A stretch of 64,000 bases of DNA, taken from IMG/VR virus record IMGVR_UViG_3300025818_000017. One strand, written 5' to 3'. This document shows positions 1 through 64,000 of the stretch, piece after piece. Position numbers and translations under genes: made by a program. Within the stretch, counting starts at the first letter, position 1. Every line of letters begins with the position of its first letter. The stretch comes from a virus. The notes below the pieces were generated by a model. The model was not told the DNA's origin. It saw nothing but the letters and a program-made list of their open reading frames with translations, and ran no database searches.

Positions 1-147
1 TGAGTGAGGATATTCAACGAAAGAATGTTGGCGGAACCTAAATTATTTACATAGACTTTGGTGCCGTTTGATATTATTTGCACCTATTTCTCTTTCGCAT
101 ATATCACAAGTAACTTTCTTATATGTGATACCTTTGTTCCAAGGAGT

Positions 148-897
148 ATGAAGATTTTGTATGACGTTTGTTGTGTCTGGGTAGGAGACAAGTATTCAAG
201 AGAGTATGTTATCAATCTTTACAACGGCGTGAAGAAACATACAACCCTACCCTTTCGATTCAATGTTATCACAGACAAACCAGAGATAGCAAACGCAATC
301 CCTTGTAGAACTATACCTATTCCTAAATGGCAAATCGATGGGGTAAATCTGCTGGATCATCGTAAGGCGTGGTGGTATAAAATGGCGATGTTCCGGCCAA
401 ACAACGGCTTCGACAAGTATGTTATGTATTTTGATTTGGATATGATAATCATAAAGAACATAGATCATTTCTATACATATCACCCAAAGCAGTTCTGTAT
501 TTTACAAGACTTTAACCGTCAATATATTCATGACTATCACGTTAGTAATAGTTCCATAATGCGATGGCAAACAAAGCGTTATTCACAATCTATCTGGGAA
601 GCATTCACCAAAGACATTCCGTATAATGTAAATACCTTCCGTGGCGACCAAGACTTCATGACTTTTTATTTTAACACTCACAAGAAAAATAAAACTTGGT
701 GGCCTCGTGAATGGGCAATGTCTTGGAAATGGGAACTTGAGAAAGGTGGCAAACGAAATAATGGCAATGATAGAAACTCTTATCACGAACCAGATAGGGA
801 CTTTGTTTTGCCAGATGATTGTGCTATCGTGGTATGCCACGGTGACCCAAAACCACACGAAATACATAAGAAGATTATGGCTCATTGGAATAAATAA
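148..897 (+). CDS. Glycosyltransferase, GT-A fold
   Basis: DxD motif (YFDLD), GDQD and VCHGDPKP motifs; start moved to ATG148 after AAGGAG SD. Confidence 0.7.
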   Translation: MKILYDVCCVWVGDKYSREYVINLYNGVKKHTTLPFRFNVITDKPEIANAIPCRTIPIPKWQIDGVNLLDHRKAWWYKMAMFRPNNGFDKYVMYFDLDMIIIKNIDHFYTYHPKQFCILQDFNRQYIHDYHVSNSSIMRWQTKRYSQSIWEAFTKDIPYNVNTFRGDQDFMTFYFNTHKKNKTWWPREWAMSWKWELEKGGKRNNGNDRNSYHEPDRDFVLPDDCAIVVCHGDPKPHEIHKKIMAHWNK

Positions 898-919
898 TAC
901 TGTCAGAAAGGAATAAAAA

Positions 920-1321
920 ATGGCGAAATATACAATTGAATTAGACTTTTACCAAGATCAATACGGTGAGGAAAATGCCCTTGCTTCCGTGAAATTTGAT
1001 GGCGAAATGCAGACAGAAAGCTTTGAGGTATCATCAGCAGACATAAACACACCGAATACATTTGAGTTCGTAACTGACAAGCCAGATGGTGTTTACACTT
1101 TGGAAGTTAGGTTTTTGAATGACTCTTATGCCGACGAAGCAGGTGATAGGAACCTGAACTGGTGCAATACACGTATCAATGGAGTTGAAATTCCGTGGGA
1201 TTCTATGGATAGCGGTTCATTAACTTTTCCAAAAAGTGAAGATAGTGTATACATTGATACTTGGGAAGACTTTCAGATTCCATACGAAACATTTGCAAGA
1301 ACTGATATAAGTCTACCATAG
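920..1321 (+). CDS. Acidic protein with CBM60-like Ca-dependent carbohydrate-binding motif
   Basis: FLNDSY...GDRNL resembles the NDxxxxxxDRNL motif; SD upstream. Confidence 0.4.
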   Translation: MAKYTIELDFYQDQYGEENALASVKFDGEMQTESFEVSSADINTPNTFEFVTDKPDGVYTLEVRFLNDSYADEAGDRNLNWCNTRINGVEIPWDSMDSGSLTFPKSEDSVYIDTWEDFQIPYETFARTDISLP

Positions 1322-2302
1322 TTCCAATAACTGTCTCCGTAGATTATCTATAAGAACATCCCCGAACTCATTAAAAAAGAAATCACGATTGTGATCAATC
1401 GTTTCACTACAAAAGTCTCTCAACTCATACATAGATTTGGGAGACATTTTTATTCCCATGAAGTTCCAGTTCTCTTCCAGTGCCTTTATCAATCTATTGT
1501 CGTACTCTAAGTTATCATATTCTTCGTTGAACATAAGCGAGAACGTCTTGAAACCATAATCCCGAACATCCTGTAATGCCCCTTGATGACCCACTATAAT
1601 AAACGGATGACCCGCAACTATTGCGTTGAATGTTTTTTCTGTTATTATTCCATACTTTTCGTAATACTGGCTTTCAGTGACGATGCTAAAGAAACTGGTA
1701 TTGAAGTTTTTCTTTAGGGTAAGAAAGTTCATTAGATTATCATAATGCTGGTCATATTCTCTGTATGTAAACCCTCTATACTTTAGCTCAACACCCGATT
1801 GTTGGTAACTAAGATTACCGTGGCAGTTTTTCAATGCTTCGTATGTAGCACGTCTATGGTGCTTGTCAATACGGTTCATACAGAGAAAGTTGTCTTCGTA
1901 ATCTTTGTGATTGAACTCTTCTCGTAATACATTTTCGGCTTGTTTATAGCTCTGCCATGTTTCATACTGATGGGGGCTGAACTCAACTACTTTGAAACTG
2001 CTTGTCTTGTTCCAATCATTACTCAACTGTCTGGGCCAAACCACCACGATAATCTGGTCCAAGTCTACACGGTCTTTGTAATAGTCATTGATACGCAGTA
2101 GTTCAGTTGGAAATATATCGTCGGGAGCCATCGTCAGTATATCTTGTAGAATGAGAACCAAGCGAAAATCTTTTTGGTGAAATCGGCAGTCATCCCAATC
2201 TGGAAACTCTATTTCCCACCCGTCTTTAGTGATTGGATATTTGAGGGCAGCATCCACGATATGACTATTGGGGAAAACTGCTCTAATCGTTTCCATAAAC
2301 AT
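1313..2302 (-). CDS. Putative glycosyltransferase-like protein (ETxxY-TEKT-HPF family), paralog 1
   Basis: IVTESQYY..IITEKTFNAIVAGHPFI..GFKTF..NEEYD; start set at ATG2302, 4 nt after minus-strand TAAATA. Confidence 0.55.
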   Translation of the reverse strand: MFMETIRAVFPNSHIVDAALKYPITKDGWEIEFPDWDDCRFHQKDFRLVLILQDILTMAPDDIFPTELLRINDYYKDRVDLDQIIVVVWPRQLSNDWNKTSSFKVVEFSPHQYETWQSYKQAENVLREEFNHKDYEDNFLCMNRIDKHHRRATYEALKNCHGNLSYQQSGVELKYRGFTYREYDQHYDNLMNFLTLKKNFNTSFFSIVTESQYYEKYGIITEKTFNAIVAGHPFIIVGHQGALQDVRDYGFKTFSLMFNEEYDNLEYDNRLIKALEENWNFMGIKMSPKSMYELRDFCSETIDHNRDFFFNEFGDVLIDNLRRQLLELW

Positions 2303-2327
2303 AAAATATTTATTGTGAAAAAAGTGC

Positions 2328-2355
2328 TTGACATAATATGAAAGTATGCTATACT
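2328..2355 (+). promoter_or_regulatory. sigma70-like early promoter
   Basis: TTGACA-N16-TATACT with TG upstream of -10. Confidence 0.8.
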
Positions 2356-2389
2356 GTTTATACAAGTTGAGAGAAACAGGAGTTCCAAA

Positions 2390-2788
2390 ATGGCTTATAT
2401 TGATAACACCGATGTCAAAGCAATCCGCACTGAACTGAAAAAAGCTTTCCCGAAGATGAAGTTCTCTGTTCGTAAAGAGCATCACTCGTCTGTTCATATC
2501 TCCATTGTAAAGGGTCCGGCTGCTCTTGAGAGCATCTTCGAAGGTGACGAGTACGCCGCCAAGAACCGTTATTCGCAACTGAACCACTTCCACCCGCACT
2601 TCTATGGTGAGCATGAAGCACTGGTTCGCAAGATCAGCGAGATTGCTCACACTGCCCCCGCTGGCGCTGGTGGTGCCAATAACAAAGGCTACTACGATAA
2701 CAGCGATGCGATGACCGACTACTTTGACACCGCATACTATGTCAATCTGGCAATCGGTAAGTGGGACAAGCCCTACGAGGCAGTCTAA
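2390..2788 (+). CDS. Early protein, LPD29-like polyvalent-protein-associated domain
   Basis: IRTELKKAFPKMKFSVR and DAMTDYFDTAYY motifs; AGGAG-like SD. Confidence 0.5.
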   Translation: MAYIDNTDVKAIRTELKKAFPKMKFSVRKEHHSSVHISIVKGPAALESIFEGDEYAAKNRYSQLNHFHPHFYGEHEALVRKISEIAHTAPAGAGGANNKGYYDNSDAMTDYFDTAYYVNLAIGKWDKPYEAV

Positions 2789-2796
2789 AAAACCGC

Positions 2797-2824
2797 TTGA
2801 CAATATCGTAATCCATGCTATACT
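2797..2824 (+). promoter_or_regulatory. sigma70-like early promoter
   Basis: TTGACA-N16-TATACT. Confidence 0.8.
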
Positions 2825-2857
2825 GTATGTAGAGATTGAGAGAGAAAGGTTTTCCAA

Positions 2858-3160
2858 ATGAAAGTTTTCAAGTGTAAAGACGGCAACAATCGGGTTTTCT
2901 CCAAGCGTGAGAAAGCGTTTTCGTCCTACGACCTCGCTGTGTATCTCATTTCGGACGCTCATTATGAAATGAACGACGAAGATTGTATGGCTAAAATCAA
3001 GAGCAAAGCCAAGTCCAAGACCTCGATTCTGGATACCGCTTGGGATGTTATCTTCTCGTATGGCACCGAAGTTCCGCACTACCATGTTGGCGATTGCGGC
3101 TTCGATAACCTTCTCCCCGAAGTTGAAGAACTGGTCAAAAAAGTTTTCAAAGACCTGTAA
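2858..3160 (+). CDS. Hypothetical early protein
   Basis: ORF behind promoter and SD. Confidence 0.7.
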   Translation: MKVFKCKDGNNRVFSKREKAFSSYDLAVYLISDAHYEMNDEDCMAKIKSKAKSKTSILDTAWDVIFSYGTEVPHYHVGDCGFDNLLPEVEELVKKVFKDL

Positions 3161-3167
3161 AAAACGC

Positions 3168-3195
3168 TTGACATACCACTCAAATGTGGTATACT
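3168..3195 (+). promoter_or_regulatory. sigma70-like early promoter
   Basis: TTGACA-N16-TATACT. Confidence 0.8.
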
Positions 3196-3239
3196 GTAAG
3201 AGTAAGTTGGTTGAAACAGTCAAATAGATGGAGCGATAA

Positions 3240-4283
3240 ATGACTGCTTATGTAAATATCAAATCTGGTAAAGTTCGCGGCAAGACTATCAAGAACACGA
3301 TTTTCCCTGTTGTGAAAAACTTCTCAACTGGTAAGAACGGCACCTTCATCACTGTTGATGGTTCCAAGGTTCTTGGCGGCAACGTAAAGAATGTCCGTGT
3401 TGCGGTTGACCCCGAAATGGTTTCGTGGGTTGAAGAAGCTGACTACACCAAACAGTGCATCGCCTACGGTGCCATTGAGGCAAACAACGAAGTCAAAGTT
3501 GAAATGTCCGAAGAAGAGCGGATGACCGAAATCGAAGAACGCTTCGACATTCTCCACGATATGACCAAGGCGATGATGCGCCAGAAAATCCGTGGTATGA
3601 TTGTCTCTGGTCCTCCGGGCGTCGGCAAGTCTTTTGGTGTCGAGCGTGAACTCGACAAAATGAACACCTTTACCGACTTGGGTGCTAACGGTGGTGTCCG
3701 TAAGACCGAAGTGGTCAAGGGTGCTATGTCTGCCTTGGGTCTGTACTGCAAGTTGCACGAGTTTCGCAACGCTGGTGATGTGCTGGTGTTCGATGACTGC
3801 GATAGCGTCCTGATGGATGACCTGTCACTGAACCTTCTCAAAGCCGCTCTGGACAGTGGTCGTACCCGTAAAATCTACTGGAACGCCGACAGCGCCAAGC
3901 TTCGTGCCGAAGGCATTGAGAACAGCTTTGAGTTCAAAGGCTCCGTCATCTTCATCACCAACATCAACTTTGAGCATGTCCGCTCCAAGAAGCTGCAAGA
4001 CCACCTGCAAGCCCTTATGTCCCGTTGCCACTATCTGGACCTGACACTGCACACGATGAAAGACAAGATGCTGCGTGTCAAGCAGATCGCTCGTAAGGGT
4101 GCCCTCTTCACTTCTTACAAGTTTAAGAAGGAAGAAGAAGCTGAAATCCTCGACTTTATGTTTAAGAATGTCGATATTTTGCGAGAAGTTAGCCTCCGGA
4201 TGGCTCTGAAAATCGCTGACTGTAAAGTGGTCAACGGTGACCGTTGGAAAGTCTTCGCTAAAGCCACTTGTATGAAAAACTAA
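3240..4283 (+). CDS. AAA+ P-loop ATPase
   Basis: Walker A GPPGVGKS, Walker B LVFDDCD, FITN sensor, SRC arginine-finger region. Confidence 0.8.
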   Translation: MTAYVNIKSGKVRGKTIKNTIFPVVKNFSTGKNGTFITVDGSKVLGGNVKNVRVAVDPEMVSWVEEADYTKQCIAYGAIEANNEVKVEMSEEERMTEIEERFDILHDMTKAMMRQKIRGMIVSGPPGVGKSFGVERELDKMNTFTDLGANGGVRKTEVVKGAMSALGLYCKLHEFRNAGDVLVFDDCDSVLMDDLSLNLLKAALDSGRTRKIYWNADSAKLRAEGIENSFEFKGSVIFITNINFEHVRSKKLQDHLQALMSRCHYLDLTLHTMKDKMLRVKQIARKGALFTSYKFKKEEEAEILDFMFKNVDILREVSLRMALKIADCKVVNGDRWKVFAKATCMKN

Positions 4284-4320
4284 GCAAGCGTAACGCTCCA
4301 TCAACTTACAAACGCTTGCG

Positions 4321-4352
4321 GAGAGGGGGAGAAATCCCCCTCTCTCTCTTTT
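4321..4352 (+). terminator. Rho-independent terminator
   Basis: GAGAGGGGGA-gaaa-TCCCCCTCTC then pyrimidine/T run. Confidence 0.75.
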
Positions 4353-4369
4353 AATTATGTAAATACACT

Positions 4370-5410
4370 GTGTATACCGTACCAGATATCCAAGTCGTAA
4401 ATCTAGAGATTTCCACACGATGCCAAGCCGCCTGTCCTTTCTGTCCAAGAAACTATAACGGCTATGGTATCCGTGACGGTTTTCCGTTGATGGATATGTC
4501 ACTAGACGAATACAAACATATCCTACGCCAGTTCCTTCCAAACGATGACTTGCTACTTGATTTCTGTGGAACCTACGGTGATCCTTGTATATCATCAAAC
4601 TTTATGGATATCATAGAGTATACACGCTCTGTCTGTGATAATCCCATAACTATTCATACCAATGGATCAATGCATAAACCAGAATGGTGGAAAAACTTAG
4701 CCAAGTATGATATTGAGATTGAGTTCGGGCTGGACGGGCTTGGCGACACACATAAGATATACCGTCAAAACACTAGTTGGACAAAGATATTAGAGAATGC
4801 TGGTGCGTTTATAGATGCTGGTGGATATGCAGTATGGCAGTTTATTGAGTTTGCTCATAATAAACACCAGAAGGAAGCATGTAGAGAACTGGCAAAAGAA
4901 CTTGGGTTCAAAGAGTTCAAGGTATTCTATGATAATCGCAATGATGGACAAGCATATACGCCAAAAGGTGAACCATACTGGATAGGTGATAATCCACCAG
5001 AAACTATGCCGCCGATTGAGCAGCACGTGGATTTAGAAAGTTTCTTACAGAAAGAATATGAGAATAATAGGCAAGTTATATTGGATGAACCAGATATGCC
5101 AGAAGAAATCGTATGCAAATCCATCAGGGATAAAGTTATGTATGTTGCGGTAAATGGTGATGCTTGGCCCTGTTGTTGGCTTGGCGGGTCTTTCCCTATG
5201 ACCTACGATACATCATACGGATATCAACTAAAAGCATTGAACCTTGACATAAACATTCTACAACGCCCATTACAAGATGTTATGGATGAATGGTCCAAGA
5301 TATCTAACACATGGACAGACAAACCATTAGGTACTTGCATAGAACAATGCGGTAAATGTGATGGTGTCGGTGGAATGGAGACATTTGGCAAAAATGAAAA
5401 TCTTGACTAA
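4370..5410 (+). CDS. Radical SAM enzyme with SPASM/twitch-like C-terminus
   Basis: CxxxCxxC (CQAACPFC), GTYGDP, TNG, GDAWPCCW and C-terminal CxxxCxxC. Confidence 0.85.
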   Translation: MYTVPDIQVVNLEISTRCQAACPFCPRNYNGYGIRDGFPLMDMSLDEYKHILRQFLPNDDLLLDFCGTYGDPCISSNFMDIIEYTRSVCDNPITIHTNGSMHKPEWWKNLAKYDIEIEFGLDGLGDTHKIYRQNTSWTKILENAGAFIDAGGYAVWQFIEFAHNKHQKEACRELAKELGFKEFKVFYDNRNDGQAYTPKGEPYWIGDNPPETMPPIEQHVDLESFLQKEYENNRQVILDEPDMPEEIVCKSIRDKVMYVAVNGDAWPCCWLGGSFPMTYDTSYGYQLKALNLDINILQRPLQDVMDEWSKISNTWTDKPLGTCIEQCGKCDGVGGMETFGKNENLD

Positions 5411-6038
5411 CGGTTGTTCCTTCACACAAGGCATATACGATAACCATGATGAAAAAGATACTTGGCCTTATCTGCTTGGACACGATGTAGTAAATCTTGC
5501 CGAAGGTGGTGGTTCTAATCACCGCATCTTTCGCACAACTATGGAATACCTTTTAGACAACACTGTTGATCTGGTTATTATAGGATGGACGGGACCAGAA
5601 CGAATAGAGTTGCCATATTACAAGAATGATTGGCTACGAGTATCGCATAGTTTCGTTCTACCAGAAAACGACGATTACCAGAATGATAAGTTTGACCAGA
5701 ATGAATACTGGTATAGACACTGCCATAACGATATAAAGAGCATAGAACAAACAGTATTCTATATCCGTGTGCTACAACAGTTACCAGTTAGAATGATTAT
5801 GTTTAATGCCCTCCAATGTGATTTCCTATGGCAGATAGAACAAGAACACAGTATGGCTAAACAGTTCGGGATGGATCATCTAAAAGAACAAGTGGATAAA
5901 ATAGATAAGACAGATTGGATACTATGGGGATCAAGTATGGAGCAACACTTACGAGGTTATCCCAAGGCAGACGATTATGGACACCCTGACAAAACAGGAC
6001 AACAACAGTGGGCAAGTATTATATTGCAAAATCTGTAG
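5394..6038 (+). CDS. SGNH/GDSL hydrolase-like protein, paralog 1
   Basis: NGCSFT block I, GGSN block II, GHP block V. Confidence 0.6.
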   Translation: MKILTNGCSFTQGIYDNHDEKDTWPYLLGHDVVNLAEGGGSNHRIFRTTMEYLLDNTVDLVIIGWTGPERIELPYYKNDWLRVSHSFVLPENDDYQNDKFDQNEYWYRHCHNDIKSIEQTVFYIRVLQQLPVRMIMFNALQCDFLWQIEQEHSMAKQFGMDHLKEQVDKIDKTDWILWGSSMEQHLRGYPKADDYGHPDKTGQQQWASIILQNL

Positions 6039-6058
6039 GCTTTTAGTATAATAATAGA

Positions 6059-7519
6059 ATGCCGAAAGCAACGATCAAAGTGTTTGATGAATGTAACTGT
6101 AAGATTGAAGGGTTAGATTCATCAACTAGAAAAATGTTAGTGAATAGATTCAAGTATGAAGTGCCTGGTGCTAGATTCATGCCAGCGGTTCGTCTTGGTA
6201 GATGGGATGGTAAGGTATCATTCTTTCAGATGGGCGGCAAGACCTATATCAACCTTCTCCCTGATATTATCCCAATCTTGGAGAAGGAAGGATATACACT
6301 TGACTTAGAAGATAACCGTACATATTCACACGATATCAAACTTATTCCAGTGGATGAATATTCCTATGAGGATTTCATTTGGCCCGAAGGACACCCGGTA
6401 GCTGGACAACCCGTAAAACTCCGTGACTATCAAGTAGAGGTTATCAACGGTTTCCTACAGGACCAGCAGAGCATCCAAGAGGTTGCTACTGGTGCTGGTA
6501 AGACAATCATTACAGCCGTTCTATCCCATCGTTGTGAAGAATACGGTAGAACCCTCGTCGTTGTCCCTAATAAATCTCTTGTAACACAAACAGAAGAAGA
6601 TTATATCAATATGGGGTTGGATGTCGGTGTGTTCTATGGTGACCGCAAGGAATACGATAAGACACATACTATCTGTACGTGGCAGTCTCTTGGTAGTATG
6701 ATGAAGAAGACCCGTGCCAAAGAGCTAGGGTTTACCATTGACGAGTTTGCATCAGATGTTGTTGCAGTGATCGTTGACGAAGCACATGGTGCCAAGGCAG
6801 ACCTACTAAAAGAACTATTGACGGGACCATTAGCTCACGTTCCCGTGAGGTGGGGGTTGACGGGCACTATCCCCAAAGAGGAAATGGACAGGCAGAGCCT
6901 ACTTATTGGTATTGGCCCGGTTACGAATGATGTTTCATCCAAGGTTTTACAGGACAAAGGTGTTCTGGCTAACTGTCATGTAAACATCGTGCAGATGATT
7001 GATATCAAAGAATACCAGAACTACCAGAGCGAACTGAAATATCTTCTTGCTGACGAAGACCGTCAAGACTATATGGCGAGGCTAATCAACCAGATTTCGG
7101 ACAGTGGCAATACATTAGTTTTGATTGATCGTGTCAAAGCTGGTAAGGAACTGACTGCCAAGATTGGACCTGATGCGGTATTCGTTAGCGGTAATATGAA
7201 GAACGATAAGAGAAAGGAACATTACGATGAAATTAAAACAGAGGATGGAAAGGTTATTGTTGCCACCTATGGCGTTGCTGCTGTGGGTATCAATATCCCT
7301 CGTATCTTTAATTTGGTTCTTATTGAACCTGGTAAATCCTTTGTCCGTGTGGTCCAGAGTATCGGGCGTGGTGTACGTAAGGCGGAAGATAAGGACTTCG
7401 TGCAAGTGTGGGACATCACCTCAACAGCGAAGTTTGCGAAGCGGCATCTTACCCAGCGCAAGAAGTTTTACAAAGAGAAAAGCTTTCCGTTTACAATAGA
7501 AAAGGTTGACTGGAAATGA
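6059..7519 (+). CDS. uvsW: UvsW-like SF2 DNA helicase
   Basis: LRDYQ Q-motif, ATGAGKT, VDEAH, GLTGT, QSIGRGVR. Confidence 0.85.
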   Translation: MPKATIKVFDECNCKIEGLDSSTRKMLVNRFKYEVPGARFMPAVRLGRWDGKVSFFQMGGKTYINLLPDIIPILEKEGYTLDLEDNRTYSHDIKLIPVDEYSYEDFIWPEGHPVAGQPVKLRDYQVEVINGFLQDQQSIQEVATGAGKTIITAVLSHRCEEYGRTLVVVPNKSLVTQTEEDYINMGLDVGVFYGDRKEYDKTHTICTWQSLGSMMKKTRAKELGFTIDEFASDVVAVIVDEAHGAKADLLKELLTGPLAHVPVRWGLTGTIPKEEMDRQSLLIGIGPVTNDVSSKVLQDKGVLANCHVNIVQMIDIKEYQNYQSELKYLLADEDRQDYMARLINQISDSGNTLVLIDRVKAGKELTAKIGPDAVFVSGNMKNDKRKEHYDEIKTEDGKVIVATYGVAAVGINIPRIFNLVLIEPGKSFVRVVQSIGRGVRKAEDKDFVQVWDITSTAKFAKRHLTQRKKFYKEKSFPFTIEKVDWK

Positions 7520-7716
7520 CGAAAAGAATACAATACTTACCGCCAGGTTCTCCTAGTAACGAGTTAGTTGCACATTACAATGATGTCTGCGATGCTATCA
7601 ACGAGCTATACGAAGACTATTATGCGGAGAAAAAAATGAGAGAAAAATACCCAGCCCTACAAAAAGCGTGGGAACATTATCAGTTCACAAAGAACCTAGT
7701 ATCGGAACCAGACTAA
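7516..7716 (+). CDS. Hypothetical protein
   Basis: ORF translationally coupled to both neighbours. Confidence 0.65.
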   Translation: MTKRIQYLPPGSPSNELVAHYNDVCDAINELYEDYYAEKKMREKYPALQKAWEHYQFTKNLVSEPD

Positions 7717-8216
7717 TGAGAATACTAACAGCAGAAAACCAAACATTTGAGCTTGACGAACTACCAGAAGAAATAGATGACATGCGTTTTGCAGTCCTTG
7801 ATAACAGTGACCCGACAGACCCTGATTATTTCTTCATTCCACTAATCTTTCTGGAAAGCTTCAATGCCCCAGCATTGGTTATGAAAGTAGGCAATAGACA
7901 TATTAGGATGCCTGTTGATTGGCAAATCCTAATCGGCGAACCTGATTTTGGTGACCTTGAGGTTGTTCCGTTGACAAGTGTAAATGACCGTGGGTTCAAA
8001 GCATTCACGTTCAATCCCATTGGGAACAAAACGCCTGAGTACCATCCAATAGAACTTGCTGACGTATATACAGAGGTTCGTTGGTTTTTCCCTAAACTGA
8101 AACCCGGTCAACTACTGGCTATCCCGCTAGAAGACGGCGATAGTCCAGATTGTGTTTTCTTTGTGAAGGATATTACGAGACAATGCGAAGTTGTTGATAT
8201 CAGCAAAGTCTGGTAA
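7716..8216 (+). CDS. Conserved phage hypothetical protein
   Basis: Start at ATG7716 overlapping upstream TAA (TAATG). Confidence 0.7.
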   Translation: MRILTAENQTFELDELPEEIDDMRFAVLDNSDPTDPDYFFIPLIFLESFNAPALVMKVGNRHIRMPVDWQILIGEPDFGDLEVVPLTSVNDRGFKAFTFNPIGNKTPEYHPIELADVYTEVRWFFPKLKPGQLLAIPLEDGDSPDCVFFVKDITRQCEVVDISKVW

Positions 8217-8497
8217 TGGATGTAATAGGTGACGTATTGGGAGCGCCAGTGGAACAGATAGTCAAAGAAGAACCGAGGCTGTACCGTGTTGATGCACGAA
8301 CAAAAGTATCTAGTGAAGTCATTGAGTTTCTAAAAAATCAAACCAAAATGTACCCTGATAGAGTAGATATTCAGCAAGAGATATTACTTGAAATGGTCCC
8401 TTCATATGTGATACAATTTAAAACAGTCACCGATGCGTTTGCGTTTGACCTAACCTTTGGACACTGTATAAAACAGGTATATGATAACTATGGCTAA
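8216..8497 (+). CDS. Hypothetical protein
   Basis: Coupled ORF (TAATG). Confidence 0.65.
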   Translation: MDVIGDVLGAPVEQIVKEEPRLYRVDARTKVSSEVIEFLKNQTKMYPDRVDIQQEILLEMVPSYVIQFKTVTDAFAFDLTFGHCIKQVYDNYG

Positions 8498-8951
8498 ACT
8501 CGCACTATCAAGAGTTCTAAACGCTCTTGACCGTAAAGACAGAAACTTCTATAAGAACCTTCCTGATAACGAAAAGAAGGAAATCCAGCCGTATGTTCTT
8601 ATGCGTTATCTAAGCACATCCAAGGGACCACAGGAGCTACGTGAATGGTATCTCCGTGCTACTAATGAGTATGTAAATAAAGGTTATTGGAATATTCCTT
8701 CTACAAAGCATCAGGAACTTCTATGGCTACTTCTAACCACGGTCAGTCCTAATATGGGTAATCAATACCACGAATGGATTCCGATGAAGAAGGGAAAGAA
8801 GAACAAGAAACTGGAAGTATTAGAAGAACTGTTCCCAGAAGCTGGCGATATGGAACTAGAGACTTTGGATATGGTCTACGATACAAAAGCTGTAAAACAA
8901 ATGCTAAGAGATAGGGGATACGATGACAAGCACATCAAATCCGTCCTTTAA
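8490..8951 (+). CDS. Possible clamp-loader small subunit (gp62-like)
   Basis: PYVLMRYLS and HEWI motifs, size, replication context; weak assignment. Confidence 0.35.
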   Translation: MAKLALSRVLNALDRKDRNFYKNLPDNEKKEIQPYVLMRYLSTSKGPQELREWYLRATNEYVNKGYWNIPSTKHQELLWLLLTTVSPNMGNQYHEWIPMKKGKKNKKLEVLEELFPEAGDMELETLDMVYDTKAVKQMLRDRGYDDKHIKSVL

Positions 8952-9615
8952 ATGTGAGTTTTGCGGTAAGTCGTTCCGTAGAGAAAAGTCACTTATGGCT
9001 CACGCTTGTGAGCAGAAGCGCAGACATCAACAAGAGAAAGAGATTGGTGTCCAGTTTGGCTATCGTGCTTACAAACGATTCTATGAAATGACACAAAACA
9101 AGAAAGTGCCACCATCATATGATGAGTTTTGTAAGTCTCAGTATTATTTGGCGTTTGTGAAGTTTGGGCGTCATATCAAAATGATAAGGGCGCTGAAACC
9201 AGAACGTTTTATTGATTGGGTTATCAAGGAAAACAAAAAACTGGACAAGTGGTGTACCGATAAGGTTTACGAGGACTACTTACACGATACGATACGAAAA
9301 GAGAACCCTAACGATACATTGCAGCGAGCGTTCACGGAAATGATTGATTGGGGAGACAAGGAAGGTGCGGAGTGGAACCATTACTTCAAATATGCAGCAC
9401 CTAACAGAGTTGTCCAGTCTATCATCAGGGGTTCTATATCACCGTGGGTTCTTTATAACTGTGATAGTGGTTTGGAGTTCTTGGGAAAACTAAATGAAGA
9501 ACAGTTGGGTTTTATCTTTGAGTACATTGACCCTGATTACTGGACTTCACGTTTCGGTAACTATGTAGCCGATGCAGAATACATAAAAGACACACTGAAA
9601 GAGGCTGGATTATGA
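8923..9615 (+). CDS. C2H2-type zinc-finger protein
   Basis: N-terminal CEFCGKSF...LMAHAC. Confidence 0.65.
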   Translation: MTSTSNPSFKCEFCGKSFRREKSLMAHACEQKRRHQQEKEIGVQFGYRAYKRFYEMTQNKKVPPSYDEFCKSQYYLAFVKFGRHIKMIRALKPERFIDWVIKENKKLDKWCTDKVYEDYLHDTIRKENPNDTLQRAFTEMIDWGDKEGAEWNHYFKYAAPNRVVQSIIRGSISPWVLYNCDSGLEFLGKLNEEQLGFIFEYIDPDYWTSRFGNYVADAEYIKDTLKEAGL

Positions 9616-10202
9616 AATACGATTTACCTGATGTAGACATAGATTGTGCCGACAGGGATAAAGTGTTGGCAGTGCTAGATGGTTATACTAATGCTACCAT
9701 CGTCAAGAATGATGAGCATACCAAGCATAACACTGGTATCTATGTATGTGATATTCCTACTGACCCCCGAACCAATAACTGTACCTTTGACTATAAGGAA
9801 GCAGAAGACCGTGGTTTTGTAAAACTGGATATTCTAAATGTTCATGTTTATGAACTGGTGCGTGATGAGGAACACCTAAACGAACTGATAAGTAAAGAAC
9901 CTAACTGGGAACGGCTATGGACTGACCGTGAGTTTTGTGAAAAGATTATTCATATCAACAACTACTATGACTTATTGGGTAAGATGAAACCAGATAGTAT
10001 TCCACGAATGGCGATGTTCATTTCCATTATCCGTCCAGGTAAGAAACATCTTATCGGCAAACCATGGAAAGAGATTGCGGAGACTGTCTGGGAACGCCCA
10101 GATGAAGGTTACTTCTTCAAGATGTCACATTCCATATCTTATTCACACCTCGTAGCAATCCATATGAACATCATTGAAGAAAAGGAGCATCAAGTATTAT
10201 GA
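9612..10202 (+). CDS. Minimal DNA polymerase III alpha (DnaE)-like catalytic core
   Basis: PDVDID, GFVKLDILN, KPDS..MFISIIRPG and YFFKMSHSISY match DnaE palm/finger motifs in only 196 aa. Confidence 0.7.
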   Translation: MKYDLPDVDIDCADRDKVLAVLDGYTNATIVKNDEHTKHNTGIYVCDIPTDPRTNNCTFDYKEAEDRGFVKLDILNVHVYELVRDEEHLNELISKEPNWERLWTDREFCEKIIHINNYYDLLGKMKPDSIPRMAMFISIIRPGKKHLIGKPWKEIAETVWERPDEGYFFKMSHSISYSHLVAIHMNIIEEKEHQVL

Positions 10203-10235
10203 GTGTTGAGCAGTTGGTAGAGGAACTGCAAGAAA

Positions 10236-10451
10236 ATGACCAAGCATAACTATGAGATTGTATGGTTGCCCATCGGTGATGATGAATATATAGAGAAGTG
10301 TACTAAATGCGATACTCTTAGAACTTATGATGGTGCGTTTGGATTGAGGGAAATACCTAGCTCTTCGGTTTCACCCTGCGAACCAGTTGTATGTTCGTTC
10401 TCTTTATCCTTTTGGCTGAAATCTCTGCTAGGCTTACATAAGGACCGCTAA
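10236..10451 (+). CDS. Small hypothetical protein (CxxC)
   Basis: ORF; 3' end overlaps a convergent gene. Confidence 0.4.
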   Translation: MTKHNYEIVWLPIGDDEYIEKCTKCDTLRTYDGAFGLREIPSSSVSPCEPVVCSFSLSFWLKSLLGLHKDR

Positions 10452-10746
10452 CGATATCACAGTCTTTACTGTTTAATGTTGTAAGACAATGCTTTACTGG
10501 TTCCCAGTTTTCTTTGAGGAAGATATTGATGGGAATCATTCTATTACTTTCCCACCACCAAGTATCCCCTAGTTCTAGGAACAAGCGTTTTTCCTCCAAG
10601 CTTTTCAACTTAGAATAATCATATAGGCTGGTAATCATTTTATCCTTATTTTGGATAATACCAACGTATTCCCCGCCCCCATATGTCAAATGAGATATAA
10701 AAGGGTATCGCTCTGCGATTTTAGCAAAAAGGTCTTCATCTTCCAT
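10357..10746 (-). CDS. Conserved phage hypothetical protein
   Basis: ORF 5 nt downstream of a perfect minus-strand TATAAATA. Confidence 0.75.
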   Translation of the reverse strand: MEDEDLFAKIAERYPFISHLTYGGGEYVGIIQNKDKMITSLYDYSKLKSLEEKRLFLELGDTWWWESNRMIPINIFLKENWEPVKHCLTTLNSKDCDIVSGPYVSLAEISAKRIKRTNIQLVRRVKPKS

Positions 10747-10751
10747 CTTGG

Positions 10752-10782
10752 TATTTATAAGTTGGGAATGAGGGGATAAATA
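10752..10782. promoter_or_regulatory. Back-to-back T4-type late promoters
   Basis: Minus-strand TATAAATA at 10752-10759 and plus-strand TAAATA at 10777-10782, each 5 nt from an ATG. Confidence 0.7.
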
Positions 10783-10787
10783 ATAAC

Positions 10788-11546
10788 ATGATCAAACAGG
10801 ACGTATTTTTATATAAGCAGACAATGAAAGTCAACTTGACCGAGAGCGTCCTCGTGCCAGGGAGAGATGAAATGTTTTATGCTAGACCAATGCAACTTTA
10901 TAGAGGCGTTGATAATACGGTACATTTTCAGTTCCGTAATAATGACCAGAAGAAAGTGGCAATCCACCAAAAAACAATCACTTTTAACATTATTGATAAC
11001 GCTGACCACACAACCCACCTAACCAGAACAATGACGATTGAGGATGGCAATAATGGTATTGCTAAACTGGTTATTTCAGAAGCAGATTTACTAGATATCA
11101 AGGAACAGTATTACACTTGGAGCGTAAAGGTTGTGAATGGTGAAGGTGATGAATATGTAGCCTACACTGATGATAACTTTGGTGCGAGAGGCGAGCTACA
11201 AGTCAAGCATGGTGTATACCCAGAGTTTATGGAAAGCGTAAGTGTTGGTTTCCGTGGTGGTAATACCACAGCCGCTATTGATGCGAAACCACGCCTAAAC
11301 AATAACGCAGCACTTCATACCGCACAGTTTTATTTTGACCAAGCATATACAGGCACCATCACCGTTCAAGGCACGATGGACAATGTTGCTAACCAAGTAT
11401 CCGCTAACTGGTTTGATATCAAGACAGTCACTTATACAGCCGACAGTAGCCCACAATATACCACTTGGAATGGTGTGTTTAGTGCTGTTAGGTTTGTAAA
11501 AGCCGACACAACAGGAACAGTGAGTTCAGTACTGTATAGACACTAA
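10788..11546 (+). CDS. Putative virion protein, BppU-like baseplate domain
   Basis: Beta-rich; LYRGVDNTVHFQFRN and GIAKLVIS motifs; late promoter. Confidence 0.5.
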   Translation: MIKQDVFLYKQTMKVNLTESVLVPGRDEMFYARPMQLYRGVDNTVHFQFRNNDQKKVAIHQKTITFNIIDNADHTTHLTRTMTIEDGNNGIAKLVISEADLLDIKEQYYTWSVKVVNGEGDEYVAYTDDNFGARGELQVKHGVYPEFMESVSVGFRGGNTTAAIDAKPRLNNNAALHTAQFYFDQAYTGTITVQGTMDNVANQVSANWFDIKTVTYTADSSPQYTTWNGVFSAVRFVKADTTGTVSSVLYRH

Positions 11547-12133
11547 TGAGAGCAACAGAGTTCATCGCCGAATATCGCAACACAGATGACCCCGCTCTCC
11601 GAAAATGGTTTGCTGGTTCAAAGGTTGTGGATAAAGATAGAAAGCCGTTGATTGTATATCACGGCACATTGTTCAACGATGAAATCAAGTCGTTCCACGA
11701 TTTATCACATTTTGGAACACAAGGTGCTGCTAATGCTCGTATTGAAGACTTACTAAATCTTCACCCGTCAGCACGTGGATATAATCAACCATCTCCTGGC
11801 GAAGAAAAACCGCACATTTATCCCGTATATCTAAAAATCGTCAATCCAATACAACTACCAGATTTGGCCGAATGGCATTGGAGTGATATGTGGATGGAAC
11901 TTATAAAGACACACGAAGATGAGATTGGTAAACTCCTAAAAGATGACTATGGCGATGAATACGAAAGCACTTGGGATATGCTTGATGCTCTACAAACGTA
12001 TGATGAAAACCCATGGGAGTTTTTGAAGTCGTTGGGGCACGATGGTGTTTACTATGTGAATGCCCACGAAGATAAAGGCAAGATAAGTTGGATTCCATTT
12101 AGCGGCAAACAAGTGATGAGTGCGTTTGGATGA
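11546..12133 (+). CDS. ADP-ribosyltransferase-like (ART-PolyVal type) protein with CTS-like N-terminus
   Basis: WFAGSKVVD..KPLIVYHGT, HFGT, IYPVYLKIVNP, GHDGV; N-terminus MRATEFIAE. Confidence 0.6.
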   Translation: MRATEFIAEYRNTDDPALRKWFAGSKVVDKDRKPLIVYHGTLFNDEIKSFHDLSHFGTQGAANARIEDLLNLHPSARGYNQPSPGEEKPHIYPVYLKIVNPIQLPDLAEWHWSDMWMELIKTHEDEIGKLLKDDYGDEYESTWDMLDALQTYDENPWEFLKSLGHDGVYYVNAHEDKGKISWIPFSGKQVMSAFG

Positions 12134-12762
12134 GATTTGTAGGCTTCGGCTGTTCTTGGATGTACGGTTCAGAACTGGAACATTCAGTTGATCCATCGTT
12201 ATCATGGCACGAAAAGATAAAATATCAACACCAGAACTGTTTCCTTGGGTTATTGGGCGACAACGAAAATCTTTCTGACCCTGGTGGTTCTCTGAAATCT
12301 ATGTTCTATAAGTTTATGAATCATCAGGCAACAGCCGATACGGATGAAGTTTTTTATATCTTTGCCTTTACCACACCATCCCGTGAAAGTTGGTATGATA
12401 GCGACAAAAAAGAATGGAAGCATAGTTCTTGGATAAGCGACACAACATTGTTTGAAAACTCTTATAAAGACTATGTAACCCATACATGGTCGCCAGAATA
12501 CGAAAAGATACAATATACCGCAATGGTATCTGCTATGCTGAATACAGCAAGAGCCAAAGGTTTTAGATATATAGGGTTCAACGCTTTGAAGTCACCATAT
12601 ATCGTAAAAGACCCTAATATGTTTTGGGCTGGAACGAGTATGGAAGAACATATGAAACCAGAACAACTATGTGACGGTGGGCACCCGAATGAAGATGGGC
12701 ATAAATGGATTGCGGGTAGGATCAAGGAATTTATAGACACAGCCTATCCAGGTTTGCTATAA
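12130..12762 (+). CDS. SGNH/GDSL hydrolase-like protein, paralog 2
   Basis: FGCSWMYG and DGGHP motifs. Confidence 0.6.
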   Translation: MRFVGFGCSWMYGSELEHSVDPSLSWHEKIKYQHQNCFLGLLGDNENLSDPGGSLKSMFYKFMNHQATADTDEVFYIFAFTTPSRESWYDSDKKEWKHSSWISDTTLFENSYKDYVTHTWSPEYEKIQYTAMVSAMLNTARAKGFRYIGFNALKSPYIVKDPNMFWAGTSMEEHMKPEQLCDGGHPNEDGHKWIAGRIKEFIDTAYPGLL

Positions 12763-12769
12763 TAACTCT

Positions 12770-13804
12770 ATGAATATCATCCAGCAGACCGTCCACGATG
12801 CGTGGGTTTTTGGTCGTAGAACGAAAAAAGCATCCAAAGGATGGCTTACAGGTAATGCTGTGTGCTGTATTCATAATGGTGAGACACAAGATACTCGTGG
12901 TCGCGGTGGTATCATCATGGAAAACGACACGATATCTTATCATTGTTTTAATTGCGGTTTCAAAACTGGCTGGAAACCTGGTTGGCATCTATCATATAAG
13001 ATGCGTAAGCTTATGGGATGGATGGGTGTTGACGAGAGTACAGTCAAACGGATGGTATTTGAGAGTATGCGTGTCCGTGATGAAATCGGTATCGTTGAGG
13101 AAACAGAAGAGTTCAAACCAAAGCTTGATTTCAAGGTGCATGACCTACCCGACAAAGCCAAGCGGATAGGCGATACACTACTATGGTACGCAGTCGGTGA
13201 TGAGAACCTTGAGAACGTCGATGAGAACCTAACGGAAGTTATTGAGTATGCCCATGACCGTGGTCTTAGTCCCGCACAGATAGAAGATATGTACTGGACA
13301 CCAGACCCAATAAACAAGTTAAAAAAGATGAATAGACGCTTGATTATACCGATGACTTGGGAAAACCAGATTGTCGGGTATACGGCTAGGTCTATTGAGA
13401 ATAACAAAGTAAAGTATCTCAATGAGTACGACAGTGATTATGTATATAACATTGACAGACAGTTACCAGATGCTAAGTTTGCTATACTTGTAGAGGGACC
13501 GCTAGATGCACAATCCATAGGCGGCGTTGGTATACTGGGGAGCGAGATATCAGAAGTCAAAGCTGATATCATTGATAGATTGGGCAGAGAGATTATCCTA
13601 GTGCCTGACCGTGATAGCAAAGGTCAGAAACTGGTTGACTTGGCGCTTGAGTATGGATGGAGTGTATCGTTTCCAGATTGGGAAGCTCACGATGTGAACG
13701 ATGCAGTACAACTATATGGTAAAGTATACACACTCAAAAAAATTCTAGAGTGTAAATACGACACACGGTTAAAGATTGAATTGATGAGGAAAAAATACGT
13801 ATGA
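12770..13804 (+). CDS. DNA primase (gp61/DnaG-like)
   Basis: Zn-binding CCIH..HCFNCG, TOPRIM VEGPLDA and PDRD. Confidence 0.85.
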   Translation: MNIIQQTVHDAWVFGRRTKKASKGWLTGNAVCCIHNGETQDTRGRGGIIMENDTISYHCFNCGFKTGWKPGWHLSYKMRKLMGWMGVDESTVKRMVFESMRVRDEIGIVEETEEFKPKLDFKVHDLPDKAKRIGDTLLWYAVGDENLENVDENLTEVIEYAHDRGLSPAQIEDMYWTPDPINKLKKMNRRLIIPMTWENQIVGYTARSIENNKVKYLNEYDSDYVYNIDRQLPDAKFAILVEGPLDAQSIGGVGILGSEISEVKADIIDRLGREIILVPDRDSKGQKLVDLALEYGWSVSFPDWEAHDVNDAVQLYGKVYTLKKILECKYDTRLKIELMRKKYV

Positions 13805-15183
13805 ACTATTCACCAGACTTACAAAAGCTATTTCTAGAAATGATGGTTGAGAACCCTGAGAGCTTTGTGCGAGTACAGGATATCTACAACGTAGCTAACT
13901 TTGATAAGTCTTTGAAAAAACCCGCAACTTTTATTTCCGATCATGTCAAAGACCATTCTATAATGCCGACACGACAGCAAATCAAAGCTGCAACCGGTGT
14001 AGAACTGCAAGAAGTCCCTGATGTTGGGGAAGACCATTATGATTGGTTCTATAAAGAGTTTGAAGGTTTCACCAAACAACAAGAGCTAAATCGTGCTATT
14101 CTACTGGCGGCAGACCTTATTGAAAAACAAGAATATGACCCAGTTGAGAAGATTATCAAAGATGCTGTACAAATCAGTCTAACCAAAGACTTGGGTACTG
14201 ACTACTTTGAAGACCCACGCTCACGACTTCTTTCATTGAAGGATAGCAACGGTCAAGTAAGTACTGGCTGGCCTACACTGGATAAGAGGTTGTTCGGTGG
14301 TTTCAATCGTGGTGAGTTGAACATCTTTGCTGGTGGTTCTGGTTCTGGTAAGTCATTGTTTATGCAAAACCTAGCTGTAAACTGGGTAACAAAAGGTCTA
14401 AATGGTGTTTACCTAACATTAGAACTGTCAGAAGAACTATGCTCTATGCGTCTTGATAGTATGGTGGCTAACCATAGCTCAAAGGAGATATTCAAGAAGC
14501 TTGACGATGTTGAGATGAAAGTCAAGATGGTTGGGAAGAAGTCCGGGCATATGCGTATCAAGTATATGCCAGCGCAGAGTAATGTCAACCATATTAGAGC
14601 ATATCTAAAAGAGCTACAGGTAAAGACAGGGAAGAAAGTAGACTTCCTGTGCGTCGATTACTTAGACCTATTGATGCCAGTTGGTGTGAAGGTAAACCCA
14701 AGTGACCAGTTTATCAAAGACAAATATGTATCGGAAGAACTACGTAACCTAGCTAAAGAGCTTGATGTACTTTTCGTCACAGCATCACAGCTAAACCGTT
14801 CAGCAGTTGAAGAGATTGAGTTTGACCATTCACATATCTCTGGTGGTATTTCTAAAATCAATACAGCAGATAATCTTATTGGTATCTTCACGAGCCGTAC
14901 TCACCGTGAGCGTGGTATCTATCAAATCCAGTTGATGAAAACACGTAGTAGTTCAGGCGTAGGACAAAAGATCGATCTAGGGTTTGATATAGATACTCTA
15001 AGGATTACGGATATAGGAGAGGATGCCCAGGATCATGGTAGTGAACCACCTTCTGACATTATGAAGAAGATAAAAGATAGGCAGACTAGCGAAGATGATG
15101 CGGAACAGGGAGAACCTATACACGTGAAAGCGGATATTCAGTCAGCAAAACTGAAAGATATGCTGAGTAGGCTGAGTAACTAA
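13801..15183 (+). CDS. Replicative DNA helicase (gp41/DnaB-like)
   Basis: Walker A AGGSGSGKS, TLELS, VDYLDL, ASQLNRS. Confidence 0.9.
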   Translation: MNYSPDLQKLFLEMMVENPESFVRVQDIYNVANFDKSLKKPATFISDHVKDHSIMPTRQQIKAATGVELQEVPDVGEDHYDWFYKEFEGFTKQQELNRAILLAADLIEKQEYDPVEKIIKDAVQISLTKDLGTDYFEDPRSRLLSLKDSNGQVSTGWPTLDKRLFGGFNRGELNIFAGGSGSGKSLFMQNLAVNWVTKGLNGVYLTLELSEELCSMRLDSMVANHSSKEIFKKLDDVEMKVKMVGKKSGHMRIKYMPAQSNVNHIRAYLKELQVKTGKKVDFLCVDYLDLLMPVGVKVNPSDQFIKDKYVSEELRNLAKELDVLFVTASQLNRSAVEEIEFDHSHISGGISKINTADNLIGIFTSRTHRERGIYQIQLMKTRSSSGVGQKIDLGFDIDTLRITDIGEDAQDHGSEPPSDIMKKIKDRQTSEDDAEQGEPIHVKADIQSAKLKDMLSRLSN

Positions 15184-15995
15184 GCACGTTTTATATACTT
15201 GATCGTGTTGCTTCTACGGTACTGATCTTCTAAGAGGTCAATATCCAACACTTTACCTATGCATATTGTATCTGTATAATCACTGTGATCATATGAGTTT
15301 AGGTTCCAGTGTTTCATCCATTCGCTTTCGTACTCTTTCCACCATTCTAGCATTTCTGGGTTATCGGAGTTTTGCACGTATCCGTCTTCTAGCAACACAT
15401 TCGTATTTACGAAGATGTCGGTGAACGGTTTGATGAGTTCATTGACCCTAGATTGGAGGTTTGGTTCATTGTTTCTGAAGTATGAGCTAGGCGTTTTTCC
15501 CAACTCTGTCCATGTTATAAGTATACTTCCTCTTCTGTGGTTTAATTTTTGTAGCTTTCTGTCTTCTGCGGTTATTTTTCTTGATAACAACCCAGTTTTC
15601 GAGAAATAATCAATGATTATGCGCTTGAGCGGTTTATTTCTTGTTTTTAGTAAACCCTCTATCTTATGGATACACATATGTATAATTTGAAGGTCTGTGT
15701 CTTTACAGTACTTTACACAATTCACTTCATAAATCTGGTGAGCGTAGTTACACCATTCCTGGTTGATATTTCTTTCTATATCAATACCAAGAGAAAACTT
15801 ATCTGAATACTTCTTCACCTCCGAGACGTAAAAAGATATATCTTCGGTAGAATAAGGGTTGTACATTGGATGTTGTAATGCTTCAAGATGCTGAAAATGC
15901 TTGGACTGTTTATACCACCAGTTTGCGGTATAGTTGTCGTATATTTCGCATGGAATAGTCATACCATCTTGAAGAACAAGATTGACTGTTTTCAT
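15180..15995 (-). CDS. Hypothetical protein
   Basis: Long ORF starting 4 nt after minus-strand TAAATA. Confidence 0.7.
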   Translation of the reverse strand: MKTVNLVLQDGMTIPCEIYDNYTANWWYKQSKHFQHLEALQHPMYNPYSTEDISFYVSEVKKYSDKFSLGIDIERNINQEWCNYAHQIYEVNCVKYCKDTDLQIIHMCIHKIEGLLKTRNKPLKRIIIDYFSKTGLLSRKITAEDRKLQKLNHRRGSILITWTELGKTPSSYFRNNEPNLQSRVNELIKPFTDIFVNTNVLLEDGYVQNSDNPEMLEWWKEYESEWMKHWNLNSYDHSDYTDTICIGKVLDIDLLEDQYRRSNTIKYIKRA

Positions 15996-16002
15996 ACGGT
16001 AT

Positions 16003-16488
16003 TTATTTGTTGAAAGTCATTCCGCCAAACATTCTTACAGAGTTATAGCACACGGATATTTTCCAAGGTGCGGCTGGTGGTTCTGCTGCTTCCATACCTT
16101 TTTTAAATATATCATCACAAACCTTGCGTGATACTTGCCAATCTGCTACATCTACTCTACGTAGTGTTTGATATAAAAGATCGTGGATAACTGCTGCTCT
16201 TGCGATATCCCACGGCGAAATAACAACCCAAGCCCCTCTTGGAATACTTGCTAAATCGGTAATGAAGCCTTCATTACAAGTGAGTGTGATGGTTCTTACA
16301 CCTTTGACTTTTCTGCTACGAAGGTTCTTGGTTTTAGTAAGACCCATTTCTTTTAGGATTTCATATTCTTCATCAGTGCCTTCCCAAGTGAAAGATAGTG
16401 CTTCACTTAGTTCCCAGCGATATTTTACCTTTTTTTCGTATGGTCCGGGACCGAGAAAGTTTGCTTTTAGAAGACCGTTAAAGCCCAT
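16003..16488 (-). CDS. DUF1353-family protein
   Basis: GFITDLASIPR and AAVIHDLLY motifs; GGAG SD. Confidence 0.8.
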   Translation of the reverse strand: MGFNGLLKANFLGPGPYEKKVKYRWELSEALSFTWEGTDEEYEILKEMGLTKTKNLRSRKVKGVRTITLTCNEGFITDLASIPRGAWVVISPWDIARAAVIHDLLYQTLRRVDVADWQVSRKVCDDIFKKGMEAAEPPAAPWKISVCYNSVRMFGGMTFNK

Positions 16489-16539
16489 GATTGTTCTCCA
16501 ATTCTTTTATGTATTTATTTTACAAGGGCTAAATATAGT

Positions 16540-16788
16540 ATGATGAAACGCAAAACCCGTAGCATTCTAGAAGAACTAGACAGTATAGTAATAGAGCGTG
16601 ATAGAGTTCACGTTCTAGAGAATCGTGGTAATAATATTATCGATTCTGCTATGAATCTTATATCAATGATTCACGAGAGTTATGATCAAGAGACAGCAGC
16701 AGATTTGGAAAAACGACTTATCAACGCTATCCGTACTAAAGACCCTAGAAAGTTTATCAGGGGTGTGAAGAAGTTGAGGGACTACTAA
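16540..16788 (+). CDS. Conserved hypothetical late protein
   Basis: TAAATA-N4-ATG. Confidence 0.7.
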   Translation: MMKRKTRSILEELDSIVIERDRVHVLENRGNNIIDSAMNLISMIHESYDQETAADLEKRLINAIRTKDPRKFIRGVKKLRDY

Positions 16789-17033
16789 TGGCTGATATTA
16801 AGAAACTTATGGACACAATCACCGAAATAGAACGCAGCACAGAACTAGATGATTTTGCTGCTGGGAAGACGGATGATTTTAAGAAAAAATGGGCAAGAGC
16901 AAATGCTGAAATGAGAAAGCTTATTGGTCTATATATACAGTACAAGCATAATATGAATCTGGCTGATATTAATGACGAGATTTATGCCTTGGATTCTATT
17001 ATAGCTAAAATTAACGATAAGATGTACGGGTAA
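16788..17033 (+). CDS. Hypothetical protein, possible internal head protein
   Basis: N-terminus MADIKKLMDTITE. Confidence 0.55.
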   Translation: MADIKKLMDTITEIERSTELDDFAAGKTDDFKKKWARANAEMRKLIGLYIQYKHNMNLADINDEIYALDSIIAKINDKMYG

Positions 17034-17041
17034 AATAACTA

Positions 17042-17827
17042 ATGACTGAATACACTTTTTGGAAAGACGATATTTTTGAGAATGAAGAAGACAAATGGCT
17101 TGAAGAGAGACAGTGGATTAGTATTCCTGTTTCTGAGAGTTCTGAGAAGTATTCCTTTCTAAAAGGCGAACTACAGGAAGCCCGTTATATTCGTATTCCA
17201 CGCAACGCCGCTGGACATACGATGGCGGATATCGGTGAAACCTTTTTTGAGCATATGATTATGCTACAGCAACTACGCCACGAAAACCCAGAAGCCGCTG
17301 CAAAATACGCCAAAGACACACTAAAGTTCTATGACTTTAGTAATGTCCGTTCTGGTGCTACCGACCTACATAACCTTGCTTCTATCATTATGAATCCAAG
17401 CAAGTTTAAGGATGAGGTTGGCGCTGATAGCGGTATTCGTATTCCAGAACTACAGTTTAAGCGTTGGTTACGAGATATCAAGGCGGGTAATATGAATACA
17501 TCTGTTGATAGGCAGTTTCTATATAAGCTAGAGAAAGAACTTGGTATCAAAAACAGTATTCTTCGTAATATGAGAAGAATCGTTCAGGACTATTCTATGG
17601 CTTCCCCCAATGAACGCAAAATGATATCAACAAGACTAATGCTACATTTCCGTCAGGATCGTCGTTTTATGAGTGATATCTTCAAGCCTTGGGCAAGTAC
17701 CACAAAAGGTATGGTTCCTAATCCTGAAGATATGGAAAAAGCACAGGATAAGGGTTTCAAAGTACCATTATGGGCGAAGGCTGCTGGGGCATTTGCCGCT
17801 GGATATTGGTTAGGTACTAAAATATAG
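17042..17827 (+). CDS. Hypothetical protein with C-terminal hydrophobic segment
   Basis: Long ORF in late cluster. Confidence 0.7.
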   Translation: MTEYTFWKDDIFENEEDKWLEERQWISIPVSESSEKYSFLKGELQEARYIRIPRNAAGHTMADIGETFFEHMIMLQQLRHENPEAAAKYAKDTLKFYDFSNVRSGATDLHNLASIIMNPSKFKDEVGADSGIRIPELQFKRWLRDIKAGNMNTSVDRQFLYKLEKELGIKNSILRNMRRIVQDYSMASPNERKMISTRLMLHFRQDRRFMSDIFKPWASTTKGMVPNPEDMEKAQDKGFKVPLWAKAAGAFAAGYWLGTKI

Positions 17828-17921
17828 AGTTATTATAGGTATTTTTTCAACGAAAATGATAAATAAAAGTAAGGAAGTAGTTTATCTACGACCATTACAT
17901 TTTAGATAAAGGAATAGTAAA

Positions 17922-18329
17922 ATGGCAACAGTAACAAGAACAAATGGTAGTGCATTTGGTGTACCACACGTTGACCGTGCCACAGCAGGTAGCGGTGCAA
18001 TCACAGCAGACGAAGCAGTAATCCTAGACGGACCACAGCTTGACTTCTTCTCAATCGTCGTTCAGACACCATCTGACGACAACGTTGACCTACGCAACGA
18101 ACTAGATGCTGGCGAAGCAGTTGAAGGAATTCTAACAGAAATCCAAACTCGCGGCACAATCGCTATGTATCAAGTTGAAGGTGATAACACAGGTCACATT
18201 TCCGTAGCTGTTTACCCAGCAGGCGTTTGGACAGCAGCAACACTACAAACTGCACTTCGTGCAATCTCACCAAACTCACTAGAAATTGGTGGCACAGACG
18301 TAACAGACTCAGGCTTCGAACTAGTCTAA
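17922..18329 (+). CDS. Putative abundant virion structural protein
   Basis: Late promoter, AAGGA SD, strongly biased codons, followed by terminator. Confidence 0.55.
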   Translation: MATVTRTNGSAFGVPHVDRATAGSGAITADEAVILDGPQLDFFSIVVQTPSDDNVDLRNELDAGEAVEGILTEIQTRGTIAMYQVEGDNTGHISVAVYPAGVWTAATLQTALRAISPNSLEIGGTDVTDSGFELV

Positions 18330-18352
18330 GGTTAGTTACTAACTGATTTGGG

Positions 18353-18383
18353 AAAGCCCGGCTTTTAGTCGGGCTTTTTCTTT
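18353..18383 (+). terminator. Rho-independent terminator
   Basis: AAAGCCCGGC-tttta-GTCGGGCTTT plus T run. Confidence 0.85.
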
Positions 18384-18399
18384 GCCTATAAATATCCCT

Positions 18400-18807
18400 A
18401 TGAATAACCTTGAGTGTTTGTATAGGAAACATCCTAACATAAAACCTACCCCCTTACATAAACTATCTCCGACAACATATCATATGGATGGTCGATGGGA
18501 ATGGCGGGACTTACCTAGTCTTCAAAAAGATGGATTGATATACCCAATACTTTACCGTAAAGTCACACCAGAATGGTGGAATAAAACATTTACAAACGCT
18601 TTTAAACACCTAGAATGCTGGGACAAAATAAAAGACCCAAAGATAAACGAAGATGGTATGATATGGTCTATTTCTCTTGGGAACAATCGTATTATATGTG
18701 CGGAACATCTTGGGTATGACCATATTGACGCTATATTCTTTGATAATCTACCAAAACTAGTCAAGTACACCCATTTCATAAAAGAACAGAATCCCTACAA
18801 GGCATAA
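18400..18807 (+). CDS. ParB/Srx-like domain protein
   Basis: GLIYPI and GNNRI motifs; TATAAATA-N5-ATG. Confidence 0.45.
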   Translation: MNNLECLYRKHPNIKPTPLHKLSPTTYHMDGRWEWRDLPSLQKDGLIYPILYRKVTPEWWNKTFTNAFKHLECWDKIKDPKINEDGMIWSISLGNNRIICAEHLGYDHIDAIFFDNLPKLVKYTHFIKEQNPYKA

Positions 18808-18814
18808 ATACCAT

Positions 18815-19285
18815 ATGCGACTATTTGATTTATTTGAGACACGCACCGACGAATCCCTAAAGGACTTCAGCTATGATATGGTAAAAACTGTCATGGATAT
18901 GTTTGATATTGGGCAAGAGTTGGCTATTGAGGTAGTTGATAGAGTTCAGGATTATGATGCCGCCGCATTGGCTCAAACATTAGAGCGTGGTGACCGTAGA
19001 GGTTTCGCACAACTGTATACCGATGCTAAAGCATCACTTGACGAAGGTATGGCGTGGGGAAGAAGCGGTAATAAGGTCGTAAAGAAGTTTCGTTGTACAG
19101 GTGGTCCAAGAAACGGTAGAGTAGTATCCAAGCCAGCACAATGTTTTGCTCCACCCGACATCAAAAAGCGTATGACTCTAAAGCGCACAAAAGCGAAAAT
19201 GGGCAAGAAAATGGCTCGTAAGCGTAAAAAGACAATGCGTACAAATGCGGCATCAAAGCGTGTCCAAGCAATGAATAAAAGGTAA
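18815..19285 (+). CDS. Putative head-associated protein with acidic N-half and very basic C-half
   Basis: MRLFDLFE N-terminus; K/R-rich tail. Confidence 0.6.
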   Translation: MRLFDLFETRTDESLKDFSYDMVKTVMDMFDIGQELAIEVVDRVQDYDAAALAQTLERGDRRGFAQLYTDAKASLDEGMAWGRSGNKVVKKFRCTGGPRNGRVVSKPAQCFAPPDIKKRMTLKRTKAKMGKKMARKRKKTMRTNAASKRVQAMNKR

Positions 19286-19289
19286 AAAA

Positions 19290-20186
19290 ATGAAAATCAA
19301 CCAGATTATCACCGAAAAATCAAGTAGTAAGAAACAGGCTAAGACAATGACAGCAGCTTGTAAATCTGCAAAGTTCCGCAAGAAGGTAGATATTCCTAAG
19401 AAAGTTGCTTGTGATTATCACGAGAAAGATAAAGGAACGTTTCATGAATCAATGGGACCAGACAGAAGCCAAACATCAAAGTTATTTTATAGTCGTGTCA
19501 TAAACCATTTGAAATATTGGATTGATGCTGTTCGCCACGAATATATTCTTCATTGGCCTAAACTAGAAAGTTATATGCATGATTTGCTTACCGATAACGA
19601 ATATTGGACTTGGAAAAACAACTTCAATGGGCGATTCCCGACAAGACTAAAAGTTCAACTTGACCTGTTGGGAAATATTACGAAGAATTATTATGATAGT
19701 ATTAGAAATATCCCCGGTAAGGTTCCAAGTAGAGAACAAAAAAATGCCGCATATCAGCAATTCAAAGAAGATTATACTGAAGCTATGATCAAATTTGCCG
19801 AACATATGCAAAAGTATTATAACGCTGAAATCAAGCCGTATATTGGCGGTGTGACTGAAGACATCAATGATATAGAATTCCAACAACAGAATAACATTGT
19901 TATGAAAACAAAAGACGGCCAGGATGTGAATACCAATATGGATGATCCAGCAACACCAACTCTTGTTCGTAACAAACAAACCAAGAAGCTTGAAGTAAAA
20001 CCGGCTGGCGAAAATCTAAACAAAGCTGAATACGATGCCGTTGATGATACTGACCCAAATAAAGCTAAGAAAGTTCAGCAAGAACTAGAAAAACAGAAAA
20101 AAGAACAGGAGCGTGAAGCCCGTAAAGCACAACTACAGGCACAACGTCAGCAAACAACCACAGGCACAGGAGCAACCGGAGCCTAA
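19290..20186 (+). CDS. Hypothetical protein, possible internal head protein
   Basis: MKINQIITE N-terminus. Confidence 0.6.
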   Translation: MKINQIITEKSSSKKQAKTMTAACKSAKFRKKVDIPKKVACDYHEKDKGTFHESMGPDRSQTSKLFYSRVINHLKYWIDAVRHEYILHWPKLESYMHDLLTDNEYWTWKNNFNGRFPTRLKVQLDLLGNITKNYYDSIRNIPGKVPSREQKNAAYQQFKEDYTEAMIKFAEHMQKYYNAEIKPYIGGVTEDINDIEFQQQNNIVMKTKDGQDVNTNMDDPATPTLVRNKQTKKLEVKPAGENLNKAEYDAVDDTDPNKAKKVQQELEKQKKEQEREARKAQLQAQRQQTTTGTGATGA

Positions 20187-20187
20187 A

Positions 20188-20424
20188 ATGAAACTGGCAG
20201 AAATTTTAAACAGCGTCCCAACTTTCATAACTAATGATGAGGCATCTCTTGCTAACCGTATCAAACACGAGGGGAAAGTCAACAAGAAAGACTTGACCGA
20301 GCAAGATTTGGTTATTGCTGATACGTTAGTTAATAAGAATGTGTTGAAGAGACGGAGAAATGGAAAGGAAGTCTATTTTGTCAGAAACGATGATAAACAA
20401 GATAATCAACCGATTACTGATTGA
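20188..20424 (+). CDS. Small hypothetical protein
   Basis: Start at ATG20188 (MKLAEIL), just after the upstream stop. Confidence 0.6.
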   Translation: MKLAEILNSVPTFITNDEASLANRIKHEGKVNKKDLTEQDLVIADTLVNKNVLKRRRNGKEVYFVRNDDKQDNQPITD

Positions 20425-20806
20425 AGCCAAGGATAAACTTCTTATTGCTGATTTGGGCAACAAAATCAAAGTTGGTCCATATGATATCATTCAACACGGT
20501 AATGTGTTTAGAATAATGCGTGAAGATGTTGATATTGATGAGTTCAACAGTAAGAAAGCAGTAATAGCATATGCTATATCACTATTCAACCGATTACCAA
20601 CTAAAACAATCAAAGACCAAGATATGAAGATTGGTAAGTATCGTGACGATATCCGTTTCTATCGTCGTTCTTTGCTTATCGCACAGAAGAAACATGATTA
20701 TACCAGAGAAGAAGTTATGATGTGTCGTATTGATGCTGCTTTCCGTGACCTAAATATTACTAAACATAGACTTTTAGAAGAAATAAAAAATATCAAAATA
20801 GCATAA
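20390..20806 (+). CDS. Hypothetical protein
   Basis: ORF in late cluster. Confidence 0.6.
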   Translation: MINKIINRLLIEAKDKLLIADLGNKIKVGPYDIIQHGNVFRIMREDVDIDEFNSKKAVIAYAISLFNRLPTKTIKDQDMKIGKYRDDIRFYRRSLLIAQKKHDYTREEVMMCRIDAAFRDLNITKHRLLEEIKNIKIA

Positions 20807-20829
20807 ATAGTATAAACGAGGACTCTTAA

Positions 20830-21585
20830 ATGAAACTTACAAACTTTAACGAAACGCTATCAAGCAGCAAACTAAACAACGCCCTAAAGGATAAGTTTGG
20901 TTACCGTCTAAACCTTGACGAACTACCACTTGACCGTGCCCAGAAAATGCTTATTTCTGTAAATCACACATTGAAAGAAGCAGTATCCAAGGCTGGTGAA
21001 AAGGCTCGTTCTTCCAAGGTATATGCTGAAAAGAAACTTATCGCTGAAACATTAGAAAAGTTCGTAGCAGAGAAAACTAAAATCATTGCTATGGAAAAAC
21101 GCCGTGCAATCCTGAAGCGTAAGCTAAACGAAGCAGAGCAACAGGAAGCAGAAGTTGTTCTAGCAGCAAAAGATATGGTTGACCGTATGCAGAAAATGGT
21201 TGAAGACCTTGGCGAAATGCAGAACGAACAGATTCTACCATTGGTTGATCAAATCCGTCAAACACTCGGCGACGAAACAGCAACATCATTTGAAAGTGCA
21301 ATGACCGCAGCAGTTACATCTGCTATGGACGCAGTTCGCCAAGCTCGCACAGATGCAGACGGCGCAGCACGTATCCTATCTGGCGGTGAAGCACCAGACA
21401 ATATGATGGGTGGTGAAACTGATGAACTAGATGCTGGCGGTGAAGAACCGATGGCTGATATTCCAGCAGATGCCGAAGAACCAGCAGCAGAGCCAGAAAC
21501 GGATGCCGCACCAGAAGATGATGGTGAGGTTGACATGGGGCGTGAAAAGCGTGATGAAGTTGAACTAGACCTATCTGGTCTATAA
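20830..21585 (+). CDS. Putative prohead core/scaffold-like protein
   Basis: Coiled coil plus acidic disordered C-terminus; late promoter and GAGG SD. Confidence 0.45.
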   Translation: MKLTNFNETLSSSKLNNALKDKFGYRLNLDELPLDRAQKMLISVNHTLKEAVSKAGEKARSSKVYAEKKLIAETLEKFVAEKTKIIAMEKRRAILKRKLNEAEQQEAEVVLAAKDMVDRMQKMVEDLGEMQNEQILPLVDQIRQTLGDETATSFESAMTAAVTSAMDAVRQARTDADGAARILSGGEAPDNMMGGETDELDAGGEEPMADIPADAEEPAAEPETDAAPEDDGEVDMGREKRDEVELDLSGL

Positions 21586-21597
21586 GAGGCGTCTTCT

Positions 21598-22071
21598 ATG
21601 AGATTAGTTGAGTTCAATAATTCTATCCCAACTCTAGTCGGGTTAGTATCACATCTGAAAAGAAAGGCTGAAGGCAAAGAGTCCGCTAGAGTCCGTACAA
21701 AATCTTTTCTGAAGATGCTACATAACCTTGGCGTGAGCATGGATGTGAATGCTCTCAACAATCTTTTAGGTGGTGGCGCTGTATCTAATCTAATATCAAG
21801 CGCAGATGATGAGTGGGTAGAACTCAACATGACAGGTGATGCACCTTTAGATGATGAACCTTTGGACCTTGGTATGGATGATACGGGAGGTGAAGAAGAC
21901 ATGGACCTTGACCTCGGTGGTGACGAAGATATGGGAATGGGTGCCGAAGAACCCGCTGGTGCTACAACCGATGAGTTTGAGCAACCAGAAATGGGTGGTG
22001 CCCCAGCCGCACAATCACCACAACAAAAAGTACAGAATATGGCGAAGTCAGCTTTGTCTAGGAGACAATAA
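21598..22071 (+). CDS. Acidic hypothetical protein, possible head protein
   Basis: MRLVEF N-terminus; D/E/G-rich. Confidence 0.6.
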   Translation: MRLVEFNNSIPTLVGLVSHLKRKAEGKESARVRTKSFLKMLHNLGVSMDVNALNNLLGGGAVSNLISSADDEWVELNMTGDAPLDDEPLDLGMDDTGGEEDMDLDLGGDEDMGMGAEEPAGATTDEFEQPEMGGAPAAQSPQQKVQNMAKSALSRRQ

Positions 22072-22507
22072 TGAGTGATTTAGAACGTATACTAAAACTA
22101 GCAGGAATGAACGGTCTATACGAAACCGATGTGGAACAAGCACAAGTCCGTGAAATTGATAGTATTCAAGAATCAAAAGGTAAATCCTATACTCCTGTTA
22201 TGATAGCAGACAATGTTCGTGCGAGAGCAGATCATTGGAGTGAATCCTTTGGTGAGAAAGAACTATGGTGGGAGCTAGAAATTAATATTGATGGACAATG
22301 GCAAAGTGTTCAGGGTGGTCCTTCTGATTCTGACCTTTGGCGCAAAATGGGCGTTGCCAAGGAAATCAAGGCACAGGAGCGGTAATGAGCAAATCAAGCA
22401 CCACAACAAAAAGTACAGAATATGGCGAAGTCAGCTTTGTCTAGGAGACAATAATGAGTGATTTAGATAGAATACTGAAACTGGCTGGAATGAACGGTCT
22501 ATACGAA
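22016..22507 (+). repeat. Direct repeat flanking one gene (22016-22124 and 22399-22507)
   Basis: 69 bp identical (22016-22084 = 22399-22467), then about 40 bp with mostly synonymous changes. Confidence 0.9.
22071..22385 (+). CDS. Hypothetical protein
   Basis: AGGAG SD; MSDLERILKLAGMNGLYE N-terminus. Confidence 0.7.
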   Translation: MSDLERILKLAGMNGLYETDVEQAQVREIDSIQESKGKSYTPVMIADNVRARADHWSESFGEKELWWELEINIDGQWQSVQGGPSDSDLWRKMGVAKEIKAQER

Positions 22508-22555
22508 TCAGCACTAAACAGCTTCCTAGAAGTATCTATGGGGGATGACGAATAA
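22454..22555 (+). CDS. 33-aa mini-protein missed by the ORF track
   Basis: MSDLDRILKLAGMNGLYESALNSFLEVSMGDDE; same SD as 22071; coupled to the next ATG. Confidence 0.6.
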   Translation: MSDLDRILKLAGMNGLYESALNSFLEVSMGDDE

Positions 22556-22920
22556 TGGCTAACTTTCCAACAGCAGCACAGGCAAGAGAACGAGGACAAG
22601 GCAACCGTATCATTACGGAAGAGATTATGCTATTGGAACTTGCTATCCTTGACGCAGTTTCTAGTGGTGCTTTGGAAGTTGAGTTTGGTGATTCACTTAG
22701 TGACTCCACACAATCCACAATATTGGTAAATGGAACAACAGTCACGGCATCCCCAATGACCGACGATGCTACATATTACAATGTATGGAAAGAAACTTCT
22801 ACAGACGCCGCAAAGACCGAACAGATGAAAGAAGTTATTGACCATTTCCAAGCAAAGGGATATACAATCTCCCGTAGGTCTTCTAATAACACCACACTTT
22901 ATTGGTTAATCTCTTGGTGA
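22555..22920 (+). CDS. Conserved hypothetical protein
   Basis: Coupled ORF. Confidence 0.7.
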   Translation: MANFPTAAQARERGQGNRIITEEIMLLELAILDAVSSGALEVEFGDSLSDSTQSTILVNGTTVTASPMTDDATYYNVWKETSTDAAKTEQMKEVIDHFQAKGYTISRRSSNNTTLYWLISW

Positions 22921-23854
22921 TTCTTTCATCAATATCAATACTATAAAGTAACTCTCTATTGTGACGAAGGACATCTTTCATTTCGTCTAGTATTATTTTC
23001 CAATCATCAAGTGAATAACCTTGTAGTTTTGATATGACATCACCAATCATCGTCAAACGTTTGCCATCACTAGCAACATCATCGTAACTTTCATCCCACC
23101 ATTCACTAAATGTGATATAACCTTCATCATGCAACTGACGCAATCTTCCAACAGGCGCTGCTAATACAAATGGATGATTATTCGCTAATGCTGAATATGT
23201 TTTTTCGGTAAGAAACCCTTTTACGGCGGTTTTGTATTCTGTTTGATACGCTGTTTCTCCAATCACACTATAACAAGTTTTATGGAATATGTCATCTGGT
23301 AAGTTTCGAATAAGATTTGTACTGTCAAATGGCCTAACTGGATTGCATAGAGTATTTGCTTGTTTTAGCTGTTCTTTTGTGAAACCCAACTCGCCTTTGA
23401 AAAAATAATCCATGTCCTTGATTTCCAAGTATGTAAGTATTCCCGTATCATTTAGCAGAGAAGCAATATACCGTCTATGTCCTATATCCTTGCCATTTAG
23501 ACAAAGATGCGTGTGCGTTTTCTTGTCAATGTTTAGCGGAATGTTATCCCATATGCGAGTAGCGGCATAGTCGTGTATCGGAAAGTAAATCAACTCCAAG
23601 TTGTTTGTGCGATGTAAGTGATAGTTGCTGTCGCCAGTTATATAATACCCGTTATATCTCCTATCAAAAAACTCTAGTTCTTCCCTGATAAGAAACTCGG
23701 CAGCATGCCAAAAAACAACTGGTAAGGTATCATCTACTGTATATTCTTTCGGGTCAAACACTTGAATGTAAGTGAAATCTAAATCGATATGATTGTCTGT
23801 CATGTGAAACCAGCATTTTTCACGACTAAAACTATCAACAAAAAATATTGACAT
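22883..23854 (-). CDS. Putative glycosyltransferase-like protein, paralog 2
   Basis: VIGETAY..FLTEKTY..NHPFVL..GYITFSEWWDESYD; TAAATA-N4-ATG. Confidence 0.55.
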   Translation of the reverse strand: MSIFFVDSFSREKCWFHMTDNHIDLDFTYIQVFDPKEYTVDDTLPVVFWHAAEFLIREELEFFDRRYNGYYITGDSNYHLHRTNNLELIYFPIHDYAATRIWDNIPLNIDKKTHTHLCLNGKDIGHRRYIASLLNDTGILTYLEIKDMDYFFKGELGFTKEQLKQANTLCNPVRPFDSTNLIRNLPDDIFHKTCYSVIGETAYQTEYKTAVKGFLTEKTYSALANNHPFVLAAPVGRLRQLHDEGYITFSEWWDESYDDVASDGKRLTMIGDVISKLQGYSLDDWKIILDEMKDVLRHNRELLYSIDIDERITKRLTNKVWCY

Positions 23855-23882
23855 ATCGTATTTATTGATATATAATAGTGAT

Positions 23883-24602
23883 ATGCTAATCTCAAAATAT
23901 AACTACAAACCTATTAGTAGGAAAAACATAAACCATAAGCGTCATTACGTTACACCAGATGGCTCACCCGTAGCCTCTGTTACTACCATTCTATCCGCTA
24001 CAAAGCCGCAGAAAGATATTGATAGTCTAAATCGTTGGAAGCGAAACTTTGATAGACAGCACGGTAAAGGTGCGGCACAGAAACACACACAGGAAGCCGC
24101 AGACCGTGGAACCAAGATGCATGCGTATCTTGAGGAATACTGTAAGTCAGATACGATTGAACCTATTATGGAACGCCAAAAGATTCCTCGTGAGAGCATT
24201 CTTGAGTCACAGGGATATAAGATGGCGAATATCGTTATTGATGAAGGTCTAAAGCACCTTGACGAATGTTGGGCAGTAGAAGCACCATTGTATTACACTG
24301 GATTGTATGCGGGAACAACAGATTGCGTTGGTGTATTTGAGGGTCAAGAATCCATCGTTGATTTCAAGCAGACCAATAAGCCAAAGAAGCGTGAGTGGAT
24401 TGATGAATATTTCATGCAACTATGCGCCTATGCCGAAGCCCATAATAATATGTTTGGAACGAACATCAAGAATGGCGTAATCCTAATGTGTTCTAAAGAT
24501 TTACAGTTCCAACGTTTTGACCTATTCGGTCCCGATTATGATAAGTATATGCATATGTGGTGGGACAGGGTAGATGAATATTTCACAAAGATTGCTGCTT
24601 GA
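23883..24602 (+). CDS. PD-(D/E)XK exonuclease (RecB/Cas4-like)
   Basis: SVTTIL, RGTKMH, YAGTTD, IVDFK, YFMQLCAY; sigma70-like promoter upstream. Confidence 0.8.
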   Translation: MLISKYNYKPISRKNINHKRHYVTPDGSPVASVTTILSATKPQKDIDSLNRWKRNFDRQHGKGAAQKHTQEAADRGTKMHAYLEEYCKSDTIEPIMERQKIPRESILESQGYKMANIVIDEGLKHLDECWAVEAPLYYTGLYAGTTDCVGVFEGQESIVDFKQTNKPKKREWIDEYFMQLCAYAEAHNNMFGTNIKNGVILMCSKDLQFQRFDLFGPDYDKYMHMWWDRVDEYFTKIAA

Positions 24603-25230
24603 TTGGCGTGAGAAATGGCTGCATAACGGTCATTTGATTGGTCGTGATTTTATGTACAGCCCTGATGGTAAGTTTGTACACGTACTCATCCCCAAAAATG
24701 CATCAGGTTTCGTGCGCGGCTGTTTTATAAACGCTGGATGGAATGAATCGATGGCAAATAATAAGCACATATACAAAGAACACGCTATTATTGTATATCG
24801 TGATCCATTTGATAGATGGTTTAGCGGTATGGCACAATATTTGTACAATCTATATGGAAAACAGCCAAAGTTATTAGATGATGAAAATTTAGTGAAACAT
24901 CTGTTTGCTGTGCCCGTGGTAGATGATCACACTGAAAAACAGATATATTATATCCAAAACATTGATTTGAATAACGCAACTTTTATATTACTAGGTAAAA
25001 ATATCAACAGTACTCTGGCGAACTGGTTCTCTAGTAATGGGTACAATGGTAAGATAGGCGAAAACGATAGAGGGCACGACAGTGCCGAAATACCTGTGAA
25101 ACTTTCGTATAAACAAAGGTTGCACAATCTGATGAAAGATGATATGCTGCAAACTCTATTTTATAAAGCATATGAAGACGAACTAAACTTTTACAAGTAT
25201 TTACAAGGTAATAATCTTTTCTACAAATGA
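24574..25230 (+). CDS. Sulfotransferase family protein
   Basis: IPKNAS 5'-PSB and RDPFDRWFSG 3'-PB motifs. Confidence 0.7.
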   Translation: MNISQRLLLDWREKWLHNGHLIGRDFMYSPDGKFVHVLIPKNASGFVRGCFINAGWNESMANNKHIYKEHAIIVYRDPFDRWFSGMAQYLYNLYGKQPKLLDDENLVKHLFAVPVVDDHTEKQIYYIQNIDLNNATFILLGKNINSTLANWFSSNGYNGKIGENDRGHDSAEIPVKLSYKQRLHNLMKDDMLQTLFYKAYEDELNFYKYLQGNNLFYK

Positions 25231-25262
25231 TAAATACTAATAATACTTGAGGGAGAACTCCA

Positions 25263-26819
25263 ATCGCTATAACTCAGATCAGCCGCATAACCCACCGCAA
25301 AGGTACTCAAGAAAACCTACCGCAGCTTGCCGTTGGTGAGTTTGGTTGGTCCGTTGACCAAAGAAGACTATTCATTGGTAATGGTGGTAGTGATGCGCCA
25401 TCTATTGAAAACGTGGAAATCCTAACCGAAAACTCAAGTATTGGTGAAACTACTAACTACACTTATGCTGATAATGATATTGGATATACTGCTGTTACTG
25501 GTGTTAGTTCCAGTTCCCCAACAGTTCGTACCCTACAAGCAAAGATTGACGATTATGTGAGTGTCCGTGATTACGGCGCGAAAGGCGACAGTGCTACTGA
25601 TGACACAGCCGCTATTAATCGTGCGCTAACTGATCTATTCGTAACACAAACATTCCAAGCCACACGCAGAGCATTATTATTCCCCGCTGGAACATATATC
25701 GTTTCGTCAAGTGCTATCAAAATCCCCGCCCATGCTACAATCGTAGGTGAAGGCACAAAGGGTAGCATTATCAAACGCAGTGAAACATCTGTTACAAATG
25801 TGGCGCAAACCGCCGATAGCAAGAACCAGATTGGTGCTAACATTGCTACATCCGGTGGTATCGTTCCATCTAATATTTCCGTAATCAATATGGTATTCCA
25901 AGCTGGCGCAGAGATTGACGCATTCTTGGTTGACCAAGCAGACAATATGTATTTTGAAAACTGCACATTCCTTGGTAACAAAACATCCCTTCCAACTGGT
26001 ATTGGTTCTGGTAAGGCTTGTGTTGTTGTTGAAAGTGTTGGTGCGAAATATTCCACAAACATCAAGTTCAACAACTGTATCTTCCAAGACCACACTTATG
26101 GTGTGAAGATTGATGATGAAGTTCGTTCAGTTGTATTTGATAACTGCCGCTTTGAGAACCTATGGAAAGGTGCTGTTATCGGTCAAGATGATAGTTCAAC
26201 ATCCCCAACTGGTGTGAAGATTATTGGTAGCCTATTTGATAACATTTATGACCGTGGTATTCACGTGTATGATGGCACATTCTCATCAGCGTTCAACCAT
26301 TTCCAAGATGTCGGTAATGCTGGTTCTGGTAGTGGGTCACCTAATGTACCTGTTATTGAATATGTAGTAGGTGGTTGCTACAGCATTGGCGATACATTCA
26401 ACCGTCCAGATGCTGACGATGCTACCCAGCCACGAGTTGAGGTTGGTTCAACTGCATCATTCGGTATGGATAGTGAGCGTGTAAAGCACGGTCAGTATTC
26501 CCGCACAAGAGGAACACGAGTAACCCTAACCGACACGGCATCTGCTGTTGCTACAACTGGACTAACATTCAGCGACACAGACGAAACTTATGTAGAGATT
26601 GAGTATAGTTTGGTAAATGGCACAACAGTTCGTAATGGTGTTATTAGCATTACGCACGATAGTGGTAACCAAGTGATGAGCGAAGAATACGATGAAAACA
26701 ACGGTCATGTTGGCGTTCATTTCAGTATTGCTAACTCTGCTGGCGTAACCACATTATATTATTACACCGACACAGGCGTTGCTCCTACTTTTACATACAC
26801 CATCCGTACACTAGTCTAA
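25263..26819 (+). CDS. Tail fibre/spike with Mtd-N-like head and pectate-lyase-like beta-helix
   Basis: VSVRDYGAKGD..DDTAAINRA, LLFPAGTY; open frame extends to ATC25263 giving AITQISRITHRKG..LPQLAVGEFGW behind a GAGGGAG SD. Confidence 0.75.
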   Translation: MAITQISRITHRKGTQENLPQLAVGEFGWSVDQRRLFIGNGGSDAPSIENVEILTENSSIGETTNYTYADNDIGYTAVTGVSSSSPTVRTLQAKIDDYVSVRDYGAKGDSATDDTAAINRALTDLFVTQTFQATRRALLFPAGTYIVSSSAIKIPAHATIVGEGTKGSIIKRSETSVTNVAQTADSKNQIGANIATSGGIVPSNISVINMVFQAGAEIDAFLVDQADNMYFENCTFLGNKTSLPTGIGSGKACVVVESVGAKYSTNIKFNNCIFQDHTYGVKIDDEVRSVVFDNCRFENLWKGAVIGQDDSSTSPTGVKIIGSLFDNIYDRGIHVYDGTFSSAFNHFQDVGNAGSGSGSPNVPVIEYVVGGCYSIGDTFNRPDADDATQPRVEVGSTASFGMDSERVKHGQYSRTRGTRVTLTDTASAVATTGLTFSDTDETYVEIEYSLVNGTTVRNGVISITHDSGNQVMSEEYDENNGHVGVHFSIANSAGVTTLYYYTDTGVAPTFTYTIRTLV

Positions 26820-26826
26820 ATAATGT

Positions 26827-27249
26827 ATGTTCAACCTATCCGCAGAAGATAGAATAATCTATTGGCGACGATTCCGTATTGACTTACCTAAACAAAATAC
26901 GTTACAATGTTTAGAGAGTGTTGCTCAACTATGGGCGACTGCTCCTATGAGTGGTCAGTTTTTAGCACCTGATTTACCTGAGACTTGGCCCACAGCCTGG
27001 GAACTTCTTAGTGATAACTACTATGATGATGTGGGTCTTGCTTTGGGTATGTATTACACGCTATATTACAGTGAAATATTTTCACCAGATGATATTATAT
27101 ATACAGTTTATAAACAAAACACGGAGATAATTAATACTGTGAATATTCATACGTATGTTCTCAACTTTAATCACGGAGCGGTGGTAGATAGAAAACATAT
27201 TGAACTTTCACCTATTTTTCAGTATAATAGTGAAGACATAAAAACTTAG
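26827..27249 (+). CDS. Conserved hypothetical protein
   Basis: TAAATA-N4-ATG; WPTAWELL motif. Confidence 0.7.
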   Translation: MFNLSAEDRIIYWRRFRIDLPKQNTLQCLESVAQLWATAPMSGQFLAPDLPETWPTAWELLSDNYYDDVGLALGMYYTLYYSEIFSPDDIIYTVYKQNTEIINTVNIHTYVLNFNHGAVVDRKHIELSPIFQYNSEDIKT

Positions 27250-27259
27250 AGGATCAATA

Positions 27260-29563
27260 ATGACAGAAATAACTGTTGTCAAACGGGATGGCAATAAAGA
27301 ACCATTAGATATCGAGAAATTACATAAAGTCGTATTTTATGCCTGTGAAGGTATCACAGGTGTATCAGCATCAGAAGTAGAGATTCGTTCCCAGATTCAG
27401 TTCTACAGTGGTATCAAGTCAACCGATATTCAAGAGACATTAATTAAATCCGCCGCTGACCTGATTACAGAAGACACCCCAAACTATCAGTATGTGGGCG
27501 GAAGACTAATCAACTATCATCTACGCAAACAAGTCTACGGACAGTTTGAACCATGGCATCTAAAGGAACTAGTGAAGAAGAATGTAGAACAAGGTTTTTA
27601 TGACCCATCTCTTCTAGAAGATTACGATGATGAGGAATATAGCCTACTAAACAGCTACATTCGTCATGACCGTGATAATAACCTTACCTATGCTGCTATG
27701 GAACAGTTTAGAGGTAAGTATCTTGTCCAAAACCGTGTAACCAAAGAAATCTTTGAGACACCACAGGTATGTTACATGCTGGTGGCTATGAGTCTATTCA
27801 GTCATTATGATAAGAAAGACCGTCTTCGTTGGGTCCGTGATTACTACGATGCTATCTCCAACTTTGATATATCTCTACCGACACCTATTATGGCTGGCGT
27901 AAGAACTCCCCAGCGTCAGTTCTCATCTTGTGTTTTGATTGAGACAGATGACTCATTGGATTCTATGAATGCATCTTCATCTGCTATCGTCAAGTATGTC
28001 TCACAAAAAGCTGGGATTGGTATTGGTGCTGGCGCAATCCGTGCTATTGGTTCCCCCATCCGTAACGGTGATGCATACCACACTGGTGTTATTCCGTTCT
28101 TCAAACACTTCCAAACGGCAGTAAAATCATGCTCACAAGGCGGTGTGCGTGGTGGTGCTGCTACGCTCCATTATCCTATCTGGCATTATGAAGTAGAAGA
28201 CCTTCTCGTTCTCAAAAACAACAAAGGCACAGACGATAACCGTGTTCGCCATATTGATTACTCAGTCCAGTTCAACAAACTTTTCTATGAGCGTCTAATC
28301 AAAGGCGAAGATATTACTCTATTCTCACCAAGTGATGTACCTGGTCTTTACGAGTCTTTCTTCAATGACTACGATAAGTTCAAGGAACTATACGAGACAG
28401 CAGAGCGTAATACCAGACTACGGAAGAAGACAGTAAAAGCACAAGAACTGTTCTCATCGTTTATGGAAGAGCGCAAGAACACTGGGCGTATCTACTTGAT
28501 GAACGTGGATAATGTAAACGACCATTCACCGTACAAACCTGATGTTGCGCCAGTTCGTATGAGTAACCTCTGCCAAGAGATTGCTCTGCCAACTAAACCA
28601 TTGGAGCATATCTTTGACGAAGAAGGGCGTATTGCTCTTTGTACACTTAGTGCTATCAACTGGGGTAATGTAAGTGACCCGGATCAGTTCAAAAAGCCAT
28701 GTGAGCTTGCTGTTCGTGGCTTGGATGCGCTATTGGATTACCAGAAGTATCCAGTGGTTGCTGCTCAACTACATTCAAGTGATTATCGTCCTCTTGGTAT
28801 TGGTATTATCAACTTGGCATATTTCCTCGCCAAGAATGGCTCAACATACAGCGAACCAGACCTAGAGTTGGTTGATGAATATGCGGAAGCTTGGTCATAT
28901 TACTTGATCAAAGCATCAGCAGACTTAGCCAAAGAGAAAGGTGCGTGTGACCGTCTTGACCACACACGTTATGGTGATGGTATTCTTCCTATTGATACCT
29001 ACAAGAAAGACATTGATGAACTCGTAAAGCACAAAGAGCGCATGCCTTGGAAAGAGTTGCGTAAGCAGTTGAAAGAAACAGGCATCCGTAACTCCACATT
29101 GATGGCTCTAATGCCAGCAGAAACATCAGCACAGATTAGTAACAGTACAAATGGCATTGAGCCACCACGCTCGTATGTATCTGTCAAGCAGTCCAAAGAT
29201 GGTGTCTTGAAGCAAGTTGTTCCTGGTTATCCACGATTGAAGAACAAGTATGAACTACTATGGGATCAAAAGTCGCCAGAGGGTTATTTGAAGATTATGG
29301 CTGTATTACAGAAATATATTGACCAGACTATTTCCACAAACACAAGCTATAATCCAGCCCATTATGATGACGAGAAGATTCCAATGAGTGAGTTGTTGAA
29401 GCACCTGTTGATGTGGTATAAGTGGGGCGGAAAGACCCTGTATTATTTCAACACAATGGATGGACAGGGTGAGATTGAAGTGAAAGAGCCAGAGAAGACA
29501 GACTTTGATGATGAGAATAACGCACAGTTTGATGACGCAGACTGTGATGCATGCGTGATCTAG
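27260..29563 (+). CDS. nrdA: Ribonucleotide reductase class Ia alpha subunit with ATP cone
   Basis: VVKRDG ATP cone, PTPIM, FSSCVL, SNLCQEI, C-terminal CxxC. Confidence 0.97.
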   Translation: MTEITVVKRDGNKEPLDIEKLHKVVFYACEGITGVSASEVEIRSQIQFYSGIKSTDIQETLIKSAADLITEDTPNYQYVGGRLINYHLRKQVYGQFEPWHLKELVKKNVEQGFYDPSLLEDYDDEEYSLLNSYIRHDRDNNLTYAAMEQFRGKYLVQNRVTKEIFETPQVCYMLVAMSLFSHYDKKDRLRWVRDYYDAISNFDISLPTPIMAGVRTPQRQFSSCVLIETDDSLDSMNASSSAIVKYVSQKAGIGIGAGAIRAIGSPIRNGDAYHTGVIPFFKHFQTAVKSCSQGGVRGGAATLHYPIWHYEVEDLLVLKNNKGTDDNRVRHIDYSVQFNKLFYERLIKGEDITLFSPSDVPGLYESFFNDYDKFKELYETAERNTRLRKKTVKAQELFSSFMEERKNTGRIYLMNVDNVNDHSPYKPDVAPVRMSNLCQEIALPTKPLEHIFDEEGRIALCTLSAINWGNVSDPDQFKKPCELAVRGLDALLDYQKYPVVAAQLHSSDYRPLGIGIINLAYFLAKNGSTYSEPDLELVDEYAEAWSYYLIKASADLAKEKGACDRLDHTRYGDGILPIDTYKKDIDELVKHKERMPWKELRKQLKETGIRNSTLMALMPAETSAQISNSTNGIEPPRSYVSVKQSKDGVLKQVVPGYPRLKNKYELLWDQKSPEGYLKIMAVLQKYIDQTISTNTSYNPAHYDDEKIPMSELLKHLLMWYKWGGKTLYYFNTMDGQGEIEVKEPEKTDFDDENNAQFDDADCDACVI

Positions 29564-29571
29564 AGGAAGAT

Positions 29572-30660
29572 ATGACAGTATTCAATAAGAAACAGAAAGA
29601 CCATACGAAGTCCAAGATTTTCTTGGATGAGCCAATGGGTATGCAACGCTACGAGAGTGTGAAGTATCCCGCCTTTGAAAAACTGACAGAGAAGCAGATT
29701 GGTTTCTTCTGGACGCCACAAGAGGTTGATATTACACGTGACGCCAAAGACTTCAAAGAGCTTAGTGAGTATGAACAGCACATCTTCACATCCAACTTGA
29801 AGCGTCAAATCATTTTGGATAGTGTACAAGGTCGTTCACCTAACTTGGCGTTCTTGCCTATTGTATCATTGCCTGAACTGGAAGCGTTCATTGAAACTTG
29901 GTCGTTCAACGAAACAATCCATAGTCGTTCTTACACATACATTATTCGTAACGTATATCCAAACCCAAGCAAGGTATTTGACGCTATCCACGACAACCAA
30001 GAAGTAATGGCTTGTGCCGATGCTATCAGTAAGTATTACGATGATTTGATTCAATATAATAGACAGCATCCTTATGGTGGTAAAAACCAGCAATATGAAC
30101 ACAAGAAAAAGATTTGGCTTGCTATCAATGCTGTGAACGCATTGGAAGGTGTTCGTTTCTACGTATCGTTTGCTTGTGCTTGGGCGTTTGCTGAACTTAA
30201 AAAGATGGAAGGCAATGCCAAAATCATCAAGCTAATCTGCCGCGATGAAAATGTTCACCTTGGCGCAACGCAACAACTAATCAAACTACTACCAGAAGAT
30301 GATAAAGACTTCAAAAAGATTGCAGAAGAAACACAAGAAGAATGCCTAAAAATCTTTACTGATGTTGTTGAGCAAGAAAAAGCTTGGGCGCACTATCTAT
30401 TCAAAGACGGTAGTATGATCGGTCTAAACGAAAAACTATTGGTAAACTATGTTGAGTGGATTGCAAACAAACGCTTACAAGCAATCAAGTTGCCATCCCC
30501 GTATAAAGTTCCACAAGCTAACCCACTCCCATGGACACAGAAATGGATTGCTGGCGCAGAAGTCCAAGTCGCGCCACAAGAAACGGAAATAATTTCATAT
30601 ATTTCTGGTGGAACTATTCAGGACTTAGATGAAAACACTTTTAAAGACATTGAACTATGA
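29572..30660 (+). CDS. nrdB: Ribonucleotide reductase class Ia beta subunit
   Basis: FWTPQEV, ETIHSRSY, LEGVRF, RDENVH, VAPQETE. Confidence 0.97.
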   Translation: MTVFNKKQKDHTKSKIFLDEPMGMQRYESVKYPAFEKLTEKQIGFFWTPQEVDITRDAKDFKELSEYEQHIFTSNLKRQIILDSVQGRSPNLAFLPIVSLPELEAFIETWSFNETIHSRSYTYIIRNVYPNPSKVFDAIHDNQEVMACADAISKYYDDLIQYNRQHPYGGKNQQYEHKKKIWLAINAVNALEGVRFYVSFACAWAFAELKKMEGNAKIIKLICRDENVHLGATQQLIKLLPEDDKDFKKIAEETQEECLKIFTDVVEQEKAWAHYLFKDGSMIGLNEKLLVNYVEWIANKRLQAIKLPSPYKVPQANPLPWTQKWIAGAEVQVAPQETEIISYISGGTIQDLDENTFKDIEL

Positions 30661-30896
30661 TTAAAGTATATACAAAAACAACATGCCCACACTGTGTAGA
30701 GACTAAGCATAAGCTTCAAGCGATGGGCATTGATTATGAAGAAGTGAATATTGAGAACTTACCCGAAGAACGGGAGTTCTTGATTAGTGAAGGTCATAAG
30801 TCTGTCCCGCAGATTTACATTAACGGCAAGGTAGTTCCTGGCGGCAACCAGACATTTCAAACTATGACGGAACGCCAAATCAAAGAGTGGAAATAA
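30657..30896 (+). CDS. Glutaredoxin (NrdH/NrdC-like)
   Basis: CPHC, SVPQI, GG; follows nrdB. Confidence 0.9.
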   Translation: MIKVYTKTTCPHCVETKHKLQAMGIDYEEVNIENLPEEREFLISEGHKSVPQIYINGKVVPGGNQTFQTMTERQIKEWK

Positions 30897-30903
30897 ATAA
30901 TGG

Positions 30904-31134
30904 ATGAAGTTTATGACGTTGTTGTTTCTGTTGAGCGGGTGTATACCCGCTCCACTTTCATATATGAGTTATGGGAAAACAGGACTTGATGCCATTAGTA
31001 TTATGAATGGGAACAAGACTACAACGGATGCGTTCATATCTGGAATAACCGACAAGGACTGCAATACACACCATTTATTGGATGGTGAAGATTATTGTGA
31101 AGATTTATATCTAGAAAGCATAGGAGAAGAATAA
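30904..31134 (+). CDS. Small putative lipoprotein
   Basis: Hydrophobic leader plus LSGC lipobox. Confidence 0.55.
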   Translation: MKFMTLLFLLSGCIPAPLSYMSYGKTGLDAISIMNGNKTTTDAFISGITDKDCNTHHLLDGEDYCEDLYLESIGEE

Positions 31135-31135
31135 A

Positions 31136-31471
31136 GTGTTAGTTCAAAAATATAAAGAAGGCGATATTCTTGTCTTCAAAATGCCAACAGGCGAAGAGAT
31201 TATTGCTAAACTAAAAGAAGAAAATATGGTGTCGTATGTCGTTACTAAACCGGCGACACTTATGGTTGGTGATGCTGGTAATGGGCAGATTGGTGTAGAT
31301 ATGCAACCAAGCCTATTCTGTATGGACATAAATAATACTGTAGAGATTATGAAATCAGGTGTCCTTATGGTAACAAAAGTTCGTAAAGAACTACAAGACG
31401 CATATATCAAAAGTACATCTGGTATCCAAGTAGCAGGAGCAGGTGCATTAGATGGCCTCAAAAGCAGTTAG
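31136..31471 (+). CDS. Hypothetical protein, possible Sm-like fold
   Basis: GTG start with AGGAG SD; GEEIIAK motif. Confidence 0.6.
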   Translation: MLVQKYKEGDILVFKMPTGEEIIAKLKEENMVSYVVTKPATLMVGDAGNGQIGVDMQPSLFCMDINNTVEIMKSGVLMVTKVRKELQDAYIKSTSGIQVAGAGALDGLKSS

Positions 31472-31739
31472 AAGAGGTGATGTAAATTCAGCAGGTGGAG
31501 CAACTACCACTGGTTCTAAGAAAGTCACTGTGAATGGAAGACCATTATGCTATCCGGGAATTCGGGTAACACCGCATCCTTGTTGTGGTAGGCCTGGATG
31601 TGGTATTCACTGTTCGGCATCAACATCGGGCGGCAGTAAGAAGGTTACTGTTGAGGGAAAGCCTGTTATTCGGGTTGTCGATGTTGATACTTGTGGGCAT
31701 CCTCGTGCTACTGGTAGTCATAACGTGATTATAGCGTAG
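31452..31739 (+). CDS. PAAR-domain spike tip (gp5.4-like)
   Basis: AVRRGD, GSKKVTVNGRP repeats, Cys/His Zn ligands, CGH. Confidence 0.9.
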   Translation: MASKAVRRGDVNSAGGATTTGSKKVTVNGRPLCYPGIRVTPHPCCGRPGCGIHCSASTSGGSKKVTVEGKPVIRVVDVDTCGHPRATGSHNVIIA

Positions 31740-31748
31740 GAGTAGAAG

Positions 31749-33545
31749 ATGGCGTGTCCTGGTGTAGGAATGACTGCTGCTGGTTTTGGTTTTGCCGCTG
31801 GTGCTATGAGCGGTGGTGGTGGTATGTTTAGTAAAATGACATCGATTGCTACTAATGCCGGCGGTTCCCTAAGTCCAACAGCAGCATTGGGGGGTATTGC
31901 TAAAGCAGCAGCATCTGTCGGTGATCATGTTGGTGATCCTTTGCAATATATTCCGGCAAGCGCCGCAGCCGCTGTTGCTGCTATTCCTGGTGCTAACGCT
32001 GTAAAAGCCGCACTTACTGGTGCCGCCCCCGCCGCATTCGCTGGTGCTATGACTAATCCAAGTGATATGCTTTCTTCTCTCGCAAGCCACGCAACAACAT
32101 ACTTACCCGGTGATATGAGTTCTGCTATCCAGATTGCTCAACAAGCATTGTCGTTTAGTGAAGCAAGTATTGATATGATGCCTAATCTTACACGAGCATT
32201 AAATACAGGCTTTGGGGAGATTGCTGGAACACTTACTGACTTTACGGACGGTGGGTTTCTTGGAGAAGCATTTAATAACTTTAACGATGTGATTTCTAAC
32301 GGTCTGGGTAGTCTTACTGATGGTATAGGTGGTTCTCTAACTGAACTTGGTTCATCTTTCGCTAGTTTGGGTAAGTTTGGTGATATGGCTGATATTGGTA
32401 ATCTAATGAAACCTGGTCAAATAGCTTCGCAACTATTATCAAATGATTTAGGTGATATTGGTGGCTTTGCTAATAAGTTACTTGAGAACGGCATTCCTTT
32501 AGATGATTTAACCAACGGTATATATCAAGATAAAATCCAAGGCATTATGAACGGTATGACTAATGTACAGGACTTGATTGATATCAAACAGGTTATGGGG
32601 TCAAGCATCAATCTAAACTCATTAGGTGATGTAACAAACTTCCAAAATGTTCTTGGTTCTGCGGTTGGTAAATCCTTTAGTGACTTTGGTGAAATGGCTG
32701 AAAAGTTCACTTCCATAGAAGTAGGAAAGTTGGCTAATGTGGGCGAGCTTGGTGAAATGATGAGCGAAATGGTTGATTCGACTGACCTGAACTATGTTAT
32801 GGCTGAAACAGGTTTCTTATCACAAGCTAACTTTGATGTTCTTTCTGGTATCTACGGTAATGGTTCTGGTCCAGATGGTTCTGTTCTTATGCGTGATATG
32901 TTGGGAACAAGTGCTGGTTACGGACACGAAGTTTTCCTTGATAGTTATAAGCAAGGAATGGATATACTGGACAGTGATGGTACAACAGGCACACTTGCTA
33001 CAATGTATGATGAACTAACCGCTGGTCTAAATGGTGATTACTTGGATGTTCCTGGAGATTTTGGTGGTAGTGTTGATATTACAGACCCACGTTCAGGTAG
33101 TGTATTCACAGAAATGGAAGCATTTGTTACAGCAAAAACAGCACAAATCAGTAGCGAACTAAATGGTATTGTCAATAGTGTATCTACGAATACACAAGAA
33201 CTACTAACAGTTGTTGGTAATAACTGGAATACAAGCGCGGCACAGTTGGATAAAGAAGTATCAAACTTGAGTTTGTCTGATGTTGATGTAAGTCTTGTTA
33301 CTGCTGGGCACAAAGGAAGCATTCTTTCATTTGCCCAGCAACTAAACCAATACGGAGCAGATGTTAAAAATAAAGGTGAGTTTTTTGCGAAGACAGCACA
33401 AAATAACCTTACTGGTGATTTCCTAAAACTAGCATTGCGCGAAGGACAAAATAGAGCATTACTAAACGCTAATGATGTGAAATATACTGCCGCCTTGGTA
33501 GACGAAGAAGAAGATATTGAGCCATTTGACACTAGTGTTGGATAA
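31749..33545 (+). CDS. Large Gly/Ala-rich putative virion (baseplate/tail) protein
   Basis: Follows PAAR gene; composition. Confidence 0.5.
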   Translation: MACPGVGMTAAGFGFAAGAMSGGGGMFSKMTSIATNAGGSLSPTAALGGIAKAAASVGDHVGDPLQYIPASAAAAVAAIPGANAVKAALTGAAPAAFAGAMTNPSDMLSSLASHATTYLPGDMSSAIQIAQQALSFSEASIDMMPNLTRALNTGFGEIAGTLTDFTDGGFLGEAFNNFNDVISNGLGSLTDGIGGSLTELGSSFASLGKFGDMADIGNLMKPGQIASQLLSNDLGDIGGFANKLLENGIPLDDLTNGIYQDKIQGIMNGMTNVQDLIDIKQVMGSSINLNSLGDVTNFQNVLGSAVGKSFSDFGEMAEKFTSIEVGKLANVGELGEMMSEMVDSTDLNYVMAETGFLSQANFDVLSGIYGNGSGPDGSVLMRDMLGTSAGYGHEVFLDSYKQGMDILDSDGTTGTLATMYDELTAGLNGDYLDVPGDFGGSVDITDPRSGSVFTEMEAFVTAKTAQISSELNGIVNSVSTNTQELLTVVGNNWNTSAAQLDKEVSNLSLSDVDVSLVTAGHKGSILSFAQQLNQYGADVKNKGEFFAKTAQNNLTGDFLKLALREGQNRALLNANDVKYTAALVDEEEDIEPFDTSVG

Positions 33546-33632
33546 TATATAGACATATTCTTTTTCATGAACCAATAAATAATAGTAGATATTATTCAAT
33601 AATATCACTAACAAATAAGCGCAGAGGCGATA

Positions 33633-33890
33633 GTGATGAGTGAAAGAAGAGGCCACAGTAGAAGGCAACCCGATAGTTCACAAGAGAACCATACGGATTT
33701 GTATTCACTGCTTGCAAGGATTGATGAGAGAACTCTAGACCTTGGCAAGAGGCTTGACCATTTAGATAAAAGATTAGAAGAATACATTACAAGGCACGAG
33801 TTTACGCCTGTAAAACTCATAGCATATGGGTTTTCGGGTATCGTGTTCACATCCGTTGTCGCTGCCCTAGTAGCAACGGTGTTGACATAA
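33633..33890 (+). CDS. Coiled-coil protein with C-terminal TM segment (holin/XhlA-like)
   Basis: Coiled coil followed by one hydrophobic helix. Confidence 0.45.
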   Translation: MMSERRGHSRRQPDSSQENHTDLYSLLARIDERTLDLGKRLDHLDKRLEEYITRHEFTPVKLIAYGFSGIVFTSVVAALVATVLT

Positions 33891-34096
33891 TGTGTAGAAA
33901 AGTATCAGACGTAAATCTAAAATCCCCATCCCATATGTATGCTATAACATTAGTAGTCGGAACGTGGCTTGCCTGTTCTAGTATTGCTGGCGCATTTGCG
34001 GTAGATTATAATGGTATGCGAACATCTGTGACGCATATGATTTCCGAAAAAATATCAAAAAAACCTATTGACATGGACTACCACGACGATATATAA
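33890..34096 (+). CDS. Small membrane protein
   Basis: One hydrophobic segment; coupled ORF. Confidence 0.5.
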   Translation: MCRKVSDVNLKSPSHMYAITLVVGTWLACSSIAGAFAVDYNGMRTSVTHMISEKISKKPIDMDYHDDI

Positions 34097-34104
34097 TAAA
34101 TACA

Positions 34105-34372
34105 TTAGAACGTTGAAGCAAACTCAACGCTATACTGGACGGGGATGCAATTTCCCCCCGGTCCACAAAGCACATTTTGCGGAGTGTTCTTTGTGGGCCG
34201 GATATTTAGGATCGACAGGTAGTTAATAGGTAAGTGGAGTTCTCGGTAGGCGATGACCGTAAATCAAGCAAACACAATAAACGCAGCATCTAACGATAAT
34301 GCTATTGAGGATATCCGCCTAGCGGCATAATCTTCTTGGGTTCGGTGGGTTCCTAGAAACAGAATACCCACC
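34105..34372 (+). ncRNA. ssrA: Two-piece (circularly permuted) tmRNA
   Basis: T-arm GGGGA-TGCAATT-TCCCC (34141-57), acceptor 3' strand CCGGTCC-A (34158-65), self-paired intervening segment, then 5' strand GGGCCGG (34195-201) with G3-U70, AGGATCGAC, tag ORF, terminal hairpin. Confidence 0.9.
34283..34330 (+). other. tmRNA tag reading frame AASNDNAIEDIRLAA*
   Basis: ATAAAC-GCA resume context; SNDN core and LAA-stop degron. Confidence 0.85.
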
Positions 34373-34628
34373 ATTTTATTATTGACAAACTAAAGTAACT
34401 ATAGTATAATGGTCTATGAAATACAGTAAAAACTCAAGTATAAAGGGAGTTGATACTATGTCGTAGATAAATACTTACAAGTCGTAAGACGGAATATATG
34501 ATATATTATGGGGCTGATCCCTACAGTCTATAGTTTAGGCAAAGTGTCCTAATCAAAGAGGTGTTTATTATAGTATATATGAAAGAATACATATACTAAA
34601 AATGTAGAGTTTCTAGTATATTTTAGTC

Positions 34629-34659
34629 AAAAGGGAGACTAAAAATAGTCTCCCTTTTT
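34629..34659 (+). terminator. Terminator, possibly bidirectional
   Basis: AAAAGGGAGACTA-aaaa-TAGTCTCCCTTTT. Confidence 0.85.
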
Positions 34660-34723
34660 ACTTGACTGATACCATATTATATGGTATAATCATCCATCAA
34701 CATTTATTACAGAGGAGTCCAAA

Positions 34724-34945
34724 ATGGCTAAAGGAAAAAAACCATCAGGTAAGACTTACGTATCAAAGGGTGAACGCCGCAATGTAGCAAAGTCAATTAC
34801 GAAGGCGATGAAGCGTGAGCGTACTGGTGGTGAAAAGATGATGTATGCTTTGGAAGCATATAAGAAGGGTTTCAAGGTCAAAAAGTTTGGTTTTGATAGC
34901 CTTCCAGAATATCGTTTCAACCGCTATGGCGGAACAAAAAAGTAA
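34724..34945 (+). CDS. Small basic hypothetical protein
   Basis: TTGACT-N17-TATAAT promoter and GAGGAG SD. Confidence 0.7.
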   Translation: MAKGKKPSGKTYVSKGERRNVAKSITKAMKRERTGGEKMMYALEAYKKGFKVKKFGFDSLPEYRFNRYGGTKK

Positions 34946-34991
34946 AATAATATATTGACATATCACAGGAATGTGGTATAGTAAATATATG

Positions 34992-35696
34992 ATGTACTCA
35001 CCAAAGAAAATAGTCTTGCTTCTTACAGCAAGCTTTGTAGTTGGAGCAGTATCCGCCAAAATGTTTTCGGAAAAGGCTACTGCTTCTATTCCCGATGACG
35101 CTCCTGTTATTGAAGCAGTTCCTATTGAGCGTGTATTGGAAGTAGGACCGTTAAAGGCTACTGCTTCTATTCCAGATAACGCTCCTGTTATTGAAGCAGT
35201 TCCCGTTCAACGTGTGTTTGAAATAGGACCGTTACCAGAACCGTTTCCTTGGGAAGAAACAAAGGGAACAATCCTTGATTGCGAACAGGAACGCCAGAGT
35301 GAGCGTATTGCTTTGGCTTGTAATATCTATCACGAAGCCCGTGGTGAAACTCTTAAAGGTCAAGTTGCCGTTGCTTTGGTGACTCGTAATCGTGTGAAAT
35401 CTGAAAAATACCCCGATAGCTATAGTGAAGTGGTTTGGGAAATCCGCCGTTCAGCCAAAACCAAACGCCGTGTAGCACAGTTCTCTTGGGCGTTGGATGG
35501 TAAGCATGATAGGATTTACGATATTCAATCATGGAGAACTGCTTGGGAAATCGCGGGTGATGTTATTGCTGGTAAGTATAAAGACTTTACCAATGGTTCT
35601 TTATGGTATCACGCCAAGAAGGTGAAACCAGTATGGCGTAAAAAGTTTGAGGTTGCTGCGGTTATTGGAGAACATATCTTTTATCGCAAAAAGTAA
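34992..35696 (+). CDS. Cell wall hydrolase, SleB/Hydrolase_2 family, with N-terminal signal/TM
   Basis: LACNIYHEARGE..GQVAVA.V..NRV, QFSW, IGEHIFY. Confidence 0.9.
   Translation: MYSPKKIVLLLTASFVVGAVSAKMFSEKATASIPDDAPVIEAVPIERVLEVGPLKATASIPDNAPVIEAVPVQRVFEIGPLPEPFPWEETKGTILDCEQERQSERIALACNIYHEARGETLKGQVAVALVTRNRVKSEKYPDSYSEVVWEIRRSAKTKRRVAQFSWALDGKHDRIYDIQSWRTAWEIAGDVIAGKYKDFTNGSLWYHAKKVKPVWRKKFEVAAVIGEHIFYRKK
35073..35234 (+). repeat. Two 81-bp tandem repeats (27 aa) in the hydrolase linker
   Basis: KATASIPDDAPVIEAVPIERVLEVGPL / KATASIPDNAPVIEAVPVQRVFEIGPL. Confidence 0.9.
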
Positions 35697-35707
35697 TAAA
35701 TAACTTT

Positions 35708-36415
35708 ATGTTATTGAATGAACTTTTTAATAAAACGCAGACTTTCGTAGTTGAAGGCGGGAAAGTGTTCAAGGATGCAGATAAAAATCCGCTGACACAA
35801 CGTATTAATCGTGATGACGTAGAACCAACTGTTCGCTGGTTAGAAGATTTAACTGGTCTAAGTTTAGTTGACAATATGCTAGGCACCACTGGCAAAAAAG
35901 ACACAAGTGGCGATTTAGATTTAGCAGTTGATGAAAATGAAATAGATAAAGATACACTAGTAAAAATTCTTTTACAAAAAGGTGTTGATAAAACAGACAT
36001 CAAGAAGAGTGGCGACAATGTGCATTATAAGACGCCAATAAATGGTGAACCAGTCAATGGATATGTACAAACCGATTTTATGTTTGGTAATCCACAGTGG
36101 CAAAAGTTTAGTATGCAAGGCAGTGGTGAAGAAAGTAAGTTCAAAGGTGTTCATAGACACATTCTTCTATCAAGCATTGCGAAAACTATGGGATATAAGT
36201 GGAGTTACAAGAACGGTCTTGTTGACAGAGAAACCAATGCTGTTCTTGATGGCGGCAAAAACCCCGTAATAATTAGCAAGACTTTAGGTATTCCTATTCA
36301 GAATCTAAATGATGTTGATGGTATTATCACGGCTATAAAAGACCGACCAAATTATCAAGAGTTAGTAGCAGACGCCAGAGAAACTTTTGCAAGAGACAAT
36401 CTGGAACTGCCATGA
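35708..36415 (+). CDS. Pol-beta-superfamily nucleotidyltransferase
   Basis: LGTTG..SGDLDLAVD and VQTDFM. Confidence 0.7.
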   Translation: MLLNELFNKTQTFVVEGGKVFKDADKNPLTQRINRDDVEPTVRWLEDLTGLSLVDNMLGTTGKKDTSGDLDLAVDENEIDKDTLVKILLQKGVDKTDIKKSGDNVHYKTPINGEPVNGYVQTDFMFGNPQWQKFSMQGSGEESKFKGVHRHILLSSIAKTMGYKWSYKNGLVDRETNAVLDGGKNPVIISKTLGIPIQNLNDVDGIITAIKDRPNYQELVADARETFARDNLELP

Positions 36416-37557
36416 GATTTTTTGAATTCGCCAATCCACTCGTAGAGGATGAACTACTTATGGAAGCTGCCCGTATCCAACACGCAGAAGATGTTGTTTT
36501 TTGGGAAGGAAGTAAGGGTGCAATAAGAGCATTGCATAGTTTGAGAAATATGGACAAAGGCTCCCATAAAGATACTACTATAAAGTGGGATGGTAGTCCT
36601 GCTGTTATTTTCGGGCGTGATGAAGAAGGTAACTTTATCTTCACTGATAAATCAGGTTTTACCGCAAAAGGTTATGATGGTAAGGCAAAGAGTGCAGAAC
36701 ATCTAGAAAAAATGCTAACGAGCCGCCCCGGTTTCGCCAAAAATCCAAAAGGGTATGGTCCATTTATTGCTGCAATGAAATCTGCCTACAATAGTTTTGA
36801 AAGAGCAGTTCCGTTGGATTACCGTGGATTCTTCAAAGGAGACATGCTTTATTTCACTACACCGAAAGTAAAGAATGGCGAATACGTTTTCACTCCAAAC
36901 ATCGTAACGTATAGCGTTGACGTAGACAGTGAGCTAGGAAACAAAATAGGTAAAAGTGTAGCTGGTGTAGTTATTCATAGACAAGTTGGGCCAGATGGAA
37001 CAGAAAGTCCATTGGATGGATATGACATATTCCAAGGCGAAGAAGTTTTGGTTGTCCCACCGGTTACCGTTGAAAAGGAACCATTTGTTCCACATGATAG
37101 CTTGAATATATTAGAGAAGATTATTAAGAAAGATGCGGCGGCGATTGATACAATGCTTGACACTGATACGTTACGTGCTTTGAAGATAACTGATTTCCCC
37201 CAAGTCTTGTATGCCTATACCAATAGTAAAGTCGATACAGGTCTTACCGAAATGGGCAAGGATTTTGGTGCGTGGCTAAAGAACTCGAAACTAAGTGAAC
37301 GAAAGAAACAAAATATCGCCCAATACATTTCCGAAAATAGTGCTGGATGGAAAGCATTATGGGAAGTTGTCGGTGGCATTATGAAAGCAAAAGACGAAAT
37401 AATCTATGATATCGATTCACAAGGTAGTACTGTCAAACAAAGCATTGCTGGACAAGGCGGCGGCGAAGGTTATGTCTTAGCCCATCCAGAAGGCGATATA
37501 AAACTAGTCCCGCGAGAATACTTCTCAAAAGCAAACCGTGCAGCAAGGATGACATAA
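36412..37557 (+). CDS. Ligase-like nucleotidyltransferase (DUF6267-like)
   Basis: TIKWDGSP (KxDG motif I), FKGDML, GEGYV, IKLV. Confidence 0.6.
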   Translation: MRFFEFANPLVEDELLMEAARIQHAEDVVFWEGSKGAIRALHSLRNMDKGSHKDTTIKWDGSPAVIFGRDEEGNFIFTDKSGFTAKGYDGKAKSAEHLEKMLTSRPGFAKNPKGYGPFIAAMKSAYNSFERAVPLDYRGFFKGDMLYFTTPKVKNGEYVFTPNIVTYSVDVDSELGNKIGKSVAGVVIHRQVGPDGTESPLDGYDIFQGEEVLVVPPVTVEKEPFVPHDSLNILEKIIKKDAAAIDTMLDTDTLRALKITDFPQVLYAYTNSKVDTGLTEMGKDFGAWLKNSKLSERKKQNIAQYISENSAGWKALWEVVGGIMKAKDEIIYDIDSQGSTVKQSIAGQGGGEGYVLAHPEGDIKLVPREYFSKANRAARMT

Positions 37558-37558
37558 A

Positions 37559-38197
37559 ATGAGCGACATTTCATACTTACGCAAACTAATGGATGCGGTT
37601 GAAAACCCGTCAAAGATTATTGCTATCTATCCTGGTCGCTTTCATCCTTTCCACAAGGGACACGCAAGCGTATATGATTTCCTCGTTCAAAACTATGGCG
37701 ATGCTTATATCGCAACATCAGCAAAGGTAGACCCACCAAAATCCCCATTCACATTTGACGAAAAGAAAATGATGATGGAGTTTTCTGGTGTCCCAGCCGA
37801 TAAAATCGTTCAGTGCCGCCAACCATATGTTCCAGTAGAAATCTTACAAAACTTTGATGAAACTGTTGATAAGGTTGTATTTGCTGTATCACAGAAGGAT
37901 ATGGACGAAGACCCACGTTTCCAGTTCAAGCCAAAGCGTGATGGTTCAGCACCATATTTCCAGCCTTGGACTGACGATGAAAGTATGCAACCGTTCAGTA
38001 AGCACGGTTATATTCGTGTAGCACCTACACTGGACTTTGATGTATTGGGTGAGCCAATGCGTTCCGCTACACAGTTGAGGGCACAGTTCGCCCAAGCAGA
38101 TGGCGACACACAAAAAGCAATCATTGAAGACCTTTATGGTTCTTATGACGAAACCATCCATAAGATTATGTATATCAAACTAAAAGGAATGAGATAA
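37559..38197 (+). CDS. Cytidylyltransferase-like (HxGH) nucleotidyltransferase
   Basis: YPGRFHPFHKGH, SPFTFDEK, SATQLR. Confidence 0.8.
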   Translation: MSDISYLRKLMDAVENPSKIIAIYPGRFHPFHKGHASVYDFLVQNYGDAYIATSAKVDPPKSPFTFDEKKMMMEFSGVPADKIVQCRQPYVPVEILQNFDETVDKVVFAVSQKDMDEDPRFQFKPKRDGSAPYFQPWTDDESMQPFSKHGYIRVAPTLDFDVLGEPMRSATQLRAQFAQADGDTQKAIIEDLYGSYDETIHKIMYIKLKGMR

Positions 38198-38892
38198 TGA
38201 GACTTCACGAAATCACCGAAGGCATCCTTGATCCAGATCAAGAGTTTATGCAGCGTTTCACATACGCTGTTGAGGACGCCGCACGTGAATACGCAGAGTT
38301 TCTAAAAGACAATAACGACCAAGACGATCCAGAAGAACTTGCTTCTATCCTTGAAACATTCTTTGAGGAAGAAGACCTACCCATTACCGTTCATGTTGGT
38401 GAGTCTGGACGAAATGCTGTTGATTGGTATATCCAAGCCGCACAAGTCACAGGTAGTGGCGAAATGGACCTGATACTTGACCCTGATAGTATTGATGGGC
38501 ATTGGGGTCCAGAAACATTCATTGATGTGATGACGAAAACATTTGAGCATGAAACAATCCATCTACAACAGCGTGATCGTATGGGTGCAGACAAATATAA
38601 CAAACTACCATCTGGCTATATGAAAGGTCTAAAGAAGGCAGAAAAAACAGGTAAAGAGCGTGACCTTATGAGAACCTATTTCCGTGACCCACAAGAGTTG
38701 ATGGCACACGGACACGACATTTACCGTGAAGTTATCAAACTTTCTGATCCAGAAGCGGTATTACGAAACCCCGAAAAACACCGTGAAGACCTACCAACAT
38801 ACGACAAACACCGCCAAATCTTCCCACCAAACGCCAAACCTTTACAGCGTATGATGAAATACGCCTATCAATATTTCCAAAAAAACGCTTGA
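38197..38892 (+). CDS. HExxH zincin-like protein
   Basis: EHETIHLQQ and downstream YF.DPQE.MAH. Confidence 0.55.
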   Translation: MRLHEITEGILDPDQEFMQRFTYAVEDAAREYAEFLKDNNDQDDPEELASILETFFEEEDLPITVHVGESGRNAVDWYIQAAQVTGSGEMDLILDPDSIDGHWGPETFIDVMTKTFEHETIHLQQRDRMGADKYNKLPSGYMKGLKKAEKTGKERDLMRTYFRDPQELMAHGHDIYREVIKLSDPEAVLRNPEKHREDLPTYDKHRQIFPPNAKPLQRMMKYAYQYFQKNA

Positions 38893-38916
38893 CATAATCA
38901 TAATCTGTGCTATACT
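38889..38916 (+). promoter_or_regulatory. sigma70-like early promoter
   Basis: TTGACA-N16-TATACT. Confidence 0.8.
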
Positions 38917-38940
38917 GTATACAGATTGATGGAGATATCT

Positions 38941-39225
38941 ATGTGGAATGAACCCCCCAACAGCTTTACTTTCTGTGACGAGAATGCTTCCCCCGAAGAT
39001 GTGGAACTGTTTCTTGGTCCTGATCCCGAAGAAAAAACCACCTTCATTCGTTTTGGTGAAGACTTCACGATGGCTGATGTAGCCGTCGCCACGGGCAAGT
39101 TCCCGTCCAAATCACAGGCTCGTAAGAATGGTTGGGATGGTGATATCCCCACTGGTTTCACTGAAAAAACTCTTGGTAAGAACGCCAAGAAGGTTCACAT
39201 CTGGATTTTCAAGAAGTTCGACTAA
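38941..39225 (+). CDS. S4-like RNA-binding domain protein
   Basis: MADVAVATGKFPSKSQARK resembles the S4/TyrRS C-terminal helix pair. Confidence 0.45.
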   Translation: MWNEPPNSFTFCDENASPEDVELFLGPDPEEKTTFIRFGEDFTMADVAVATGKFPSKSQARKNGWDGDIPTGFTEKTLGKNAKKVHIWIFKKFD

Positions 39226-39464
39226 TGCCACTTGACCTTCACGGATATCACACCCACGATGGCTGGAAACGCTTTATGGATGAAGTGGATGATGCCTATG
39301 ATCGTGGTGTAAAATCATTCAAAGTGATCACTGGCAAAGGTCAGATGCGTGTAGAGTTTCGCATTTGGGCAGAGAACCATTCTAAAGTGCGTAAAGTTGA
39401 ACTGAACAAAGATGGCGGAAGTTTCAAAGTAACATTACGCAAAAAACCACTTGACAAATCCTAA
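39225..39464 (+). CDS. Stand-alone Smr domain protein
   Basis: LDLHG and VITGKG motifs, 79 aa. Confidence 0.85.
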   Translation: MPLDLHGYHTHDGWKRFMDEVDDAYDRGVKSFKVITGKGQMRVEFRIWAENHSKVRKVELNKDGGSFKVTLRKKPLDKS

Positions 39465-39478
39465 ATCTGTGCTATGAT
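39451..39478 (+). promoter_or_regulatory. sigma70-like promoter overlapping a late TAAATA
   Basis: TTGACA-N16-TATGAT followed by ATAAATA. Confidence 0.7.
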
Positions 39479-39501
39479 AAATACATAGTCAGGAGAAAAC
39501 A

Positions 39502-39702
39502 ATGATTGAAGTCAAAGTAAAGAATGTTGTCAACGAAGCCACTGGTGAAGTGGAAGAAGTTATCGTCAATGAAGAAGAAGTTGCCGCTTACCTTGCTGAA
39601 TCCGAAAAGGGCATTGAGGAAGCGGAAGTTATTGCTCCTGAGAACTTCTTAGAACATACCCGTAGCCGCATCGCAGAGCGCCGTAAGCAACTTGGAAAAT
39701 AA
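39502..39702 (+). CDS. Small acidic protein
   Basis: AGGAG SD; E-rich. Confidence 0.7.
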   Translation: MIEVKVKNVVNEATGEVEEVIVNEEEVAAYLAESEKGIEEAEVIAPENFLEHTRSRIAERRKQLGK

Positions 39703-40239
39703 ATGCGTTTATGGGAGTTCATAACAGAAACGAGCAGAGGCATTACTGGCATCAAAGAGACTGATGGTTACATCGATTCTTTGATTGATATCATAGACAA
39801 ACATCCCGCCGCTGAAAAAATCATTGAAGATGCAATGAAGAAGTTCATTGCGGTAAAGACTCGTGATTCACAGGAACCTTACAACAATAAGGATTACGGT
39901 CACCAAGGCGTACTGAAAGGTTATAAACACGTTCATCTTCTAAAAAGTAATAAAATAAGCAATGGTACGAACCCTGTGGTTTTGTATTATCGCATTGAGG
40001 CTGGTATTCTTATTTTGGTTCATATACAGTTTCATATCAACGCCGCCAATAGAAGTAGTGAAGATAAGCGTTTAGTCAAAAAACTACGCAGAGCAGAACA
40101 GAACGATACATCTATGGTAATGCCAGTAGATGACCCAACTGAAAAGAAGAAAACACAAGGCGACTATAATCAACAAAAGAAAGACGATTATAAAGACCAG
40201 CAATGGTACAAAGATCAACAAGAGTTCTATAACCACTAA
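39703..40239 (+). CDS. RelE/YafQ-like protein with CTS-like N-terminus
   Basis: KDYGHQGVLKGYKHVHL..VLYYRIEAGILILVHIQFH parallels YafQ motifs; MRLWEFITE. Confidence 0.5.
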   Translation: MRLWEFITETSRGITGIKETDGYIDSLIDIIDKHPAAEKIIEDAMKKFIAVKTRDSQEPYNNKDYGHQGVLKGYKHVHLLKSNKISNGTNPVVLYYRIEAGILILVHIQFHINAANRSSEDKRLVKKLRRAEQNDTSMVMPVDDPTEKKKTQGDYNQQKKDDYKDQQWYKDQQEFYNH

Positions 40240-40253
40240 CAAAAGAGGGGCAT

Positions 40254-40535
40254 ATGCCCGATCAACTTACTAAAGAACAGTTCTGGCATATCCTGTCTTC
40301 GCCGATTATTGCTCGTCAATGCGGCACTTGCAAATACGAAGATAGAGAAGGGGATGAATGTTTTCATCCTACTGCTGCACGGAAGCCATTTGAGTTTATA
40401 TCGGGGCAGATGGTTGACGATATCAAATGCTCTGGTTATTACCATGATGGACTCAGTTTTGACCGTGAAGTGTACGAAGCGGATTGGGGTAACCATATCG
40501 TAGACCTTTGGGAGTGGAACGGTGAAACTTACTAA
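40254..40535 (+). CDS. Hypothetical Cys-containing protein
   Basis: CGTC..C..C; SD upstream. Confidence 0.6.
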   Translation: MPDQLTKEQFWHILSSPIIARQCGTCKYEDREGDECFHPTAARKPFEFISGQMVDDIKCSGYYHDGLSFDREVYEADWGNHIVDLWEWNGETY

Positions 40536-40941
40536 TAAAGAGAAGCGTTTATTTGACTTTCTCAAACGACAGGCTATTGATGTTGAGCCTGTGAGGTCTT
40601 CCCGTATCGTTGCTGCTGTTGTACTCAATGGGCAGATTATTAGCGTTGGGAATAACTCAATGAAGTCCCATCCGTTTGCCGCCAAGTATGGTAAGAATGA
40701 ACACGCCGTGTTTCTTCATGCTGAAACGGACGCTATCAAAAAAGCGTTGAACCATCTTGGTCCCAAAGATTTTAGTAAAGCAACGCTATATGTCCAGCGA
40801 GTAAAGCGACCAGACCCATCTAGGAAGAGAGGTTGGGTGAATGGTTTGTCCAAGCCGTGCCGTGGATGTATGAAAGCGGTTGTTGAGTTTGATTTTAAAA
40901 AGGTTGTTTATTCAACCGACGAAGGATATGAAGTCTTATAG
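40522..40941 (+). CDS. Zn-dependent cytidine/dCMP-type deaminase
   Basis: HAE and PCRGC motifs. Confidence 0.85.
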   Translation: MKLTNKEKRLFDFLKRQAIDVEPVRSSRIVAAVVLNGQIISVGNNSMKSHPFAAKYGKNEHAVFLHAETDAIKKALNHLGPKDFSKATLYVQRVKRPDPSRKRGWVNGLSKPCRGCMKAVVEFDFKKVVYSTDEGYEVL

Positions 40942-42135
40942 ACCCAATGCCCACTTGTTGTTTAGGTAGTTCTCAACGTTTCCAATCTCAACAGAGTTTA
41001 GTGTTCGGTCAAAGATAACGATTTCAGCAACATATCCTGTGTAGTTATTGGCATTTGCGCTATCCGCGCCGATAACCATTACGTTATTCAAGCTATTCGT
41101 TGTGGTTGTTCTTGTTCCAGCAAACCCTAGTGTATCTGTTGTTAAATCGTAACGGAATACTAGGTTTGCGGCATCTGTTCCCGCAGTACCGTCATATACT
41201 AAAGCAAAAATATGGAAGTCTGTGGTATCGCCAGCATTTGTTCCTGTTCCGGTGAGTGTATTTGTTCCATCGTCCATACGAACATTCCATGTGCCGCCAC
41301 TGTGGTAGATTTGTAGATCGTCTTGACGGGTAGTAGTCAAGTATGATGTGCCAGCGAGACTCAATGCTCTTGCTACCACGAAGATACTGAATCCAGCAGC
41401 ACTTGCCATATTAGTGAATGGATTGATATCCATGTAATCGTTAATACCATCAAACTCAACATAGCCGTAACCGTTTTGTGGCGTGGTGTTTTCGTATGTT
41501 GGTTTGCTGCTGCCTGTACTGTTTGCGTTGTGTGCATAATCTGATTTATCGGCCCATTGTGTAATCTGACCTTCATCTGTAGCACTTGGGATATATGTAG
41601 CGGTATCAGCACCATCATACCAAATTTGTAGAGCAGTGTCGGCGTCAGTAACTGCATCATTTGGGTCTTCAACAACAGCCCCTGCACCAGATACCCAGGG
41701 TCTATGTGGGACCAACGGGTTTATAGTTGTGCTATCGTCCACTAGGCTATTTCCTGTGTATGGACGAGCGAGAGCTAAAACATCATAAGTATTCCATTCT
41801 CTAAAGAAGGTTGCGGTATCGTCACCGTCTGCTTGTCTTTTTTCTTGTGCAATCTCTAATCTCATAAGTTGGTTGTTTTCTTTATCTGCTTGATTTTTAG
41901 CACAGCAGTCAATGTAATCACCTGTAGTAAGACCTAATGATGCGAGGGTATCTCCGCTATTATTGATGTCGTTTATTACTCTCGTGTTTCTCTCGCAGAT
42001 TGTGTAGTAAGCGGAACTCAACCCTTCATCTGCTGCGATAGCAGTAAGAAGCTGAGACATAGTTTGTCCATCATCAATGACAAGAGTATAACCTTGTCCA
42101 GTAAGTCCTTTGTAGTTTAGAGTAATGTTAGCCAT
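40936..42135 (-). CDS. Ubiquitin-like N-terminal domain fused to LamG/ConA-like domain
   Basis: KGLTGQGYTLVI..TM..I..DEGL resembles ubiquitin; WYDGAD..ITQWADKS and GYVAEIVIFDRTL are LamG-like; TATAAATA-N5-ATG. Confidence 0.65.
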   Translation of the reverse strand: MANITLNYKGLTGQGYTLVIDDGQTMSQLLTAIAADEGLSSAYYTICERNTRVINDINNSGDTLASLGLTTGDYIDCCAKNQADKENNQLMRLEIAQEKRQADGDDTATFFREWNTYDVLALARPYTGNSLVDDSTTINPLVPHRPWVSGAGAVVEDPNDAVTDADTALQIWYDGADTATYIPSATDEGQITQWADKSDYAHNANSTGSSKPTYENTTPQNGYGYVEFDGINDYMDINPFTNMASAAGFSIFVVARALSLAGTSYLTTTRQDDLQIYHSGGTWNVRMDDGTNTLTGTGTNAGDTTDFHIFALVYDGTAGTDAANLVFRYDLTTDTLGFAGTRTTTTNSLNNVMVIGADSANANNYTGYVAEIVIFDRTLNSVEIGNVENYLNNKWALGL

Positions 42136-42192
42136 ATCTATATTTATAATATATTGCAAGTTATCGTCTGTATATGTTAGAATAAATACTGT

Positions 42193-43827
42193 ATGAAAAG
42201 TACTGCTGTAATGGGCTGGCTTGCCCTCTTTATGTCTTTAGCTATCGCCGCTTGTGCGGCGTATTTTAGTATTGCTGGTTTGGCGGTATTGTTTGCCGCC
42301 GCTCTCATTCCTGTTATCATTATGGCTACCACGCTGGAGATTGGGAAGCTCGTAGCAACTTTCTTCCTGCATAGATTTTGGGAAGAATTGCCGGGGCAAA
42401 TAAAATATCCAATGACAATGATGGTCGTTATTCTTATGCTTATTACGAGTATGGGTATCTTTGGTTTCTTATCTAAGGGACACATTGAACAAGAAGCACC
42501 AGAAATCTCAATGCAAACTGAGATAGATAACGTTGATAATCAGATCGGTTTCCACAAGGGTGCTATCAAGGACATTGAGAAAGACCTTGCACAAATTCGT
42601 GAAAGTCTAGACAGATACACTGAATTAGGTGCTGTTACAAAAGGTCTAGCAGCACGAGAAAAACTACAAAAAGATATTGACGGTCTACGAGAAAAGATTG
42701 CTAAAGAGCGTAAAGAAATCCGTACCCTTGAAGAAGAGAAGTTAAATATTAGACAACGAATAAATGAGATTGAAGCCAAGCTTGGTCCTGTAAAGTACGT
42801 TGCAGAATTATTTGGCTTTGACCTCAAGGAAGACCCGCAAGGTAAGGGTAAAGCAGTCCGTATTGTTATTGTGCTATTCATGCTTGCTTTTGACCCGTTG
42901 GCTATTTGGCTGGTCATGGCTAGTGATTGGGCTTTCCTAAAGTATCGCAGAGAAAGAGAAGAACTAGGCTTAGACGAAAAAGAGGAAGAAGAGCGTCAGC
43001 GTAAACTAGAAGAAGAAGAGCAAAGAAGACTACAAAAGATAGCTGAAAAAGAAAAAGAACTAGAAGAAAAACTATCTAAAAAAAACCTGACCAAAGAGGA
43101 AGAAATGACCGAGCTTGAGGAAGCATTGGTCCAAGTGTATCATCAACTAGAGGAAAAAGAAATGGAACTAAAAGAGTATACCGCAATCCTAGAAGAGCTA
43201 GGTCGCACGTTGGATGAAAAGCCAACGGAAATTGAGAAAATCGTTGAGATTGAGAATACTGAAAAACTAGAAGAAATGGTTGCCGAAATTAACCAACTTG
43301 AAAGTCAGAAGATAAACCTAGAGCAAGAAATGGAAAGTATTCGTGCTAGTTTGATGACAAAGGAACAAGTTGCAGACGAGCTAAAACAAGCTTTGGTAGA
43401 AGTTAGAAACGAACTAGAAAGTATTCGCCAAGAGAATAACGCTCTCAGAAGTGACATTGAAGCACGTGATAATGCAGTTGCTTCGTTGAATAAGAAATAT
43501 AATCTTGTTGAGAAAATCCCAGGTATGGTTCTTCGTCCCGACACAGGTACGCCAAAAGACGCTACCTTTGGTACAGATTTCCCATCTAACCCAGTAAACG
43601 GTCAGCAGTTTCTTCGTGTTGATGAACTACCAAGTAAACTATACAAGTACGATGGTTCCCGTTGGGTAGAAGTTGTAAAAGACGTTGATGTTGAGTACGA
43701 TGAACAATATCTACAGCATCTTATTAACGAGTTGGGAGAAGGCAACGTTGAACTTGACGACTTGAGCCAAAAAGAACAAGAGGAAATCCAAGCCTTATTA
43801 AGCAAAGACGATGTACTCGGACAATAA
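42193..43827 (+). CDS. Inner-membrane protein with long coiled coil
   Basis: Several N-terminal TM helices, LEIGKLV, E/K-rich coiled coil. Confidence 0.75.
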   Translation: MKSTAVMGWLALFMSLAIAACAAYFSIAGLAVLFAAALIPVIIMATTLEIGKLVATFFLHRFWEELPGQIKYPMTMMVVILMLITSMGIFGFLSKGHIEQEAPEISMQTEIDNVDNQIGFHKGAIKDIEKDLAQIRESLDRYTELGAVTKGLAAREKLQKDIDGLREKIAKERKEIRTLEEEKLNIRQRINEIEAKLGPVKYVAELFGFDLKEDPQGKGKAVRIVIVLFMLAFDPLAIWLVMASDWAFLKYRREREELGLDEKEEEERQRKLEEEEQRRLQKIAEKEKELEEKLSKKNLTKEEEMTELEEALVQVYHQLEEKEMELKEYTAILEELGRTLDEKPTEIEKIVEIENTEKLEEMVAEINQLESQKINLEQEMESIRASLMTKEQVADELKQALVEVRNELESIRQENNALRSDIEARDNAVASLNKKYNLVEKIPGMVLRPDTGTPKDATFGTDFPSNPVNGQQFLRVDELPSKLYKYDGSRWVEVVKDVDVEYDEQYLQHLINELGEGNVELDDLSQKEQEEIQALLSKDDVLGQ

Positions 43828-44191
43828 ACTTATCATAGTTTCTTCTCCTACGTACTATCACGGCAATGTACCAAGTCTTATGCTTTATGATATAGAACCC
43901 GATGATATGAAGATCATTATGGAGATTCTACTTGATTCGGATATCGTTATGAGTGTTCATTTGGGGTATTCCGATAAATCAGAGCGCGAATGGTTGTTAA
44001 ATACTAGTAGACAGGTTGACAGAACGATTGTTAATCTTCAAAAACATGATTTGATTAAAGGATTTATATTGAATTACCCCACTGTTTCGTATTATAATAA
44101 TACACACGATATAGAGTCGTTGAATATGAACCAACTAACTGATCCCATCGATTACATACTGAGGTTTGTGCATGAGCAAAGAGACGAATGA
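43811..44191 (+). CDS. Hypothetical protein
   Basis: Coupled ORF. Confidence 0.65.
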   Translation: MYSDNKLIIVSSPTYYHGNVPSLMLYDIEPDDMKIIMEILLDSDIVMSVHLGYSDKSEREWLLNTSRQVDRTIVNLQKHDLIKGFILNYPTVSYYNNTHDIESLNMNQLTDPIDYILRFVHEQRDE

Positions 44192-45431
44192 AAAGAACTT
44201 AAACTGCGACTTTTGTGGAAAGAACCGCAACGAGGTCGATAAGCTTATTGTGGGCAACGATACAAGCATTTGTAATGAGTGTGTTGATCTATGTCATGAC
44301 ATTCTTGAGAACGATAGGTTTACCAAACTAAAGAAAAACCTAATCAACAAAGACTATCTAAATCCCATCAAAATCAAAGAACACCTAGACAAATATGTTA
44401 TTTCACAAGATAAAGCAAAGATTGCTTTATCCGTTGCCGTAGCAAATCATTTCAAGCGTATTAATCATCCCCCCAAAGACCTAAAGATTGAGAAGTCAAA
44501 TATCATGATTGCTGGTCCTACTGGTAACGGTAAGACTATGCTTGCCCGTGCAATCGCGGAATATCTAGAGGTTCCATTTGTTATCGCTGACGCCACTACT
44601 CTTACAGAGGCTGGTTATGTAGGCGATGATGTAGAAAGCATTATTTCCCGTTTGCTACACGTTGCTGATTACGATGTGGAGAAAGCACAGAACGGTATTA
44701 TCTTCATTGACGAGATTGATAAGATTGCCCGTAAAAGTGAGAATGTATCTATTACCCGTGATGTATCTGGTGAAGGCGTACAGCAAGCCCTATTAAAACT
44801 AGTAGAAGGCACGGATTGTCGTGTAGCACCACAAGGTGGGCGTAAGCACCCATCACAAGAGTTGATCAATGTCAACACAGAAAACATCCTATTCATTGCG
44901 TCTGGCGCATTCGTGGGACTTGATAAGATTATTGAGAAACGCAAAACACCAGGTAGTATCGGCTTCGGTGCAACTATTTCTGAAAAAGAAAAAGACACAC
45001 TAGAAATGTTGAATGATATTGAACCTCACGATTTCGTGAGTTTCGGTCTTATCCCTGAGTTCACTGGTCGTTTCCCTGTATTCACTCATGTTGAGAAACT
45101 TGATGCGGCTGATTTGGTTCATATTATGACTGATACTAAGAACTGTATTATTGACCAGTATAAGTATTATTTCACCTTACAGGACATTGAGTTGGAGTTC
45201 AGCAAGGAAGCGTTAGTGGCTATTGCTGATAAAGCGGTTACATTAGAAACTGGTGCCCGTGGTCTAAAGAGCATCATTGAGGATGTATTATTGCCACATC
45301 AGTTTCATATGTATGATTACGCCAAGGATGGTGTAAAAAAACTTATTGTAGATGAGGCTACAATCGAGTATAATGATAAGATAAAGTTTGTTTATGAAGA
45401 GGTATCAAATGGCAAAACAGAAAGAGTTTAA
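44172..45431 (+). CDS. clpX: ATP-dependent Clp protease ATPase subunit ClpX
   Basis: C4 Zn finger, [12 protein letters not shown] pore loop, [22 protein letters not shown] loop, IGF loop. Confidence 0.95.
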
Positions 45432-45675
45432 CGGCTCAACTATTACAATCAAGTATCCCCCGAATCCTACTGACGAACAGAAGGCAAGGGCGTTCAACAA
45501 CGGTTTGCGTAAGTTCAAGAAGATGGTTCAGACTGAGGGTATCATCCAGGAATATCGTGAACGTGAGTTTTATGAGAAACCAACTACTCGTCGCCGAAGA
45601 GAAAAGTCGATGGCTCGTAAGCGTTGGCTAAAGCGCCAGCGTGAACTAGAGAACGAGCGTTGGGGTAATACTTGA
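45409..45675 (+). CDS. rpsU: Ribosomal protein bS21
   Basis: LRKFKK..GII.EYREREFYEKPT.RRRRE..ARKR. Confidence 0.85.
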   Translation: MAKQKEFNGSTITIKYPPNPTDEQKARAFNNGLRKFKKMVQTEGIIQEYREREFYEKPTTRRRREKSMARKRWLKRQRELENERWGNT

Positions 45676-45786
45676 CAAATCCCATTATATTGTGATATAA
45701 TGATAAATAAGAGTGAGGATATGCCATAAGGGTGTCCTCACCTTACTACCCGCAGATGCCGAATGGTTCGGGTCTGCATTACATAA

Positions 45787-45815
45787 CTTGCTTAGATATA
45801 AGGAGTAAAGCAATG
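45787..45815 (+). promoter_or_regulatory. ROSE-like hairpin sequestering the hsp20 SD
   Basis: CUUGCUUA-gaua-UAAGGAG pairs with a single bulged G opposite the SD. Confidence 0.5.
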
Positions 45816-46241
45816 AAAACATTAACACATCGTGATTTTCCACAACTCGTCGGCTTTGACCGTCTATTCAATGAACTAGATCGTTTGACTACAGCATCTT
45901 CTGGTTCATCCGCAGGGTATCCCCCATACAACGTAATCAGTGAGAGTGACAACGATTATATCGTAGAGATTGCTGTTGCTGGTTTCAGCGAGGATGCTTT
46001 GAGCATTGAAGAGCATGACGGAACATTGACTATTCGTGGTATTCCAGCAGAAGGTGAAGAAGATCGTAAGTACGTTCATAAAGGTATTTCTAACCGTAAG
46101 TTTGAGCGTTCATTTACATTGGCTGACCACGTTCATGTCGAAGGTGCATCTGTTGAGAACGGACTTCTGACCATTAAGTTGATTCGTGAAGTCCCAGAGG
46201 AACTACAACCTCGTAAGATTGCTATTGAATATAAGAAGTAA
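45813..46241 (+). CDS. Small heat-shock protein Hsp20 (IbpA-like)
   Basis: GFDRLF, YPPYNV, EIAVAGF, HKGISNRKFERSF, NGLLTI. Confidence 0.95.
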   Translation: MKTLTHRDFPQLVGFDRLFNELDRLTTASSGSSAGYPPYNVISESDNDYIVEIAVAGFSEDALSIEEHDGTLTIRGIPAEGEEDRKYVHKGISNRKFERSFTLADHVHVEGASVENGLLTIKLIREVPEELQPRKIAIEYKK

Positions 46242-46263
46242 TCTTCAAAAAGAGTTCCCTTAC

Positions 46264-46298
46264 AAGAGCGGTAGAGAAGTCTGCCGCTCTTTCTTTTT
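46264..46298 (+). terminator. Rho-independent terminator
   Basis: AAGAGCGGTAG-N6-CTGCCGCTCTT plus T run. Confidence 0.8.
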
Positions 46299-46340
46299 GT
46301 ATAAATAACTTAGTATATTATTCAAAGAAGGGTGCTATCA

Positions 46341-46823
46341 ATGAAACAGAATCCGATACTATTCAAATGGTGGATACAAACAGTTGTTATTATATTTGCG
46401 TCTGTTATCGCTGGTCATCTTGGTTGGTGGGAAGCACTATGGGATGCTGACCAAACAAAGATTTCTATTCTTATTCTATTTCTATTCGTTCTTTCAACTT
46501 TGGGCGCTGGATATATCAGTAAGGAAAATACCCAAGAAGTTTTAGAAAAATATCAGAACTATGTTTGGTTCGCCAGTGAAGCAATGATTACCCTTGGGAT
46601 GATTGGAACGGTTGCCGGCTTCCTTATTCTTCTTGGAAATGGGTTTGAAAGTATTGATGTTACCGATACAAAAAGTCTGCAAAATATTATTGCTGGCATG
46701 GCGGTTGGTATGAGTACAGCCCTTACAACTACTTTGGTTGGTCTGATTGGTTCAGTATTGACTAAACTGCAAATGGTTATTATTGAGAACAGTTGGGAAG
46801 ACGATGAGGAAGTACAGAAGTAA
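46341..46823 (+). CDS. MotA/TolQ/ExbB-like proton-channel protein
   Basis: LGMIGTVAG and GMSTALTTTLVGL. Confidence 0.8.
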   Translation: MKQNPILFKWWIQTVVIIFASVIAGHLGWWEALWDADQTKISILILFLFVLSTLGAGYISKENTQEVLEKYQNYVWFASEAMITLGMIGTVAGFLILLGNGFESIDVTDTKSLQNIIAGMAVGMSTALTTTLVGLIGSVLTKLQMVIIENSWEDDEEVQK

Positions 46824-47472
46824 TCAGCGTTTTAAAGCAAGTTTTGGAATGATTGACTTATTATTCAATCTATTGATTGGATTCGTCTTTCTTTTCATTA
46901 TTGCTTTCATTATGATTAGACCTATTACCAAGACAAAAACCATTGATCCAAAAGCGGAATACTTGATTATTATGAGTTGGCCGGAGGGTGATGAAAACGA
47001 CATTGATTTATGGGTAAAAGCAGAGAAATCAAAGATTGTAAGTTTTCGTTCCAAGGATAGTGGATTGATGCACCTTGACCGCGACGATCTTGGTGGAACA
47101 AACGATACTATCATTGTTGATGGAAAACCTACTAAAAGCAAAATCAACCGTGAAGTTGTTTCCATCCGTCAAAAAATACAAGACAAATATTATGTAAATG
47201 TTCATTGGTATTCACAAAAGGGTGAGAATAGTGCGATTGCTGATATCAAAGTAGAAGTAATATTGCTTCGTGTGAATCCTTATAAAGAAGTTGCTAAATC
47301 AACAGTTGTTCTTCCTACGAAGGGAGCAGAGGGCGCAGCATTTCAGTTCTACATTGGGGAAGATGGTGATATTGAGCAAGTTACAAAAGATGAAGAACGA
47401 TGGGTAATGGGTGAAGTACAAGCATATATTGATAATGCCGGTGGCGCTATGGATAGAGTGAACGGACCATAA
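46804..47472 (+). CDS. MotB/ExbD-like partner: one TM helix plus soluble domain
   Basis: MIDLLFNLLIGF TM with Asp; DIDLWV..LDRDD. Confidence 0.6.
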   Translation: MRKYRSNQRFKASFGMIDLLFNLLIGFVFLFIIAFIMIRPITKTKTIDPKAEYLIIMSWPEGDENDIDLWVKAEKSKIVSFRSKDSGLMHLDRDDLGGTNDTIIVDGKPTKSKINREVVSIRQKIQDKYYVNVHWYSQKGENSAIADIKVEVILLRVNPYKEVAKSTVVLPTKGAEGAAFQFYIGEDGDIEQVTKDEERWVMGEVQAYIDNAGGAMDRVNGP

Positions 47473-47975
47473 TGGAACTATTTTTTACAACAACCGAACT
47501 TCTAGTAGTCTTTTGGGTAGGGTTTTCTATTGTCGCACTTGGTCTTGTATTTCGTTCATCATTATCTTTTTCACGAAAAATGTTGATTGTTCCCTTGACT
47601 TTCCTTGCACTATATGTTACAATAACACAATCAATAGAACTATTAGGAAAACCATACGAAGGGGTGCCATCAGACGAGTTTGTTTTTGTTTCATATAGAA
47701 TATCCGTTGACCCTACTACCAAGAAAAAGTCTATCTTGCTTTGGACTAATAACAAGGAAGAGGGTGATAGACTGTATATTCTTCCATATAATGAACAGGC
47801 AAAGAATAAACTACAGCAAGCCGCCCAGCGTCAGAAGCAAGGTGTTATGCAGATGGGTAAGTTTAAGAAAACAAAACAAACAGGCAAGCGACTAGAAAGC
47901 ACACTATGGGCAGATATACAACTTTATGATTTTCCTATGCAGACATTGATACCGAAAGACAACCCTAACAAATAG
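47472..47975 (+). CDS. Membrane protein (2 TM plus soluble domain)
   Basis: Coupled third gene of the module. Confidence 0.6.
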   Translation: MELFFTTTELLVVFWVGFSIVALGLVFRSSLSFSRKMLIVPLTFLALYVTITQSIELLGKPYEGVPSDEFVFVSYRISVDPTTKKKSILLWTNNKEEGDRLYILPYNEQAKNKLQQAAQRQKQGVMQMGKFKKTKQTGKRLESTLWADIQLYDFPMQTLIPKDNPNK

Positions 47976-47983
47976 AGGACCGT

Positions 47984-48286
47984 ATGACTGATACTGATAT
48001 TGCTGAAAAAGTAAAGACTAATACCCGACTAAAAGAACCATCAATGTTCAATGTTATCTATCTAAACGACGAACAGACAACGATGCAGTTTGTCGTTGAT
48101 ACACTTATTCGTCATTTTGATTATGATGATTCAAGTGCTATGGAAAAGATGGCTGAAATCCATGATGAAGGTGCTGGTGTTGTTGCTACACTACCATATG
48201 AAATGGCTGAACAGAAAGGTGTAGAAGTAACGATTGAAGCACGAAATCTTGGTTTCCCGTTACAGGTAAAGGTGGAACCAGCGTAA
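47984..48286 (+). CDS. clpS: Clp protease adaptor ClpS
   Basis: PSMFNVIYLNDEQTTMQFVV..L, IHDEG, AEQK, FPLQ. Confidence 0.92.
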   Translation: MTDTDIAEKVKTNTRLKEPSMFNVIYLNDEQTTMQFVVDTLIRHFDYDDSSAMEKMAEIHDEGAGVVATLPYEMAEQKGVEVTIEARNLGFPLQVKVEPA

Positions 48287-48810
48287 TGCGTGTGGTGAAT
48301 CTATTTTCGGGTCCAGGTGCTGGTAAATCAACTACCGCATCTGGACTTTTTTTTGAAATGAAAACCCGTGATATGGAAGTAGAACTGGTTACAGAATATG
48401 CTAAAAAGTTGGTATGGCAGAAACGTCATAACACTTTACAGGACCAGTTATATGTAACGGCAAAACAGAACCATCGCATGCAAATCCTACGGGAACAAGT
48501 GAACTGGTGTATCACAGATAGTCCTATTCTACTTGGTCTACATTATTCACCGCACTTTTACCCACGGACATATCCATCCTTTATTCTGGATGTTTTCAAC
48601 TCATACGACAATATGAACTTTTGGATTGAGAGAACAAAGAAATATAATCCAAATGGAAGGAATCAGACAGAAGACGAAGCAAGAGAAGCAGACGCAAATA
48701 TTCGTGCTATCCTTGATGATAACAAGATTGACTATACAGTTATTAAAGGAAATCCAGATGCCCCGAAGCGTATTATGGAAACTATTTTGGCAACAGGAGA
48801 TTACGTGTGA
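48286..48810 (+). CDS. NadR/Ttd14-like P-loop kinase (AAA_28)
   Basis: GPGAGKST, EYAK, ITDSP, YNPNGRNQT. Confidence 0.7.
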   Translation: MRVVNLFSGPGAGKSTTASGLFFEMKTRDMEVELVTEYAKKLVWQKRHNTLQDQLYVTAKQNHRMQILREQVNWCITDSPILLGLHYSPHFYPRTYPSFILDVFNSYDNMNFWIERTKKYNPNGRNQTEDEAREADANIRAILDDNKIDYTVIKGNPDAPKRIMETILATGDYV

Positions 48811-49121
48811 GGAAAATGTGGCCCAAGACGCACATACTGAACGGACTTGGCGAACAGCAAGTCAATCATGCACAGTATTATGCTTTGCGAATGGCAGAAG
48901 AAATGGATAAAGCTGAAAGAAAACTACGCGAAACAAACGATAGACTAAATGATGATGAACGTCTGGCGGATGATATTATCAAAGAGCAGATAATAAAGAA
49001 AAAGCTAGAGGTAGCAGAACATTGGTTAGTTCCATTGACAACCTATGTAGAACAAGCACGAGAAAACTTGGATTATATTGAGCCAGAAGATAACCCGATT
49101 ATGAAGGAACGTGGAGAATGA
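48807..49121 (+). CDS. Hypothetical protein
   Basis: Coupled ORF. Confidence 0.6.
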   Translation: MRKMWPKTHILNGLGEQQVNHAQYYALRMAEEMDKAERKLRETNDRLNDDERLADDIIKEQIIKKKLEVAEHWLVPLTTYVEQARENLDYIEPEDNPIMKERGE

Positions 49122-49303
49122 GAAATACAGTCTTTGATCTATTTTTATATCTCTATGTAGTATTCGCTTCAATTACTATGGCGGGTTTGATCGGTGCTTG
49201 GGCAACAGTAGGTATACAGGATACTAAACTATGGTTTGTGATCCCATTACTGGTTAGTGCAGCCTTTGCTGCTAAAATGATGACACAGCGAGAACAGAAA
49301 TGA
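49118..49303 (+). CDS. Small 2-TM membrane protein
   Basis: Two hydrophobic helices. Confidence 0.6.
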   Translation: MRNTVFDLFLYLYVVFASITMAGLIGAWATVGIQDTKLWFVIPLLVSAAFAAKMMTQREQK

Positions 49304-49656
49304 AAATTATTTTTGGAAGAGAAAACGCAGAAAAGTTCAAAGACAACTATATCGTTCTTGAACTGGACACATTCAATGTGACCAATGTTGGTGAGGTAGT
49401 AACCTTTTGTGTATTATCCGCAGAAGAAATCCCGCTTGGTATGTTACCAGAACTACCACACTGGACAGAGTTTCATAATAAACTATTGAATGGTTATAGA
49501 ACCAAGCAATGGAACTTTTGCCTTGACTGTATCTCAAACCTAAAGGGAAAACTTGGTGGCGAGATTGATACATTCTATGATAATCTAAAACAGCGTATTG
49601 AAGTATATAGGGACACTGGCGTTCCCGACGATTGGACACATATACTCCAACGATAA
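49300..49656 (+). CDS. Protein resembling the helical C-terminal extension of adenylate cyclases
   Basis: GY..KQW..C.....FY..L..RI..Y....PDDW pattern. Confidence 0.4.
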   Translation: MKIIFGRENAEKFKDNYIVLELDTFNVTNVGEVVTFCVLSAEEIPLGMLPELPHWTEFHNKLLNGYRTKQWNFCLDCISNLKGKLGGEIDTFYDNLKQRIEVYRDTGVPDDWTHILQR

Positions 49657-49663
49657 ATATTGT

Positions 49664-49885
49664 ATGAAGTTATTCATAGTAGCCTTTATCTATATATGTA
49701 CAAATGGTGGGTTCGTATGTAATGAAGAACCTATCACTAAAACGTGGCGATACGAAGATGGGAAAGACCCATCCATCATTAAAGAAAAGTGTGAGAAATG
49801 GATTCATGAAAAGATATGGGAAATGCCTTTGAAGCCTGGTGAAATAGCACAAGCAAGATGCCAGTTACAGCTAATAAAAGAATAA
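49664..49885 (+). CDS. Hypothetical protein
   Basis: TAAATA-N4-ATG. Confidence 0.55.
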   Translation: MKLFIVAFIYICTNGGFVCNEEPITKTWRYEDGKDPSIIKEKCEKWIHEKIWEMPLKPGEIAQARCQLQLIKE

Positions 49886-49941
49886 AAAATATGCTGAAAA
49901 AATAGTGGAGAAAAAAGTAGACGATATTATCTAAATACTGT

Positions 49942-50505
49942 ATGTATGAACAGTTATTTATATGGACCGTCCTAACTTTAGTTCCTCTTATTCCAACTTA
50001 TGTAACACATAGGTTTTTAGAGAGTTCTGCTACATATAAAGCCGCACACCAGGGTATCAAACTTGGTGGTGCTATTGCTGCTTATTTCATTCTATTGGGC
50101 ACAGCGTTTTACACATATAATAATATGTTCAATGACCCGCTTTCAGATATTCGCCAAGCATTATCTGGTGAATGGTCTTGTACGGGTTCCATCACTGAAT
50201 CTGATAAAGAGTTTGACCCAACAAAGTCTATTTCATCGTCAATGAATATTCATGTAAATGGCGGTAATCGTATTTCACTAACTGGTCATATTCCTTCTAT
50301 TTTTCTACACTGGCAAGCAGAAGAAGTTATCGTGACTGAAAAAGAGTTGATTTACATCTTCAATATTCCAATCAAAAACTCAACAGGCATTACTTGGTTA
50401 TCGTTCAACCGCACAGATGGTGAGATTCTTGGTCTTTTCGGTCATTGGGTTATCTCAGGCGAAAAAGGCAAAGGTTCGCTAACCTGTTTCAGAAATAATC
50501 AATAA
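49942..50505 (+). CDS. 2-TM plus beta-rich domain membrane protein
   Basis: Two TM helices, then LSGEW and alternating beta strands. Confidence 0.6.
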   Translation: MYEQLFIWTVLTLVPLIPTYVTHRFLESSATYKAAHQGIKLGGAIAAYFILLGTAFYTYNNMFNDPLSDIRQALSGEWSCTGSITESDKEFDPTKSISSSMNIHVNGGNRISLTGHIPSIFLHWQAEEVIVTEKELIYIFNIPIKNSTGITWLSFNRTDGEILGLFGHWVISGEKGKGSLTCFRNNQ

Positions 50506-50511
50506 AAACAC

Positions 50512-50539
50512 TTGACAATATCATAATTTATGCTATACT
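50512..50539 (+). promoter_or_regulatory. sigma70-like early promoter
   Basis: TTGACA-N16-TATACT. Confidence 0.8.
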
Positions 50540-50570
50540 GTATATAGAAATTGAGATTGGAGAGATACAA

Positions 50571-50822
50571 ATGATCAACTATATTTCTGCTAACGACGGT
50601 GGTCTTGAGTTTCACACTGGGAATGGTGGGGCTTTCTTGGTTTCACGCGACATCAATGAGTTGGTTGGTTTTGCGCTGGATCATGGTTTCGCTGAAACTG
50701 TGATGGGTTCGTCCACGATGGACTTTGCCAGTGAGTATGGCTTTGAGACTAACGAAGGTGCCGATGAACTCTTGGAGAAAGTGTTTCGGCGGGTTGCTTT
50801 TGTAACGGAAGGTGTTGTCTAA
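50571..50822 (+). CDS. Hypothetical early protein
   Basis: GGAG SD after promoter. Confidence 0.7.
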   Translation: MINYISANDGGLEFHTGNGGAFLVSRDINELVGFALDHGFAETVMGSSTMDFASEYGFETNEGADELLEKVFRRVAFVTEGVV

Positions 50823-50995
50823 TGGATCAATATACCGCAGTTGGCCTTGCTGAAGGTTTCATTGAAGCTGAAAGCGAAGAACAAGTGATTGAAGCGTGGC
50901 AGTATCTGATCGATACAGGGCTGGCCTATCGTCTACAAGGATGGTTTGGCCGCACCGCAACCGACCTGATTGAACAGGGGATTTGTGATGGATAA
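50822..50995 (+). CDS. 57-aa early protein missed by the ORF track
   Basis: MDQYTAVGLAEG..AWQYLIDTGLAYRLQGWFGRTATDLIEQGICDG; coupled on both sides. Confidence 0.75.
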   Translation: MDQYTAVGLAEGFIEAESEEQVIEAWQYLIDTGLAYRLQGWFGRTATDLIEQGICDG

Positions 50996-51161
50996 AGTGT
51001 TTATTGTTGAAGTAATGCGTGATGGTGTCGTTTCACGCGAAGGTGTGTATGCTTCGGTTGAAAAAGCCAACGCGGTACAGAAACGGCTTGAAGAATGCCG
51101 TGATGCATCTGGCGAACCGTTTTACGATTTCGTCTTCAACCAAGAGGCGATTGTAAACTGA
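50988..51161 (+). CDS. Hypothetical early protein
   Basis: Coupled ORF. Confidence 0.6.
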   Translation: MDKVFIVEVMRDGVVSREGVYASVEKANAVQKRLEECRDASGEPFYDFVFNQEAIVN

Positions 51162-51361
51162 TGACTGATAAGCCAGAAATCTACCCGTATATTACGATTG
51201 AGCGGTCTTCTGTTGATCCCGAAGGATGGGGTGGCGATGTTCGTTATTACAAAACGATTGGCCACGCTCGTTCTGTAAAGGAAACGATTGAAGAAGCTTA
51301 CCGTGATTCGGATGGCGAAACCGTGGATATTCGTATCTACAAACTTGAAGAAATCACTTGA
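51161..51361 (+). CDS. Hypothetical early protein
   Basis: Coupled ORF (TGATG). Confidence 0.6.
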   Translation: MTDKPEIYPYITIERSSVDPEGWGGDVRYYKTIGHARSVKETIEEAYRDSDGETVDIRIYKLEEIT

Positions 51362-51385
51362 CAATCCACCAAAATATGTTATACT
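51358..51385 (+). promoter_or_regulatory. sigma70-like early promoter
   Basis: TTGACA-N16-TATACT. Confidence 0.8.
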
Positions 51386-51408
51386 GTATATAACAGTTGG
51401 AGAGATTT

Positions 51409-51852
51409 ATGACCGATACATTCCCCGTTCTTTACATCCTGATGCGTAATGACCTTGCCAGCATGAACGCTGGTAAGGCGATGGCACAGGCTTCCCACGC
51501 TTCTAACGCTTTTGTTGATCAAATGTCACAAGAAGAAGATAAGTTTGAAGGATATTCTACCAACCCTGACGACGATGCCGACTTGAAGCTGTTTTGGAAA
51601 TGGCGTACAGAGACTGAACAGGGTTTCGGCACTGTTTTGGTTCTGGCTGTGAACGAAGCACAGATGCGTACCGCAGTTGAAGTTGCTGGTGCGATGGGGT
51701 TTGTTTCTGGCGTTGTTCACGATCCAACCTACCCGTTGCGTGATGGCGACACGACACACTTCTTGCCGGTTGACACCTGTTCGTTCATCTTTGGCGACAA
51801 AAACGATCCAATGCTTGGCGCTGTTGTTGGCAACTTCCCACTGCATCCATAA
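51409..51852 (+). CDS. Peptidyl-tRNA hydrolase, Pth2 family
   Basis: YILMRNDL.SM.AGKAMAQASHA, W..G..TVLVL, VHDP, DTC..FG. Confidence 0.75.
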   Translation: MTDTFPVLYILMRNDLASMNAGKAMAQASHASNAFVDQMSQEEDKFEGYSTNPDDDADLKLFWKWRTETEQGFGTVLVLAVNEAQMRTAVEVAGAMGFVSGVVHDPTYPLRDGDTTHFLPVDTCSFIFGDKNDPMLGAVVGNFPLHP

Positions 51853-51862
51853 GGATAGTATA

Positions 51863-52153
51863 ATGAAAAAGGCTGAACGATTAGCGCAAGCCAAGCGTGA
51901 GTTAGAAAAAACTCTCAAACGTGTTGGCTATACTGGTAAGGGCAAGACCTATCGTTCCCCTATCCCTTCGTACAAGGTTGAGGATAGAGGGTTGCCGCCT
52001 ACCAGTGATGTTATTTGTGCTATCAAATCAAGCACACAGTTAGCCAAAGAAGAACGCATTGAGCGTAGTAAGAAGTATACCGTAGCCCCCGCCTACAATA
52101 AGGGTGCTTACCAACTTCGTAGTAAATCTGATATAAAGGATATTGGACGATGA
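51863..52153 (+). CDS. Basic conserved phage protein
   Basis: APAYNKGAYQ motif; start at ATG51863 after SD. Confidence 0.65.
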   Translation: MKKAERLAQAKRELEKTLKRVGYTGKGKTYRSPIPSYKVEDRGLPPTSDVICAIKSSTQLAKEERIERSKKYTVAPAYNKGAYQLRSKSDIKDIGR

Positions 52154-52251
52154 AACGGTTTGATTGGTTTGATTTTGTTCTGTATTCTGTTGGGTTGATA
52201 GTAGTGCTGTTGGTTGGTGTTAACCCTGTCTTTAGGAAGGAAAGAAAGTGA
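52150..52251 (+). CDS. 33-aa single-TM peptide
   Basis: Coupled ATGA start; hydrophobic core with basic tail. Confidence 0.45.
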   Translation: MKRFDWFDFVLYSVGLIVVLLVGVNPVFRKERK

Positions 52252-52484
52252 ATAACTGGACTCTTCATTATAAGCCAGGACCGTTCTCTGGTTCTTGGAC
52301 ATTGGCGGAACTACAACGATTTCCAGCAACAATGTCTTTACGTCATGCAATCGTTTATATGGACATTTATAGCAACTATCCAACTGATACGGTTATCTAT
52401 GCTGAAAATAAAAATGGTAAGCGTATCTATCCAAATAAGCTAACTAAAGCCCTATCAACCATTATCACAACTTTCGGAGGATAA
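52248..52484 (+). CDS. Hypothetical protein
   Basis: GTG start with SD. Confidence 0.5.
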   Translation: MNNWTLHYKPGPFSGSWTLAELQRFPATMSLRHAIVYMDIYSNYPTDTVIYAENKNGKRIYPNKLTKALSTIITTFGG

Positions 52485-52485
52485 A

Positions 52486-52614
52486 ATGTTTAAGTTTCTA
52501 TTGGGTGTTATCGTGGGCGGTTTGTTCGTCTATAATGTAGATGTTGACCGTCTTATTCAGAACGTTGAGTTTGAGAAAAAGCAAGTAGAAATTTCTGTGC
52601 CCACTCTAAAATAA
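52486..52614 (+). CDS. 42-aa membrane peptide
   Basis: GGAGG SD; MFKFLLGVIVGG. Confidence 0.6.
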   Translation: MFKFLLGVIVGGLFVYNVDVDRLIQNVEFEKKQVEISVPTLK

Positions 52615-52662
52615 CTAAATAAAGTTGCAGAGCAATCTGCTTCTTTATAAAGGAGAAACAAA

Positions 52663-52824
52663 ATGGGAGTATTCCTAGTACTATCAATGCTGCTACTTGG
52701 TGGCGCTTCCTACGATCAGTGTGCAACAGACGAAATGTTCGCTGGTGATTGGGACGGCTACAAAGTAGCAATGGAAGACGGCAAGAGCCGTTGGAATCCA
52801 GACGAAGCCAAGCGTTGTAAGTAA
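52663..52824 (+). CDS. 53-aa secreted/membrane peptide
   Basis: AAGGAG SD; hydrophobic leader; two Cys. Confidence 0.6.
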   Translation: MGVFLVLSMLLLGGASYDQCATDEMFAGDWDGYKVAMEDGKSRWNPDEAKRCK

Positions 52825-52848
52825 GGCTTTATCGACATTCGATATAAG

Positions 52849-52878
52849 AAGAGGGGTGTTTTTATCCCCTCTTTTTTT
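52849..52878 (+). terminator. Rho-independent terminator
   Basis: AAGAGGGG..CCCCTCTT plus T run. Confidence 0.75.
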
Positions 52879-52909
52879 ATGCCTATAAATATCTTTTTGG
52901 AGTATCAAA

Positions 52910-53902
52910 ATGAAGATAGCAATCGTTGGATTCGGACGAATAGGCAAAGCAATAAAAAAGCGTTTAAATGAACACTATATTGAGGCTGACGCATATGATG
53001 TAGTGGAACAGCAATATAGCACTATTTTAAGCGATTTTTCGCAACTTGACGGATATGATACCATATGCTGTGCTACACCGCCGAAAACTAACCGTGAAAT
53101 TGCAACATATTGTGCCAAAAATAATAAGCATTATTTGGACTTATCGGAAGATGTTGAAACAACAGAATATCTAAAAACTTTACAAACATCCGCAAGTATT
53201 ATTCCGCAATGTGGTCTTGCTCCTGGTGCTGTGAATATCATTGCTCACAATCTTGCTTTACAGTTTGATACTGTTGATACAATCCAAATGCGTGTAGGTG
53301 CATTACCAAGATACCCAAACAACAATATGAAATATTATTTCAGTTGGAGTCCCGAAGGTGTTATCAATGAATATTGTAACTGGTGTGATGCCGTAGAGGG
53401 CGGTGAAGTATGTAAGATTCCACCATTGGCTGGATATGAAACACTTATCATTGATGGAACAGAATACGAAGCATTCAATACCAGCGGCGGATTAGGAACG
53501 CTACACGAAACGTGGGATGGTAAAGTTTATGATATGAACTACCGAACCATTCGTTATCCTGGTCATAGGCAACACATGAAGTTTCTTTTTGAAGATTTGA
53601 ATATGAGCAAATATCGTGAAGACTTTGTAAAGATATTCAAGCAAAGCGTCCCTACGACAAAAGATGACCAAGTTATCCTATATGTAAAGGTGATCGGTGA
53701 AAAGAAAGGTGTATTAGAAGAAAGCACATTTCAACGAACTTTCATAAGTAATCATCAAATGACTGCTATTGAATATACAACGGCATCTGGTATTTGTGCT
53801 TGGCTATGGGAACTAAAAAATAGAAAAGTAAAAACTGGATTTATTCGTCAGGAAGATTACCCATTTGCGACAGAACATAACCCATATTGGATATGGTCGT
53901 AA
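52910..53902 (+). CDS. Saccharopine dehydrogenase-family oxidoreductase
   Basis: GFGRIG Rossmann motif, HYLDLSED, CGLAPG, SWSPEGVINEY, EAFNTSGG. Confidence 0.85.
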   Translation: MKIAIVGFGRIGKAIKKRLNEHYIEADAYDVVEQQYSTILSDFSQLDGYDTICCATPPKTNREIATYCAKNNKHYLDLSEDVETTEYLKTLQTSASIIPQCGLAPGAVNIIAHNLALQFDTVDTIQMRVGALPRYPNNNMKYYFSWSPEGVINEYCNWCDAVEGGEVCKIPPLAGYETLIIDGTEYEAFNTSGGLGTLHETWDGKVYDMNYRTIRYPGHRQHMKFLFEDLNMSKYREDFVKIFKQSVPTTKDDQVILYVKVIGEKKGVLEESTFQRTFISNHQMTAIEYTTASGICAWLWELKNRKVKTGFIRQEDYPFATEHNPYWIWS

Positions 53903-53935
53903 TAAACACCATAGAAGACCTATGCTGAAATCCTA

Positions 53936-54685
53936 TTGGGGTTAGTATTGGAAGGTGAAGTATCTATTGAAGAAGCCAGAGAAATCCTATCAAAAATCGA
54001 GCGTGGTGAAACATCAGCACTTGACTCCATAGACGATCTTGTGGTAGAATATAGAGAAGAAGGAGGTACAGATGAAACAGACGCGAACCTTGGTAACGAA
54101 CCTTATGTGGGTAATGGCGACAATATTCGCAGTGTTGATGGTAACAGCGTTGATGACTTACAAACCAGCGGTGAAACCGAACAGCCAGTTCAGTCTGCCG
54201 CTGTGCAAGAAGATATTGGAACGCCAGAACAGTCCCAAGCGGATAGTCCAACGGTGCAAGGAACTACACAGGGAGTTATAGATGCTACAGCGAATATCAT
54301 ATCAACTACCACTACGGAACTTGATAATGAACAAACGCAAGTCGTTGAAGAGCTTTCGGACAATGGAACGGATGAAGGAAATACAACAGTTCGTCAAGAG
54401 TCTGGACAAGAAAATGACCAAACCGTACAAGACAACAACCAAACAACGCAGAATGAGGATGATGTAAATGAGCGTACTTCTACTAACACCAGTAATGACG
54501 CCGGCGATGCTAACGGACCAACTAATGAAACCAGCGACACATCTACAGGCATTACGCCAGAAGACACAGGCGATGATGGAAACACTGATGGTGGGGGCGA
54601 TGATGGAACTGACCCTAATAATGGCGATGATACTACCGACGATGATGTAGGCTCCATAGCGGATTTGTTCGTCAAGACGAGATAA
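53936..54685 (+). CDS. Acidic low-complexity (D/E/T/N/G) protein
   Basis: Long open frame; start codon uncertain. Confidence 0.55.
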   Translation: MGLVLEGEVSIEEAREILSKIERGETSALDSIDDLVVEYREEGGTDETDANLGNEPYVGNGDNIRSVDGNSVDDLQTSGETEQPVQSAAVQEDIGTPEQSQADSPTVQGTTQGVIDATANIISTTTTELDNEQTQVVEELSDNGTDEGNTTVRQESGQENDQTVQDNNQTTQNEDDVNERTSTNTSNDAGDANGPTNETSDTSTGITPEDTGDDGNTDGGGDDGTDPNNGDDTTDDDVGSIADLFVKTR

Positions 54686-54707
54686 ATATCTCAAAGGACA
54701 ACGCATT

Positions 54708-55133
54708 ATGGGTATATTCGGACGAGTAAAATCTTGGTTCAAAAAAGAAGAACCAAAAAACGCACAGGAATACTACGACAAGCATATTACTAAACCAGTA
54801 GATAATGATGCTATTGTACAACATATGCGTGAGCAACAAGCGGCGGCAGATGAATCCGCAGCAAGAGTATTTGATGCTATTCTAAACGAGCAGCAGACAT
54901 TTGAGTATCAGGCTAGGCATCGCACAGCAGAAGAAACAGAAGAAATCAAAGCACAGATACAAGAACGTCCACCACAAGAACCCCTACCCCAATCAAAACC
55001 AGTTGCTGAACCACGTATTCCGTTAAACCGTCAAACAAACATTCGTGCAAGAAAACTATTAGAACGAAGAAAAAATCTACGTGAGTTATCCAAAATCAGA
55101 CCAAACGGCACAGAAGTTGTACCAGACGCTTAA
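54708..55133 (+). CDS. Hypothetical protein
   Basis: Late promoter and AAGGA SD. Confidence 0.65.
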   Translation: MGIFGRVKSWFKKEEPKNAQEYYDKHITKPVDNDAIVQHMREQQAAADESAARVFDAILNEQQTFEYQARHRTAEETEEIKAQIQERPPQEPLPQSKPVAEPRIPLNRQTNIRARKLLERRKNLRELSKIRPNGTEVVPDA

Positions 55134-55318
55134 TACTCAAAAGTTATTTTACCATCAACTACACATATAGAAGCCGGTTGTGGTACAAGTATGAAATCGT
55201 TTGGGTTTTTCTTTACTTGTTCTTTATATCTTTTCCAGTTATTTTCTGGGGAGAAATATTCTAACTTGTGTGATAGTTCGATGTCTTCCAGTGCGATCAC
55301 ATACACTTGTAACCACAT
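55130..55318 (-). CDS. Small hypothetical protein
   Basis: Convergent ORF with AGGAGG upstream on the minus strand. Confidence 0.45.
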   Translation of the reverse strand: MWLQVYVIALEDIELSHKLEYFSPENNWKRYKEQVKKNPNDFILVPQPASICVVDGKITFEY

Positions 55319-55416
55319 TCAAAAACTTATCTACTACGGACATATTGCCCTCCTGGTATACATTGTGCTATAATAACACATAAATACTATAGGAGTTTAT
55401 AGGAGTCAATAACAAA

Positions 55417-58233
55417 ATGGAACCAATCGGAAAAGTAGATATTGCAGAAGGATCGGTAAAAGTCATTAGAACTGATGGCTCAACTGTGTCTTTAAACGAA
55501 GGTGACACAGTTGATTCGAATGATACAATCATTACAGATGAAAATTCCGGAACAACAATCGAGTTTGTAGATAAATCTACTCTTGTTGTAACTGAAAGTG
55601 GTAAAATCACATTAGACGAAATGGTATATGATCCTTCTACTCAAGAAGGAAATTTTGCCATTGATTTAGTGTCTGGTATTTTTGTATACGTCAGTGGCGA
55701 TATTGCTAAGACTGACCCTAACGCAATGACGCTGAATACACCTGTTGGGACGATTGGTATTCGTGGAACACAAGTTGGTGTAAAAATCTTCGAAGGCGAA
55801 ACAACATTTACACTAATGGCAGAAGCAGATGGAACAGTTGGTGAACTTGTCATTACAGATTTGTTTGGTAATGTGGTTGTATTGAATCAAGAAGGTCAAA
55901 CGGTAGAAGCAACTGCTGCGAACGGTCTTGGAGAAATTACAACATTATCTTTTGAAGAGATTGGTGAAATTTTTGATTTACCGTTAGAATATCTTTCAAG
56001 ATCAGGTTCTTATAATGGTAATCCGTATGACAATTTACCAGAAAGTAACCAAGATAATGGTAGCGACTTATCAGATTTTGGCACTGAAGCTGGTGGCGAA
56101 CAAGTTGGGTTTGAAGAAAGCGTAGGAAGACTTGCAGAGCCTTCGCTTGATGCTTCGCCGTTAGTTGGTGGTTCTACTTTAGTACAAACTGATCTTCCAA
56201 TTCCAACTTTTCCAACCCCATCAACACAAATTAATCAACCTATTCGTTCTCCACGTTCGGCGGCATTGCGAGATAATTTTGTCGAACCAGTCAATGAAGT
56301 TTCTAGGACAGTTGAAAATACAGTTGCGGTTTCTTCGCAAGAAATTTCAAAGACTGTTGCTACAAGTTTTGTAGATGACACCACAAAAACGAACAATTTA
56401 GAAAACAATATTACCAATGTTATAGTGACAAGAAACTATACAGACACGACTACTACTGAAACATTAGAGACTACCACAACAACTCCAGTTTATACCATCA
56501 CCTATTCGGATGGGTCTGTTGAAATTTTGCAAGGTGATCCGGTTATCACAACCGAAACGTTGAGTGACACTACTACACAAACACGTGAAGAAACTATTTT
56601 CACTGGAACAGAAGAACCCGTAATTGAAACAGCATACGACACACAGACAGAGACAGTAGTGGGTGACGAGGTGCTTGCGGCTTCTAATGATGTAGTGTCA
56701 ACAGAAACAACTGCTGATACCGAGAATAACCGAGACCGGATTGACACTACTACAACCACTACCAATGTTTATGAAACAACAACCACCGTAACTACTACAA
56801 CCACACCAGTTTACACAATCAAGTATTCTGATGGTACTGTTGAGATGGAATATGGTACACCAACTGAGACCTTTGAGACATCTATTGATCCCAGGGAAGA
56901 AGTTTTGGTGAATACCGAGACTACTTATGAAGAACCAGAAATTACGGTTGAGTATCAGACTGAAGTAACGGAAACCCGTGGTGAAGAAACTCTGTTATCA
57001 ACAATTTATGAAGATGATGTATCAAGAGAAAATGATTTAGAGAACAATCGTGAAGTAATTACCACTGACCGTCAATACACAGATACGTATAGCACATTAG
57101 TAACTACAACGACATCAATCACACCTGTTTATCTGATTACATACTTAGATGGCACAACTGAAATCGAGTATGGTGAAACCAAAATCAACGAACAAGAAAC
57201 AACTGAAACAAGAACTGATACAAGAACCGAGCAGACAGTACAATACGAATCGGCTCAAGTTACAACTAACTATGAAACACAGATAACAACCAGTATCATT
57301 TCAACAAATACAAACACGAGTTATATCGACGATACAAAAAAAGAAAATGATTTAGAGAATAACATTACGAACGTAGAGGTTACTCGAAACTACACAGATA
57401 CGATGATAGAAACCGTTTCTGAAAAAACTATCACAACACCAGTTTACACCATTTCATATTCAGATGGTACAACTGAAATCGAGTATGGCGAATCTACGAT
57501 TGAAGAAAATATCTACGATAAAGAGCCAGAAGAAACCACACGTTCAGAGATTATCTATACAGGGACAGAAGAGCCTATCATCATTACCACATACAATACA
57601 GTCACGGAAACAAATACCCTAGACCCCGTGCTTGTTGATAGCGAAGTTAGTTCAGAATTTGATACGGAAAAAGATGGTAGGAATAAACAAGATATAACAA
57701 CAGAAACAATTACGACAGTAGAAACATATAATACAGAAACAGTAACAACCACTACAGAAACACCAGTCTATACGATTGTATATTTCGATGGTACCACAGA
57801 AACAGAATTCGGTGAATCAAATAGTACATCTTCATCGGAGTTTGAAACGACTACTGAAACAACATATTCTACTGGCAGTGTTACATACGAAGATTGGACC
57901 GTTGGTACTGGCGCTAATAACGGTTTTGGTAATGGTGACCAAGATGCTCCTGGAAACAGTGAAGACAATAACAATGCAGAGAACAGTACAACGAGTGTAT
58001 CTGATTTTGTGATAGTGGAAGAAGATGAAAGTATCGATTTTTCAAATATCTTAGGTCCAGAACCAGATCCTGCAATCGAAGAGACAAAATCGAATAAAGG
58101 TAATGGTAAAGGTAAAGTAGAAGAAAATGTAGGAGAAAATGTAGGAGAAAATGTAGGAGAAATTTTAATTTTTTCCGGAGAAAATTATACCCCAACTGTA
58201 TCTGATGATGCAACATCATTAATGTTTTTATAA
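55417..58233 (+). CDS. FecR-domain protein with five Thr/Glu-rich repeats (adhesin-like)
   Basis: N-terminal GDTV..DTIIT..F.D.STL..TPVGTIGIRGT; TPVYxIxYxDG repeats. Confidence 0.75.
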   Translation: MEPIGKVDIAEGSVKVIRTDGSTVSLNEGDTVDSNDTIITDENSGTTIEFVDKSTLVVTESGKITLDEMVYDPSTQEGNFAIDLVSGIFVYVSGDIAKTDPNAMTLNTPVGTIGIRGTQVGVKIFEGETTFTLMAEADGTVGELVITDLFGNVVVLNQEGQTVEATAANGLGEITTLSFEEIGEIFDLPLEYLSRSGSYNGNPYDNLPESNQDNGSDLSDFGTEAGGEQVGFEESVGRLAEPSLDASPLVGGSTLVQTDLPIPTFPTPSTQINQPIRSPRSAALRDNFVEPVNEVSRTVENTVAVSSQEISKTVATSFVDDTTKTNNLENNITNVIVTRNYTDTTTTETLETTTTTPVYTITYSDGSVEILQGDPVITTETLSDTTTQTREETIFTGTEEPVIETAYDTQTETVVGDEVLAASNDVVSTETTADTENNRDRIDTTTTTTNVYETTTTVTTTTTPVYTIKYSDGTVEMEYGTPTETFETSIDPREEVLVNTETTYEEPEITVEYQTEVTETRGEETLLSTIYEDDVSRENDLENNREVITTDRQYTDTYSTLVTTTTSITPVYLITYLDGTTEIEYGETKINEQETTETRTDTRTEQTVQYESAQVTTNYETQITTSIISTNTNTSYIDDTKKENDLENNITNVEVTRNYTDTMIETVSEKTITTPVYTISYSDGTTEIEYGESTIEENIYDKEPEETTRSEIIYTGTEEPIIITTYNTVTETNTLDPVLVDSEVSSEFDTEKDGRNKQDITTETITTVETYNTETVTTTTETPVYTIVYFDGTTETEFGESNSTSSSEFETTTETTYSTGSVTYEDWTVGTGANNGFGNGDQDAPGNSEDNNNAENSTTSVSDFVIVEEDESIDFSNILGPEPDPAIEETKSNKGNGKGKVEENVGENVGENVGEILIFSGENYTPTVSDDATSLMFL
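56482..57792 (+). repeat. Five imperfect 105-108-aa intragenic repeats
   Basis: TPVY..Y.DG motif starts at 56482, 56803, 57121, 57436 and 57760. Confidence 0.8.
58123..58163 (+). repeat. 12-bp tandem repeat x3 (ENVG)
   Basis: GAAAATGTAGGA repeated three times in frame. Confidence 0.85.
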
Positions 58234-58258
58234 CATCATTAGAATACACATAAAAAAT

Positions 58259-58280
58259 GAGGGGCTAACCATGACCCCTC
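58259..58280. terminator. Hairpin terminator between convergent units
   Basis: GAGGGG-N10-CCCCTC with an A run on the left (T run on the minus strand). Confidence 0.55.
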
Positions 58281-58568
58281 GCGCACTTATTAAGTAGTGA
58301 CCCTCAGTATTTATTAGTCTTTCTTGTTAACAAATTCTTGAAGGCGTTCAGCCTGTTCAACAATTTCTTCATGTGTGAACATTGTTCGTCTTTGGATTAG
58401 AACAAGGTGGAGACATTGTTGATACTTGGCTGGAGTCCGAAGGTTTCTCGGAAGATGCCCCAACGAATAACCAAGGACAGGGTTGGGTTATGGGAGAAGG
58501 CAAAGAGCCTGAAGAAAAACCTGAAGAAGTTCTAAGGTGGGATGACGGTGGTCAAGGATACCAACAGA

Positions 58569-59825
58569 CTAATCCTGATGATCTGGATAATAATCAGAAC
58601 TATGATTGGTAGGGCCGAAGATTTTTTCTGACTTCTCGTAAACGTCTCTACAGTTTTCCACTAATTCTTCCAGAACAATATCTTCTAACTTTTCAAAGAA
58701 TATCTTGCGATTATGCTCAAGTACAGGTTTCATGTCTTCGTAGATTCCGTGAAGTTGAGATATAGAATATGAACACAATGTTCGTATTTCTTTCGCAATC
58801 ATATCAAGACGCACATTATGATCAGGTTCTTCATCGTAGCTTTCATCGATCCATTGATCGAAGGTTCTGAACCCGTATCTCTTTAAGAATGCCAATGACC
58901 CCGGCGCCGAAGCAAGAATAAATGGGCGCTGGCATACGATAGGTTTGAATATTTTTTCGGTAAGATGTACGAAATTTTCATAGTAAACTGTTTCGTTAAC
59001 TACGTGAAGGAAAGATTGGCCCATTGTGTGCCAGTCGATTTCGTAGCTAGTGTTTGGTATAACATCAAACTCATTCTTATCAAATCGAAGAGGTAACACA
59101 TCTAGTATATTCTCTTTAATATGAACGCGCTGCGGATAGGTAAGAAAACAGTATCTTTCTGATAGTATTTCGTGAATAGTGTTTTCGCTGTCGGGGCATT
59201 TAAATGAACAGGACACTTGTCCTTGGTCTAATAAATCGTACTCTGCCAACTTGCTAGTGATATACAGTCTGTAGGATCGTTTTTTATCTATGATGCGAGA
59301 CATTGAGTTGAACTTATAAGAAAAGGTATCGAATGGTTCGTAATGCATATACTGCCTATACCATTGGTATGCCAAATATCCTTGGAAGAAAAAGAAGACG
59401 ATATTAAAGTTATCATATTCTTTCGCTACTGCGGCTATCAAGTCTTTATTTTCAAAATCAGACACGAGTGCATTCAAGGATACTTTGTACGCGATTGTGT
59501 CCATTGGTTTTTTGTGAATAGCATACAAGTCTGGATGAATGGCGTTTAATACAGCGTAGGTGTCATTATACAGGCAGTTAGGCTCATTCGCCGCGAATAT
59601 AAATCTTTCACGATGAGTGTGATTTTCTAATATTTTATTTTTTTTACTAGCGGGGCTTAACTCCGATAAGTACGATAAATGCGACGGGTAACTTTTCATC
59701 TTTGTGTCGTTATACGGTATACCTGGGTCTGGATAATGATACATACCATCTTGGTTAGTGAACCCATTTTTATATAGATATTCCATAACGCCTATGGTAT
59801 AATTGGTTACGTCATTGTAAGACAT
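58569..59825 (-). CDS. Putative glycosyltransferase-like protein, paralog 3
   Basis: FLHVVNETVYY..LTEKIFKPIVCQRPFIL..GFRTFDQWIDESYD. Confidence 0.6.
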   Translation of the reverse strand: MSYNDVTNYTIGVMEYLYKNGFTNQDGMYHYPDPGIPYNDTKMKSYPSHLSYLSELSPASKKNKILENHTHRERFIFAANEPNCLYNDTYAVLNAIHPDLYAIHKKPMDTIAYKVSLNALVSDFENKDLIAAVAKEYDNFNIVFFFFQGYLAYQWYRQYMHYEPFDTFSYKFNSMSRIIDKKRSYRLYITSKLAEYDLLDQGQVSCSFKCPDSENTIHEILSERYCFLTYPQRVHIKENILDVLPLRFDKNEFDVIPNTSYEIDWHTMGQSFLHVVNETVYYENFVHLTEKIFKPIVCQRPFILASAPGSLAFLKRYGFRTFDQWIDESYDEEPDHNVRLDMIAKEIRTLCSYSISQLHGIYEDMKPVLEHNRKIFFEKLEDIVLEELVENCRDVYEKSEKIFGPTNHSSDYYPDHQD

Positions 59826-59838
59826 AAAGGAGACTCCA

Positions 59839-60927
59839 TTGAGAATTGCGTTTATCGGTGTTGGGAAACTTGGACTTCCCTGTGCGGAAGAGATTGCTAA
59901 AAAAGGTCATACTGTTACTGGTTATGATATTTCTGGTTTTGAATCAGGACTTGTAGAAAAGAAAGATTCTATCAAAGACCTCATTCATTATGGTTATCAA
60001 GATGATAACTGCCCAGACATTGTATTTATTGCTGTTCCAACACCGCACGAAAAAGAATATGACGGACGTTACCCGACGGCGCATTTAGAACCAAAAGACT
60101 TTGACTATTCTATCGTAAAAGAAGTTCTAACCGAAGTAGAAAGATATGCCAACAATACGACACTGGTTGTATTGATTTCAACCGTTCTGCCCGGCACAGT
60201 TCGTAGAGAGTTTATTGATCTGATGCCACGAATGAAACATCGTTTCGTCTATAATCCATATCTTATTGCTATGGGTACTGTGGGTTGGGATATGATCAAT
60301 CCAGAAATGGTAATGATTGGTACAAAGGACGGTGATGAAACCACTGACGCAAAAGAACTGATCGACTTCTATAAGACGATTATGGAAAATGATCCACGCT
60401 ATATCGTTGGTACTTGGGACGAATGTGAATGTATCAAAATCTTCTATAATACATTCATTTCAACGAAAGTGTCGCTGGTGAACATGATTCAAGATGTTGC
60501 TGAACGACAAGGTAATATTGACGTTGATGTGGTTACAAAAGCCTTGGCGGATTCGACGCATCGCATTATGTCTCCTATGTATATGAAGGCTGGTATGGGC
60601 GATGGTGGAGCTTGTGTAAAACCTGATTTCAAAGTCACTGTAAATGATGAAGTAGTATCAATAAGCGATCTTTATGAAAAGTTTGATGAAAACGAATACT
60701 ATATTGTTGATTCTATGAACTGGTCAGGAACCAATACGGACCAAAAGAAAATAGCAGAAGTAACTAAACGAGAATATACGGGAAAACTATACACATTTAC
60801 TACAAGTAGCGGAAAGAGTATATCCGTAACAGAAGATCATCTTATCCCCATTGAGCGAGACAGAAAACGAATCATTATACCAGCAAAAGAAGTAAAAAAC
60901 ACAGATAAAATGTTTGTTTTTGGGTGA
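59839..60927 (+). CDS. UDP-glucose/GDP-mannose dehydrogenase N-part fused to split intein N-fragment
   Basis: GVGKLG Rossmann motif, VPTP, STVLPGT, ECIKIFYN, GMGDGGA then intein Cys1; TTG start with AAGGAG SD. Confidence 0.92.
   Translation: MRIAFIGVGKLGLPCAEEIAKKGHTVTGYDISGFESGLVEKKDSIKDLIHYGYQDDNCPDIVFIAVPTPHEKEYDGRYPTAHLEPKDFDYSIVKEVLTEVERYANNTTLVVLISTVLPGTVRREFIDLMPRMKHRFVYNPYLIAMGTVGWDMINPEMVMIGTKDGDETTDAKELIDFYKTIMENDPRYIVGTWDECECIKIFYNTFISTKVSLVNMIQDVAERQGNIDVDVVTKALADSTHRIMSPMYMKAGMGDGGACVKPDFKVTVNDEVVSISDLYEKFDENEYYIVDSMNWSGTNTDQKKIAEVTKREYTGKLYTFTTSSGKSISVTEDHLIPIERDRKRIIIPAKEVKNTDKMFVFG
60613..60924 (+). mobile_element. Split intein N-fragment (IntN, 104 aa)
   Basis: Block A CVKPDFKV, block B SVTEDHLIP (TxxH), ends in stop codon after AKEVKNTDKMFVFG. 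Confidence 0.9.
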
Positions 60928-60953
60928 TAGCGGGGCTTGTTATGTATTTTTTG

Positions 60954-60961
60954 TATAAATA
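60954..60961 (+). promoter_or_regulatory. T4-type late promoter for the endonuclease and IntC-fusion gene
   Basis: Perfect TATAAATA followed by CAGGAG SD. Confidence 0.75.
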
Positions 60962-60981
60962 CTTTATACAGGAGATACAAA

Positions 60982-61827
60982 ATGGTTATAGAAGAATACA
61001 GGAGAGATAAAACTGAAAAGTGTAAAAAGTCATTATCTGGTAAACGAACAATAAAGGAGAAGATGGTTCTTATTGAGTGTGACGAATGTGGTGAAAAACA
61101 TAACAGAACACTTGGTCATTATAATAAGATGAAAAAACAGGAACTATTTGATAAAGATTATTGTAATGTTTGCTGGCGTCCCATACTCAATAGTAGACCA
61201 GAAAAGATTGAAAAAATGAGAGAAGGTCTTAAAAAAGTATGGAGTGATCCTAAAAAACGCCAAGAAATGTCTGTGACTATGAAACAACATTGTGAAGAAA
61301 CTGGAAGAATGATAGGAGATAATAATCCTATGAAAAATCCAGATACGCAAAAGAGAGTCAGTGAAACACGGTCAGCAAATATGACTCCCGAAGAACGACA
61401 AAAGTATTCAAACGCAACGAAGAAAGCGTGGGAAGAAGGCAAGTATATAGATAAAAAAACAACACAGTGTAAATGGTATGATTATGTTGATAAAAATGGC
61501 AGAATACATAAATGTCAAGGAACTTGGGAGTTGGCATATGCTGAATATCTTGATAACAATGGCATTAGGTTCAAATCGCATTTTGGAAAAATCCCTTATG
61601 TTGATGACGAGGGTGTAAGTCATAACTATTATCCAGATTTTTATCTAATAGATACAAATGAATATGTTGATGTTAAGGCAACATATTGGTTAGCAAGGCA
61701 AAAACGAAAGTTTGAGTTACTTAAAGAACAATCAACAGAAAAGATACTCATTTTAACAGAAAACGAGTTAACAAAGAAAGGTGTAATGATTTATGGCAAC
61801 GGAAAAGATAGTAGATATTCAAGTTGA
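60982..61827 (+). CDS. Free-standing homing endonuclease (PD-(D/E)XK type with Zn finger and NUMOD-like repeats)
   Basis: CDECG..CNVC, basic NPMKNP..K.SE repeats, GTWE, YYPDFYL..EYVDVK. Confidence 0.75.
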   Translation: MVIEEYRRDKTEKCKKSLSGKRTIKEKMVLIECDECGEKHNRTLGHYNKMKKQELFDKDYCNVCWRPILNSRPEKIEKMREGLKKVWSDPKKRQEMSVTMKQHCEETGRMIGDNNPMKNPDTQKRVSETRSANMTPEERQKYSNATKKAWEEGKYIDKKTTQCKWYDYVDKNGRIHKCQGTWELAYAEYLDNNGIRFKSHFGKIPYVDDEGVSHNYYPDFYLIDTNEYVDVKATYWLARQKRKFELLKEQSTEKILILTENELTKKGVMIYGNGKDSRYSS

Positions 61828-61930
61828 AGAATATACAGGCGATGTGTATAATCTTGAAGTAGAACCTAACCACGAAGAAAAAGACGATCAGTTTTATCTG
61901 TGTGCTGATACAGGTATTGTAATCCATAAC
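61793..61930 (+). mobile_element. Split intein C-fragment (IntC, 46 aa)
   Basis: Block F DVYNLEVE and block G IVIHN followed by Cys+1. Confidence 0.9.
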
Positions 61931-62326
61931 TGCCATCCAAGAGACAACATTGCCCTACGATGGATGGCAGATAACCTTGATCTTGGCTATGACCTATTTG
62001 ATGCCATTATGAATGCCAGAGAGAAACAAGCAAAAAATATGGCAGAAGCATTAATGAAATATAAACTTCCTGTTGTTATACTTGGTAAATCGTACAAACC
62101 AGGTGTGGAATATGAAGATGGAAGTTCAAGCATTCTTGTGGGTTCTTATGTTGAGCATCTTGGCGGCGAGCTACATTACGATAAAATACTTGATGCACCT
62201 GCGGTGTATCTACTTGCTCACCCGCTCGACAGATTTGACCAAGGAGCAGAAGACTCAGTCGTTGTTGATCCTTGGAGACAAGTCTGGACTCAACACAAGG
62301 TAAAATATTACGGAAAGACCCGATGA
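61793..62326 (+). CDS. IntC fused to the C-part of the nucleotide-sugar dehydrogenase
   Basis: HN-CHPRDNIAL (catalytic CxPxD) and LGKSYKP..EDGSSS. Confidence 0.92.
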   Translation: MATEKIVDIQVEEYTGDVYNLEVEPNHEEKDDQFYLCADTGIVIHNCHPRDNIALRWMADNLDLGYDLFDAIMNAREKQAKNMAEALMKYKLPVVILGKSYKPGVEYEDGSSSILVGSYVEHLGGELHYDKILDAPAVYLLAHPLDRFDQGAEDSVVVDPWRQVWTQHKVKYYGKTR

Positions 62327-63054
62327 TTGTAATCGGTGCTGGTTGTAGTCTTATTGAAGGCGCGGAACTGGAAAGCCAAGAACAAACTTGGCCTTGTAAA
62401 CTTGCTCGTCGGCACAATATGTCTTATGTAAACGCTGGGCATACTGGTGTCGGTAATAGGTACATTGCTCATAAGGTTATCAATGAAGTTTCTGCCCTTG
62501 CCGAAGAAGACTTATTTGTAATCGTTCAATGGTCTTATCTTTCCCGTTACGACTATCTGTTATCGTTTGATACACAAGAGCGCAACAGTCCTTGGTACAC
62601 AATAACACCCGCTCATCTAAATCTGGGCGACGAAACTGTTGCTAAATGTTTCGGTAAAGACTATATTGAGCGTATTCATGAGTTTGGTGTTACTGATTGG
62701 GTAGAAGCACACTATAAGTTAGTTGGTGATGCTAATGAAACTGATAGTAGCCTTGCGGAAATACTGATGGTCCAAGAGTTTCTAAATAATAGAAACATTC
62801 CGTATATCTTTACTACGGCTGAAAACTGGAATGAATATCGTGCATTCCAAAACCCAACACACTCTAAGGCATATTACGATGCTATTGATTGGTATAAGTT
62901 TAGATGGTTTCCACACGACCTTGGGCCAACTGGATTTGTGTATTGGGCAAATGCTAATGATTTTCCGAAGGCACCTATGGGTCATCCATTGGAACCAGCA
63001 CACGAAGCAGCAGCAGATATTATGGAGAAGTATTTTGTCCAAGAAATTAACTGA
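62323..63054 (+). CDS. SGNH/GDSL hydrolase-like protein, paralog 3
   Basis: AGCSLIEG, GVGN, GHP. Confidence 0.6.
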   Translation: MIVIGAGCSLIEGAELESQEQTWPCKLARRHNMSYVNAGHTGVGNRYIAHKVINEVSALAEEDLFVIVQWSYLSRYDYLLSFDTQERNSPWYTITPAHLNLGDETVAKCFGKDYIERIHEFGVTDWVEAHYKLVGDANETDSSLAEILMVQEFLNNRNIPYIFTTAENWNEYRAFQNPTHSKAYYDAIDWYKFRWFPHDLGPTGFVYWANANDFPKAPMGHPLEPAHEAAADIMEKYFVQEIN

Positions 63055-63340
63055 GGAACAGAAAGAGTTTTGGGATCAACTTACAACAGAACATCCAGAC
63101 AATATAGATACAGAGATAAGTATATACATAAGCGGTATTCAACAGCGTGAAAGTATTGACTATGTACTAAGTGGTCAAGATATCGTGTTTAGTAATCCAC
63201 CCGCACGTGGAGAAGTTGTTCGACTGTTTATGAAGAATGATAGAGTATCTAAGTATTGTGCTGCTGATATTTTAGTTCGACAATTTTACGGTGATGGTCA
63301 ATTTTCCGTTATTAGAATACCAGGAGTTTTAGCATGGTAA
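63035..63340 (+). CDS. Hypothetical beta-rich protein
   Basis: TTG start with GGAG SD; VYISGIQQ..DY.LSG..IVF..PP motif. Confidence 0.5.
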   Translation: MSKKLTEEQKEFWDQLTTEHPDNIDTEISIYISGIQQRESIDYVLSGQDIVFSNPPARGEVVRLFMKNDRVSKYCAADILVRQFYGDGQFSVIRIPGVLAW

Positions 63341-63990
63341 AGATATTAGAAGATTACGAACAACCTTTTGACGCATACTTAGATTTTGAGAAAATGATAA
63401 GTGAGTATACGGGCGCACCTTATGTTGTGCTAACCGATTGCTGTACGCATGCTATGGAACTGTGTATTAGATACTGGGCAAGAGAAAACCAGATTGATCT
63501 TACCCAGCGAAGCGTGGTCTTGCCCCATCGTACATACCTCAGTGTCCCAATGATGATTCATAAGTTAGGTATTACATTAGAAGATTACGAATTGCTGAAC
63601 TGGGATAGCGATGATATGTATCCTATCCGTGGCGTAGTAAACGATAAAGTGTACGATTGCGCTAGGTTATTCAAAGAAGATATGTACATAAAAGGCACAT
63701 ATATGTGTTTGAGCTTTGGTCATCGTAAACCATTACAAATCGGTAACGGTGGAGCTATCTTACTTGATGATGTTGAAGAGTACAATGACTTGAAGCAAAT
63801 GACATATGATGGAAGAGCTATTCATGATTTTGATCCGTGGGTAGATCAAGCCGTATTCAAGGTTGGGTATCACTATAATATGCGTGTTGAGACAACTATT
63901 AGAGGAATGCGTTTATTGCATGATGGTGAGATTGGAAAAGCATTACCATTCTACTATCCAGATTTGAGGGAGATTACTATTGTATTCTAA
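63334..63990 (+). CDS. DegT/DnrJ/EryC1-family PLP aminotransferase-like protein (short)
   Basis: FE..ISEYTGAPYVVLTDCCTHA, DCAR, SFGHRKPLQIGNGG, GYHYNM. Confidence 0.8.
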   Translation: MVKILEDYEQPFDAYLDFEKMISEYTGAPYVVLTDCCTHAMELCIRYWARENQIDLTQRSVVLPHRTYLSVPMMIHKLGITLEDYELLNWDSDDMYPIRGVVNDKVYDCARLFKEDMYIKGTYMCLSFGHRKPLQIGNGGAILLDDVEEYNDLKQMTYDGRAIHDFDPWVDQAVFKVGYHYNMRVETTIRGMRLLHDGEIGKALPFYYPDLREITIVF

Positions 63991-64000
63991 AGGAAACCTA

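Follow-up and report, generated by a model that had tools for sequence, protein, structure and literature searches.

A 196-residue ORF of an uncultured phage as the C-terminal unit of a split minimal DNA polymerase III alpha known from jumbo phages

The ORF at positions 9612-10202 of a 64-kb viral sequence (hereafter the window, meaning the whole stretch of 64,000 nucleotides analyzed) is the C-terminal unit (C-unit) of a split, minimal form of DNA polymerase III alpha that was reported from group 2.2 jumbo phages in 2021 (Iyer, Anantharaman, Krishnan, Burroughs & Aravind 2021, Viruses 13:63, PMC7824862), and the idea as such is not new. Very probably, the ORF provides the C-terminal part of a two-piece enzyme of the RaK2, 121Q, PA5oct and Atu_ph07 types of these phages, for which assembly with a separately encoded N-terminal unit (N-unit) is proposed below. 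The phage to which the window belongs is an uncultured relative of the group 2.2 jumbo phages. No close DNA match to its locus was obtained among GenBank phages by megablast, and an exact 40-mer search of IMG/VR was likewise without a match.

The C-unit gene and its surroundings

The following features of the window were assigned around the C-unit gene:
6059..7519, + strand: UvsW-type SF2 helicase (Pfam ResIII, Helicase_C, UvsW_N), which opens the conserved replication module and has the same position in relatives
8481..8951, + strand: 156-aa protein of the operon-like run, matching the C-terminal half of PHROG 11758
8923..9615, + strand: all-helical protein with a C2HC zinc finger, 230 aa (PHROG 11058, E 7.7e-63)
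9599..9615, + strand: translational coupling through a 4-nt overlap of stop and start codon (ATGA) and an AAGAGG Shine-Dalgarno located in the final codons of the preceding gene (read from the sequence)
9612..10202, + strand: C-unit of the split minimal Pol III alpha, 196 aa, with catalytic aspartates and truncated fingers (PHROG 11778, motifs, AF2 fold)
12770..13804, + strand: DnaG-type primase (PHROG 47, E 9.9e-38; Pfam DNAG_N below cut-off, 24.3 vs 26 bits)
13801..15183, + strand: DnaB-like replicative helicase (Pfam DnaB_C, E 3.8e-21; PHROG 19, E 1.9e-72)

A same-strand run starts from the UvsW-type helicase and is closed by the zinc-finger gene and the C-unit gene. It is followed by a short reverse-strand ORF and then by a + strand virion-protein-like gene, an ART-PolyVal gene, a 210-aa ORF, the primase and the DnaB-like helicase. 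The first-pass annotation had placed the ORF near a primase and a helicase, which was confirmed, the UvsW-like helicase being a further neighbor of this kind. The synteny of the module was conserved in the jumbo-phage records of the relatives. In a scan of positions 5800-11000 for consensus promoters and terminators, sites were no more frequent than in shuffled sequence. In Turkey5 and XacN1, the gene that precedes the zinc-finger gene carries the annotation of a clamp-loader subunit; by its syntenic position, it is a putative counterpart of the ORF at 8481-8951.

The reading frame of the C-unit ORF is intact, and the AAGAGG lies 7 nt 5' of its ATG, in the last codons of the zinc-finger ORF, in agreement with the coupling of the two genes noted earlier. 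The 196-aa product carries the motifs PDVDID (residues 6-11), KLDIL (71-75), RPG (141-143) and (F)KMSH (about 169-173), as had been reported in the first-pass annotation. Across 35 aligned homologues, D7, D9, D11, R15, H39, G42, K71 and D73 were invariant, as were R141, P142, K144, F169, K170, H173 and Y177, and the homologues lacking the aspartates that the annotation had considered as contrary evidence did not appear among them. The counterparts in E. coli DnaE are PDFDVDF (400), KFDFLGL (553), RPGP (639) and KSH (758); D7, D9 and D73 correspond to D401, D403 and D555, with the palm strands seen in the model, while R141/P142 and K170/H173 line up with DnaE 639-641 and 758-760, respectively. 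Because these residues are invariant in the 35 homologues and align with the motifs of E. coli DnaE, they are not chance matches.

The family is widespread. PHROG 11778 ("DNA polymerase", profile length 197) matched residues 7-191 of 196 (E 3.4e-60), and tblastn detected the C-unit in 96 GenBank phage records, all of jumbo phages, with a coverage of at least 80% in 95 of them. At the protein level, the PA5oct group and Atu_ph07 showed 45% identity; for RaK2, K64-1, 121Q, PBECO4 and GAP32 the value was about 36%, and the C-units of XacN1 and RAS14 were more distant (tblastn). In a large metagenomic protein collection, 1949 homologue clusters (90% identity) were found at E ≤ 0.001. No Pfam family was matched by the C-unit at E ≤ 0.1, and the gathering score of PF07733 (DNA_pol3_alpha) was not reached.

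The C-unit is under purifying selection. Against loci with 45-68% protein identity, pS values of 0.81-0.91 (saturated) were obtained together with pN values of 0.23-0.35, and one close pair differed by 5 synonymous vs 2 non-synonymous changes; this was the comparison across homologues that the first-pass annotation had recommended. Its view that the ORF is not a decayed fragment is upheld by the 1949 homologues, the invariant catalytic residues and the selection pattern. Cellular DnaE exceeds 1000 aa, and the mere 196 aa of the ORF could suggest that a complete dnaE of phage or host origin has decayed to a remnant. However, the best 120 of the 1949 homologues are all 183-210 aa long, the active-site residues are invariant and selection is purifying, so that the probability of a remnant is negligible. 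When longer proteins were searched, neither fused nor extended forms of the C-unit came to light, which is weak evidence in the same direction.

Fold of the C-unit and its complement in the relatives

An AlphaFold2 model of the C-unit, built from an alignment, reached a pLDDT of 93 and a pTM of 0.83. In a Foldseek search of this model against the PDB, the first 16 matches were exclusively chains of Pol III alpha or DnaE1, although the E-values were modest (3e-3 upward). With VIA-align, a Z of 9.7 was obtained for residues 460-841 of Taq Pol III alpha (3e0d_A; 188 aa aligned, rmsd 3.6) and of 8.8 for residues 399-781 of E. coli alpha (2hnh), the first unrelated fold following at Z 3.8. A scan of 48,161 representative chains, independent of Foldseek, gave C-family polymerases in all top 7 positions, among them PolC 3f2b_A (Z 10.0, 190 aa), M. 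tuberculosis DnaE1 (9.2) and Taq (9.2), and the next fold had a Z of 4.3.

The structure comparison with the Pol III palm proposed in the first-pass annotation, performed here for the C-unit alone, was therefore confined in its matches to C-family polymerases. An HMMER profile of the C-unit family found nothing among PDB sequences at E ≤ 1, and hhalign of the family against the single E. coli DnaE sequence gave a probability of just 8.7%, though the expected motifs were aligned; for this reason, the assignment rests on the motifs and the predicted fold. Together, the motifs aligned with DnaE and the specific fold match of the model (Z 9-10 over about 190 residues) support the earlier assignment of the C-unit to the C-family (DnaE-type) polymerases, of which it represents a palm-plus-fingers core.

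Four anchors connect the C-unit with E. coli DnaE: residues 2-25 with 396-422, 59-77 with 541-559, 120-143 with 618-641, and 154-178 with 739-765. From these anchors and the fold match, it follows that the C-unit corresponds to DnaE 396 to about 783. In the thumb region, 34 aa are present vs about 119 aa in DnaE (about 85 residues deleted), and about 87 residues are deleted inside the fingers, which bears out the earlier description of motifs stitched together by internal deletions. Everything before DnaE 396 and everything past about 783 (clamp-binding, OB and tau-binding regions) is missing; the lack of PHP, clamp-binding and OB domains had been correctly recognized, since the match spans DnaE 396-783 alone. 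The ORF equally lacks the N-terminal palm half and the thumb, a point that the first-pass annotation had omitted. The GRGS loop, at DnaE 361, lies 5' of the start of the C-unit match and has no counterpart in the ORF.

The missing palm half was found as a separate protein in the relatives. A PF07733 search of whole records gave one match each, above cut-off, in Ettore, Turkey5 and Atu_ph07, at distances of about 44 kb, 31 kb and 182 kb from the C-unit, respectively. In a 187-kb IMG/VR contig (G005), whose C-unit is 45% identical to that of the window, the N-unit (PF07733 above cut-off) was located 148 kb from the C-unit. The N-unit ORFs of Ettore, Turkey5 and Atu_ph07 encode 169-179 aa and end in ...GVGRGSxVxSY...LDxxEFL[KE] followed by a stop (with a trailing W in Turkey5). 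N-unit and C-unit occurred in the same phage genera and in nearly equal numbers of records.

The N-unit family comprised 962 representatives at E ≤ 0.001 in a 50%-identity library. Among the best 150 of these, lengths were 105-196 aa, nearly all being 150-196 aa, and nearly all were matched up to the C-terminus. GVGRGS was invariant in 34 aligned N-units, and all 34 terminate at the same place, in EF(L/M/F/I) and a single K/R/H/D, which is followed by no more than 1-5 extra residues. N-unit residues 73-170 aligned with DnaE 274-393 (hhalign probability 91.9%, E 6.8e-7), and an N-unit profile matched Pol III alpha 321-393 among PDB sequences (E 1.5e-4). The first approximately 72 residues have no DnaE counterpart, and the start of the N-unit presumably lies close to the PHP-to-palm boundary of DnaE. 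As the N-unit corresponds to DnaE 274-393 and the C-unit to 396-783, the two proteins abut on DnaE. The split point looks fixed, with the aligned N-units all stopping at one place and the C-units beginning no more than a few residues from PDxDxD.

These results bear directly on the possibility that the 196-aa protein alone is a catalytically sufficient minimal polymerase or terminal transferase. Such an enzyme would be in keeping with the occurrence of the three aspartates, RPG and KSH-type motifs in one ORF, all invariant, and with a compact and confident model. However, the protein starts at DnaE 396, without the N-terminal palm half and the GRGS loop, and in 4 of 4 long relative records this half is encoded as a conserved protein of its own, ending just before the start of the C-unit. 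Because this part is missing, the C-unit is not a self-sufficient core. The stand-alone core of the first-pass annotation is thus not sustained, the first half of the palm, GRGS loop included, being a separate protein of about 170 aa in the relatives, and a catalytically sufficient 196-aa protein is highly unlikely. The annotation had also considered that the remaining DnaE parts might be encoded elsewhere as a conventional split gene: the palm half is indeed encoded elsewhere in the relatives, but a full conventional DnaE was not found.

Within the 64-kb window, no N-unit was detected by tblastn with two N-units or with HMMs of 3 and 34 sequences, and the usual neighbor genes of the N-unit were absent from it as well. 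A separate family B polymerase (PolB), for which the first-pass annotation had advised a search, was likewise absent from the window but present (PF00136) in 4 of 4 long relative records, namely Atu_ph07, Turkey5, Ettore and G005. CheckV estimated the completeness of related contigs at 22% for 78 kb and 53% for 187 kb. According to these estimates, the genomes are about 350 kb in size, and most of the genome of the window's phage therefore lies outside the window. By extrapolation from the relatives, this phage would be expected to encode both the N-unit and PolB.

The zinc-finger protein encoded upstream

The protein encoded directly upstream of the C-unit (8923-9615) had been described as a C2H2 zinc-finger protein. 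Its finger matched Pfam zf-C2H2 below cut-off, and the invariant ligands are C11, C14, H27 and C29, so that the finger is of the C2HC type and the former label has to be replaced. The rest of the protein is helical, with invariant G170, S173, P174 and W175, and its AF2 model had a pLDDT of 90. No convincing fold match was found in the PDB by Foldseek or VIA-align (best Z 4.6), and a search of the ESM Atlas returned its own family only.

The family comprised 420 metagenomic relatives, with an identical protein encoded on a 181-kb contig, and was present in 94 phage records vs 96 for the C-unit. In 24 of 25 loci, the zinc-finger gene was located upstream of the C-unit gene, on the same strand and at a distance of 0-1.1 kb; in the single exception, the flank was too short to tell whether the gene adjoins. 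The module is rearranged in XacN1 and RAS14, in which N-unit, zinc-finger gene and C-unit follow one another in this order on one strand. Zinc fingers are not mentioned in the main text of the paper that described the split polymerase (Iyer et al. 2021, PMC7824862). The protein, whose gene is translationally coupled to that of the C-unit, may possibly be an accessory factor.

Two specific assignments of this protein were considered. Its "RGS" (171-173) as a GS loop was rejected, since the model is all-helical, there was no DnaE match, the N-unit profiles did not hit it and the N-unit is encoded elsewhere. A gp59-type helicase loader was not supported: PF08994 gave no match in four relatives, and hhalign to T4 gp59 was also empty. 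A weak likeness to the C-domain of T4 gp59 was observed (Z 3.5, 98 aa aligned), and BFVD rows labeled "helicase loader" appeared at E 0.7-1.8.

According to the first-pass annotation, the polymerase core was possibly completed in trans by this upstream protein. Completion in trans agrees with the N-unit found in the relatives, but the partner was misidentified, as neither a fold nor a sequence of DnaE type was found in the upstream protein. More broadly, there are two ways in which the zinc-finger protein could complete the enzyme: by representing the missing half of the palm, or by joining as an obligatory third subunit that gives the DNA binding of the lost thumb, HhH and OB parts. The 4-nt overlap, the near-equal phyletic spread of the two families, the upstream same-strand position in 24 of 25 loci and the gene order in XacN1 and RAS14 all speak for such a partnership. 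Against a palm half stand the all-helical model, the best Z of 4.6 and the N-unit profiles, which missed the protein. A partnership of either kind is weakened by the conserved replication module, which alone could explain the linkage, and by the small ORFs that frequently separate the two genes, with gaps of 236-533 nt. The weak gp59 likeness hints at helicase loading instead, which itself has no sequence support. Taken together, completion of the enzyme by the zinc-finger protein appears unlikely.

Proposed activity and relation to known polymerases

In the two-piece enzyme proposed here, the C-unit would provide the Mg2+-binding aspartates and the nucleotide- and template-binding fingers. 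N-unit and C-unit would join non-covalently to form one Pol-beta-like palm with short fingers, and this assembly would act as a nucleotidyl transferase adding dNTPs, most likely as a templated DNA polymerase. Since PHP, thumb, clamp-binding, HhH and OB parts are all lacking, poor processivity or distributive synthesis is expected.

An auxiliary role appears the most likely one, because the enzyme belongs to the primase-helicase module of phages that carry PolB. That this role is one of a DNA polymerase beside the family B replicase, in primer extension, gap filling or repair, may be given about an even chance. In the original description, it was suggested that the split Pol III alpha may cooperate with PolB in the synthesis of one strand or in repair, and the split family was proposed as a model of the ancestral C-family polymerase (Iyer et al. 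2021, PMC7824862).

Two alternatives were weighed against the templated polymerase. The protein might be a nucleotidyl transferase of the Pol-beta fold whose chemistry is not replicative but serves untemplated tailing, the synthesis of nucleotide signals or the modification of DNA, or it might be a scaffold without catalytic function. The lack of thumb, clamp-binding, HhH and OB parts makes the binding of duplex DNA doubtful, and a family B replicase is already present in the relatives, both of which would suit an activity of this kind. On the other hand, the gene sits in the primase-helicase module, and the aspartates together with R141/P142, K170, H173 and Y177 are invariant, which argues against a scaffold and for the use of dNTPs. 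In Pol III alpha structures, the DnaE equivalents of these latter residues are the fingers residues for the incoming dNTP. Non-replicative chemistry or a scaffold function is accordingly considered distinctly improbable. An extended form of the templated polymerase would be a three-part enzyme, in which N-unit and C-unit would form palm and fingers, while the C2HC protein would grip DNA or the primer-template in place of the lost thumb, HhH and OB parts. Such an enzyme might act as an RNA-primer extender in the primase-helicase module and hand off to the family B replicase, like Bacillus DnaE to PolC; this arrangement is improbable.

When the C-unit is compared with bacterial DnaE/Pol III alpha (E. 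coli 2HNH, Taq 3E0D, M. tuberculosis 5LEW) and PolC (3F2B), the DxD and third Asp on Pol-beta-like palm strands are common to all, and so are the strand with KH.GG and, in the fingers, the motifs RPG and KSH. Unlike DnaE, the C-unit covers less than half of the span 396-783, and its chain lacks the PHP domain, the N-terminal palm half, the thumb and the clamp-binding, OB and tau-binding domains. The phage G-type DnaE of group 3.2 jumbo phages is, like the C-unit, a phage-encoded C-family polymerase. In contrast to the C-unit, which is minimal, split and found beside PolB in the relatives, the group 3.2 DnaE is host-like, of full length, equipped with PHP and serves as the main replicase.

With the C-units of the split Pol III alpha described in 2021, the ORF of the window shares family, length, motifs and replication-module synteny. 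It differs from those members in two respects: its phage is uncultured and lacks a close match among GenBank phages at the DNA level, and the zinc-finger gene overlaps it directly. The published picture is unchanged by these data, to which the window adds an environmental member, and both halves of the enzyme proved to be large metagenomic families (1949 C-unit clusters and 962 N-unit representatives). The family represents the smallest known version of the catalytic module of the bacterial replicase, and N-unit, C-unit and zinc-finger protein form the three-protein set of interest. No experimental study of any member of the family was found in the literature. The genome papers on the relatives simply list "DNA polymerase III DnaE".

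Gene order of the polymerase units and the zinc-finger gene

The N-unit (the separate protein of ~170 aa carrying the N-terminal palm half of the split polymerase), the zinc-finger gene, and the C-unit (the C-terminal polymerase half) were found on one strand, in that order, in two divergent jumbo phages, XacN1 (AP018399.1, 121673-138133; L045) and RAS14 (OP752703.1, 189870-205057), within ~15 kb in both. In XacN1, the set was placed within the helicase and clamp-loader module. Compared with the dispersed layout, this one-strand grouping may resemble the ancestral gene order more closely.

The N-unit gene was always followed on its 3' side by a gene for a conserved protein of ~113-136 aa and then by one for a protein of ~108-117 aa (L005, 1738-2408; L004, 1807-2481; L006, 744-1497; L035, 717-1473). 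Judged by eye, the second of these proteins looks GroES-like. Neither the N-unit gene nor its two usual downstream genes were present within the 64-kb window.

C-terminus of the zinc-finger protein

The final residues of the zinc-finger protein (8923-9615, +) were nearly invariant, with the consensus ...ILKEAGL. This ending was kept even in lineages without an overlap between the zinc-finger gene and the C-unit gene, and its conservation therefore acts at the protein level. The C-terminus could serve as a docking peptide.

Neighboring genes in the replication module

Three further genes were recorded in or near the module:

7668-8216, +, 182-aa protein of PHROG 11279 (unknown function)
8481-8951, +, 156-aa ORF matching PHROG 11758
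11546-12133, +, 195-aa ADP-ribosyltransferase-like protein, ART-PolyVal (PF18760; precomputed Pfam matches of identical contigs)

The 156-aa ORF matched only positions 139-249 of the 263 in PHROG 11758. Its counterpart by position, 5' of the zinc-finger gene, carries a clamp-loader subunit annotation in both Turkey5 (281 aa) and XacN1 (310 aa). If these genes and the 156-aa ORF belong to the same family, the window either has a much shorter version or encodes the N-terminal part separately, in an ORF for which 8216-8497 might be a candidate.

For the 182-aa protein, no Pfam family was detected at E <= 0.1; Ettore and Turkey5 carry ORFs of similar size (~165 aa) at the same module position, which makes them candidate counterparts by size and place. 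The ART-PolyVal gene lies between the C-unit and the primase.

Genes elsewhere in the window

27260-30660, +, class I ribonucleotide reductase, large (ATP-cone) and small subunits
44166-45431, +, ClpX-like AAA+ unfoldase, zinc finger included
59839-60927, +, UDP-glucose dehydrogenase with an intein splicing domain at its C-terminus (residues 271-359; match to Pfam PF14890, score below the Pfam cut-off)

Follow-up and report, generated by a model that had tools for sequence, protein, structure and literature searches.

The window analyzed here, a stretch of 64,000 nucleotides from IMG/VR record IMGVR_UViG_3300025818_000017, is part of the genome of an uncultured T4-related jumbo phage, with an estimated size of ~350 kb since its closest relatives, contigs of 100–230 kb, were rated 34–65% complete by CheckV. 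The genes for translation and protein quality control lying over about 18 kb of it are probably best read as modular, early-expressed proteostasis and translation helpers typical of jumbo phages, a composite of three layers of separate helpers and not a wired pathway. The first layer would be an old, co-inherited clpX-rpsU(bS21)-hsp20-clpS set behind the gene of the membrane protein orf544, common to dozens of uncultured phages and to PA5oct-like phages. The second would be a permuted two-piece tmRNA of betaproteobacterial type, common in the lineage, and the third would consist of sporadic add-ons, namely Pth2 and a variable island in which an S4-like gene is paired with smr and orf66 with a RelE-YafQ-like gene. 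Of the nine parts listed in the original prediction, tmRNA, Smr, ClpX, bS21, Hsp20, ClpS and Pth2 were recovered by curated models, but the S4-like and YafQ-like proteins were not.

The ClpX unfoldase (44166..45431, +) matched the NCBIfam equivalog NF003745 with 550.6 bits (cut-off 359), as well as zf-C4_ClpX and AAA_2. The Zn finger, the Walker A and B motifs, GYVG, GGRKH and SIGF can all be read in its translation, in agreement with the earlier claim that the GYVG, RKH and IGF loops are intact. The gene of the bS21 homologue (45388..45675, +; TIGR00030 53.8 bits vs 28.95, PF01165 51.1 bits) overlaps the end of clpX, its likely start being the ATG at 45394. It is followed by an Hsp20/IbpA-like small heat-shock protein (45732..46241, +; PF00011 69.7 bits vs 20.8), which reached 132.6 bits with the IbpA model, under that model's cut-off, and by the ClpS adaptor (47984..48286, +; PF02617 78.4 bits vs 23). 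Upstream of clpX lies orf544 (42193..43827, +), a membrane and coiled-coil protein. Its N-terminal segments are hydrophobic, and its C-terminal domain is conserved in an alignment of homologues; those in Mosig and XacN1 do not adjoin clpX. As had been stated before, neither ClpP (tblastn of the 64-kb window) nor SmpB (window ORFs scanned) was found.

The cassette was detected in 76 distant loci of uncultured phages, with ClpX 50–56% identical (80 loci correspond to 62 ClpX clusters at 95% nucleotide identity). The order clpX, hsp20, clpS was held in all 66 distant loci having the three genes, and orf544 preceded clpX in 61 of the 63 distant loci with enough upstream DNA. The bS21 gene lay 11–135 nt downstream of clpX in 38/72 loci, while Hsp20 and ClpS were each found in 47/48, clpS always downstream of hsp20 with a median gap of 77 nt. 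The remaining flanking genes of the window were mostly unshared with these loci, except that a lysin recurred in 9 of them and orf118 in 12. Two related contigs, G001 and G002, were collinear with the window over CTP-transferase, orf231, orf544, orf126, ClpX, bS21 and Hsp20, and further on over a MotA-like gene, orf229, orf167, ClpS, AAA_28, orf118, orf187 and Pth2. Judging by gene order, clpX-rpsU-hsp20-clpS appears as the sole co-inherited, collinear block of the set, often with the tmRNA close by, and its conservation may come partly from common ancestry of the syntenic region and not from selection on the block. The same order on one strand, with rpsU directly next to clpX, is present in the cultured Pseudomonas phage vB_PaeM_PA5oct (MK797984.1), where EST35_0255-0260 are annotated as ClpX, 30S protein S21, two hypotheticals, heat-shock protein and ClpS. 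PA5oct differs from the window in having its own ClpP ~7.5 kb beyond the Clp genes, no orf544 upstream of clpX, and no tmRNA above threshold, Smr or Pth2, whereas the window has no nearby ClpP and three additional genes between hsp20 and clpS; SmpB was found in neither. With only the Clp block travelling together, and with that block known from the annotation of cultured jumbo phages, the genes make up a familiar set and not a new integrated rescue pathway.

A permuted two-piece tmRNA gene was located at 34107..34378 (+) by Rfam matches and by reading the sequence. RF04321 matched 34107–34330 (+) with 93.4 bits (gathering score 47), and RF01850 (beta_tmRNA) matched over 34054–34378 with 86.5 bits (vs 84), its promoter part aligning to the consensus sigma70-type promoter TTGACA-18-TATAAT that precedes the gene (34068..34097, +; 12/12 matches). 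The acceptor 5' strand (34195–34201) and 3' strand (34158–34164) include G3:U70, and A73 is followed by CAA in place of CCA. The tag frame (34283–34330) reads AASNDNAIEDIRLAA plus a stop and ends in LAA, and a terminator hairpin lies at ~34344–34372. The 3' end is TCCACAA in the window and TCCACCA in seven relatives; because ACAA stands where the relatives have ACCA, the missing encoded CCA could mean impaired function or an assembly error at that base. It is highly improbable that the tmRNA is decaying or inactive for want of CCA and that the rescue arm does not work. This 3' end would fit such a loss, as would the lack of any tmRNA call in the window by ARAGORN, a program that does find bacterial permuted tmRNAs. 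However, the remainder is intact (full-model match of 93 bits, T arm, G3:U70, open tag frame with its stop), the promoter is perfect, the terminator is present, and the closest relatives encode an enzyme of the CCA-adding family that could complete the ...AC end, in G001 ~35 kb downstream of clpX.

The tmRNA was above threshold in 7 of 19 related partial contigs. Of eight genomes with a tmRNA, six, the window included, have it 10–22 kb upstream of clpX; the order orf598-orf85-tmRNA is also found in G002. An exact 19-mer is common to the window tmRNA and Alcaligenaceae permuted tmRNA genes, and the tmRNA is, on these sequence matches, of a betaproteobacterial type that recurs in the lineage. 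Two-piece tmRNAs have been counted before in isolate phage genomes (53 in Buchholz et al., 2022; PMC9004378). In the marine myophages Melnitz (a Methylophilales phage) and Mosig (a Pelagibacter phage), too, an early promoter precedes a circularly permuted ssrA (PMC9004378); the Mosig tmRNA scored 93.6 bits with RF04321. Their tmRNAs are, by contrast, of alphaproteobacterial type, with a glutamine riboswitch and no ClpX, whereas that of the window passes the betaproteobacterial RF01850 and, set against them, does not encode CCA.

Five tags could be read to the stop codon, that of the window and those of four relatives, and each has LAA or VAA at its end; an LAA-ended tag together with a ClpX whose pore and ClpP-docking loops are intact would make a coherent tag-and-degrade pair. 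The Clp/Hsp20/bS21 cassette could instead serve phage development and host takeover: it might remodel or degrade selected proteins of the host or the phage, help virions to assemble or shift initiation in favor of phage mRNAs, the tmRNA being an unrelated helper acquired separately. This reading, which we regard as rather unlikely, is favored by PA5oct, which has the cassette without any tmRNA, and by the relatives, most of which encode their own ClpP and some also ClpA, a ClpP gene lying 4–7 kb 3' of clpX in many of the distant ones. In jumbo phages, ClpX/ClpA have been proposed to act as translocases or in assembly and ClpS to target host proteins (Iyer et al.; PMC7824862), and ClpX has been tied to replication control in phage AP-J-162 (PMC11242549). 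An unrelated tmRNA is at odds with the ClpX degron at the end of every readable tag and with the recurrence of the tmRNA in the clpX region of the lineage. Tagging for degradation, as in the composite of helpers that we favor, and host takeover are compatible with each other.

The add-ons were far less widespread. The Pth2-family peptidyl-tRNA hydrolase (51397..51852, +; PF01981 35.2 bits vs 23) is 39–48% identical to annotated Pth genes in phages of Alphaproteobacteria. A homologue with 66% identity stands at the matching position in G001 and G002, and only these nearest relatives, 2/14 related contigs, have one; absences of Pth2 and of the tmRNA are soft, because most related contigs are 17–74% complete. 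The island is common only to one very close relative, L169 (~78% nucleotide identity), and is missing from relatives with 77% ClpX, G001 and G002 having unrelated ORFs at the syntenic site. Its first unit starts with orf99 (38926..39225, +; phrog_11006), where an S4-like protein had been listed, with Hsp15 and RqcP named as known S4-like factors. No Pfam, NCBIfam or PADLOC model matched it. A possible S4/alpha-L domain is suggested by its AF2 model (pLDDT 79), whose structure matches reach only Z 2.1–3.4 and are enriched for S4/alpha-L proteins, and by language-model neighbours having PF01479/PF22421 at 0.90. The S4-like identity was thus not established by this weak support, and the model is nearer to the TyrRS C-terminal domain (VIA-align, top match 6hb5_A, Z 3.4) than to YbcJ (3.0), Hsp15 (2.2) or RqcP. 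The stop of orf99 is overlapped by the start of smr (39225..39464, +), which encodes a stand-alone Smr domain (PF01713 36.9 bits vs 25.7); LDLHG and TGKG motifs occur within its 79 aa. Its phage relatives are restricted to Phosso and Atu_ph07, plus L169 (87%). E. coli SmrB, a collision-sensing Smr endonuclease, has the corresponding DLH and GxG motifs in its catalytic domain and is attached to collided ribosomes through an N-terminal extension. The phage protein has no such extension, and of the SmrB-type Smr that was predicted only the Smr domain holds.

In the second unit of the island, the small acidic protein orf66 (39502..39702, +) abuts orf178 (39703..40239, +). The ESM Atlas model of orf178 has a RelE/YafQ/ParE-like fold at residues ~12–120 (TM 0.54–0.77 to YafQ/RelE/ParE/YoeB clusters) and a charged tail; as no Pfam, NCBIfam or PADLOC profile matched and only this model resembles such toxins, the YafQ-like identity claimed for it was not established. 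The pair may resemble E. coli DinJ-YafQ and RelE/ParE type II pairs, with a small acidic ORF, possibly antitoxin-like, directly before a toxin-like fold, but these toxins lack the extra tail of ~60 aa. Found only in the window phage and L169, orf178 evolves fast, with 31% identity between the two against 65–93% for most other shared genes, although several histidines are conserved between these two known alleles; in orf66 the N-terminal 35 aa are 71% conserved and the remainder has diverged.

These distributions bear on the idea that the nine parts form one co-adapted rescue pathway, leading from sensing through cutting, tagging and recycling to degradation and aimed at host defences by which translation is stalled, for example toxins or anticodon nucleases. 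We consider this idea improbable. Every activity of such a chain is represented, several units have the same early promoter type, and the LAA tag meets an intact ClpX. Moreover, among the Atu_ph07-like jumbo rhizobiophages compared (Phosso, AP-J-162 and Atu_ph07, a phage of Agrobacterium), the Sinorhizobium phage Phosso (PV764938.1) already combines a permuted tmRNA (113 bits), Smr, Pth2, ClpX, ClpS, bS21 and ClpP, likewise with no SmpB. It has three Pth2-family genes, two ClpP genes, IF3 and a CCA-adding-family enzyme, and its Smr is the nearest to that of the window among cultured phages (38% identity). In Phosso, however, the parts are scattered across more than 350 kb of a much larger genome (469 kb), compared with 18 kb here, its ClpX (52% identical) is followed by IF3 instead of bS21, and its host is an alphaproteobacterium. 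Half of the parts assort independently (of 14 related contigs, none has Smr and two have Pth2), and the co-occurrence proposed as a check held for clpX-rpsU-hsp20-clpS, and for the tmRNA as a recurrent gene, but not for Smr, Pth2 or the S4-like and YafQ-like genes. The absence of the island at the G001/G002 syntenic site argues in the same direction, as do the S4-like homologues elsewhere, which have no Smr neighbour, the weak S4-like assignment, the Smr without an SmrB-type extension, and the occurrence of the Clp block alone in PA5oct and of the tmRNA alone in Mosig. No PADLOC or defence-related signal was seen, SmpB was encoded in none of 18 related or comparator records (14 contigs plus the complete genomes of 4 phages), and ClpS is a partner of ClpA, not of ClpX.

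Near-consensus sigma70-type promoters precede the units of the tmRNA, orf99-smr (38889–38916, +), orf66-orf178 (39451–39478, +), hsp20 (45672–45701, +; consensus) and pth2 (51358–51385, +), and 9 of the 14 such plus-strand promoters of the window fall in 34–52 kb, directly upstream of these units. From the gene identities, synteny, promoters and tags observed, we infer biochemical steps in which the phage set relies on host SmpB and AlaRS. Host sigma70 RNA polymerase would transcribe most units early; the tmRNA precursor would be cleaved into two pieces, finished at its 3' end by a CCA-adding enzyme, charged by host AlaRS through G3:U70, and brought by the SmpB of the host to ribosomes that have stalled on a broken mRNA. 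There, the tag ...DIRLAA would be added to the nascent chain, and its LAA end bound by phage ClpX and passed to ClpP, either that of the host or a phage ClpP-like gene beyond the window. At ~65–68 kb downstream of clpX, G001 has a gene for ClpA (775 bits) and one for a ClpP-like protein (118 bits); purely from synteny, these two and the CCA enzyme are expected in the window phage as well. ClpS would direct ClpA-ClpP to N-degron substrates, Hsp20 would hold unfolded proteins, phage bS21 would be taken up by host 30S subunits, and Pth2 would release tRNA from dropped-off peptidyl-tRNA. Together, these helper genes would sustain host translation capacity and amino-acid supply over a long infection.

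The genes between 34105 and 51852 of the window, originally predicted to be one ribosome-rescue and protein quality-control toolkit, are a composite of a conserved clpX-rpsU-hsp20-clpS cassette, a tmRNA typical of the lineage and optional add-ons. The parts of the proposed toolkit proved largely real and share a coherent theme, but they do not form a single system. They lie in phage DNA whose other genes include those for UvsW-like and DnaB-like helicases, for a primase, for ribonucleotide reductase and for a radical-SAM enzyme; many more are of unknown function. A protein with an ART-PolyVal ADP-ribosyltransferase domain (34 bits) is encoded at 11546-12133 (+).

The identity of the tmRNA was settled by Rfam. 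The covariance model of the permuted two-piece tmRNA, RF04321, matched 34107-34330 (+) with 93.4 bits (threshold 47) over model positions 1-213 of 213, and the betaproteobacterial tmRNA model, RF01850, gave 86.5 bits (threshold 84) over 34054-34378. The acceptor stem, formed by CCGGTCC (34158-34164) and GGGCCGG (34195-34201), contains the tRNA-Ala-like G3:U70 pair, and its 3′ strand is placed ahead of the 5′ strand in the gene. The T arm reads GGGGA-TGCAATT-TCCCC, and the tag frame (34283-34330) is translated as AASNDNAIEDIRLAA followed by a stop, with a degron end of the hydrophobic-Ala-Ala type. The gene is preceded by a perfect TTGACA-18-TATAAT promoter and followed by a hairpin and a T run. 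The discriminator base A is followed by CAA in the window and by CCA in the tmRNAs of seven relatives, so the 3′ end of the window tmRNA would need CCA completion. No tmRNA was called by ARAGORN on the window or on the tmRNA region, probably because of the absent CCA end.

A permuted tmRNA was also present in 7 of 19 partial related contigs, mostly 10–22 kb upstream of clpX, and in the related uncultured phage contig G002 it has the same upstream neighbors as in the window. Where readable, the tags of the relatives end in LAA or VAA. An exact 19-mer is common to the window tmRNA and the permuted tmRNA genes of Alcaligenaceae, which fits a betaproteobacterial origin without fixing the host; a blastn search with the tmRNA retrieved no cultured phage. 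SmpB was not found among the scanned ORFs of the window, where its absence had been anticipated, nor in 14 related contigs and four complete phage genomes. The SmpB serving this tmRNA must be that of the host. Additionally, a candidate phage small RNA adjoins the tmRNA at 34382-34662 (+): roughly 245 nt free of ORFs, bounded by a perfect sigma70 promoter at 34382-34410 and, at about 34631-34660, by the hairpin of an intrinsic terminator. Its predicted fold has a z-score of −3.8, no Rfam family matched it, and a core of 64 nt shows 84% conservation in G002.

ClpX (44166-45431) scored 550.6 bits against the equivalog model NF003745 (cut-off 359). The N-terminal C4 zinc finger (zf-C4_ClpX, 55 bits) and the Walker A and B motifs (GPTGNGKT and IFIDEIDK) are present, and the loops that had been described as intact were all read in the translation: AGYVGDD (pore-1), GGRKHP (RKH) and GSIGFG (IGF, ClpP-docking). 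A search of the window for ClpP found none, in agreement with the original prediction. Among the relatives, canonical ClpP lies 4–7 kb from clpX in most of the distant ones, and ClpP and ClpA were detected in 11 and 5 of the 14 larger related contigs, respectively. In G001, a contig among the closest relatives, a divergent ClpP-like gene is located 68 kb from clpX. By synteny with this contig, the genome of the window phage would carry ClpA and a ClpP-like gene about 65–68 kb downstream of clpX, with a gene for a CCA-adding-family enzyme about 35 kb downstream of it; the contig of the window was not retrieved when metagenomes were scanned with the ClpA of the relative. In some relatives two ClpP genes are adjacent, as at locus L143 (126299-127889 of the related contig G003), where a canonical gene (237 bits) is paired with a divergent one (87 bits), an arrangement reminiscent of ClpP1/ClpP2 pairs; G001 has only the divergent type, adjoining ClpA. 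The top ClpX match, “Acinetobacter phage MD-2021a”, was discarded as bacterial DNA (tig-clpP-clpX).

The calls of bS21, Hsp20, ClpS and Pth2 were likewise upheld by curated protein models above threshold. bS21 matched TIGR00030 with 53.8 bits (cut-off 28.95); the REFYEKP core was tested for and REREFYEKPTTRRR was found. The alpha-crystallin domain of Hsp20 matched PF00011 with 69.7 bits (cut-off 20.8). The IbpA equivalog gave 132.6 bits, below its cut-off of 212, so the protein is IbpA-like and not an IbpA equivalog. ClpS matched PF02617 (78.4 bits, cut-off 23), the NCBIfam ClpS equivalogs remaining below cut-off (67 versus 149 bits), and its motifs LNDEQTTM and EIHDEG resemble the N-degron pocket of Escherichia coli ClpS. 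Pth2 matched PF01981 with 35.2 bits (cut-off 23) over profile positions 3-81 of 115 only, and the NCBIfam Pth2 equivalog with 23.1 bits (cut-off 126); the motifs GKAMAQASHA and VVHDPT were observed. A phmmer search of PDB sequences returned nothing useful for Pth2, Smr or orf544, the gene preceding clpX.

Several other genes lie within or beside the block. Between hsp20 and clpS (46300-47975, +) lie three inserted genes, two of unknown function and one MotA/ExbB-like, the last with a late-type TATAAATA motif; this insertion was seen only in the window phage and its nearest relatives, and the corresponding gap in distant relatives is about 77 nt. The block is flanked on one side by a cytidylyltransferase/NMNAT-like gene (37559-38197, +; weak, 20 bits) and on the other by a NadR-like AAA_28 kinase gene (48286-48810, +), which may be NAD salvage genes.

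The linkage of these genes was analyzed by a ClpX search of IMG/VR, which returned 80 loci that together form 62 ClpX clusters; 76 of the loci are distant (ClpX 50–56% identical). In the other four ClpX is 77% identical; their contigs span 100–230 kb at a rated completeness of up to 65%, implying a genome of about 350 kb. Collinearity of these four relatives with the window extends from the CTP-transferase-like gene to Pth2, and unrelated small ORFs replace orf99, Smr, orf66, orf178, orf93, the deaminase and the LamG gene. The still closer contig L169, with about 78% nucleotide identity, keeps this island. Of the window genes, orf544, ClpX, bS21, Hsp20 and ClpS were widespread in the 76 distant loci; the others were mostly missing there, exceptions being orf118 (12 loci) and a lysin (9 loci). 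Where flanks were adequate, orf544 was found upstream of clpX in 61 of 63 of these loci, bS21 in 38 of 72, and Hsp20 and ClpS in 47 of 48 each, and the gene order of the cassette was identical in 66 of 66. Co-occurrence among relatives therefore divides the proposed set: the Clp cassette is kept together, but Smr was present in none of the 14 larger related contigs and Pth2 in two, both closest relatives, and the island is missing from its site in the 77%-ClpX relatives. A megablast search of 12.3 kb against cultured phages gave no match.

The gene orf544 (42193-43827, +) encodes a membrane and coiled-coil protein in which the C-terminal domain is conserved and the middle part varies in length (490–900 aa). 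Its N-terminal part has homologs in Mosig, XacN1, SCTP-2, RsoM2USA and marine megaphages. A role as a chaperone partner of ClpX was unsupported, given its membrane/coiled-coil appearance and the location of its homolog away from clpX in XacN1 and Mosig.

Within the variable island, Smr (39225-39464) matched PF01713 with 36.9 bits (cut-off 25.7) and carries the DxH and GxG motifs (LDLHG and TGKG). The SmrB-type assignment holds for the domain and motifs but not for the whole protein: it has 79 aa, the domain match starts at residue 3, and the N-terminal ribosome-binding extension of E. coli SmrB is absent. The gene previously described as S4-like is most likely orf99 (38926-39225), which gave no match to Pfam (E up to 5), including S4 (PF01479), or to NCBIfam. 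An AF2 model built from nine homologs (pLDDT 79) had no Foldseek match at E ≤ 0.001. Exhaustive VIA-align comparison gave Z scores of 3.4 for the TyrRS C-terminal domain, 3.0 for YbcJ, 2.3 for YlmH, 2.2 for Hsp15 and 2.1 for RqcP, all below the safe Z, and 7 of 30 language-model neighbors carry S4/SYY_C-terminal domains. An S4-like fold is plausible from the model, with TyrRS ahead of the 50S rescue factors Hsp15 and RqcP to which the gene had been likened. A conserved pair of S4-like and Smr genes was rejected, as none of the orf99 homologs in four other contexts had an adjoining Smr.

The YafQ-like gene, orf178 (39703-40239), matched nothing in Pfam (PF15738, PF05016), NCBIfam or PADLOC, and a search of 5.8 billion proteins found no homolog besides itself. 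The ESM Atlas model (pLDDT 0.64) superposes on YafQ/RelE/ParE toxins with TM-scores of 0.54–0.77, while the AF2 single-sequence model (pLDDT 45) was unusable. The acidic 66-aa orf66 abuts orf178 upstream in an antitoxin-like placement and is a positional candidate for its antitoxin. PADLOC gave no match for ten proteins of the island and block. A segment made up of the C-terminus of orf66, orf178 and orf93 (39502-40508, compared with 4722-5790 of L169) has been replaced or is diverging fast, and gives no nucleotide alignment to the closest relative, L169. The orf178 protein is 31% identical to its L169 counterpart, most other shared genes being 65–93% identical, a divergence typical of conflict genes. 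The island also contains a cytidine/dCMP deaminase-like protein (40522-40941, +) that matches the MafB19-like deaminase family as well. Moreover, at 447-2460 of L169 a GIY-YIG (SegE-like) homing endonuclease adjoins a divergent DUF6267 allele (25% identical), where the window has orf235 and DUF6267; the comparison suggests an allele replacement driven by the endonuclease. DUF6267 was also tried as a marker of relatives, but its 51 loci belong to other phage groups and none has the toolkit genes, so it was uninformative.

With regard to expression, 9 of the 14 near-consensus plus-strand sigma70 promoters of the window lie within 34–52 kb, directly upstream of the tmRNA, the unannotated RNA, orf73, the lysin, orf99-Smr, orf66-orf178, Hsp20, orf83 and Pth2. 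T4-type TATAAATA late motifs were found only ahead of the MotA-like and LamG genes. Judged by consensus match, this promoter placement and the sparse late motifs point to early expression of these units, driven by the host polymerase.

Parts of the set have been recorded in cultured phages. The literature holds 53 two-piece tmRNAs from isolate phages (PMC9004378), ClpX, ClpS, ClpP and Hsp20 in jumbo phages (PMC7824862), and tmRNA, ClpX, S21, Hsp20 and Pth together in AP-J-162, an Atu_ph07-like rhizobiophage (PMC11242549). In PA5oct (MK797984.1), ClpX, S21, two hypothetical proteins, a heat-shock protein and ClpS follow the order of the cassette, with ClpP nearby; unlike the window, this phage lacks tmRNA, Smr and Pth2. 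Phosso (PV764938.1) encodes a permuted tmRNA, Smr, three Pth2-family genes, ClpX-IF3, bS21, ClpS, two ClpP genes and a CCA-adding-family enzyme. XacN1 has tmRNA and Pth2 without ClpX, and Mosig only the tmRNA. None of these four phages has SmpB.

The functional connection with the best support is that between the tmRNA tag and ClpX, which would require SmpB and AlaRS from the host, CCA completion, and ClpP from outside the window. A counter-defense role of the set is neither favored nor opposed by the evidence obtained here. It is also conceivable, although we consider it quite improbable, that the phage runs a program in which the early island and the conserved genes couple host shut-off to the recycling of ribosomes and amino acids. 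The fast-evolving RelE/YafQ-like nuclease, restrained by orf66, would cleave host mRNAs on ribosomes; the bare Smr nuclease would also cut, possibly guided by the S4-like protein of the same transcript; and the tmRNA, Pth2 and ClpX would then deal with the ribosomes left stalled, the peptidyl-tRNAs and the tagged fragments by clearing them.

No new mechanism is revealed by the window alone. In a large lineage of jumbo phages, most of them uncultured, clpX-rpsU-hsp20-clpS is among the auxiliary cassettes with the most stable linkage, and it is often accompanied by the phage’s own tmRNA and ClpP. The window is a variant that adds Pth2 and an island with Smr and a RelE-like gene, and it separates the core from the optional parts, so that experimenters know where to start: among cultured carriers, with PA5oct for the core cassette and with Phosso for the full list of parts.

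Follow-up and report, generated by a model that had tools for sequence, protein, structure and literature searches.

A predicted non-conjugatable ubiquitin-like domain caps a LamG-headed, adhesin-type protein of an aquatic jumbo phage

The window analysed here is the whole 64,000-nucleotide stretch of viral DNA (IMG/VR record IMGVR_UViG_3300025818_000017), and the gene under study lies on its minus strand. The encoded protein is divided by sequence and structure prediction into an N-terminal ubiquitin-like (Ubl) domain, a helix, an extended linker and a C-terminal LamG head. The features of the locus are as follows.

40936..42135, minus strand: complete coding sequence of 399 amino acids plus stop (start codon ATG at 42135, stop codon at 40936-40938), from the open reading frame list and translation
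41896..42135, minus strand: ubiquitin-like beta-grasp domain, residues 1-80, integral and without Gly-Gly, from the model, Foldseek, VIA and profile matches
41833..41886, minus strand: basic amphipathic helix, residues 84-101 (in the full model, DSSP assigns a helix to 85-100)
41641..41832, minus strand: extended linker, residues 102-165, of low model confidence (pLDDT 48-77)
40939..41640, minus strand: LamG or concanavalin-A-like jelly-roll head, residues 166-399, from the model and Foldseek
42141..42148, minus strand: TATAAATA, a T4-late-promoter-like box 5 nt upstream of the ATG
40902..40917, minus strand: terminator-like hairpin followed by TTTTT, from a consensus scan only, ~20 nt past the stop codon and inside the convergent deaminase gene

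The start was placed at the ATG at 42135 because all homologues begin with MA(N/T/A)I at the matching position; a rival TTG start at 42159, which would give a longer form, is used by no homologue. The identical 399-residue protein is encoded in the same arrangement on 13 independent contigs. The initial annotation described an isolated minus-strand gene, and this description holds, as both neighbouring genes are on the plus strand and the LamG/Ubl gene is the sole minus-strand gene between them. Searches of the window with a family HMM and an N-domain HMM recover this gene alone, without paralogues. Neither a signal peptide nor a membrane segment is found in the 399-residue sequence. In one metatranscriptome, a lone contig of 168 nt is identical to 41166-41333; this is too little, with DNA carry-over being possible, and transcription is therefore not claimed.

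The sequence TATAAATA, which is the T4 late-promoter consensus, stands immediately before the gene, and no Shine-Dalgarno sequence precedes the ATG. The position of the box 5 nt before the start codon suggests a leaderless or near-leaderless mRNA. The box occurs 7 times in the window against 5.1 expected, which is not an enrichment, so it is informative only by its position relative to start codons. The arrangement TAAATA-N4-5-ATG is present in the window before ~17 open reading frames (minimum length 50 aa), and a TAAATA box lies upstream of the family member at 8 of 24 relatives' loci. Since the arrangement also precedes non-structural genes, it does not establish the gene as late. The stem of the downstream hairpin is just 5 bp, which makes the terminator call weak.

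The C-terminal half had been assigned from the start to the LamG/ConA-like class. This assignment stands: the head is modelled with pLDDT above 90, and ConA-like or LamG matches were returned by Foldseek from both the PDB and BFVD with a probability of 1.00. The PDB search retrieved the tailspike of cyanopodophage Pan3 (9vyh_p, E 8e-9), followed by the lectin-like domains found in clostridial neurotoxins and trans-sialidases, and the BFVD search retrieved ConA-like phage proteins (E 1e-14 to 1e-10). The head also matches phrog_10356, annotated as 'virion structural protein', with E 1.5e-16. The Pfam family Laminin_G_3 (PF13385) is matched at 22.6 bits (E 1.3e-4), under the gathering cut-off of 27.6, and a precomputed table lists PF13385 for many homologues of 40-50% identity. 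Laminin-G3 lectin domains have been reported on jumbo-phage tail fibres and other virion components (PMC7824862). Ten polar residues of the head, Asp174, Asp196, Ser198, His202, Asn203, Asn205, Asp233, Asn238, Arg328, and Glu371, are invariant in the family and suggest a putative binding site. So many invariant polar residues fit a common ligand better than a fast-evolving host specificity, which we count against an adhesin. One conserved ligand would instead suit a lectin that works in or on the infected cell, for example by binding a phage-made glycan, or by remodelling or masking the host surface.

The resemblance to ubiquitin at the other end of the protein, which the initial annotation had drawn by eye, is borne out by sequence comparison. 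From a 48-sequence alignment, AF2 folded residues 1-85 (pLDDT 88.3, pTM 0.80), which are predicted to adopt a beta-beta-alpha-beta-(3-10)-beta topology. Foldseek against the PDB places ubiquitin and SUMO as the best matches of this model (E ~4e-6, probability 1.00), with target-normalised TM values of 0.75-0.85. In an independent all-against-representatives VIA search, the top 50 matches are exclusively Ub, UBL, UBX, SUMO and ISG15 domains, with Z of 10.6-12.5 and an rmsd of 1.6-2.2 Å over 73-80 residues. A PDB search with a 10-sequence N-domain profile retrieved single ubiquitins (E 1.5e-4 to 1.6e-3), and hhalign of the N-domain profile against 195 ubiquitin repeats gave a probability of 94.5% and E 7.9e-8 over 69 columns covering the entire domain. 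The profile alignment matches Lys9-Gly-Leu-Thr-Gly13 with Lys6-Thr-Leu-Thr-Gly10 of ubiquitin, Thr25 with Thr22, and Glu37-Gly38 with Glu34-Gly35. Polyubiquitins top the list in a search of 1.84 billion proteins. The window domain falls below the gathering threshold of the Pfam ubiquitin family PF00240 and gives no match to it; its best Pfam match is OTU1_UBXL (E 0.017-0.02), its weak Pfam matches are mostly ubiquitin-like families, and one of ten relatives tested matches PF00240 at E 3.3e-4. By model and profile, residues 1-80 are thus confirmed as a predicted ubiquitin-type beta-grasp domain with detectable sequence homology to ubiquitin.

The end of this domain reads ...DYIDCCAKNQADKEN, with no Gly-Gly after strand 5, and the chain continues as ...CCAKNQADKEN, running on into the helix. 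No family member has Gly-Gly at the Ubl boundary, and in 2 of the 46 members with a Ubl it occurs near the domain end, off the boundary. The initial view that the domain lacks a C-terminal Gly-Gly and is integral is therefore borne out; judged from the sequence, it stays permanently in the chain and is predicted to be non-conjugatable. The position aligned to Ile44 of ubiquitin is occupied by Cys, Ser, Ala or Leu, so that there is no conserved hydrophobic patch.

The helix that follows is the most conserved segment of the family, with the consensus TKxxRQxxKLxIAQxKR, in which Lys85, Gln89, Leu93, Ala96, Lys99, and Arg100 are invariant or nearly so. Conserved residues of the linker are Tyr117-Asp118, Leu122, Tyr126, Asn129, and Leu141. 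An invariant Arg145-Pro146-Trp147 (41695-41703) marks the end of the N-terminal module, and complete genes that encode no head stop one residue past this tripeptide. The mean pairwise identity is 60% for the helix, 56% for the linker, 50-53% for the head and 41% for the Ubl. The best conserved candidate for an anchor would thus be the helix-linker after the Ubl, not the Ubl. No relatives of the helix-linker were found in a PDB profile search, PHROGs or Pfam. PHROGs, searched with the Ubl and the helix-linker, gave nothing usable and holds no family for the N-terminal module, for which the ESM Atlas also returned no usable match.

Aquatic metagenomes, from fresh as well as marine waters, yielded several hundred relatives, and each genome among the searched records has one copy of the family gene. 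In 50,697 records of cultured phages, tblastn with the protein gave no match, which is counted against a place on the virion. The Ubl-helix-linker-RPW module is combined with PA14/GLEYA lectin domains in P0168, P0180, and P0239, with DUF285 repeats and PKD in P0163, and with LamG and extra domains in P0199 and P0234; it is also found alone, in the complete headless genes. The Ubl is carried by ~45% of the family (46 Ubl-plus and 57 Ubl-minus members, n=103), and on the head tree its presence switches at least 15 times, with at least 6 switches forced by supported branches. Sequence comparison thus describes a large, undescribed family, in which the heads are interchangeable and the Ubl cap has been gained or lost repeatedly. 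By analogy, a constant base with swapped tips is the pattern of phage fibre and receptor-binding proteins.

Forms that lack the Ubl begin instead with another N-terminal extension, and their loop behind the helix is longer, so that something seems to be needed at that end of the protein. The Ubl might accordingly be a fast-folding N-terminal domain that solubilises the helix-linker or controls oligomerisation until assembly, and may later be removed or buried. Its location at the extreme N-terminus, beside a segment for which disorder is predicted when it stands alone, would agree with such a role. Against such a role, no cleavage motif is conserved where the Ubl joins the helix. T4-type prohead-protease sites ((L/I)-x-E) are not seen by eye in the helix. 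An RxGG sequence follows the helix in only 10 of 103 members, with RQAD at this place in the window; where present, it lies ~25 residues beyond the beta-grasp and inside the helix module that the Ubl-less forms also keep, and no protease linkage is seen. A ubiquitin-like cleavage tail (LKRRGG) behind the helix is therefore rejected as a feature of the family in general. A role as an assembly aid is considered rather improbable.

The gene neighbourhood bears on where the protein acts. In many relatives, a phrog_1645 gene (E 1e-112 to 1e-116) is located 4-40 bp downstream of the family gene. Its product is 51% identical to an annotated virion structural protein of the cyanomyovirus S-RIM2, where the counterpart gene lies between the terminase subunit genes; no LamG homologue was found beside phrog_1645 in S-RIM2. 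A complex prediction that paired the N-terminal module of the L002 orthologue (residues 1-175) with the adjacent phrog_1645 product gave no answer (score 0.00, run without controls) and counts neither way. The window has neither the phrog_1645 partner nor the small upstream gene of the relatives, and its locus is a replication and nucleotide-metabolism region (DnaB, RNR, dCMP deaminase, and ClpX), not a structural module. The replicative helicase is nearest to those of the PA5oct jumbo myoviruses (48% identity). This setting and the missing partner are counted against a virion protein and, like the invariant polar residues of the head, favour a lectin that functions in or on the infected cell. 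Such a lectin, however, is at odds with the operon coupling of the relatives' gene to a virion structural gene, with the lack of a signal peptide or membrane segment, and with the head swapping that is typical of virion receptor-binding proteins, and we regard it as unlikely.

Similarity to virion proteins, a virion structural gene as the neighbour in relatives, and the promoter-like motif make it plausible that the gene is a late gene encoding a virion appendage. We favour, with a probability of roughly 0.5, a virion-displayed modular adhesin in which the Ubl is an accessory structural or docking cap. The protein would be an adhesin-type product of a jumbo myovirus, most likely shown on the particle, and would consist of three parts. 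The first is the N-terminal ubiquitin-family beta-grasp, fixed in the chain and presumably non-conjugatable. The second, the basic helix and extended linker up to Arg-Pro-Trp, may serve attachment to a partner or to itself, and the third, the C-terminal LamG lectin-type head, may bind host-surface carbohydrate. The Ubl itself would not be a tag but, at the molecule's base, an accessory domain for protein-protein interaction or a structural cap, in the manner of the integral UBL domains of eukaryotic multidomain proteins. A docking module is plausible, being compatible with the modular architecture.

Comparison with eukaryotic proteins reveals that the domain shares the beta-grasp fold with ubiquitin and with integral UBLs of the Dsk2, Rad23, parkin and OASL type (Z 11-12.5), together with the K-x-L-T-G turn, the helix N-cap Thr and the E-G helix C-cap in the profile. 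Like the present Ubl, these integral domains form the N-terminal part of larger proteins and are never conjugated. The present domain differs from them in being phage-encoded and joined to a lectin-type head, in lacking Gly-Gly and a conserved Ile44-type patch, and in falling under the PF00240 threshold.

To our knowledge, ubiquitin-type domains encoded by phages are barely documented beyond lambda gpI. The lambda tail assembly protein I (PF06805, Lambda_tail_I) is likewise a phage Ubl beta-grasp tied to virion (tail) assembly, and Lambda_tail_I is faintly matched by one family member (E 0.11). gpI is a small tail-tip assembly protein that is paired with the JAB/NlpC protein gpK. Its architecture is unrelated to that of the present protein, in which the Ubl caps a lectin protein and no JAB partner is found in five relatives' partial records. 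The jelly-roll head is shared with phage LamG/Laminin_G_3 virion proteins, including cyanophage structural proteins, the Pan3 tailspike (9vyh) and phrog_10356, whereas the N-terminal Ubl-helix-linker module is absent from all the matched LamG proteins of cultured phages. In receptor-binding proteins with a conserved N-terminal anchor, the N-terminal module is likewise constant while the C-terminal binding domains are exchanged; the module here differs in its length of ~150 residues, its inclusion of a Ubl and its single copy per genome searched.

The ubiquitin-like fold also appears in phage-bacterium biology through the bacterial Bil (BilABCD) and Bub systems. Bil is reported to tag phage tail fibre proteins by attaching a Ubl to the central tail fibre (10.1101/2023.09.04.556158; summarised in 10.1101/2024.11.21.623966). 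The Ubls of these systems are host-encoded beside E1, E2 and DUB genes and have a free, reactive C-terminus, whereas the present Ubl is phage-encoded and internal to the chain. The records of five relatives, which are 15-77% complete, show no match to E1 (PF00899) or Prok-JAB (PF14464).

The ubiquitin-like fold and sequence of the domain, together with the conjugation of a Ubl to the central tail fibre by Bil, would agree with the initial suggestion of a decoy for host E1 and E2 enzymes. The integral Ubl would then mimic a host Ubl (the substrates of Bil, Bub, and CBASS Cap2) and sequester or misdirect the host E1, E2 or deubiquitinase that would tag phage tail proteins. E1 adenylation, however, needs the free C-terminus/Gly-Gly of the Ubl, which is lacking here. 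The domain is also optional and often swapped, shows the lowest conservation within the protein, has no conserved patch at the Ile44-aligned position, and is always attached to adhesin-type heads, never free in a counter-defence locus; these points and the lack of E1 and JAB genes in the five partial records leave the decoy unsupported and very improbable. A broader version, which we likewise consider highly doubtful, holds that an aquatic jumbo-phage Ubl lineage, nearer to eukaryotic ubiquitin than to the ThiS/MoaD-type prokaryotic beta-grasps, was built into virion adhesins to thwart or exploit conjugation immunity of the Bil, Bub or Cap2 type. Possible means for this would be the recruitment of a host deubiquitinase or E2, or the occupation of the host tagging site.

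The modular adhesin thus remains the preferred reading. Since phage tail fibres are tagged by host Bil systems, Ubls have recently moved to the centre of the conflict between phages and bacteria, and the family offers a concrete link to ubiquitin-like immunity, though the evidence does not favour such a link. What is found here is a recurrent, mobile N-terminal cap with homology to ubiquitin on an uncharacterised jumbo-phage lectin family with LamG, PA14, and DUF285 heads. If displayed on the virion, the family would define a new attachment module for phage adhesins and would provide a case, from a prokaryotic virus, of an integral UBL that serves for interaction.

Modelling of the N-terminal domain bears out the proposal of the initial annotation that residues 1-80 of the Ubl-LamG protein form a ubiquitin-type beta-grasp domain (Ubl). 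Residues 1-85, folded with an alignment of 48 homologues, gave a model with a pLDDT of 88.3, in which the order strand-strand-helix-strand-(3-10)-strand is that of ubiquitin. Foldseek comparison with the PDB retrieved ubiquitin, SUMO, and ubiquitin variants (E ~4e-6, probability 1.00, TM 0.75-0.85 on the target). In a second structure search, independent of Foldseek, the top 50 matches among 48,161 representative chains were exclusively ISG15, ubiquitin, Hub1, Dsk2-UBL, OASL-UBL, SUMO, and UBX domains, with Z of 10.6-12.5 and rmsd of 1.6-2.2 Å over 73-80 residues.

A profile of ten N-domains, each from an independent locus, matched single ubiquitins in the PDB (E 1.5e-4 to 1.6e-3), and the alignment pairs K9-G-L-T-G13 with K6-T-L-T-G10, T25 with T22, and E37-G38 with E34-G35 of ubiquitin. 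Polyubiquitins head the list obtained from 1.84 billion representative proteins because ~15 bits are gained per repeat; profile-profile comparison with 195 ubiquitin repeats gave 94.5% probability and E of 7.9e-8 over 69 columns, the whole domain. Single-sequence Pfam matches are all sub-threshold, with the majority in the ubiquitin clan, and include OTU1_UBXL (six of ten members), ubiquitin, Ubiquitin_2, Rad60-SLD, Ubiquitin_4, UN_NPL4, and Lambda_tail_I. Strand 5 continues without a break (CCAKNQADKEN) into a helix, and Gly-Gly occurs at the Ubl/helix boundary in no family member; judged from sequence, the Ubl is an integral domain lacking a C-terminal GG, as first described. An LKRRGG tail is no general trait of the family, since RxGG past the helix is present in just 10 of 103 members and the window protein has RQAD there.

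The full-length model (pLDDT 86) shows a helix at residues 85-100, low confidence for residues 100-165, and a LamG/ConA jelly roll at residues 166-399 (pLDDT >90), in keeping with the annotated LamG/ConA-like C-terminal half. The best PDB match of this head is the cyanopodophage Pan3 tailspike, followed by lectin-like domains of clostridial neurotoxin binding fragments and trans-sialidases; the BFVD matches are ConA-like proteins from uncultured and cyanobacterial phages. Pfam Laminin_G_3 falls slightly under its threshold (22.6 vs 27.6 bits). The head has a match, at E of 1.5e-16, in phrog_10356 “virion structural protein”. No relatives of the helix-linker were found in PHROG, Pfam, or the PDB. 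We also note that L069 and L073, IMG/VR GVMAG contigs binned as giant-virus MAGs, carry LamG heads related to the family at 28-33% identity.

More than 197 relatives were found in metagenomes and 173 family loci in IMG/VR; a search of 50,697 cultured phage records returned no member. Two forms exist, one of ~396-400 residues with the Ubl and one of ~335 residues without it, starting MSANGISTL. The Ubl is present in 46 of 103 aligned members. Mapped onto a maximum-likelihood tree built quickly from the head, its presence changes at least 15 times, with at least 6 changes forced by well-supported branches; the cap is therefore often exchanged. Mean pairwise identity is 60% for the helix, 56% for the linker, 50-53% for the head, and lowest, 41%, for the Ubl.

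The N-domain profile further reveals the Ubl-helix-linker module on PA14/GLEYA heads (homologues P0168, P0180, and P0239). The module is joined to DUF285 repeats and a PKD domain in P0163, and to LamG with inserted or appended domains in P0199 and P0234. Headless proteins, consisting of Ubl, helix, and linker, stop 1-3 residues past the invariant Arg-Pro-Trp, several of them at one residue:

L093 1065-1751 and L095 93-533 (P0249, P0148), headless genes
P0131, P0149, P0169, P0241, P0255, other headless members

Both headless genes inspected on their contigs are complete, and small genes lie downstream, together with a repeat-rich fibre-like gene in L093. The varied heads and the complete headless genes indicate that the N-terminal ~150 residues are a self-standing module bearing interchangeable lectin- or adhesin-type heads. 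P0008 (532 aa) and P0044 (478 aa) carry at the C-terminus a Hint (intein-like) domain that follows straight after the LamG C-terminus, with Cys as first residue and the end ...VVHNK; this autoprocessing domain could self-cleave, or ligate the lectin C-terminus to something.

The locus in the window is arranged as follows:

40936-42135, minus strand, Ubl-LamG ORF, 399 residues, start ATG at 42135
42148-42141, minus strand, TATAAATA octamer, 5 nt between its end and the Ubl-LamG ATG
42193-43827, plus strand, 544-residue protein; membrane segments at the N-terminus, long coiled coil rich in Glu and Lys, small domain at the C-terminus

A longer TTG-initiated frame is possible from 42159; all homologues, however, have their MA(N/T/A)I start aligned with the ATG at 42135, and the initial coordinates are therefore right. 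The description as an isolated minus-strand gene also holds, since both neighbours are on the plus strand: the dCMP-deaminase gene is convergent with an overlap of 6 nt, and 57 nt separate the divergent 544-residue gene. An identical protein in the same arrangement on 13 contigs from several samples rules out an assembly artefact. The 544-residue gene adjoins the family in several relatives too, and its PHROG matches, to tape-measure and virion proteins, are all weak. Within it, ~43 nt (42450-42493) are common to many short, otherwise unrelated contigs, with high depth in three metagenomes and loose ends on both sides; this stretch is a repeated element or else a coding motif of very wide conservation.

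No Shine-Dalgarno sequence lies upstream of the Ubl-LamG ATG. A TAAATA box 4-5 nt ahead of an ATG is found at ~17 window ORFs of at least 50 aa, among them Ubl-LamG and the divergent 544-residue gene, for example at:

10777, 16530, 18389, 18805, 26817, 35697, 42183, 49932, plus strand, TAAATA-ATG sites
42146, 23864, 16005, 10757, 2312, minus strand, TAAATA-ATG sites

This spacing suggests a promoter class yielding leaderless or near-leaderless mRNAs. Among 24 relatives' loci, 8 have the box upstream of the family member, and a Shine-Dalgarno leader often accompanies it. TATAAATA is the T4 late-promoter consensus. Non-structural genes are preceded by the motif as well, and the raw count of the octamer in the window is not enriched; the gene is thus a putative late gene.

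The window covers a region of a large phage genome devoted to replication and nucleotide metabolism and encodes two helicases, RNR, dCMP deaminase, and ClpX. The closest match of the replicative helicase (48%) lies in the PA5oct group of jumbo myoviruses. Contigs of relatives, 167-275 kb long and rated 45-77% complete, imply genomes of ~350 kb. In many relatives, a phrog_1645 gene (virion structural family; E 1e-112 to 1e-116) lies directly 3' of the family gene, at a stop-to-start distance of 4-40 bp. It is 51% identical to an annotated virion structural protein of cyanomyovirus S-RIM2, whose gene is flanked by those of the small and large terminase subunits. The phrog_1645 family is common to these jumbo phages and T4-like cyanomyoviruses. 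Many relatives also carry a small acidic companion gene; the coordinates of both are:

L002 11204-12601, L081 11183-12484, L084 1282-2616, S-RIM2 KX349276.1 101179-102453, phrog_1645 genes
L081 9708-10001, L093 2173-2424, L095 546-812, L001-L003 9721-9972, small acidic gene, 83-97 aa, start MRA(T/A)EF...

L002/L003, the closest relatives (51% identity), have the deaminase gene, the small gene, Ubl-LamG, phrog_1645, and the coiled-coil gene in this order on one strand (9294-13178). In the window (40522-43827), Ubl-LamG occupies the same position inverted, neither the small gene nor phrog_1645 is present, and hardly any intergenic DNA remains; no inverted repeats were found flanking the gene. 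Other relatives have the family gene elsewhere within the replication module, and it behaves like a mobile cassette.

We propose that the protein is a modular adhesin displayed on the virion, a reading to which we give a probability of about one half. Support for this location is indirect: the head resembles virion proteins, the gene is operon-coupled to a virion structural gene in relatives, heads are swapped on a constant module, a promoter-like motif is present, and LamG domains are reported for jumbo phages (PMC7824862). Constraint is strongest on the conserved basic helix and its extended linker; the prediction that they are disordered in isolation fits a segment that gains order upon binding a partner or within an oligomer. 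The head is a lectin-type domain, and the Ubl, at the extreme N-terminus, serves as an optional cap.

The initial annotation had raised the idea of a decoy for host E1/E2 enzymes. Bil systems, which conjugate a ubiquitin-like protein to phage tail parts, are reported to tag tail fibres (10.1101/2024.11.21.623966), and a Ubl mimicking the conjugated protein could in principle interfere. Nothing in the domain points to such mimicry: it has no free C-terminus and no conserved Ile44-type patch, is optional and fast-evolving, and is invariably attached to adhesin heads. In the partial records of five relatives, the Ubl is single-copy and no E1 or JAB genes are present. We consider the decoy very improbable. 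As part of an adhesin, the Ubl is best likened to integral UBL domains used as interaction surfaces.

A full-text literature search returned no description of a phage LamG or receptor-binding protein with a ubiquitin-like domain, and a comparative survey of jumbo phages does not mention one. We class the protein as a phage modular adhesin, a known kind; its N-terminal module, which contains a ubiquitin-family domain, has not been described before.

Follow-up and report, generated by a model that had tools for sequence, protein, structure and literature searches.

How could a phage make a nucleotide-sugar dehydrogenase from a gene that is broken directly before the codon for its catalytic cysteine? 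The question is raised by a locus in a 64,000-nucleotide stretch of DNA from an uncultured marine phage (IMG/VR record IMGVR_UViG_3300025818_000017), the whole of which is hereafter called the window. Taken one after the other, the products of two adjacent ORFs on the same strand, ORF A and ORF C, align along the uninterrupted gp227 of phage Bellamy, and in a metagenomic homologue (P0153) the sequence is likewise unbroken at the junction. The break is occupied by the two halves of a split intein, and a free-standing endonuclease ORF separates them. The window locus is a real fractured gene of the kind described by Dassa, London, Stoddard, Schueler-Furman and Pietrokovski (2009; PMC2677866). 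Judged from its sequence, it very probably encodes a two-polypeptide dehydrogenase joined by class-1 trans-splicing, with a homing-type endonuclease gene placed between the two halves.

All features of the locus lie on the plus strand. ORF A (59839-60927) opens with a TTG start after AAGGAG and encodes an N-extein of 258 aa (59839..60612), which ends in GMGDGGA at a boundary fixed by the Bellamy gp227 alignment, and an IntN of 104 aa plus stop (60613..60927). The Cys1 codon (60613-60615) stands directly 3' of GDGGA, and the stop codon occupies 60925-60927. The free-standing endonuclease gene (281 aa; 60982..61827) was recognized from homologous clusters, its predicted fold and a profile match, and its start at 60982 was also called by an independent gene caller. 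The last 35 nt of this gene are shared with the 5' end of the IntC gene. ORF C (61793-62326) is in a different reading frame from ORF A, and each of the two ORFs has its own start codon and RBS, the start of ORF C being an ATG. It encodes an IntC of 46 aa (61793..61930), delimited by alignment with relatives, and a C-extein of 131 aa plus stop (61931..62326), identified by PHROG 9148 and by alignments with GDP-mannose dehydrogenase (GMD) and Bellamy; the first residue of this C-extein is the catalytic Cys (CHPRD). An earlier note on this DNA had given the two ORFs, Cys1 at 60613, the stop, intein fragments of 104 and 46 aa and joined exteins of 258+131 = 389 aa, and all of these coordinates and lengths hold. 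The junction GDGGA-CHPRD that it proposed is exact, as the exteins abut at GMGDGGA-CHPRD in the alignment with the uninterrupted Bellamy gene.

The host protein belongs to the UDP-glucose/GDP-mannose dehydrogenase family. The N-extein contains the NAD-binding and central domains, matching Pfam PF03721 (UDPG_MGDP_dh_N; 73 bits, cut-off 27) and PF00984 (UDPG_MGDP_dh; 51.4 bits, cut-off 25.4), and PHROG 9148, 'UDP-glucose dehydrogenase', matches both ORFs, at profile positions 1-314 for ORF A and 261-374 for ORF C. The best PDB sequence matches of the N-extein are UDP-glucose dehydrogenases (UGDH), and the match stops at residues 274/275 of the human enzyme. The +1 Cys, residue 1 of the C-extein, aligns with Cys268 of GDP-mannose dehydrogenase 1mfz and by alignment corresponds to Cys276 of human UGDH; the proposal that the catalytic Cys is itself the +1 residue is thus borne out by the catalytic Cys of solved enzymes of both kinds. 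The catalytic GGxCxxxD loop exists only across the splice junction, as GDGGA-CHPRD. That the host is a nucleotide-sugar dehydrogenase, as first claimed, stands at the level of the family; UDP-glucose as the substrate is not established, all scores against NCBIfam equivalog models being far under their cut-offs (TIGR03026, 120 bits for the N-extein alone vs a cut-off of 189.8). The C-extein is weakly alignable to GMD residues 268-362, and a Pfam search gave no match in ORF C to the C-terminal UDP-binding domain PF03720, which makes the substrate, and even full activity, of the predicted joined dehydrogenase uncertain. The uninterrupted Bellamy homologue is likewise without a strong PF03720 signal, and the short C-domain is therefore a trait of this clade. 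The dehydrogenase is an auxiliary gene, missing from many phages.

Is the sequence at the break a complete intein? IntN scores 31.1 bits (E 2.4e-7) against Pfam Intein_splicing, below the cut-off of 35.8, and IntC reaches E 0.15 with the same model. Sequence matches of IntN in the PDB are the KlbA intein, the Aes123 PolB1 intein (entry 9hth) and PI-PkoII. The residues of class-1 splicing (Cys1, TxxH, terminal HN and Cys+1) are all present, both in the window and in the aligned split and cis relatives. Cys1 is kept in all aligned relatives; block B reads TEDH in the window IntN and TKDH, TPEH or TPCH in the same column of relatives; block G of ORF C reads IVIHN followed by Cys, and HN and Cys+1 are invariant in all aligned IntC sequences. 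IntC also contains block F (VYNLEV) and a conserved DD, and IntN ends in a basic tail, ERDRKRIIIPAKEVK. IntC has a net charge of -10 and IntN is about neutral with a +1 tail, a modest charge complementarity between the two halves. The fold was modelled on a cis mini-intein relative inserted at the same site (L016), from an input alignment that included the window IntN and IntC. This model is a HINT fold (pLDDT 90.7, pTM 0.84) whose sole low-confidence loop coincides with the split position of the window intein, and it superimposes on solved inteins with TM 0.6-0.76. In the Foldseek alignments this cis relative is at most 24% identical to solved inteins, including gp41-1 (15%) and NrdJ-1 (19%).

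The 281-aa protein encoded between the halves combines an N-terminal beta/zinc-ribbon domain (CxxC...CxxC), a NUMOD3-like helical middle and a C-terminal PD-(D/E)xK nuclease domain with catalytic-type residues E183, P218-D219 and D230-x-K232. Its homologues form 62 clusters. In an alignment of 33 members E183, Y216-Y217-P218-D219-F220, K232 and K243 are invariant and D230 nearly so; a conserved catalytic His is absent from these 33 sequences, and the pattern is that of PD-(D/E)xK with Lys. The best fold match of the AF2 model (pLDDT 89) by VIA-align is TnsA (Z 9.1), with I-Bth0305I (3r3p) at Z 7.2 and Vsr at Z 6.5, and a Foldseek search with the model gave nothing below E 1e-3; the fold was decided by VIA-align together with the sequence profile. 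Searched against the PDB, the family profile matches T7 endonuclease I chains 3cae, 1m0d, 1fzr and 2pfj (E 2.9e-8 to 2.5e-6), placing YYPDF on YTPDF and the D-x-K of VDIK (VDVK in the window) on the E-x-K of VETK; no Vsr or 3r3p chain appears in this search at E up to 10. Pfam Phage_endo_I matches 17 of the 33 family members and DUF7487 matches 23; the window protein scores 22.5 bits against DUF7487, under the cut-off of 27. Pfam gave no match to Vsr or DUF559. The EDxHD homing endonucleases carry a composite EDxHD motif in which His serves as general base (PMC3239194). Membership in the Vsr-like (EDxHD) family of Dassa et al. was considered and rejected, as the EDxHD motif is absent and the profile homology is to T7 endonuclease I. 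On motif and profile, the protein is classed as a zinc-ribbon/helical/T7-endonuclease-I-like PD-(D/E)xK protein, not of the GIY-YIG or Vsr-like type. The position of its gene suggests site-specific cleavage of DNA, with homing, and a putative target site.

A T4-late-promoter-like octamer, TATAAATA (60954..60961), lies 20 nt upstream of the RBS (AGGAG) and ATG of the endonuclease gene, and is present at the equivalent place in a diverged relative (L003). With 7 occurrences in the window against 5.1 expected, it is not enriched and is therefore kept only as a positional hint; scans for sigma-70-like promoters and terminators remained at shuffle level. The endonuclease gene probably has its own late promoter, in which case its expression would be late.

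The relatives of this locus include alleles in several states. Uninterrupted homologues spanning GDGGA-CHPRD are Bellamy gp227 and metagenomic P0153/L017, the latter 83% identical and syntenic; a search for such alleles had been suggested by the earlier note, and both cross the junction without a break. Most alleles across the family are uninterrupted. An identical ORF A in an identical layout is found in assemblies ERZ27275036, ERZ27275037, ERZ27275039 and SRR5600317, and four further samples contain diverged copies arranged in the same way. The diverged phages with the three-gene layout are L003-L006, L009 and L010. UGDH-like N-fragments ending in IntN account for 25 of the 82 IntN-like cluster representatives, at least 25 clusters at 50% identity; the split UGDH-like form is not rare. 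An IMG/VR scan with IntN gave a single weak locus (L002, 28% identity), and when the locus and 25 kb of the window were compared by megablast with 50,697 phage records, the sole match was a 182-bp nrdA stretch; close sequenced kin of the window phage are absent among those records. Among the relatives, the same Cys is occupied by a large cis intein, by a mini cis intein, or by a split intein with or without the endonuclease. The cis forms, in proteins of the UGDH family, agree with the earlier statement that contiguous inteins occur in some archaeal UDP-glucose dehydrogenases.

In the endonuclease-less split alleles (L007/L008) both intein halves are intact and an 805-bp segment is missing between ATTTT microhomologies (60946-60950 and 61751-61755). 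The corresponding window segment, 60946..61755 on the plus strand, was delimited by eye from the sequences and their alignment. L007 retains the last 14-15 codons of the endonuclease ORF; its IntN still ends at the stop, and 59 nt of spacer precede a separate ATG in the other frame. L008 may be a mosaic. The spacer of this type of allele reads GTTATGTATTTTT/AACAGAAAA.

Both intein halves are under purifying selection. Between lineages pN is 0.20-0.25 against pS 0.65-0.88 for IntN and 0.02-0.16 against 0.56-0.87 for IntC, values that are rough as dN/dS estimates owing to saturated synonymous sites. IntC is near-invariant against L007 (pN 0.018 vs pS 0.56), and the pattern in the intein halves resembles that of the exteins. 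Homology, splicing residues, purifying selection and relatives of the same architecture support the original reading, in which the catalytic Cys is the site of a class-1 intein split in nature and a free-standing endonuclease gene separates the halves.

Could the two ORFs instead be the decaying remnants of a cis-intein allele invaded by an endonuclease cassette, with no functional product? In favour of this, the host gene is auxiliary, missing in many phages and mostly uninterrupted across its family, and PF03720 is not detectable in the C-extein. However, the uninterrupted Bellamy homologue shows no strong signal for that domain either, no lineage has lost a catalytic or splicing residue, both halves are equipped with a start codon and an RBS of their own, and the split form survives loss of the endonuclease. 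With pN also far under pS in exteins and intein halves, between lineages with saturated synonymous sites, a dead gene is very unlikely. A slightly less probable explanation still is that the intein pieces act as an affinity pair only, holding the dehydrogenase fragments together with no peptide bond formed. Functional genes-in-pieces that work without splicing are known, as in the intein-less split NrdA of phage Aeh1 (PMC2677866, PMC3045599), but here it is the active-site loop, GGxCxxxD, that is interrupted, and the nucleophile Cys follows IntC directly; an unspliced complex would therefore hold a HINT domain of ~150 aa in the active site. Strict conservation of Cys1, TxxH, HN and Cys+1 would also be unneeded for mere docking.

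The least probable explanation, which we consider highly improbable, is that the split is only apparent, produced either by an assembly artefact or by an intron in the RNA which contains the endonuclease gene and which, once removed, leaves a contiguous cis-intein. Group I introns carrying endonuclease genes occur in T4-like phages, and the data are derived from metagenomes. Against an artefact, the identical layout recurs in at least four independent assemblies, with diverged copies in others. Against an intron, the IntN frame is closed by a stop codon, and IntC starts in another frame from an ATG with an RBS of its own, an arrangement that L007 preserves in the absence of the endonuclease. 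Rfam searches of 59500-62700 found no group I or group II intron family at E up to 1, the two matches being chance-level hits to miRNA and snoRNA models.

Under the favoured reading of a trans-spliced enzyme, the dehydrogenase would be made as two polypeptides, N-extein-IntN and IntC-C-extein, whose intein parts would come together as a HINT fold. Splicing would begin with an N-S acyl shift at Cys1, continue with trans-thioesterification to Cys+1 and end with cyclization of the terminal Asn of IntC, so that GDGGA would be joined to CHPRD in the full-length enzyme. The active-site nucleophile would be the +1 Cys itself, and no active enzyme would therefore form without splicing. The endonuclease, through its zinc ribbon, helical DNA-binding region and T7-endonuclease-I-like nuclease, would spread the element to alleles lacking it.

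In the literature searched, with most subscription journals and InBase outside the search, no description was found of a split UGDH intein, in line with the earlier remark that no split version is known in this host; nor did that literature yield a fractured-gene layout with this host enzyme or this type of endonuclease. On balance we lean towards an active and undescribed split-intein family in a sugar-nucleotide enzyme, sequence-unrelated to the split inteins in use, for which metagenomes preserve every stage at one site: the empty allele, cis inteins both large and mini, and the split form both with a T7-endonuclease-I-like homing endonuclease and after losing it. If this is true, the gene-fracture model of Dassa et al. 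becomes directly testable, and the known repertoire gains an orthogonal Cys1/Cys+1 split intein together with a new lineage of homing endonucleases. The allelic series at a single site (intein-free, cis, split with or without endonuclease) would make the order of fracture and of endonuclease gain and loss testable. Splicing could therefore act as an absolute gate on activity, the nucleophile of the enzyme being the residue at the splice junction. The family is also a candidate orthogonal trans-splicing pair (104 + 46 aa), because the solved inteins of closest fold share so little sequence identity with the cis relative on which this was measured, and the endonuclease, with its T7-endonuclease-I-type core, could serve as a new scaffold for homing endonucleases.

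How does this locus compare with known systems? The cyanobacterial DnaE intein (Ssp, Npu) and that of the window are both of class 1 and both naturally split, and each has an essential catalytic protein depending on it; L007/L008 resemble DnaE further in having no endonuclease gene. The DnaE halves are far apart in the genome whereas those of the window are adjacent, and the host protein differs. In DnaE, IntN is acidic and IntC basic; the window IntC, in contrast, is strongly acidic.

Cis-splicing 'udp' or UDP-GD inteins are found in archaeal and some bacterial UDP-glucose 6-dehydrogenases (InBase; PMC4071816, PMC2874743), the same host family as in the window. For the metagenomic proteins P0103 and P0150, the insertion point is the same as in the window, before the catalytic Cys (GGSC/...HN/CFPKD); they resemble the window IntN with E 1.9e-7 and have block B ISVTEDH in common with it. 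Cis inteins of this type form one contiguous stretch of 460-471 aa, a length that would allow for an embedded endonuclease domain, whereas in the window the intein is split and a gene of its own encodes the endonuclease.

I-Bth0305I and other EDxHD endonucleases share with the window protein a modular build, a C-terminal nuclease of restriction-endonuclease fold and a tie to fractured genes (PMC3239194). They differ in the EDxHD motif, which the window protein lacks, and the profile of its family finds T7 endonuclease I rather than I-Bth0305I or Vsr. The layout is shared with the fractured genes of Dassa et al. (2009), which include gp41-1, IMPDH-1, NrdJ-1 and NrdA-2 and whose hosts are gp41 helicase, IMPDH, DnaE, NrdA, NrdJ, DNA ligase and terminase (PMC2677866). 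Common to these genes and the window are the order N-part-IntN, free-standing endonuclease ORF and IntC-C-part on one strand, an origin in marine phage-like DNA, class-1 inteins with Cys1 and Cys+1, and a split in the loop where endonucleases are canonically inserted. The endonucleases of those genes belong to the GIY-YIG or Vsr-like (EDxHD) types, whereas that of the window has a canonical E...PD...DxK pattern and profile homology to T7 endonuclease I. UDP-sugar dehydrogenase is not among their hosts (PMC2677866), and the window host is UDP-sugar-dehydrogenase-like. Fractured genes have been described for proteins of DNA metabolism; the present case would extend them to an enzyme that acts on sugar nucleotides and belongs to the auxiliary glycan-modification clusters of phages.

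In the window, a dehydrogenase gene is divided at its catalytic Cys into two pieces that each include half of a conserved class-1 intein, and a gene for a PD-(D/E)xK endonuclease lies between them. These parts form three successive + strand ORFs. ORF A (59839-60927, 362 aa), comprising the N-extein and the N-terminal intein half (IntN), starts with TTG six bases 3' of AAGGAG; ORF C (61793-62326, 177 aa), comprising the C-terminal half (IntC) and the C-extein, starts with ATG preceded by GGTG and lies in a different reading frame. The ORF listing agrees throughout with the earlier note, which placed Cys1 at 60613 and gave lengths of 104 aa for IntN, 46 aa for IntC and 258 + 131 aa for the exteins. 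Pfam places ORF A in the UDP-glucose/GDP-mannose dehydrogenase family by two domains, the NAD-binding and the central one; beyond them, residues 271-359 match Intein_splicing weakly. No match to an Rfam intron family was found at the locus. An identical ORF A is present in assemblies ERZ27275036, ERZ27275037, ERZ27275039 and SRR5600317, and wherever the contig extends far enough it precedes the same endonuclease gene and then ORF C.

That the two ORFs are parts of one dehydrogenase gene, as the earlier note had claimed, is borne out by PHROG 9148 ("UDP-glucose dehydrogenase"), which covers both (ORF A at profile positions 1-314, ORF C at 261-374), and by uninterrupted homologues that span the break. 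Among phage records, tblastn found such homologues in Synechococcus phage Bellamy, whose gp227 is annotated as a UDP-glucose dehydrogenase (UGDH), in Pelagibacter phage HTVC008M and in a marine single-cell virus contig. The last matched residue of the N-fragment (259) and the first of the C-fragment (47) correspond to adjacent codons of a single gene. When both exteins are aligned with the Bellamy protein, they meet at ...YMKAGMGDGGA/CHPRDNIALRWM... with zero residues lost or doubled. A much nearer uninterrupted allele is P0153 (385 aa; 83% identity across the N-extein), whose locus, L017, is syntenic with the window and shares its flanking genes. Uninterrupted alleles, which the earlier note had proposed seeking, do exist, contiguous over GDGGA/CHPRD in both gp227 and P0153, and nearly all of the more than 8000 clusters of the host-gene family are uninterrupted. 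Of the 36 nt on each side of the insertion point, 31 and 34 bases are identical between the window and L017, compared with ~76% identity gene-wide; it is common for inteins to occupy the part of a host gene that is best conserved. Aligned by sequence with proteins of solved structure, the N-extein reaches as far as residues 274/275 of human UGDH, and the first residue of the C-extein falls on Cys268 of Pseudomonas GDP-mannose dehydrogenase. By this alignment the +1 Cys is the family's catalytic nucleophile, as had been claimed.

IntN begins with CVKPD, has TEDH as its block B and is basic at its C-terminal end; IntC contains VYNLEV, a conserved DD and IVIHN directly before the +1 Cys. The earlier identification of a split intein from its TxxH and IHN motifs is supported: the motif residues are kept in all relatives aligned, and IntN alone matches solved inteins among PDB sequences (Mja KlbA intein, E 1.9e-5; also a 9hth chain and PI-PkoII). 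P0090 (gene L016), a related intein that is contiguous and occupies this site, was modelled from an alignment whose rows include the window's IntN and IntC. The model has a confident HINT fold (pLDDT 90.7, pTM 0.84), and its sole low-confidence loop, at about residues 105-125, corresponds to the split position of the window intein. Foldseek matched it to the RadA, TvoVMA, Aes123 PolB1 (the split intein of 9hth), NrdJ-1, DnaE and gp41-1 inteins at TM 0.6-0.76, with identity in the alignments of at most 24%. Nei-Gojobori counts of the window against two diverged split alleles, L003 and L007, gave pN 0.20-0.25 and pS 0.65-0.88 for IntN, pN 0.02-0.16 and pS 0.56-0.87 for IntC, and values in the same range for both exteins; the ratios are rough because synonymous sites are saturated. 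Even so, neither intein half is drifting, and the arrangement in the window is conserved and under selection. As IntC is strongly acidic (net charge -10) and IntN near neutral with a basic C-terminal stretch, electrostatic steering of the halves may contribute, if not strikingly.

The endonuclease ORF is listed from a TTG at 60937, on the + strand; its start is likely the ATG at 60982 behind AGGAG, where an independent gene caller also places it. The octamer TATAAATA lies 20 nt further upstream of AGGAG (60954-60961) and at the same place in L003, but is only a hint of late expression because it is not enriched in the window (seven found, 5.1 expected). Homologues fall into 62 clusters, with nearly invariant CxxC...CxxC cysteines in the N-terminal part, invariant E183, YYPDF (216-220), K232 and K243, and a nearly invariant D230. 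An AF2 model (pLDDT 89) has a beta domain at the N-terminus, an alpha/beta domain at the C-terminus and a helical region between them, and residues 163-269 match the restriction-endonuclease fold in VIA-align (TnsA, Z 9.1; Bax1, 7.3; I-Bth0305I, 7.2; Vsr, 6.5). Against PDB chains the family profile matched T7 endonuclease I (E 2.9e-8 to 2.5e-6) with E, PD and (D/E)xK aligned, and neither Vsr nor I-Bth0305I was among the matches. Pfam gave DUF7487 in 23 of 33 family members, Phage_endo_I in 17, TnsA-like in three and NUMOD3 in two. Profile, invariant residues and fold match together uphold the claim of a free-standing endonuclease between the halves and specify its type as PD-(D/E)xK.

L007 and a further split allele, L008, lack the endonuclease gene, and 59 nt separate the IntN and IntC genes (L007:6183-6250 and L008:1265-1330; window, 60946-61755). 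Compared with the window, L007 retains GTTATGTATTTTT 3' of the IntN stop and then passes straight to AACAGAAAAAGAG..., equivalent to the final 14-15 codons of the endonuclease gene (window, LTENELTKKGVMIYG; L007, LTEKELLEKGVMIYG). L008 likewise retains the beginning of the spacer and these final codons. The window carries ATTTT at either edge (60946-60950 and 61751-61755) of the 805 bp that both alleles lack. Because the boundary (codons 257/258) interrupts the final beta-strand of the nuclease core, and the C-terminal tail is conserved throughout the endonuclease family, these alleles are probably deletion derivatives that lost the endonuclease gene and kept the split intein, rather than sites never invaded. 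Their existence shows the split intein to persist in the absence of the endonuclease. IntN of both alleles (that of P0003 and P0004; L007:5766-6182) has, between blocks A and B, an extra insert of ~31-35 aa with two Cys, which is absent from the window and L003. The N-fragment P0004 (L008:86-1267) is a mosaic, of L003 type in columns 1-160 (150/151 aligned residues) and ~99% identical to the L007 type from column 161 on, IntN included. The mosaic could have arisen by recombination or co-conversion around the element or, L008 being a contig of only 1.8 kb, by chimeric assembly.

A search with IntN over 1.84 billion cluster representatives returned 82 matches. By our own classification, 25 are UGDH-like N-fragments ending in IntN, a further 23 are short or other proteins with IntN at the end, and 11 are UGDH-family proteins running on past IntN, at least six of these being full cis-intein proteins. 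Contiguous mini-inteins of 154-167 aa occupy the same Cys in P0090, P0096, P0148 and P0098, and contiguous inteins of 460-471 aa occur in full-length UGDH-family proteins (P0103 and P0150), in agreement with the "udp" or UDP-GD cis inteins recorded in archaea and a few bacteria (PMC4071816; PMC2874743). A second clade of split UGDH-like genes (L009:2426-4492 and L010:2462-4537) is broken at GYGGHC/FPKD, with an endonuclease of the same family as the window's between the halves. Since the C-exteins are only 46-50 aa, the predicted spliced protein of ~300 aa would lack the entire C-terminal nucleotide-sugar-binding domain; those of the cis-intein relatives P0090, P0096 and P0148 are as short. 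The metagenome protein P0113 (590 aa) is a different host protein with an IntN related to the window's; by eye only, its DIETS motif suggests that the N-terminus is 3'-5' exonuclease- or polymerase-like. Its IntN continues in frame into a zinc-ribbon and a PD-(D/E)xK endonuclease akin to the window's (BLASTP E 1e-6, YYPDF...VEVK core), so that a single ORF would encode a fusion of IntN with the homing endonuclease.

The uncultured phage from which the window derives is large, contigs that encode these proteins being up to 181 kb long; among the window's genes are those for replication and nucleotide metabolism, including helicases and NrdA. Downstream of the fractured gene are a DUF6071-like gene (62272-63054; weak match, E 5.5e-4) and a DegT/DnrJ/EryC1-type aminotransferase-like gene (63334-63990; only 218 aa, ending 10 bases before the window's end), and around the Bellamy homologue are glycosyltransferases, a carbamoyltransferase and NadE. 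These neighbours place the fractured enzyme in a sugar-modification cluster, the DUF6071-like and DegT-like genes fitting sugar-nucleotide modification. A 418-aa ORF on the - strand (58569-59825) has no Pfam or PHROG match, and its start and that of ORF A lie 13 nt apart; a gene of like size and position adjoins the dehydrogenase gene in L003, L007 and L017, and the ORF looks like a conserved partner in the cluster. Two genes upstream of the fractured gene, L003 and L007 carry a small gene of T5orf172/MUG113 (GIY-YIG-like) type (L003:3648-3923, L007:3651-3923) that may be another mobile nuclease. No substrate can be assigned to the enzyme, as all NCBIfam models fall below their own cut-offs. 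In the mechanism we propose, the intein halves would associate and trans-splice to yield a 389-aa enzyme whose activity would depend on splicing, and the endonuclease would be a homing enzyme, expressed late, that targets alleles lacking the element or the endonuclease gene.

The earlier note knew of no split version in this host enzyme, and this stands provisionally: in the searchable part of the literature, no account was found of a UDP-sugar dehydrogenase with a split intein. This enzyme is absent from the host list of Dassa 2009 (PMC2677866), and a split intein in it is not mentioned in the main text of Pinto 2020, with its 34-intein panel. Dassa et al. described GIY-YIG and "Vsr-like" endonucleases in fractured genes (PMC2677866), the latter subsequently recognized as the EDxHD family (PMC3239194). 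Unlike that family, the window's endonuclease has no EDxHD motif and is, as judged from its sequence, a canonical PD-(D/E)xK nuclease of the T7 endonuclease I type. The layout is of a known kind, which this locus extends by a further host enzyme and a further endonuclease lineage.
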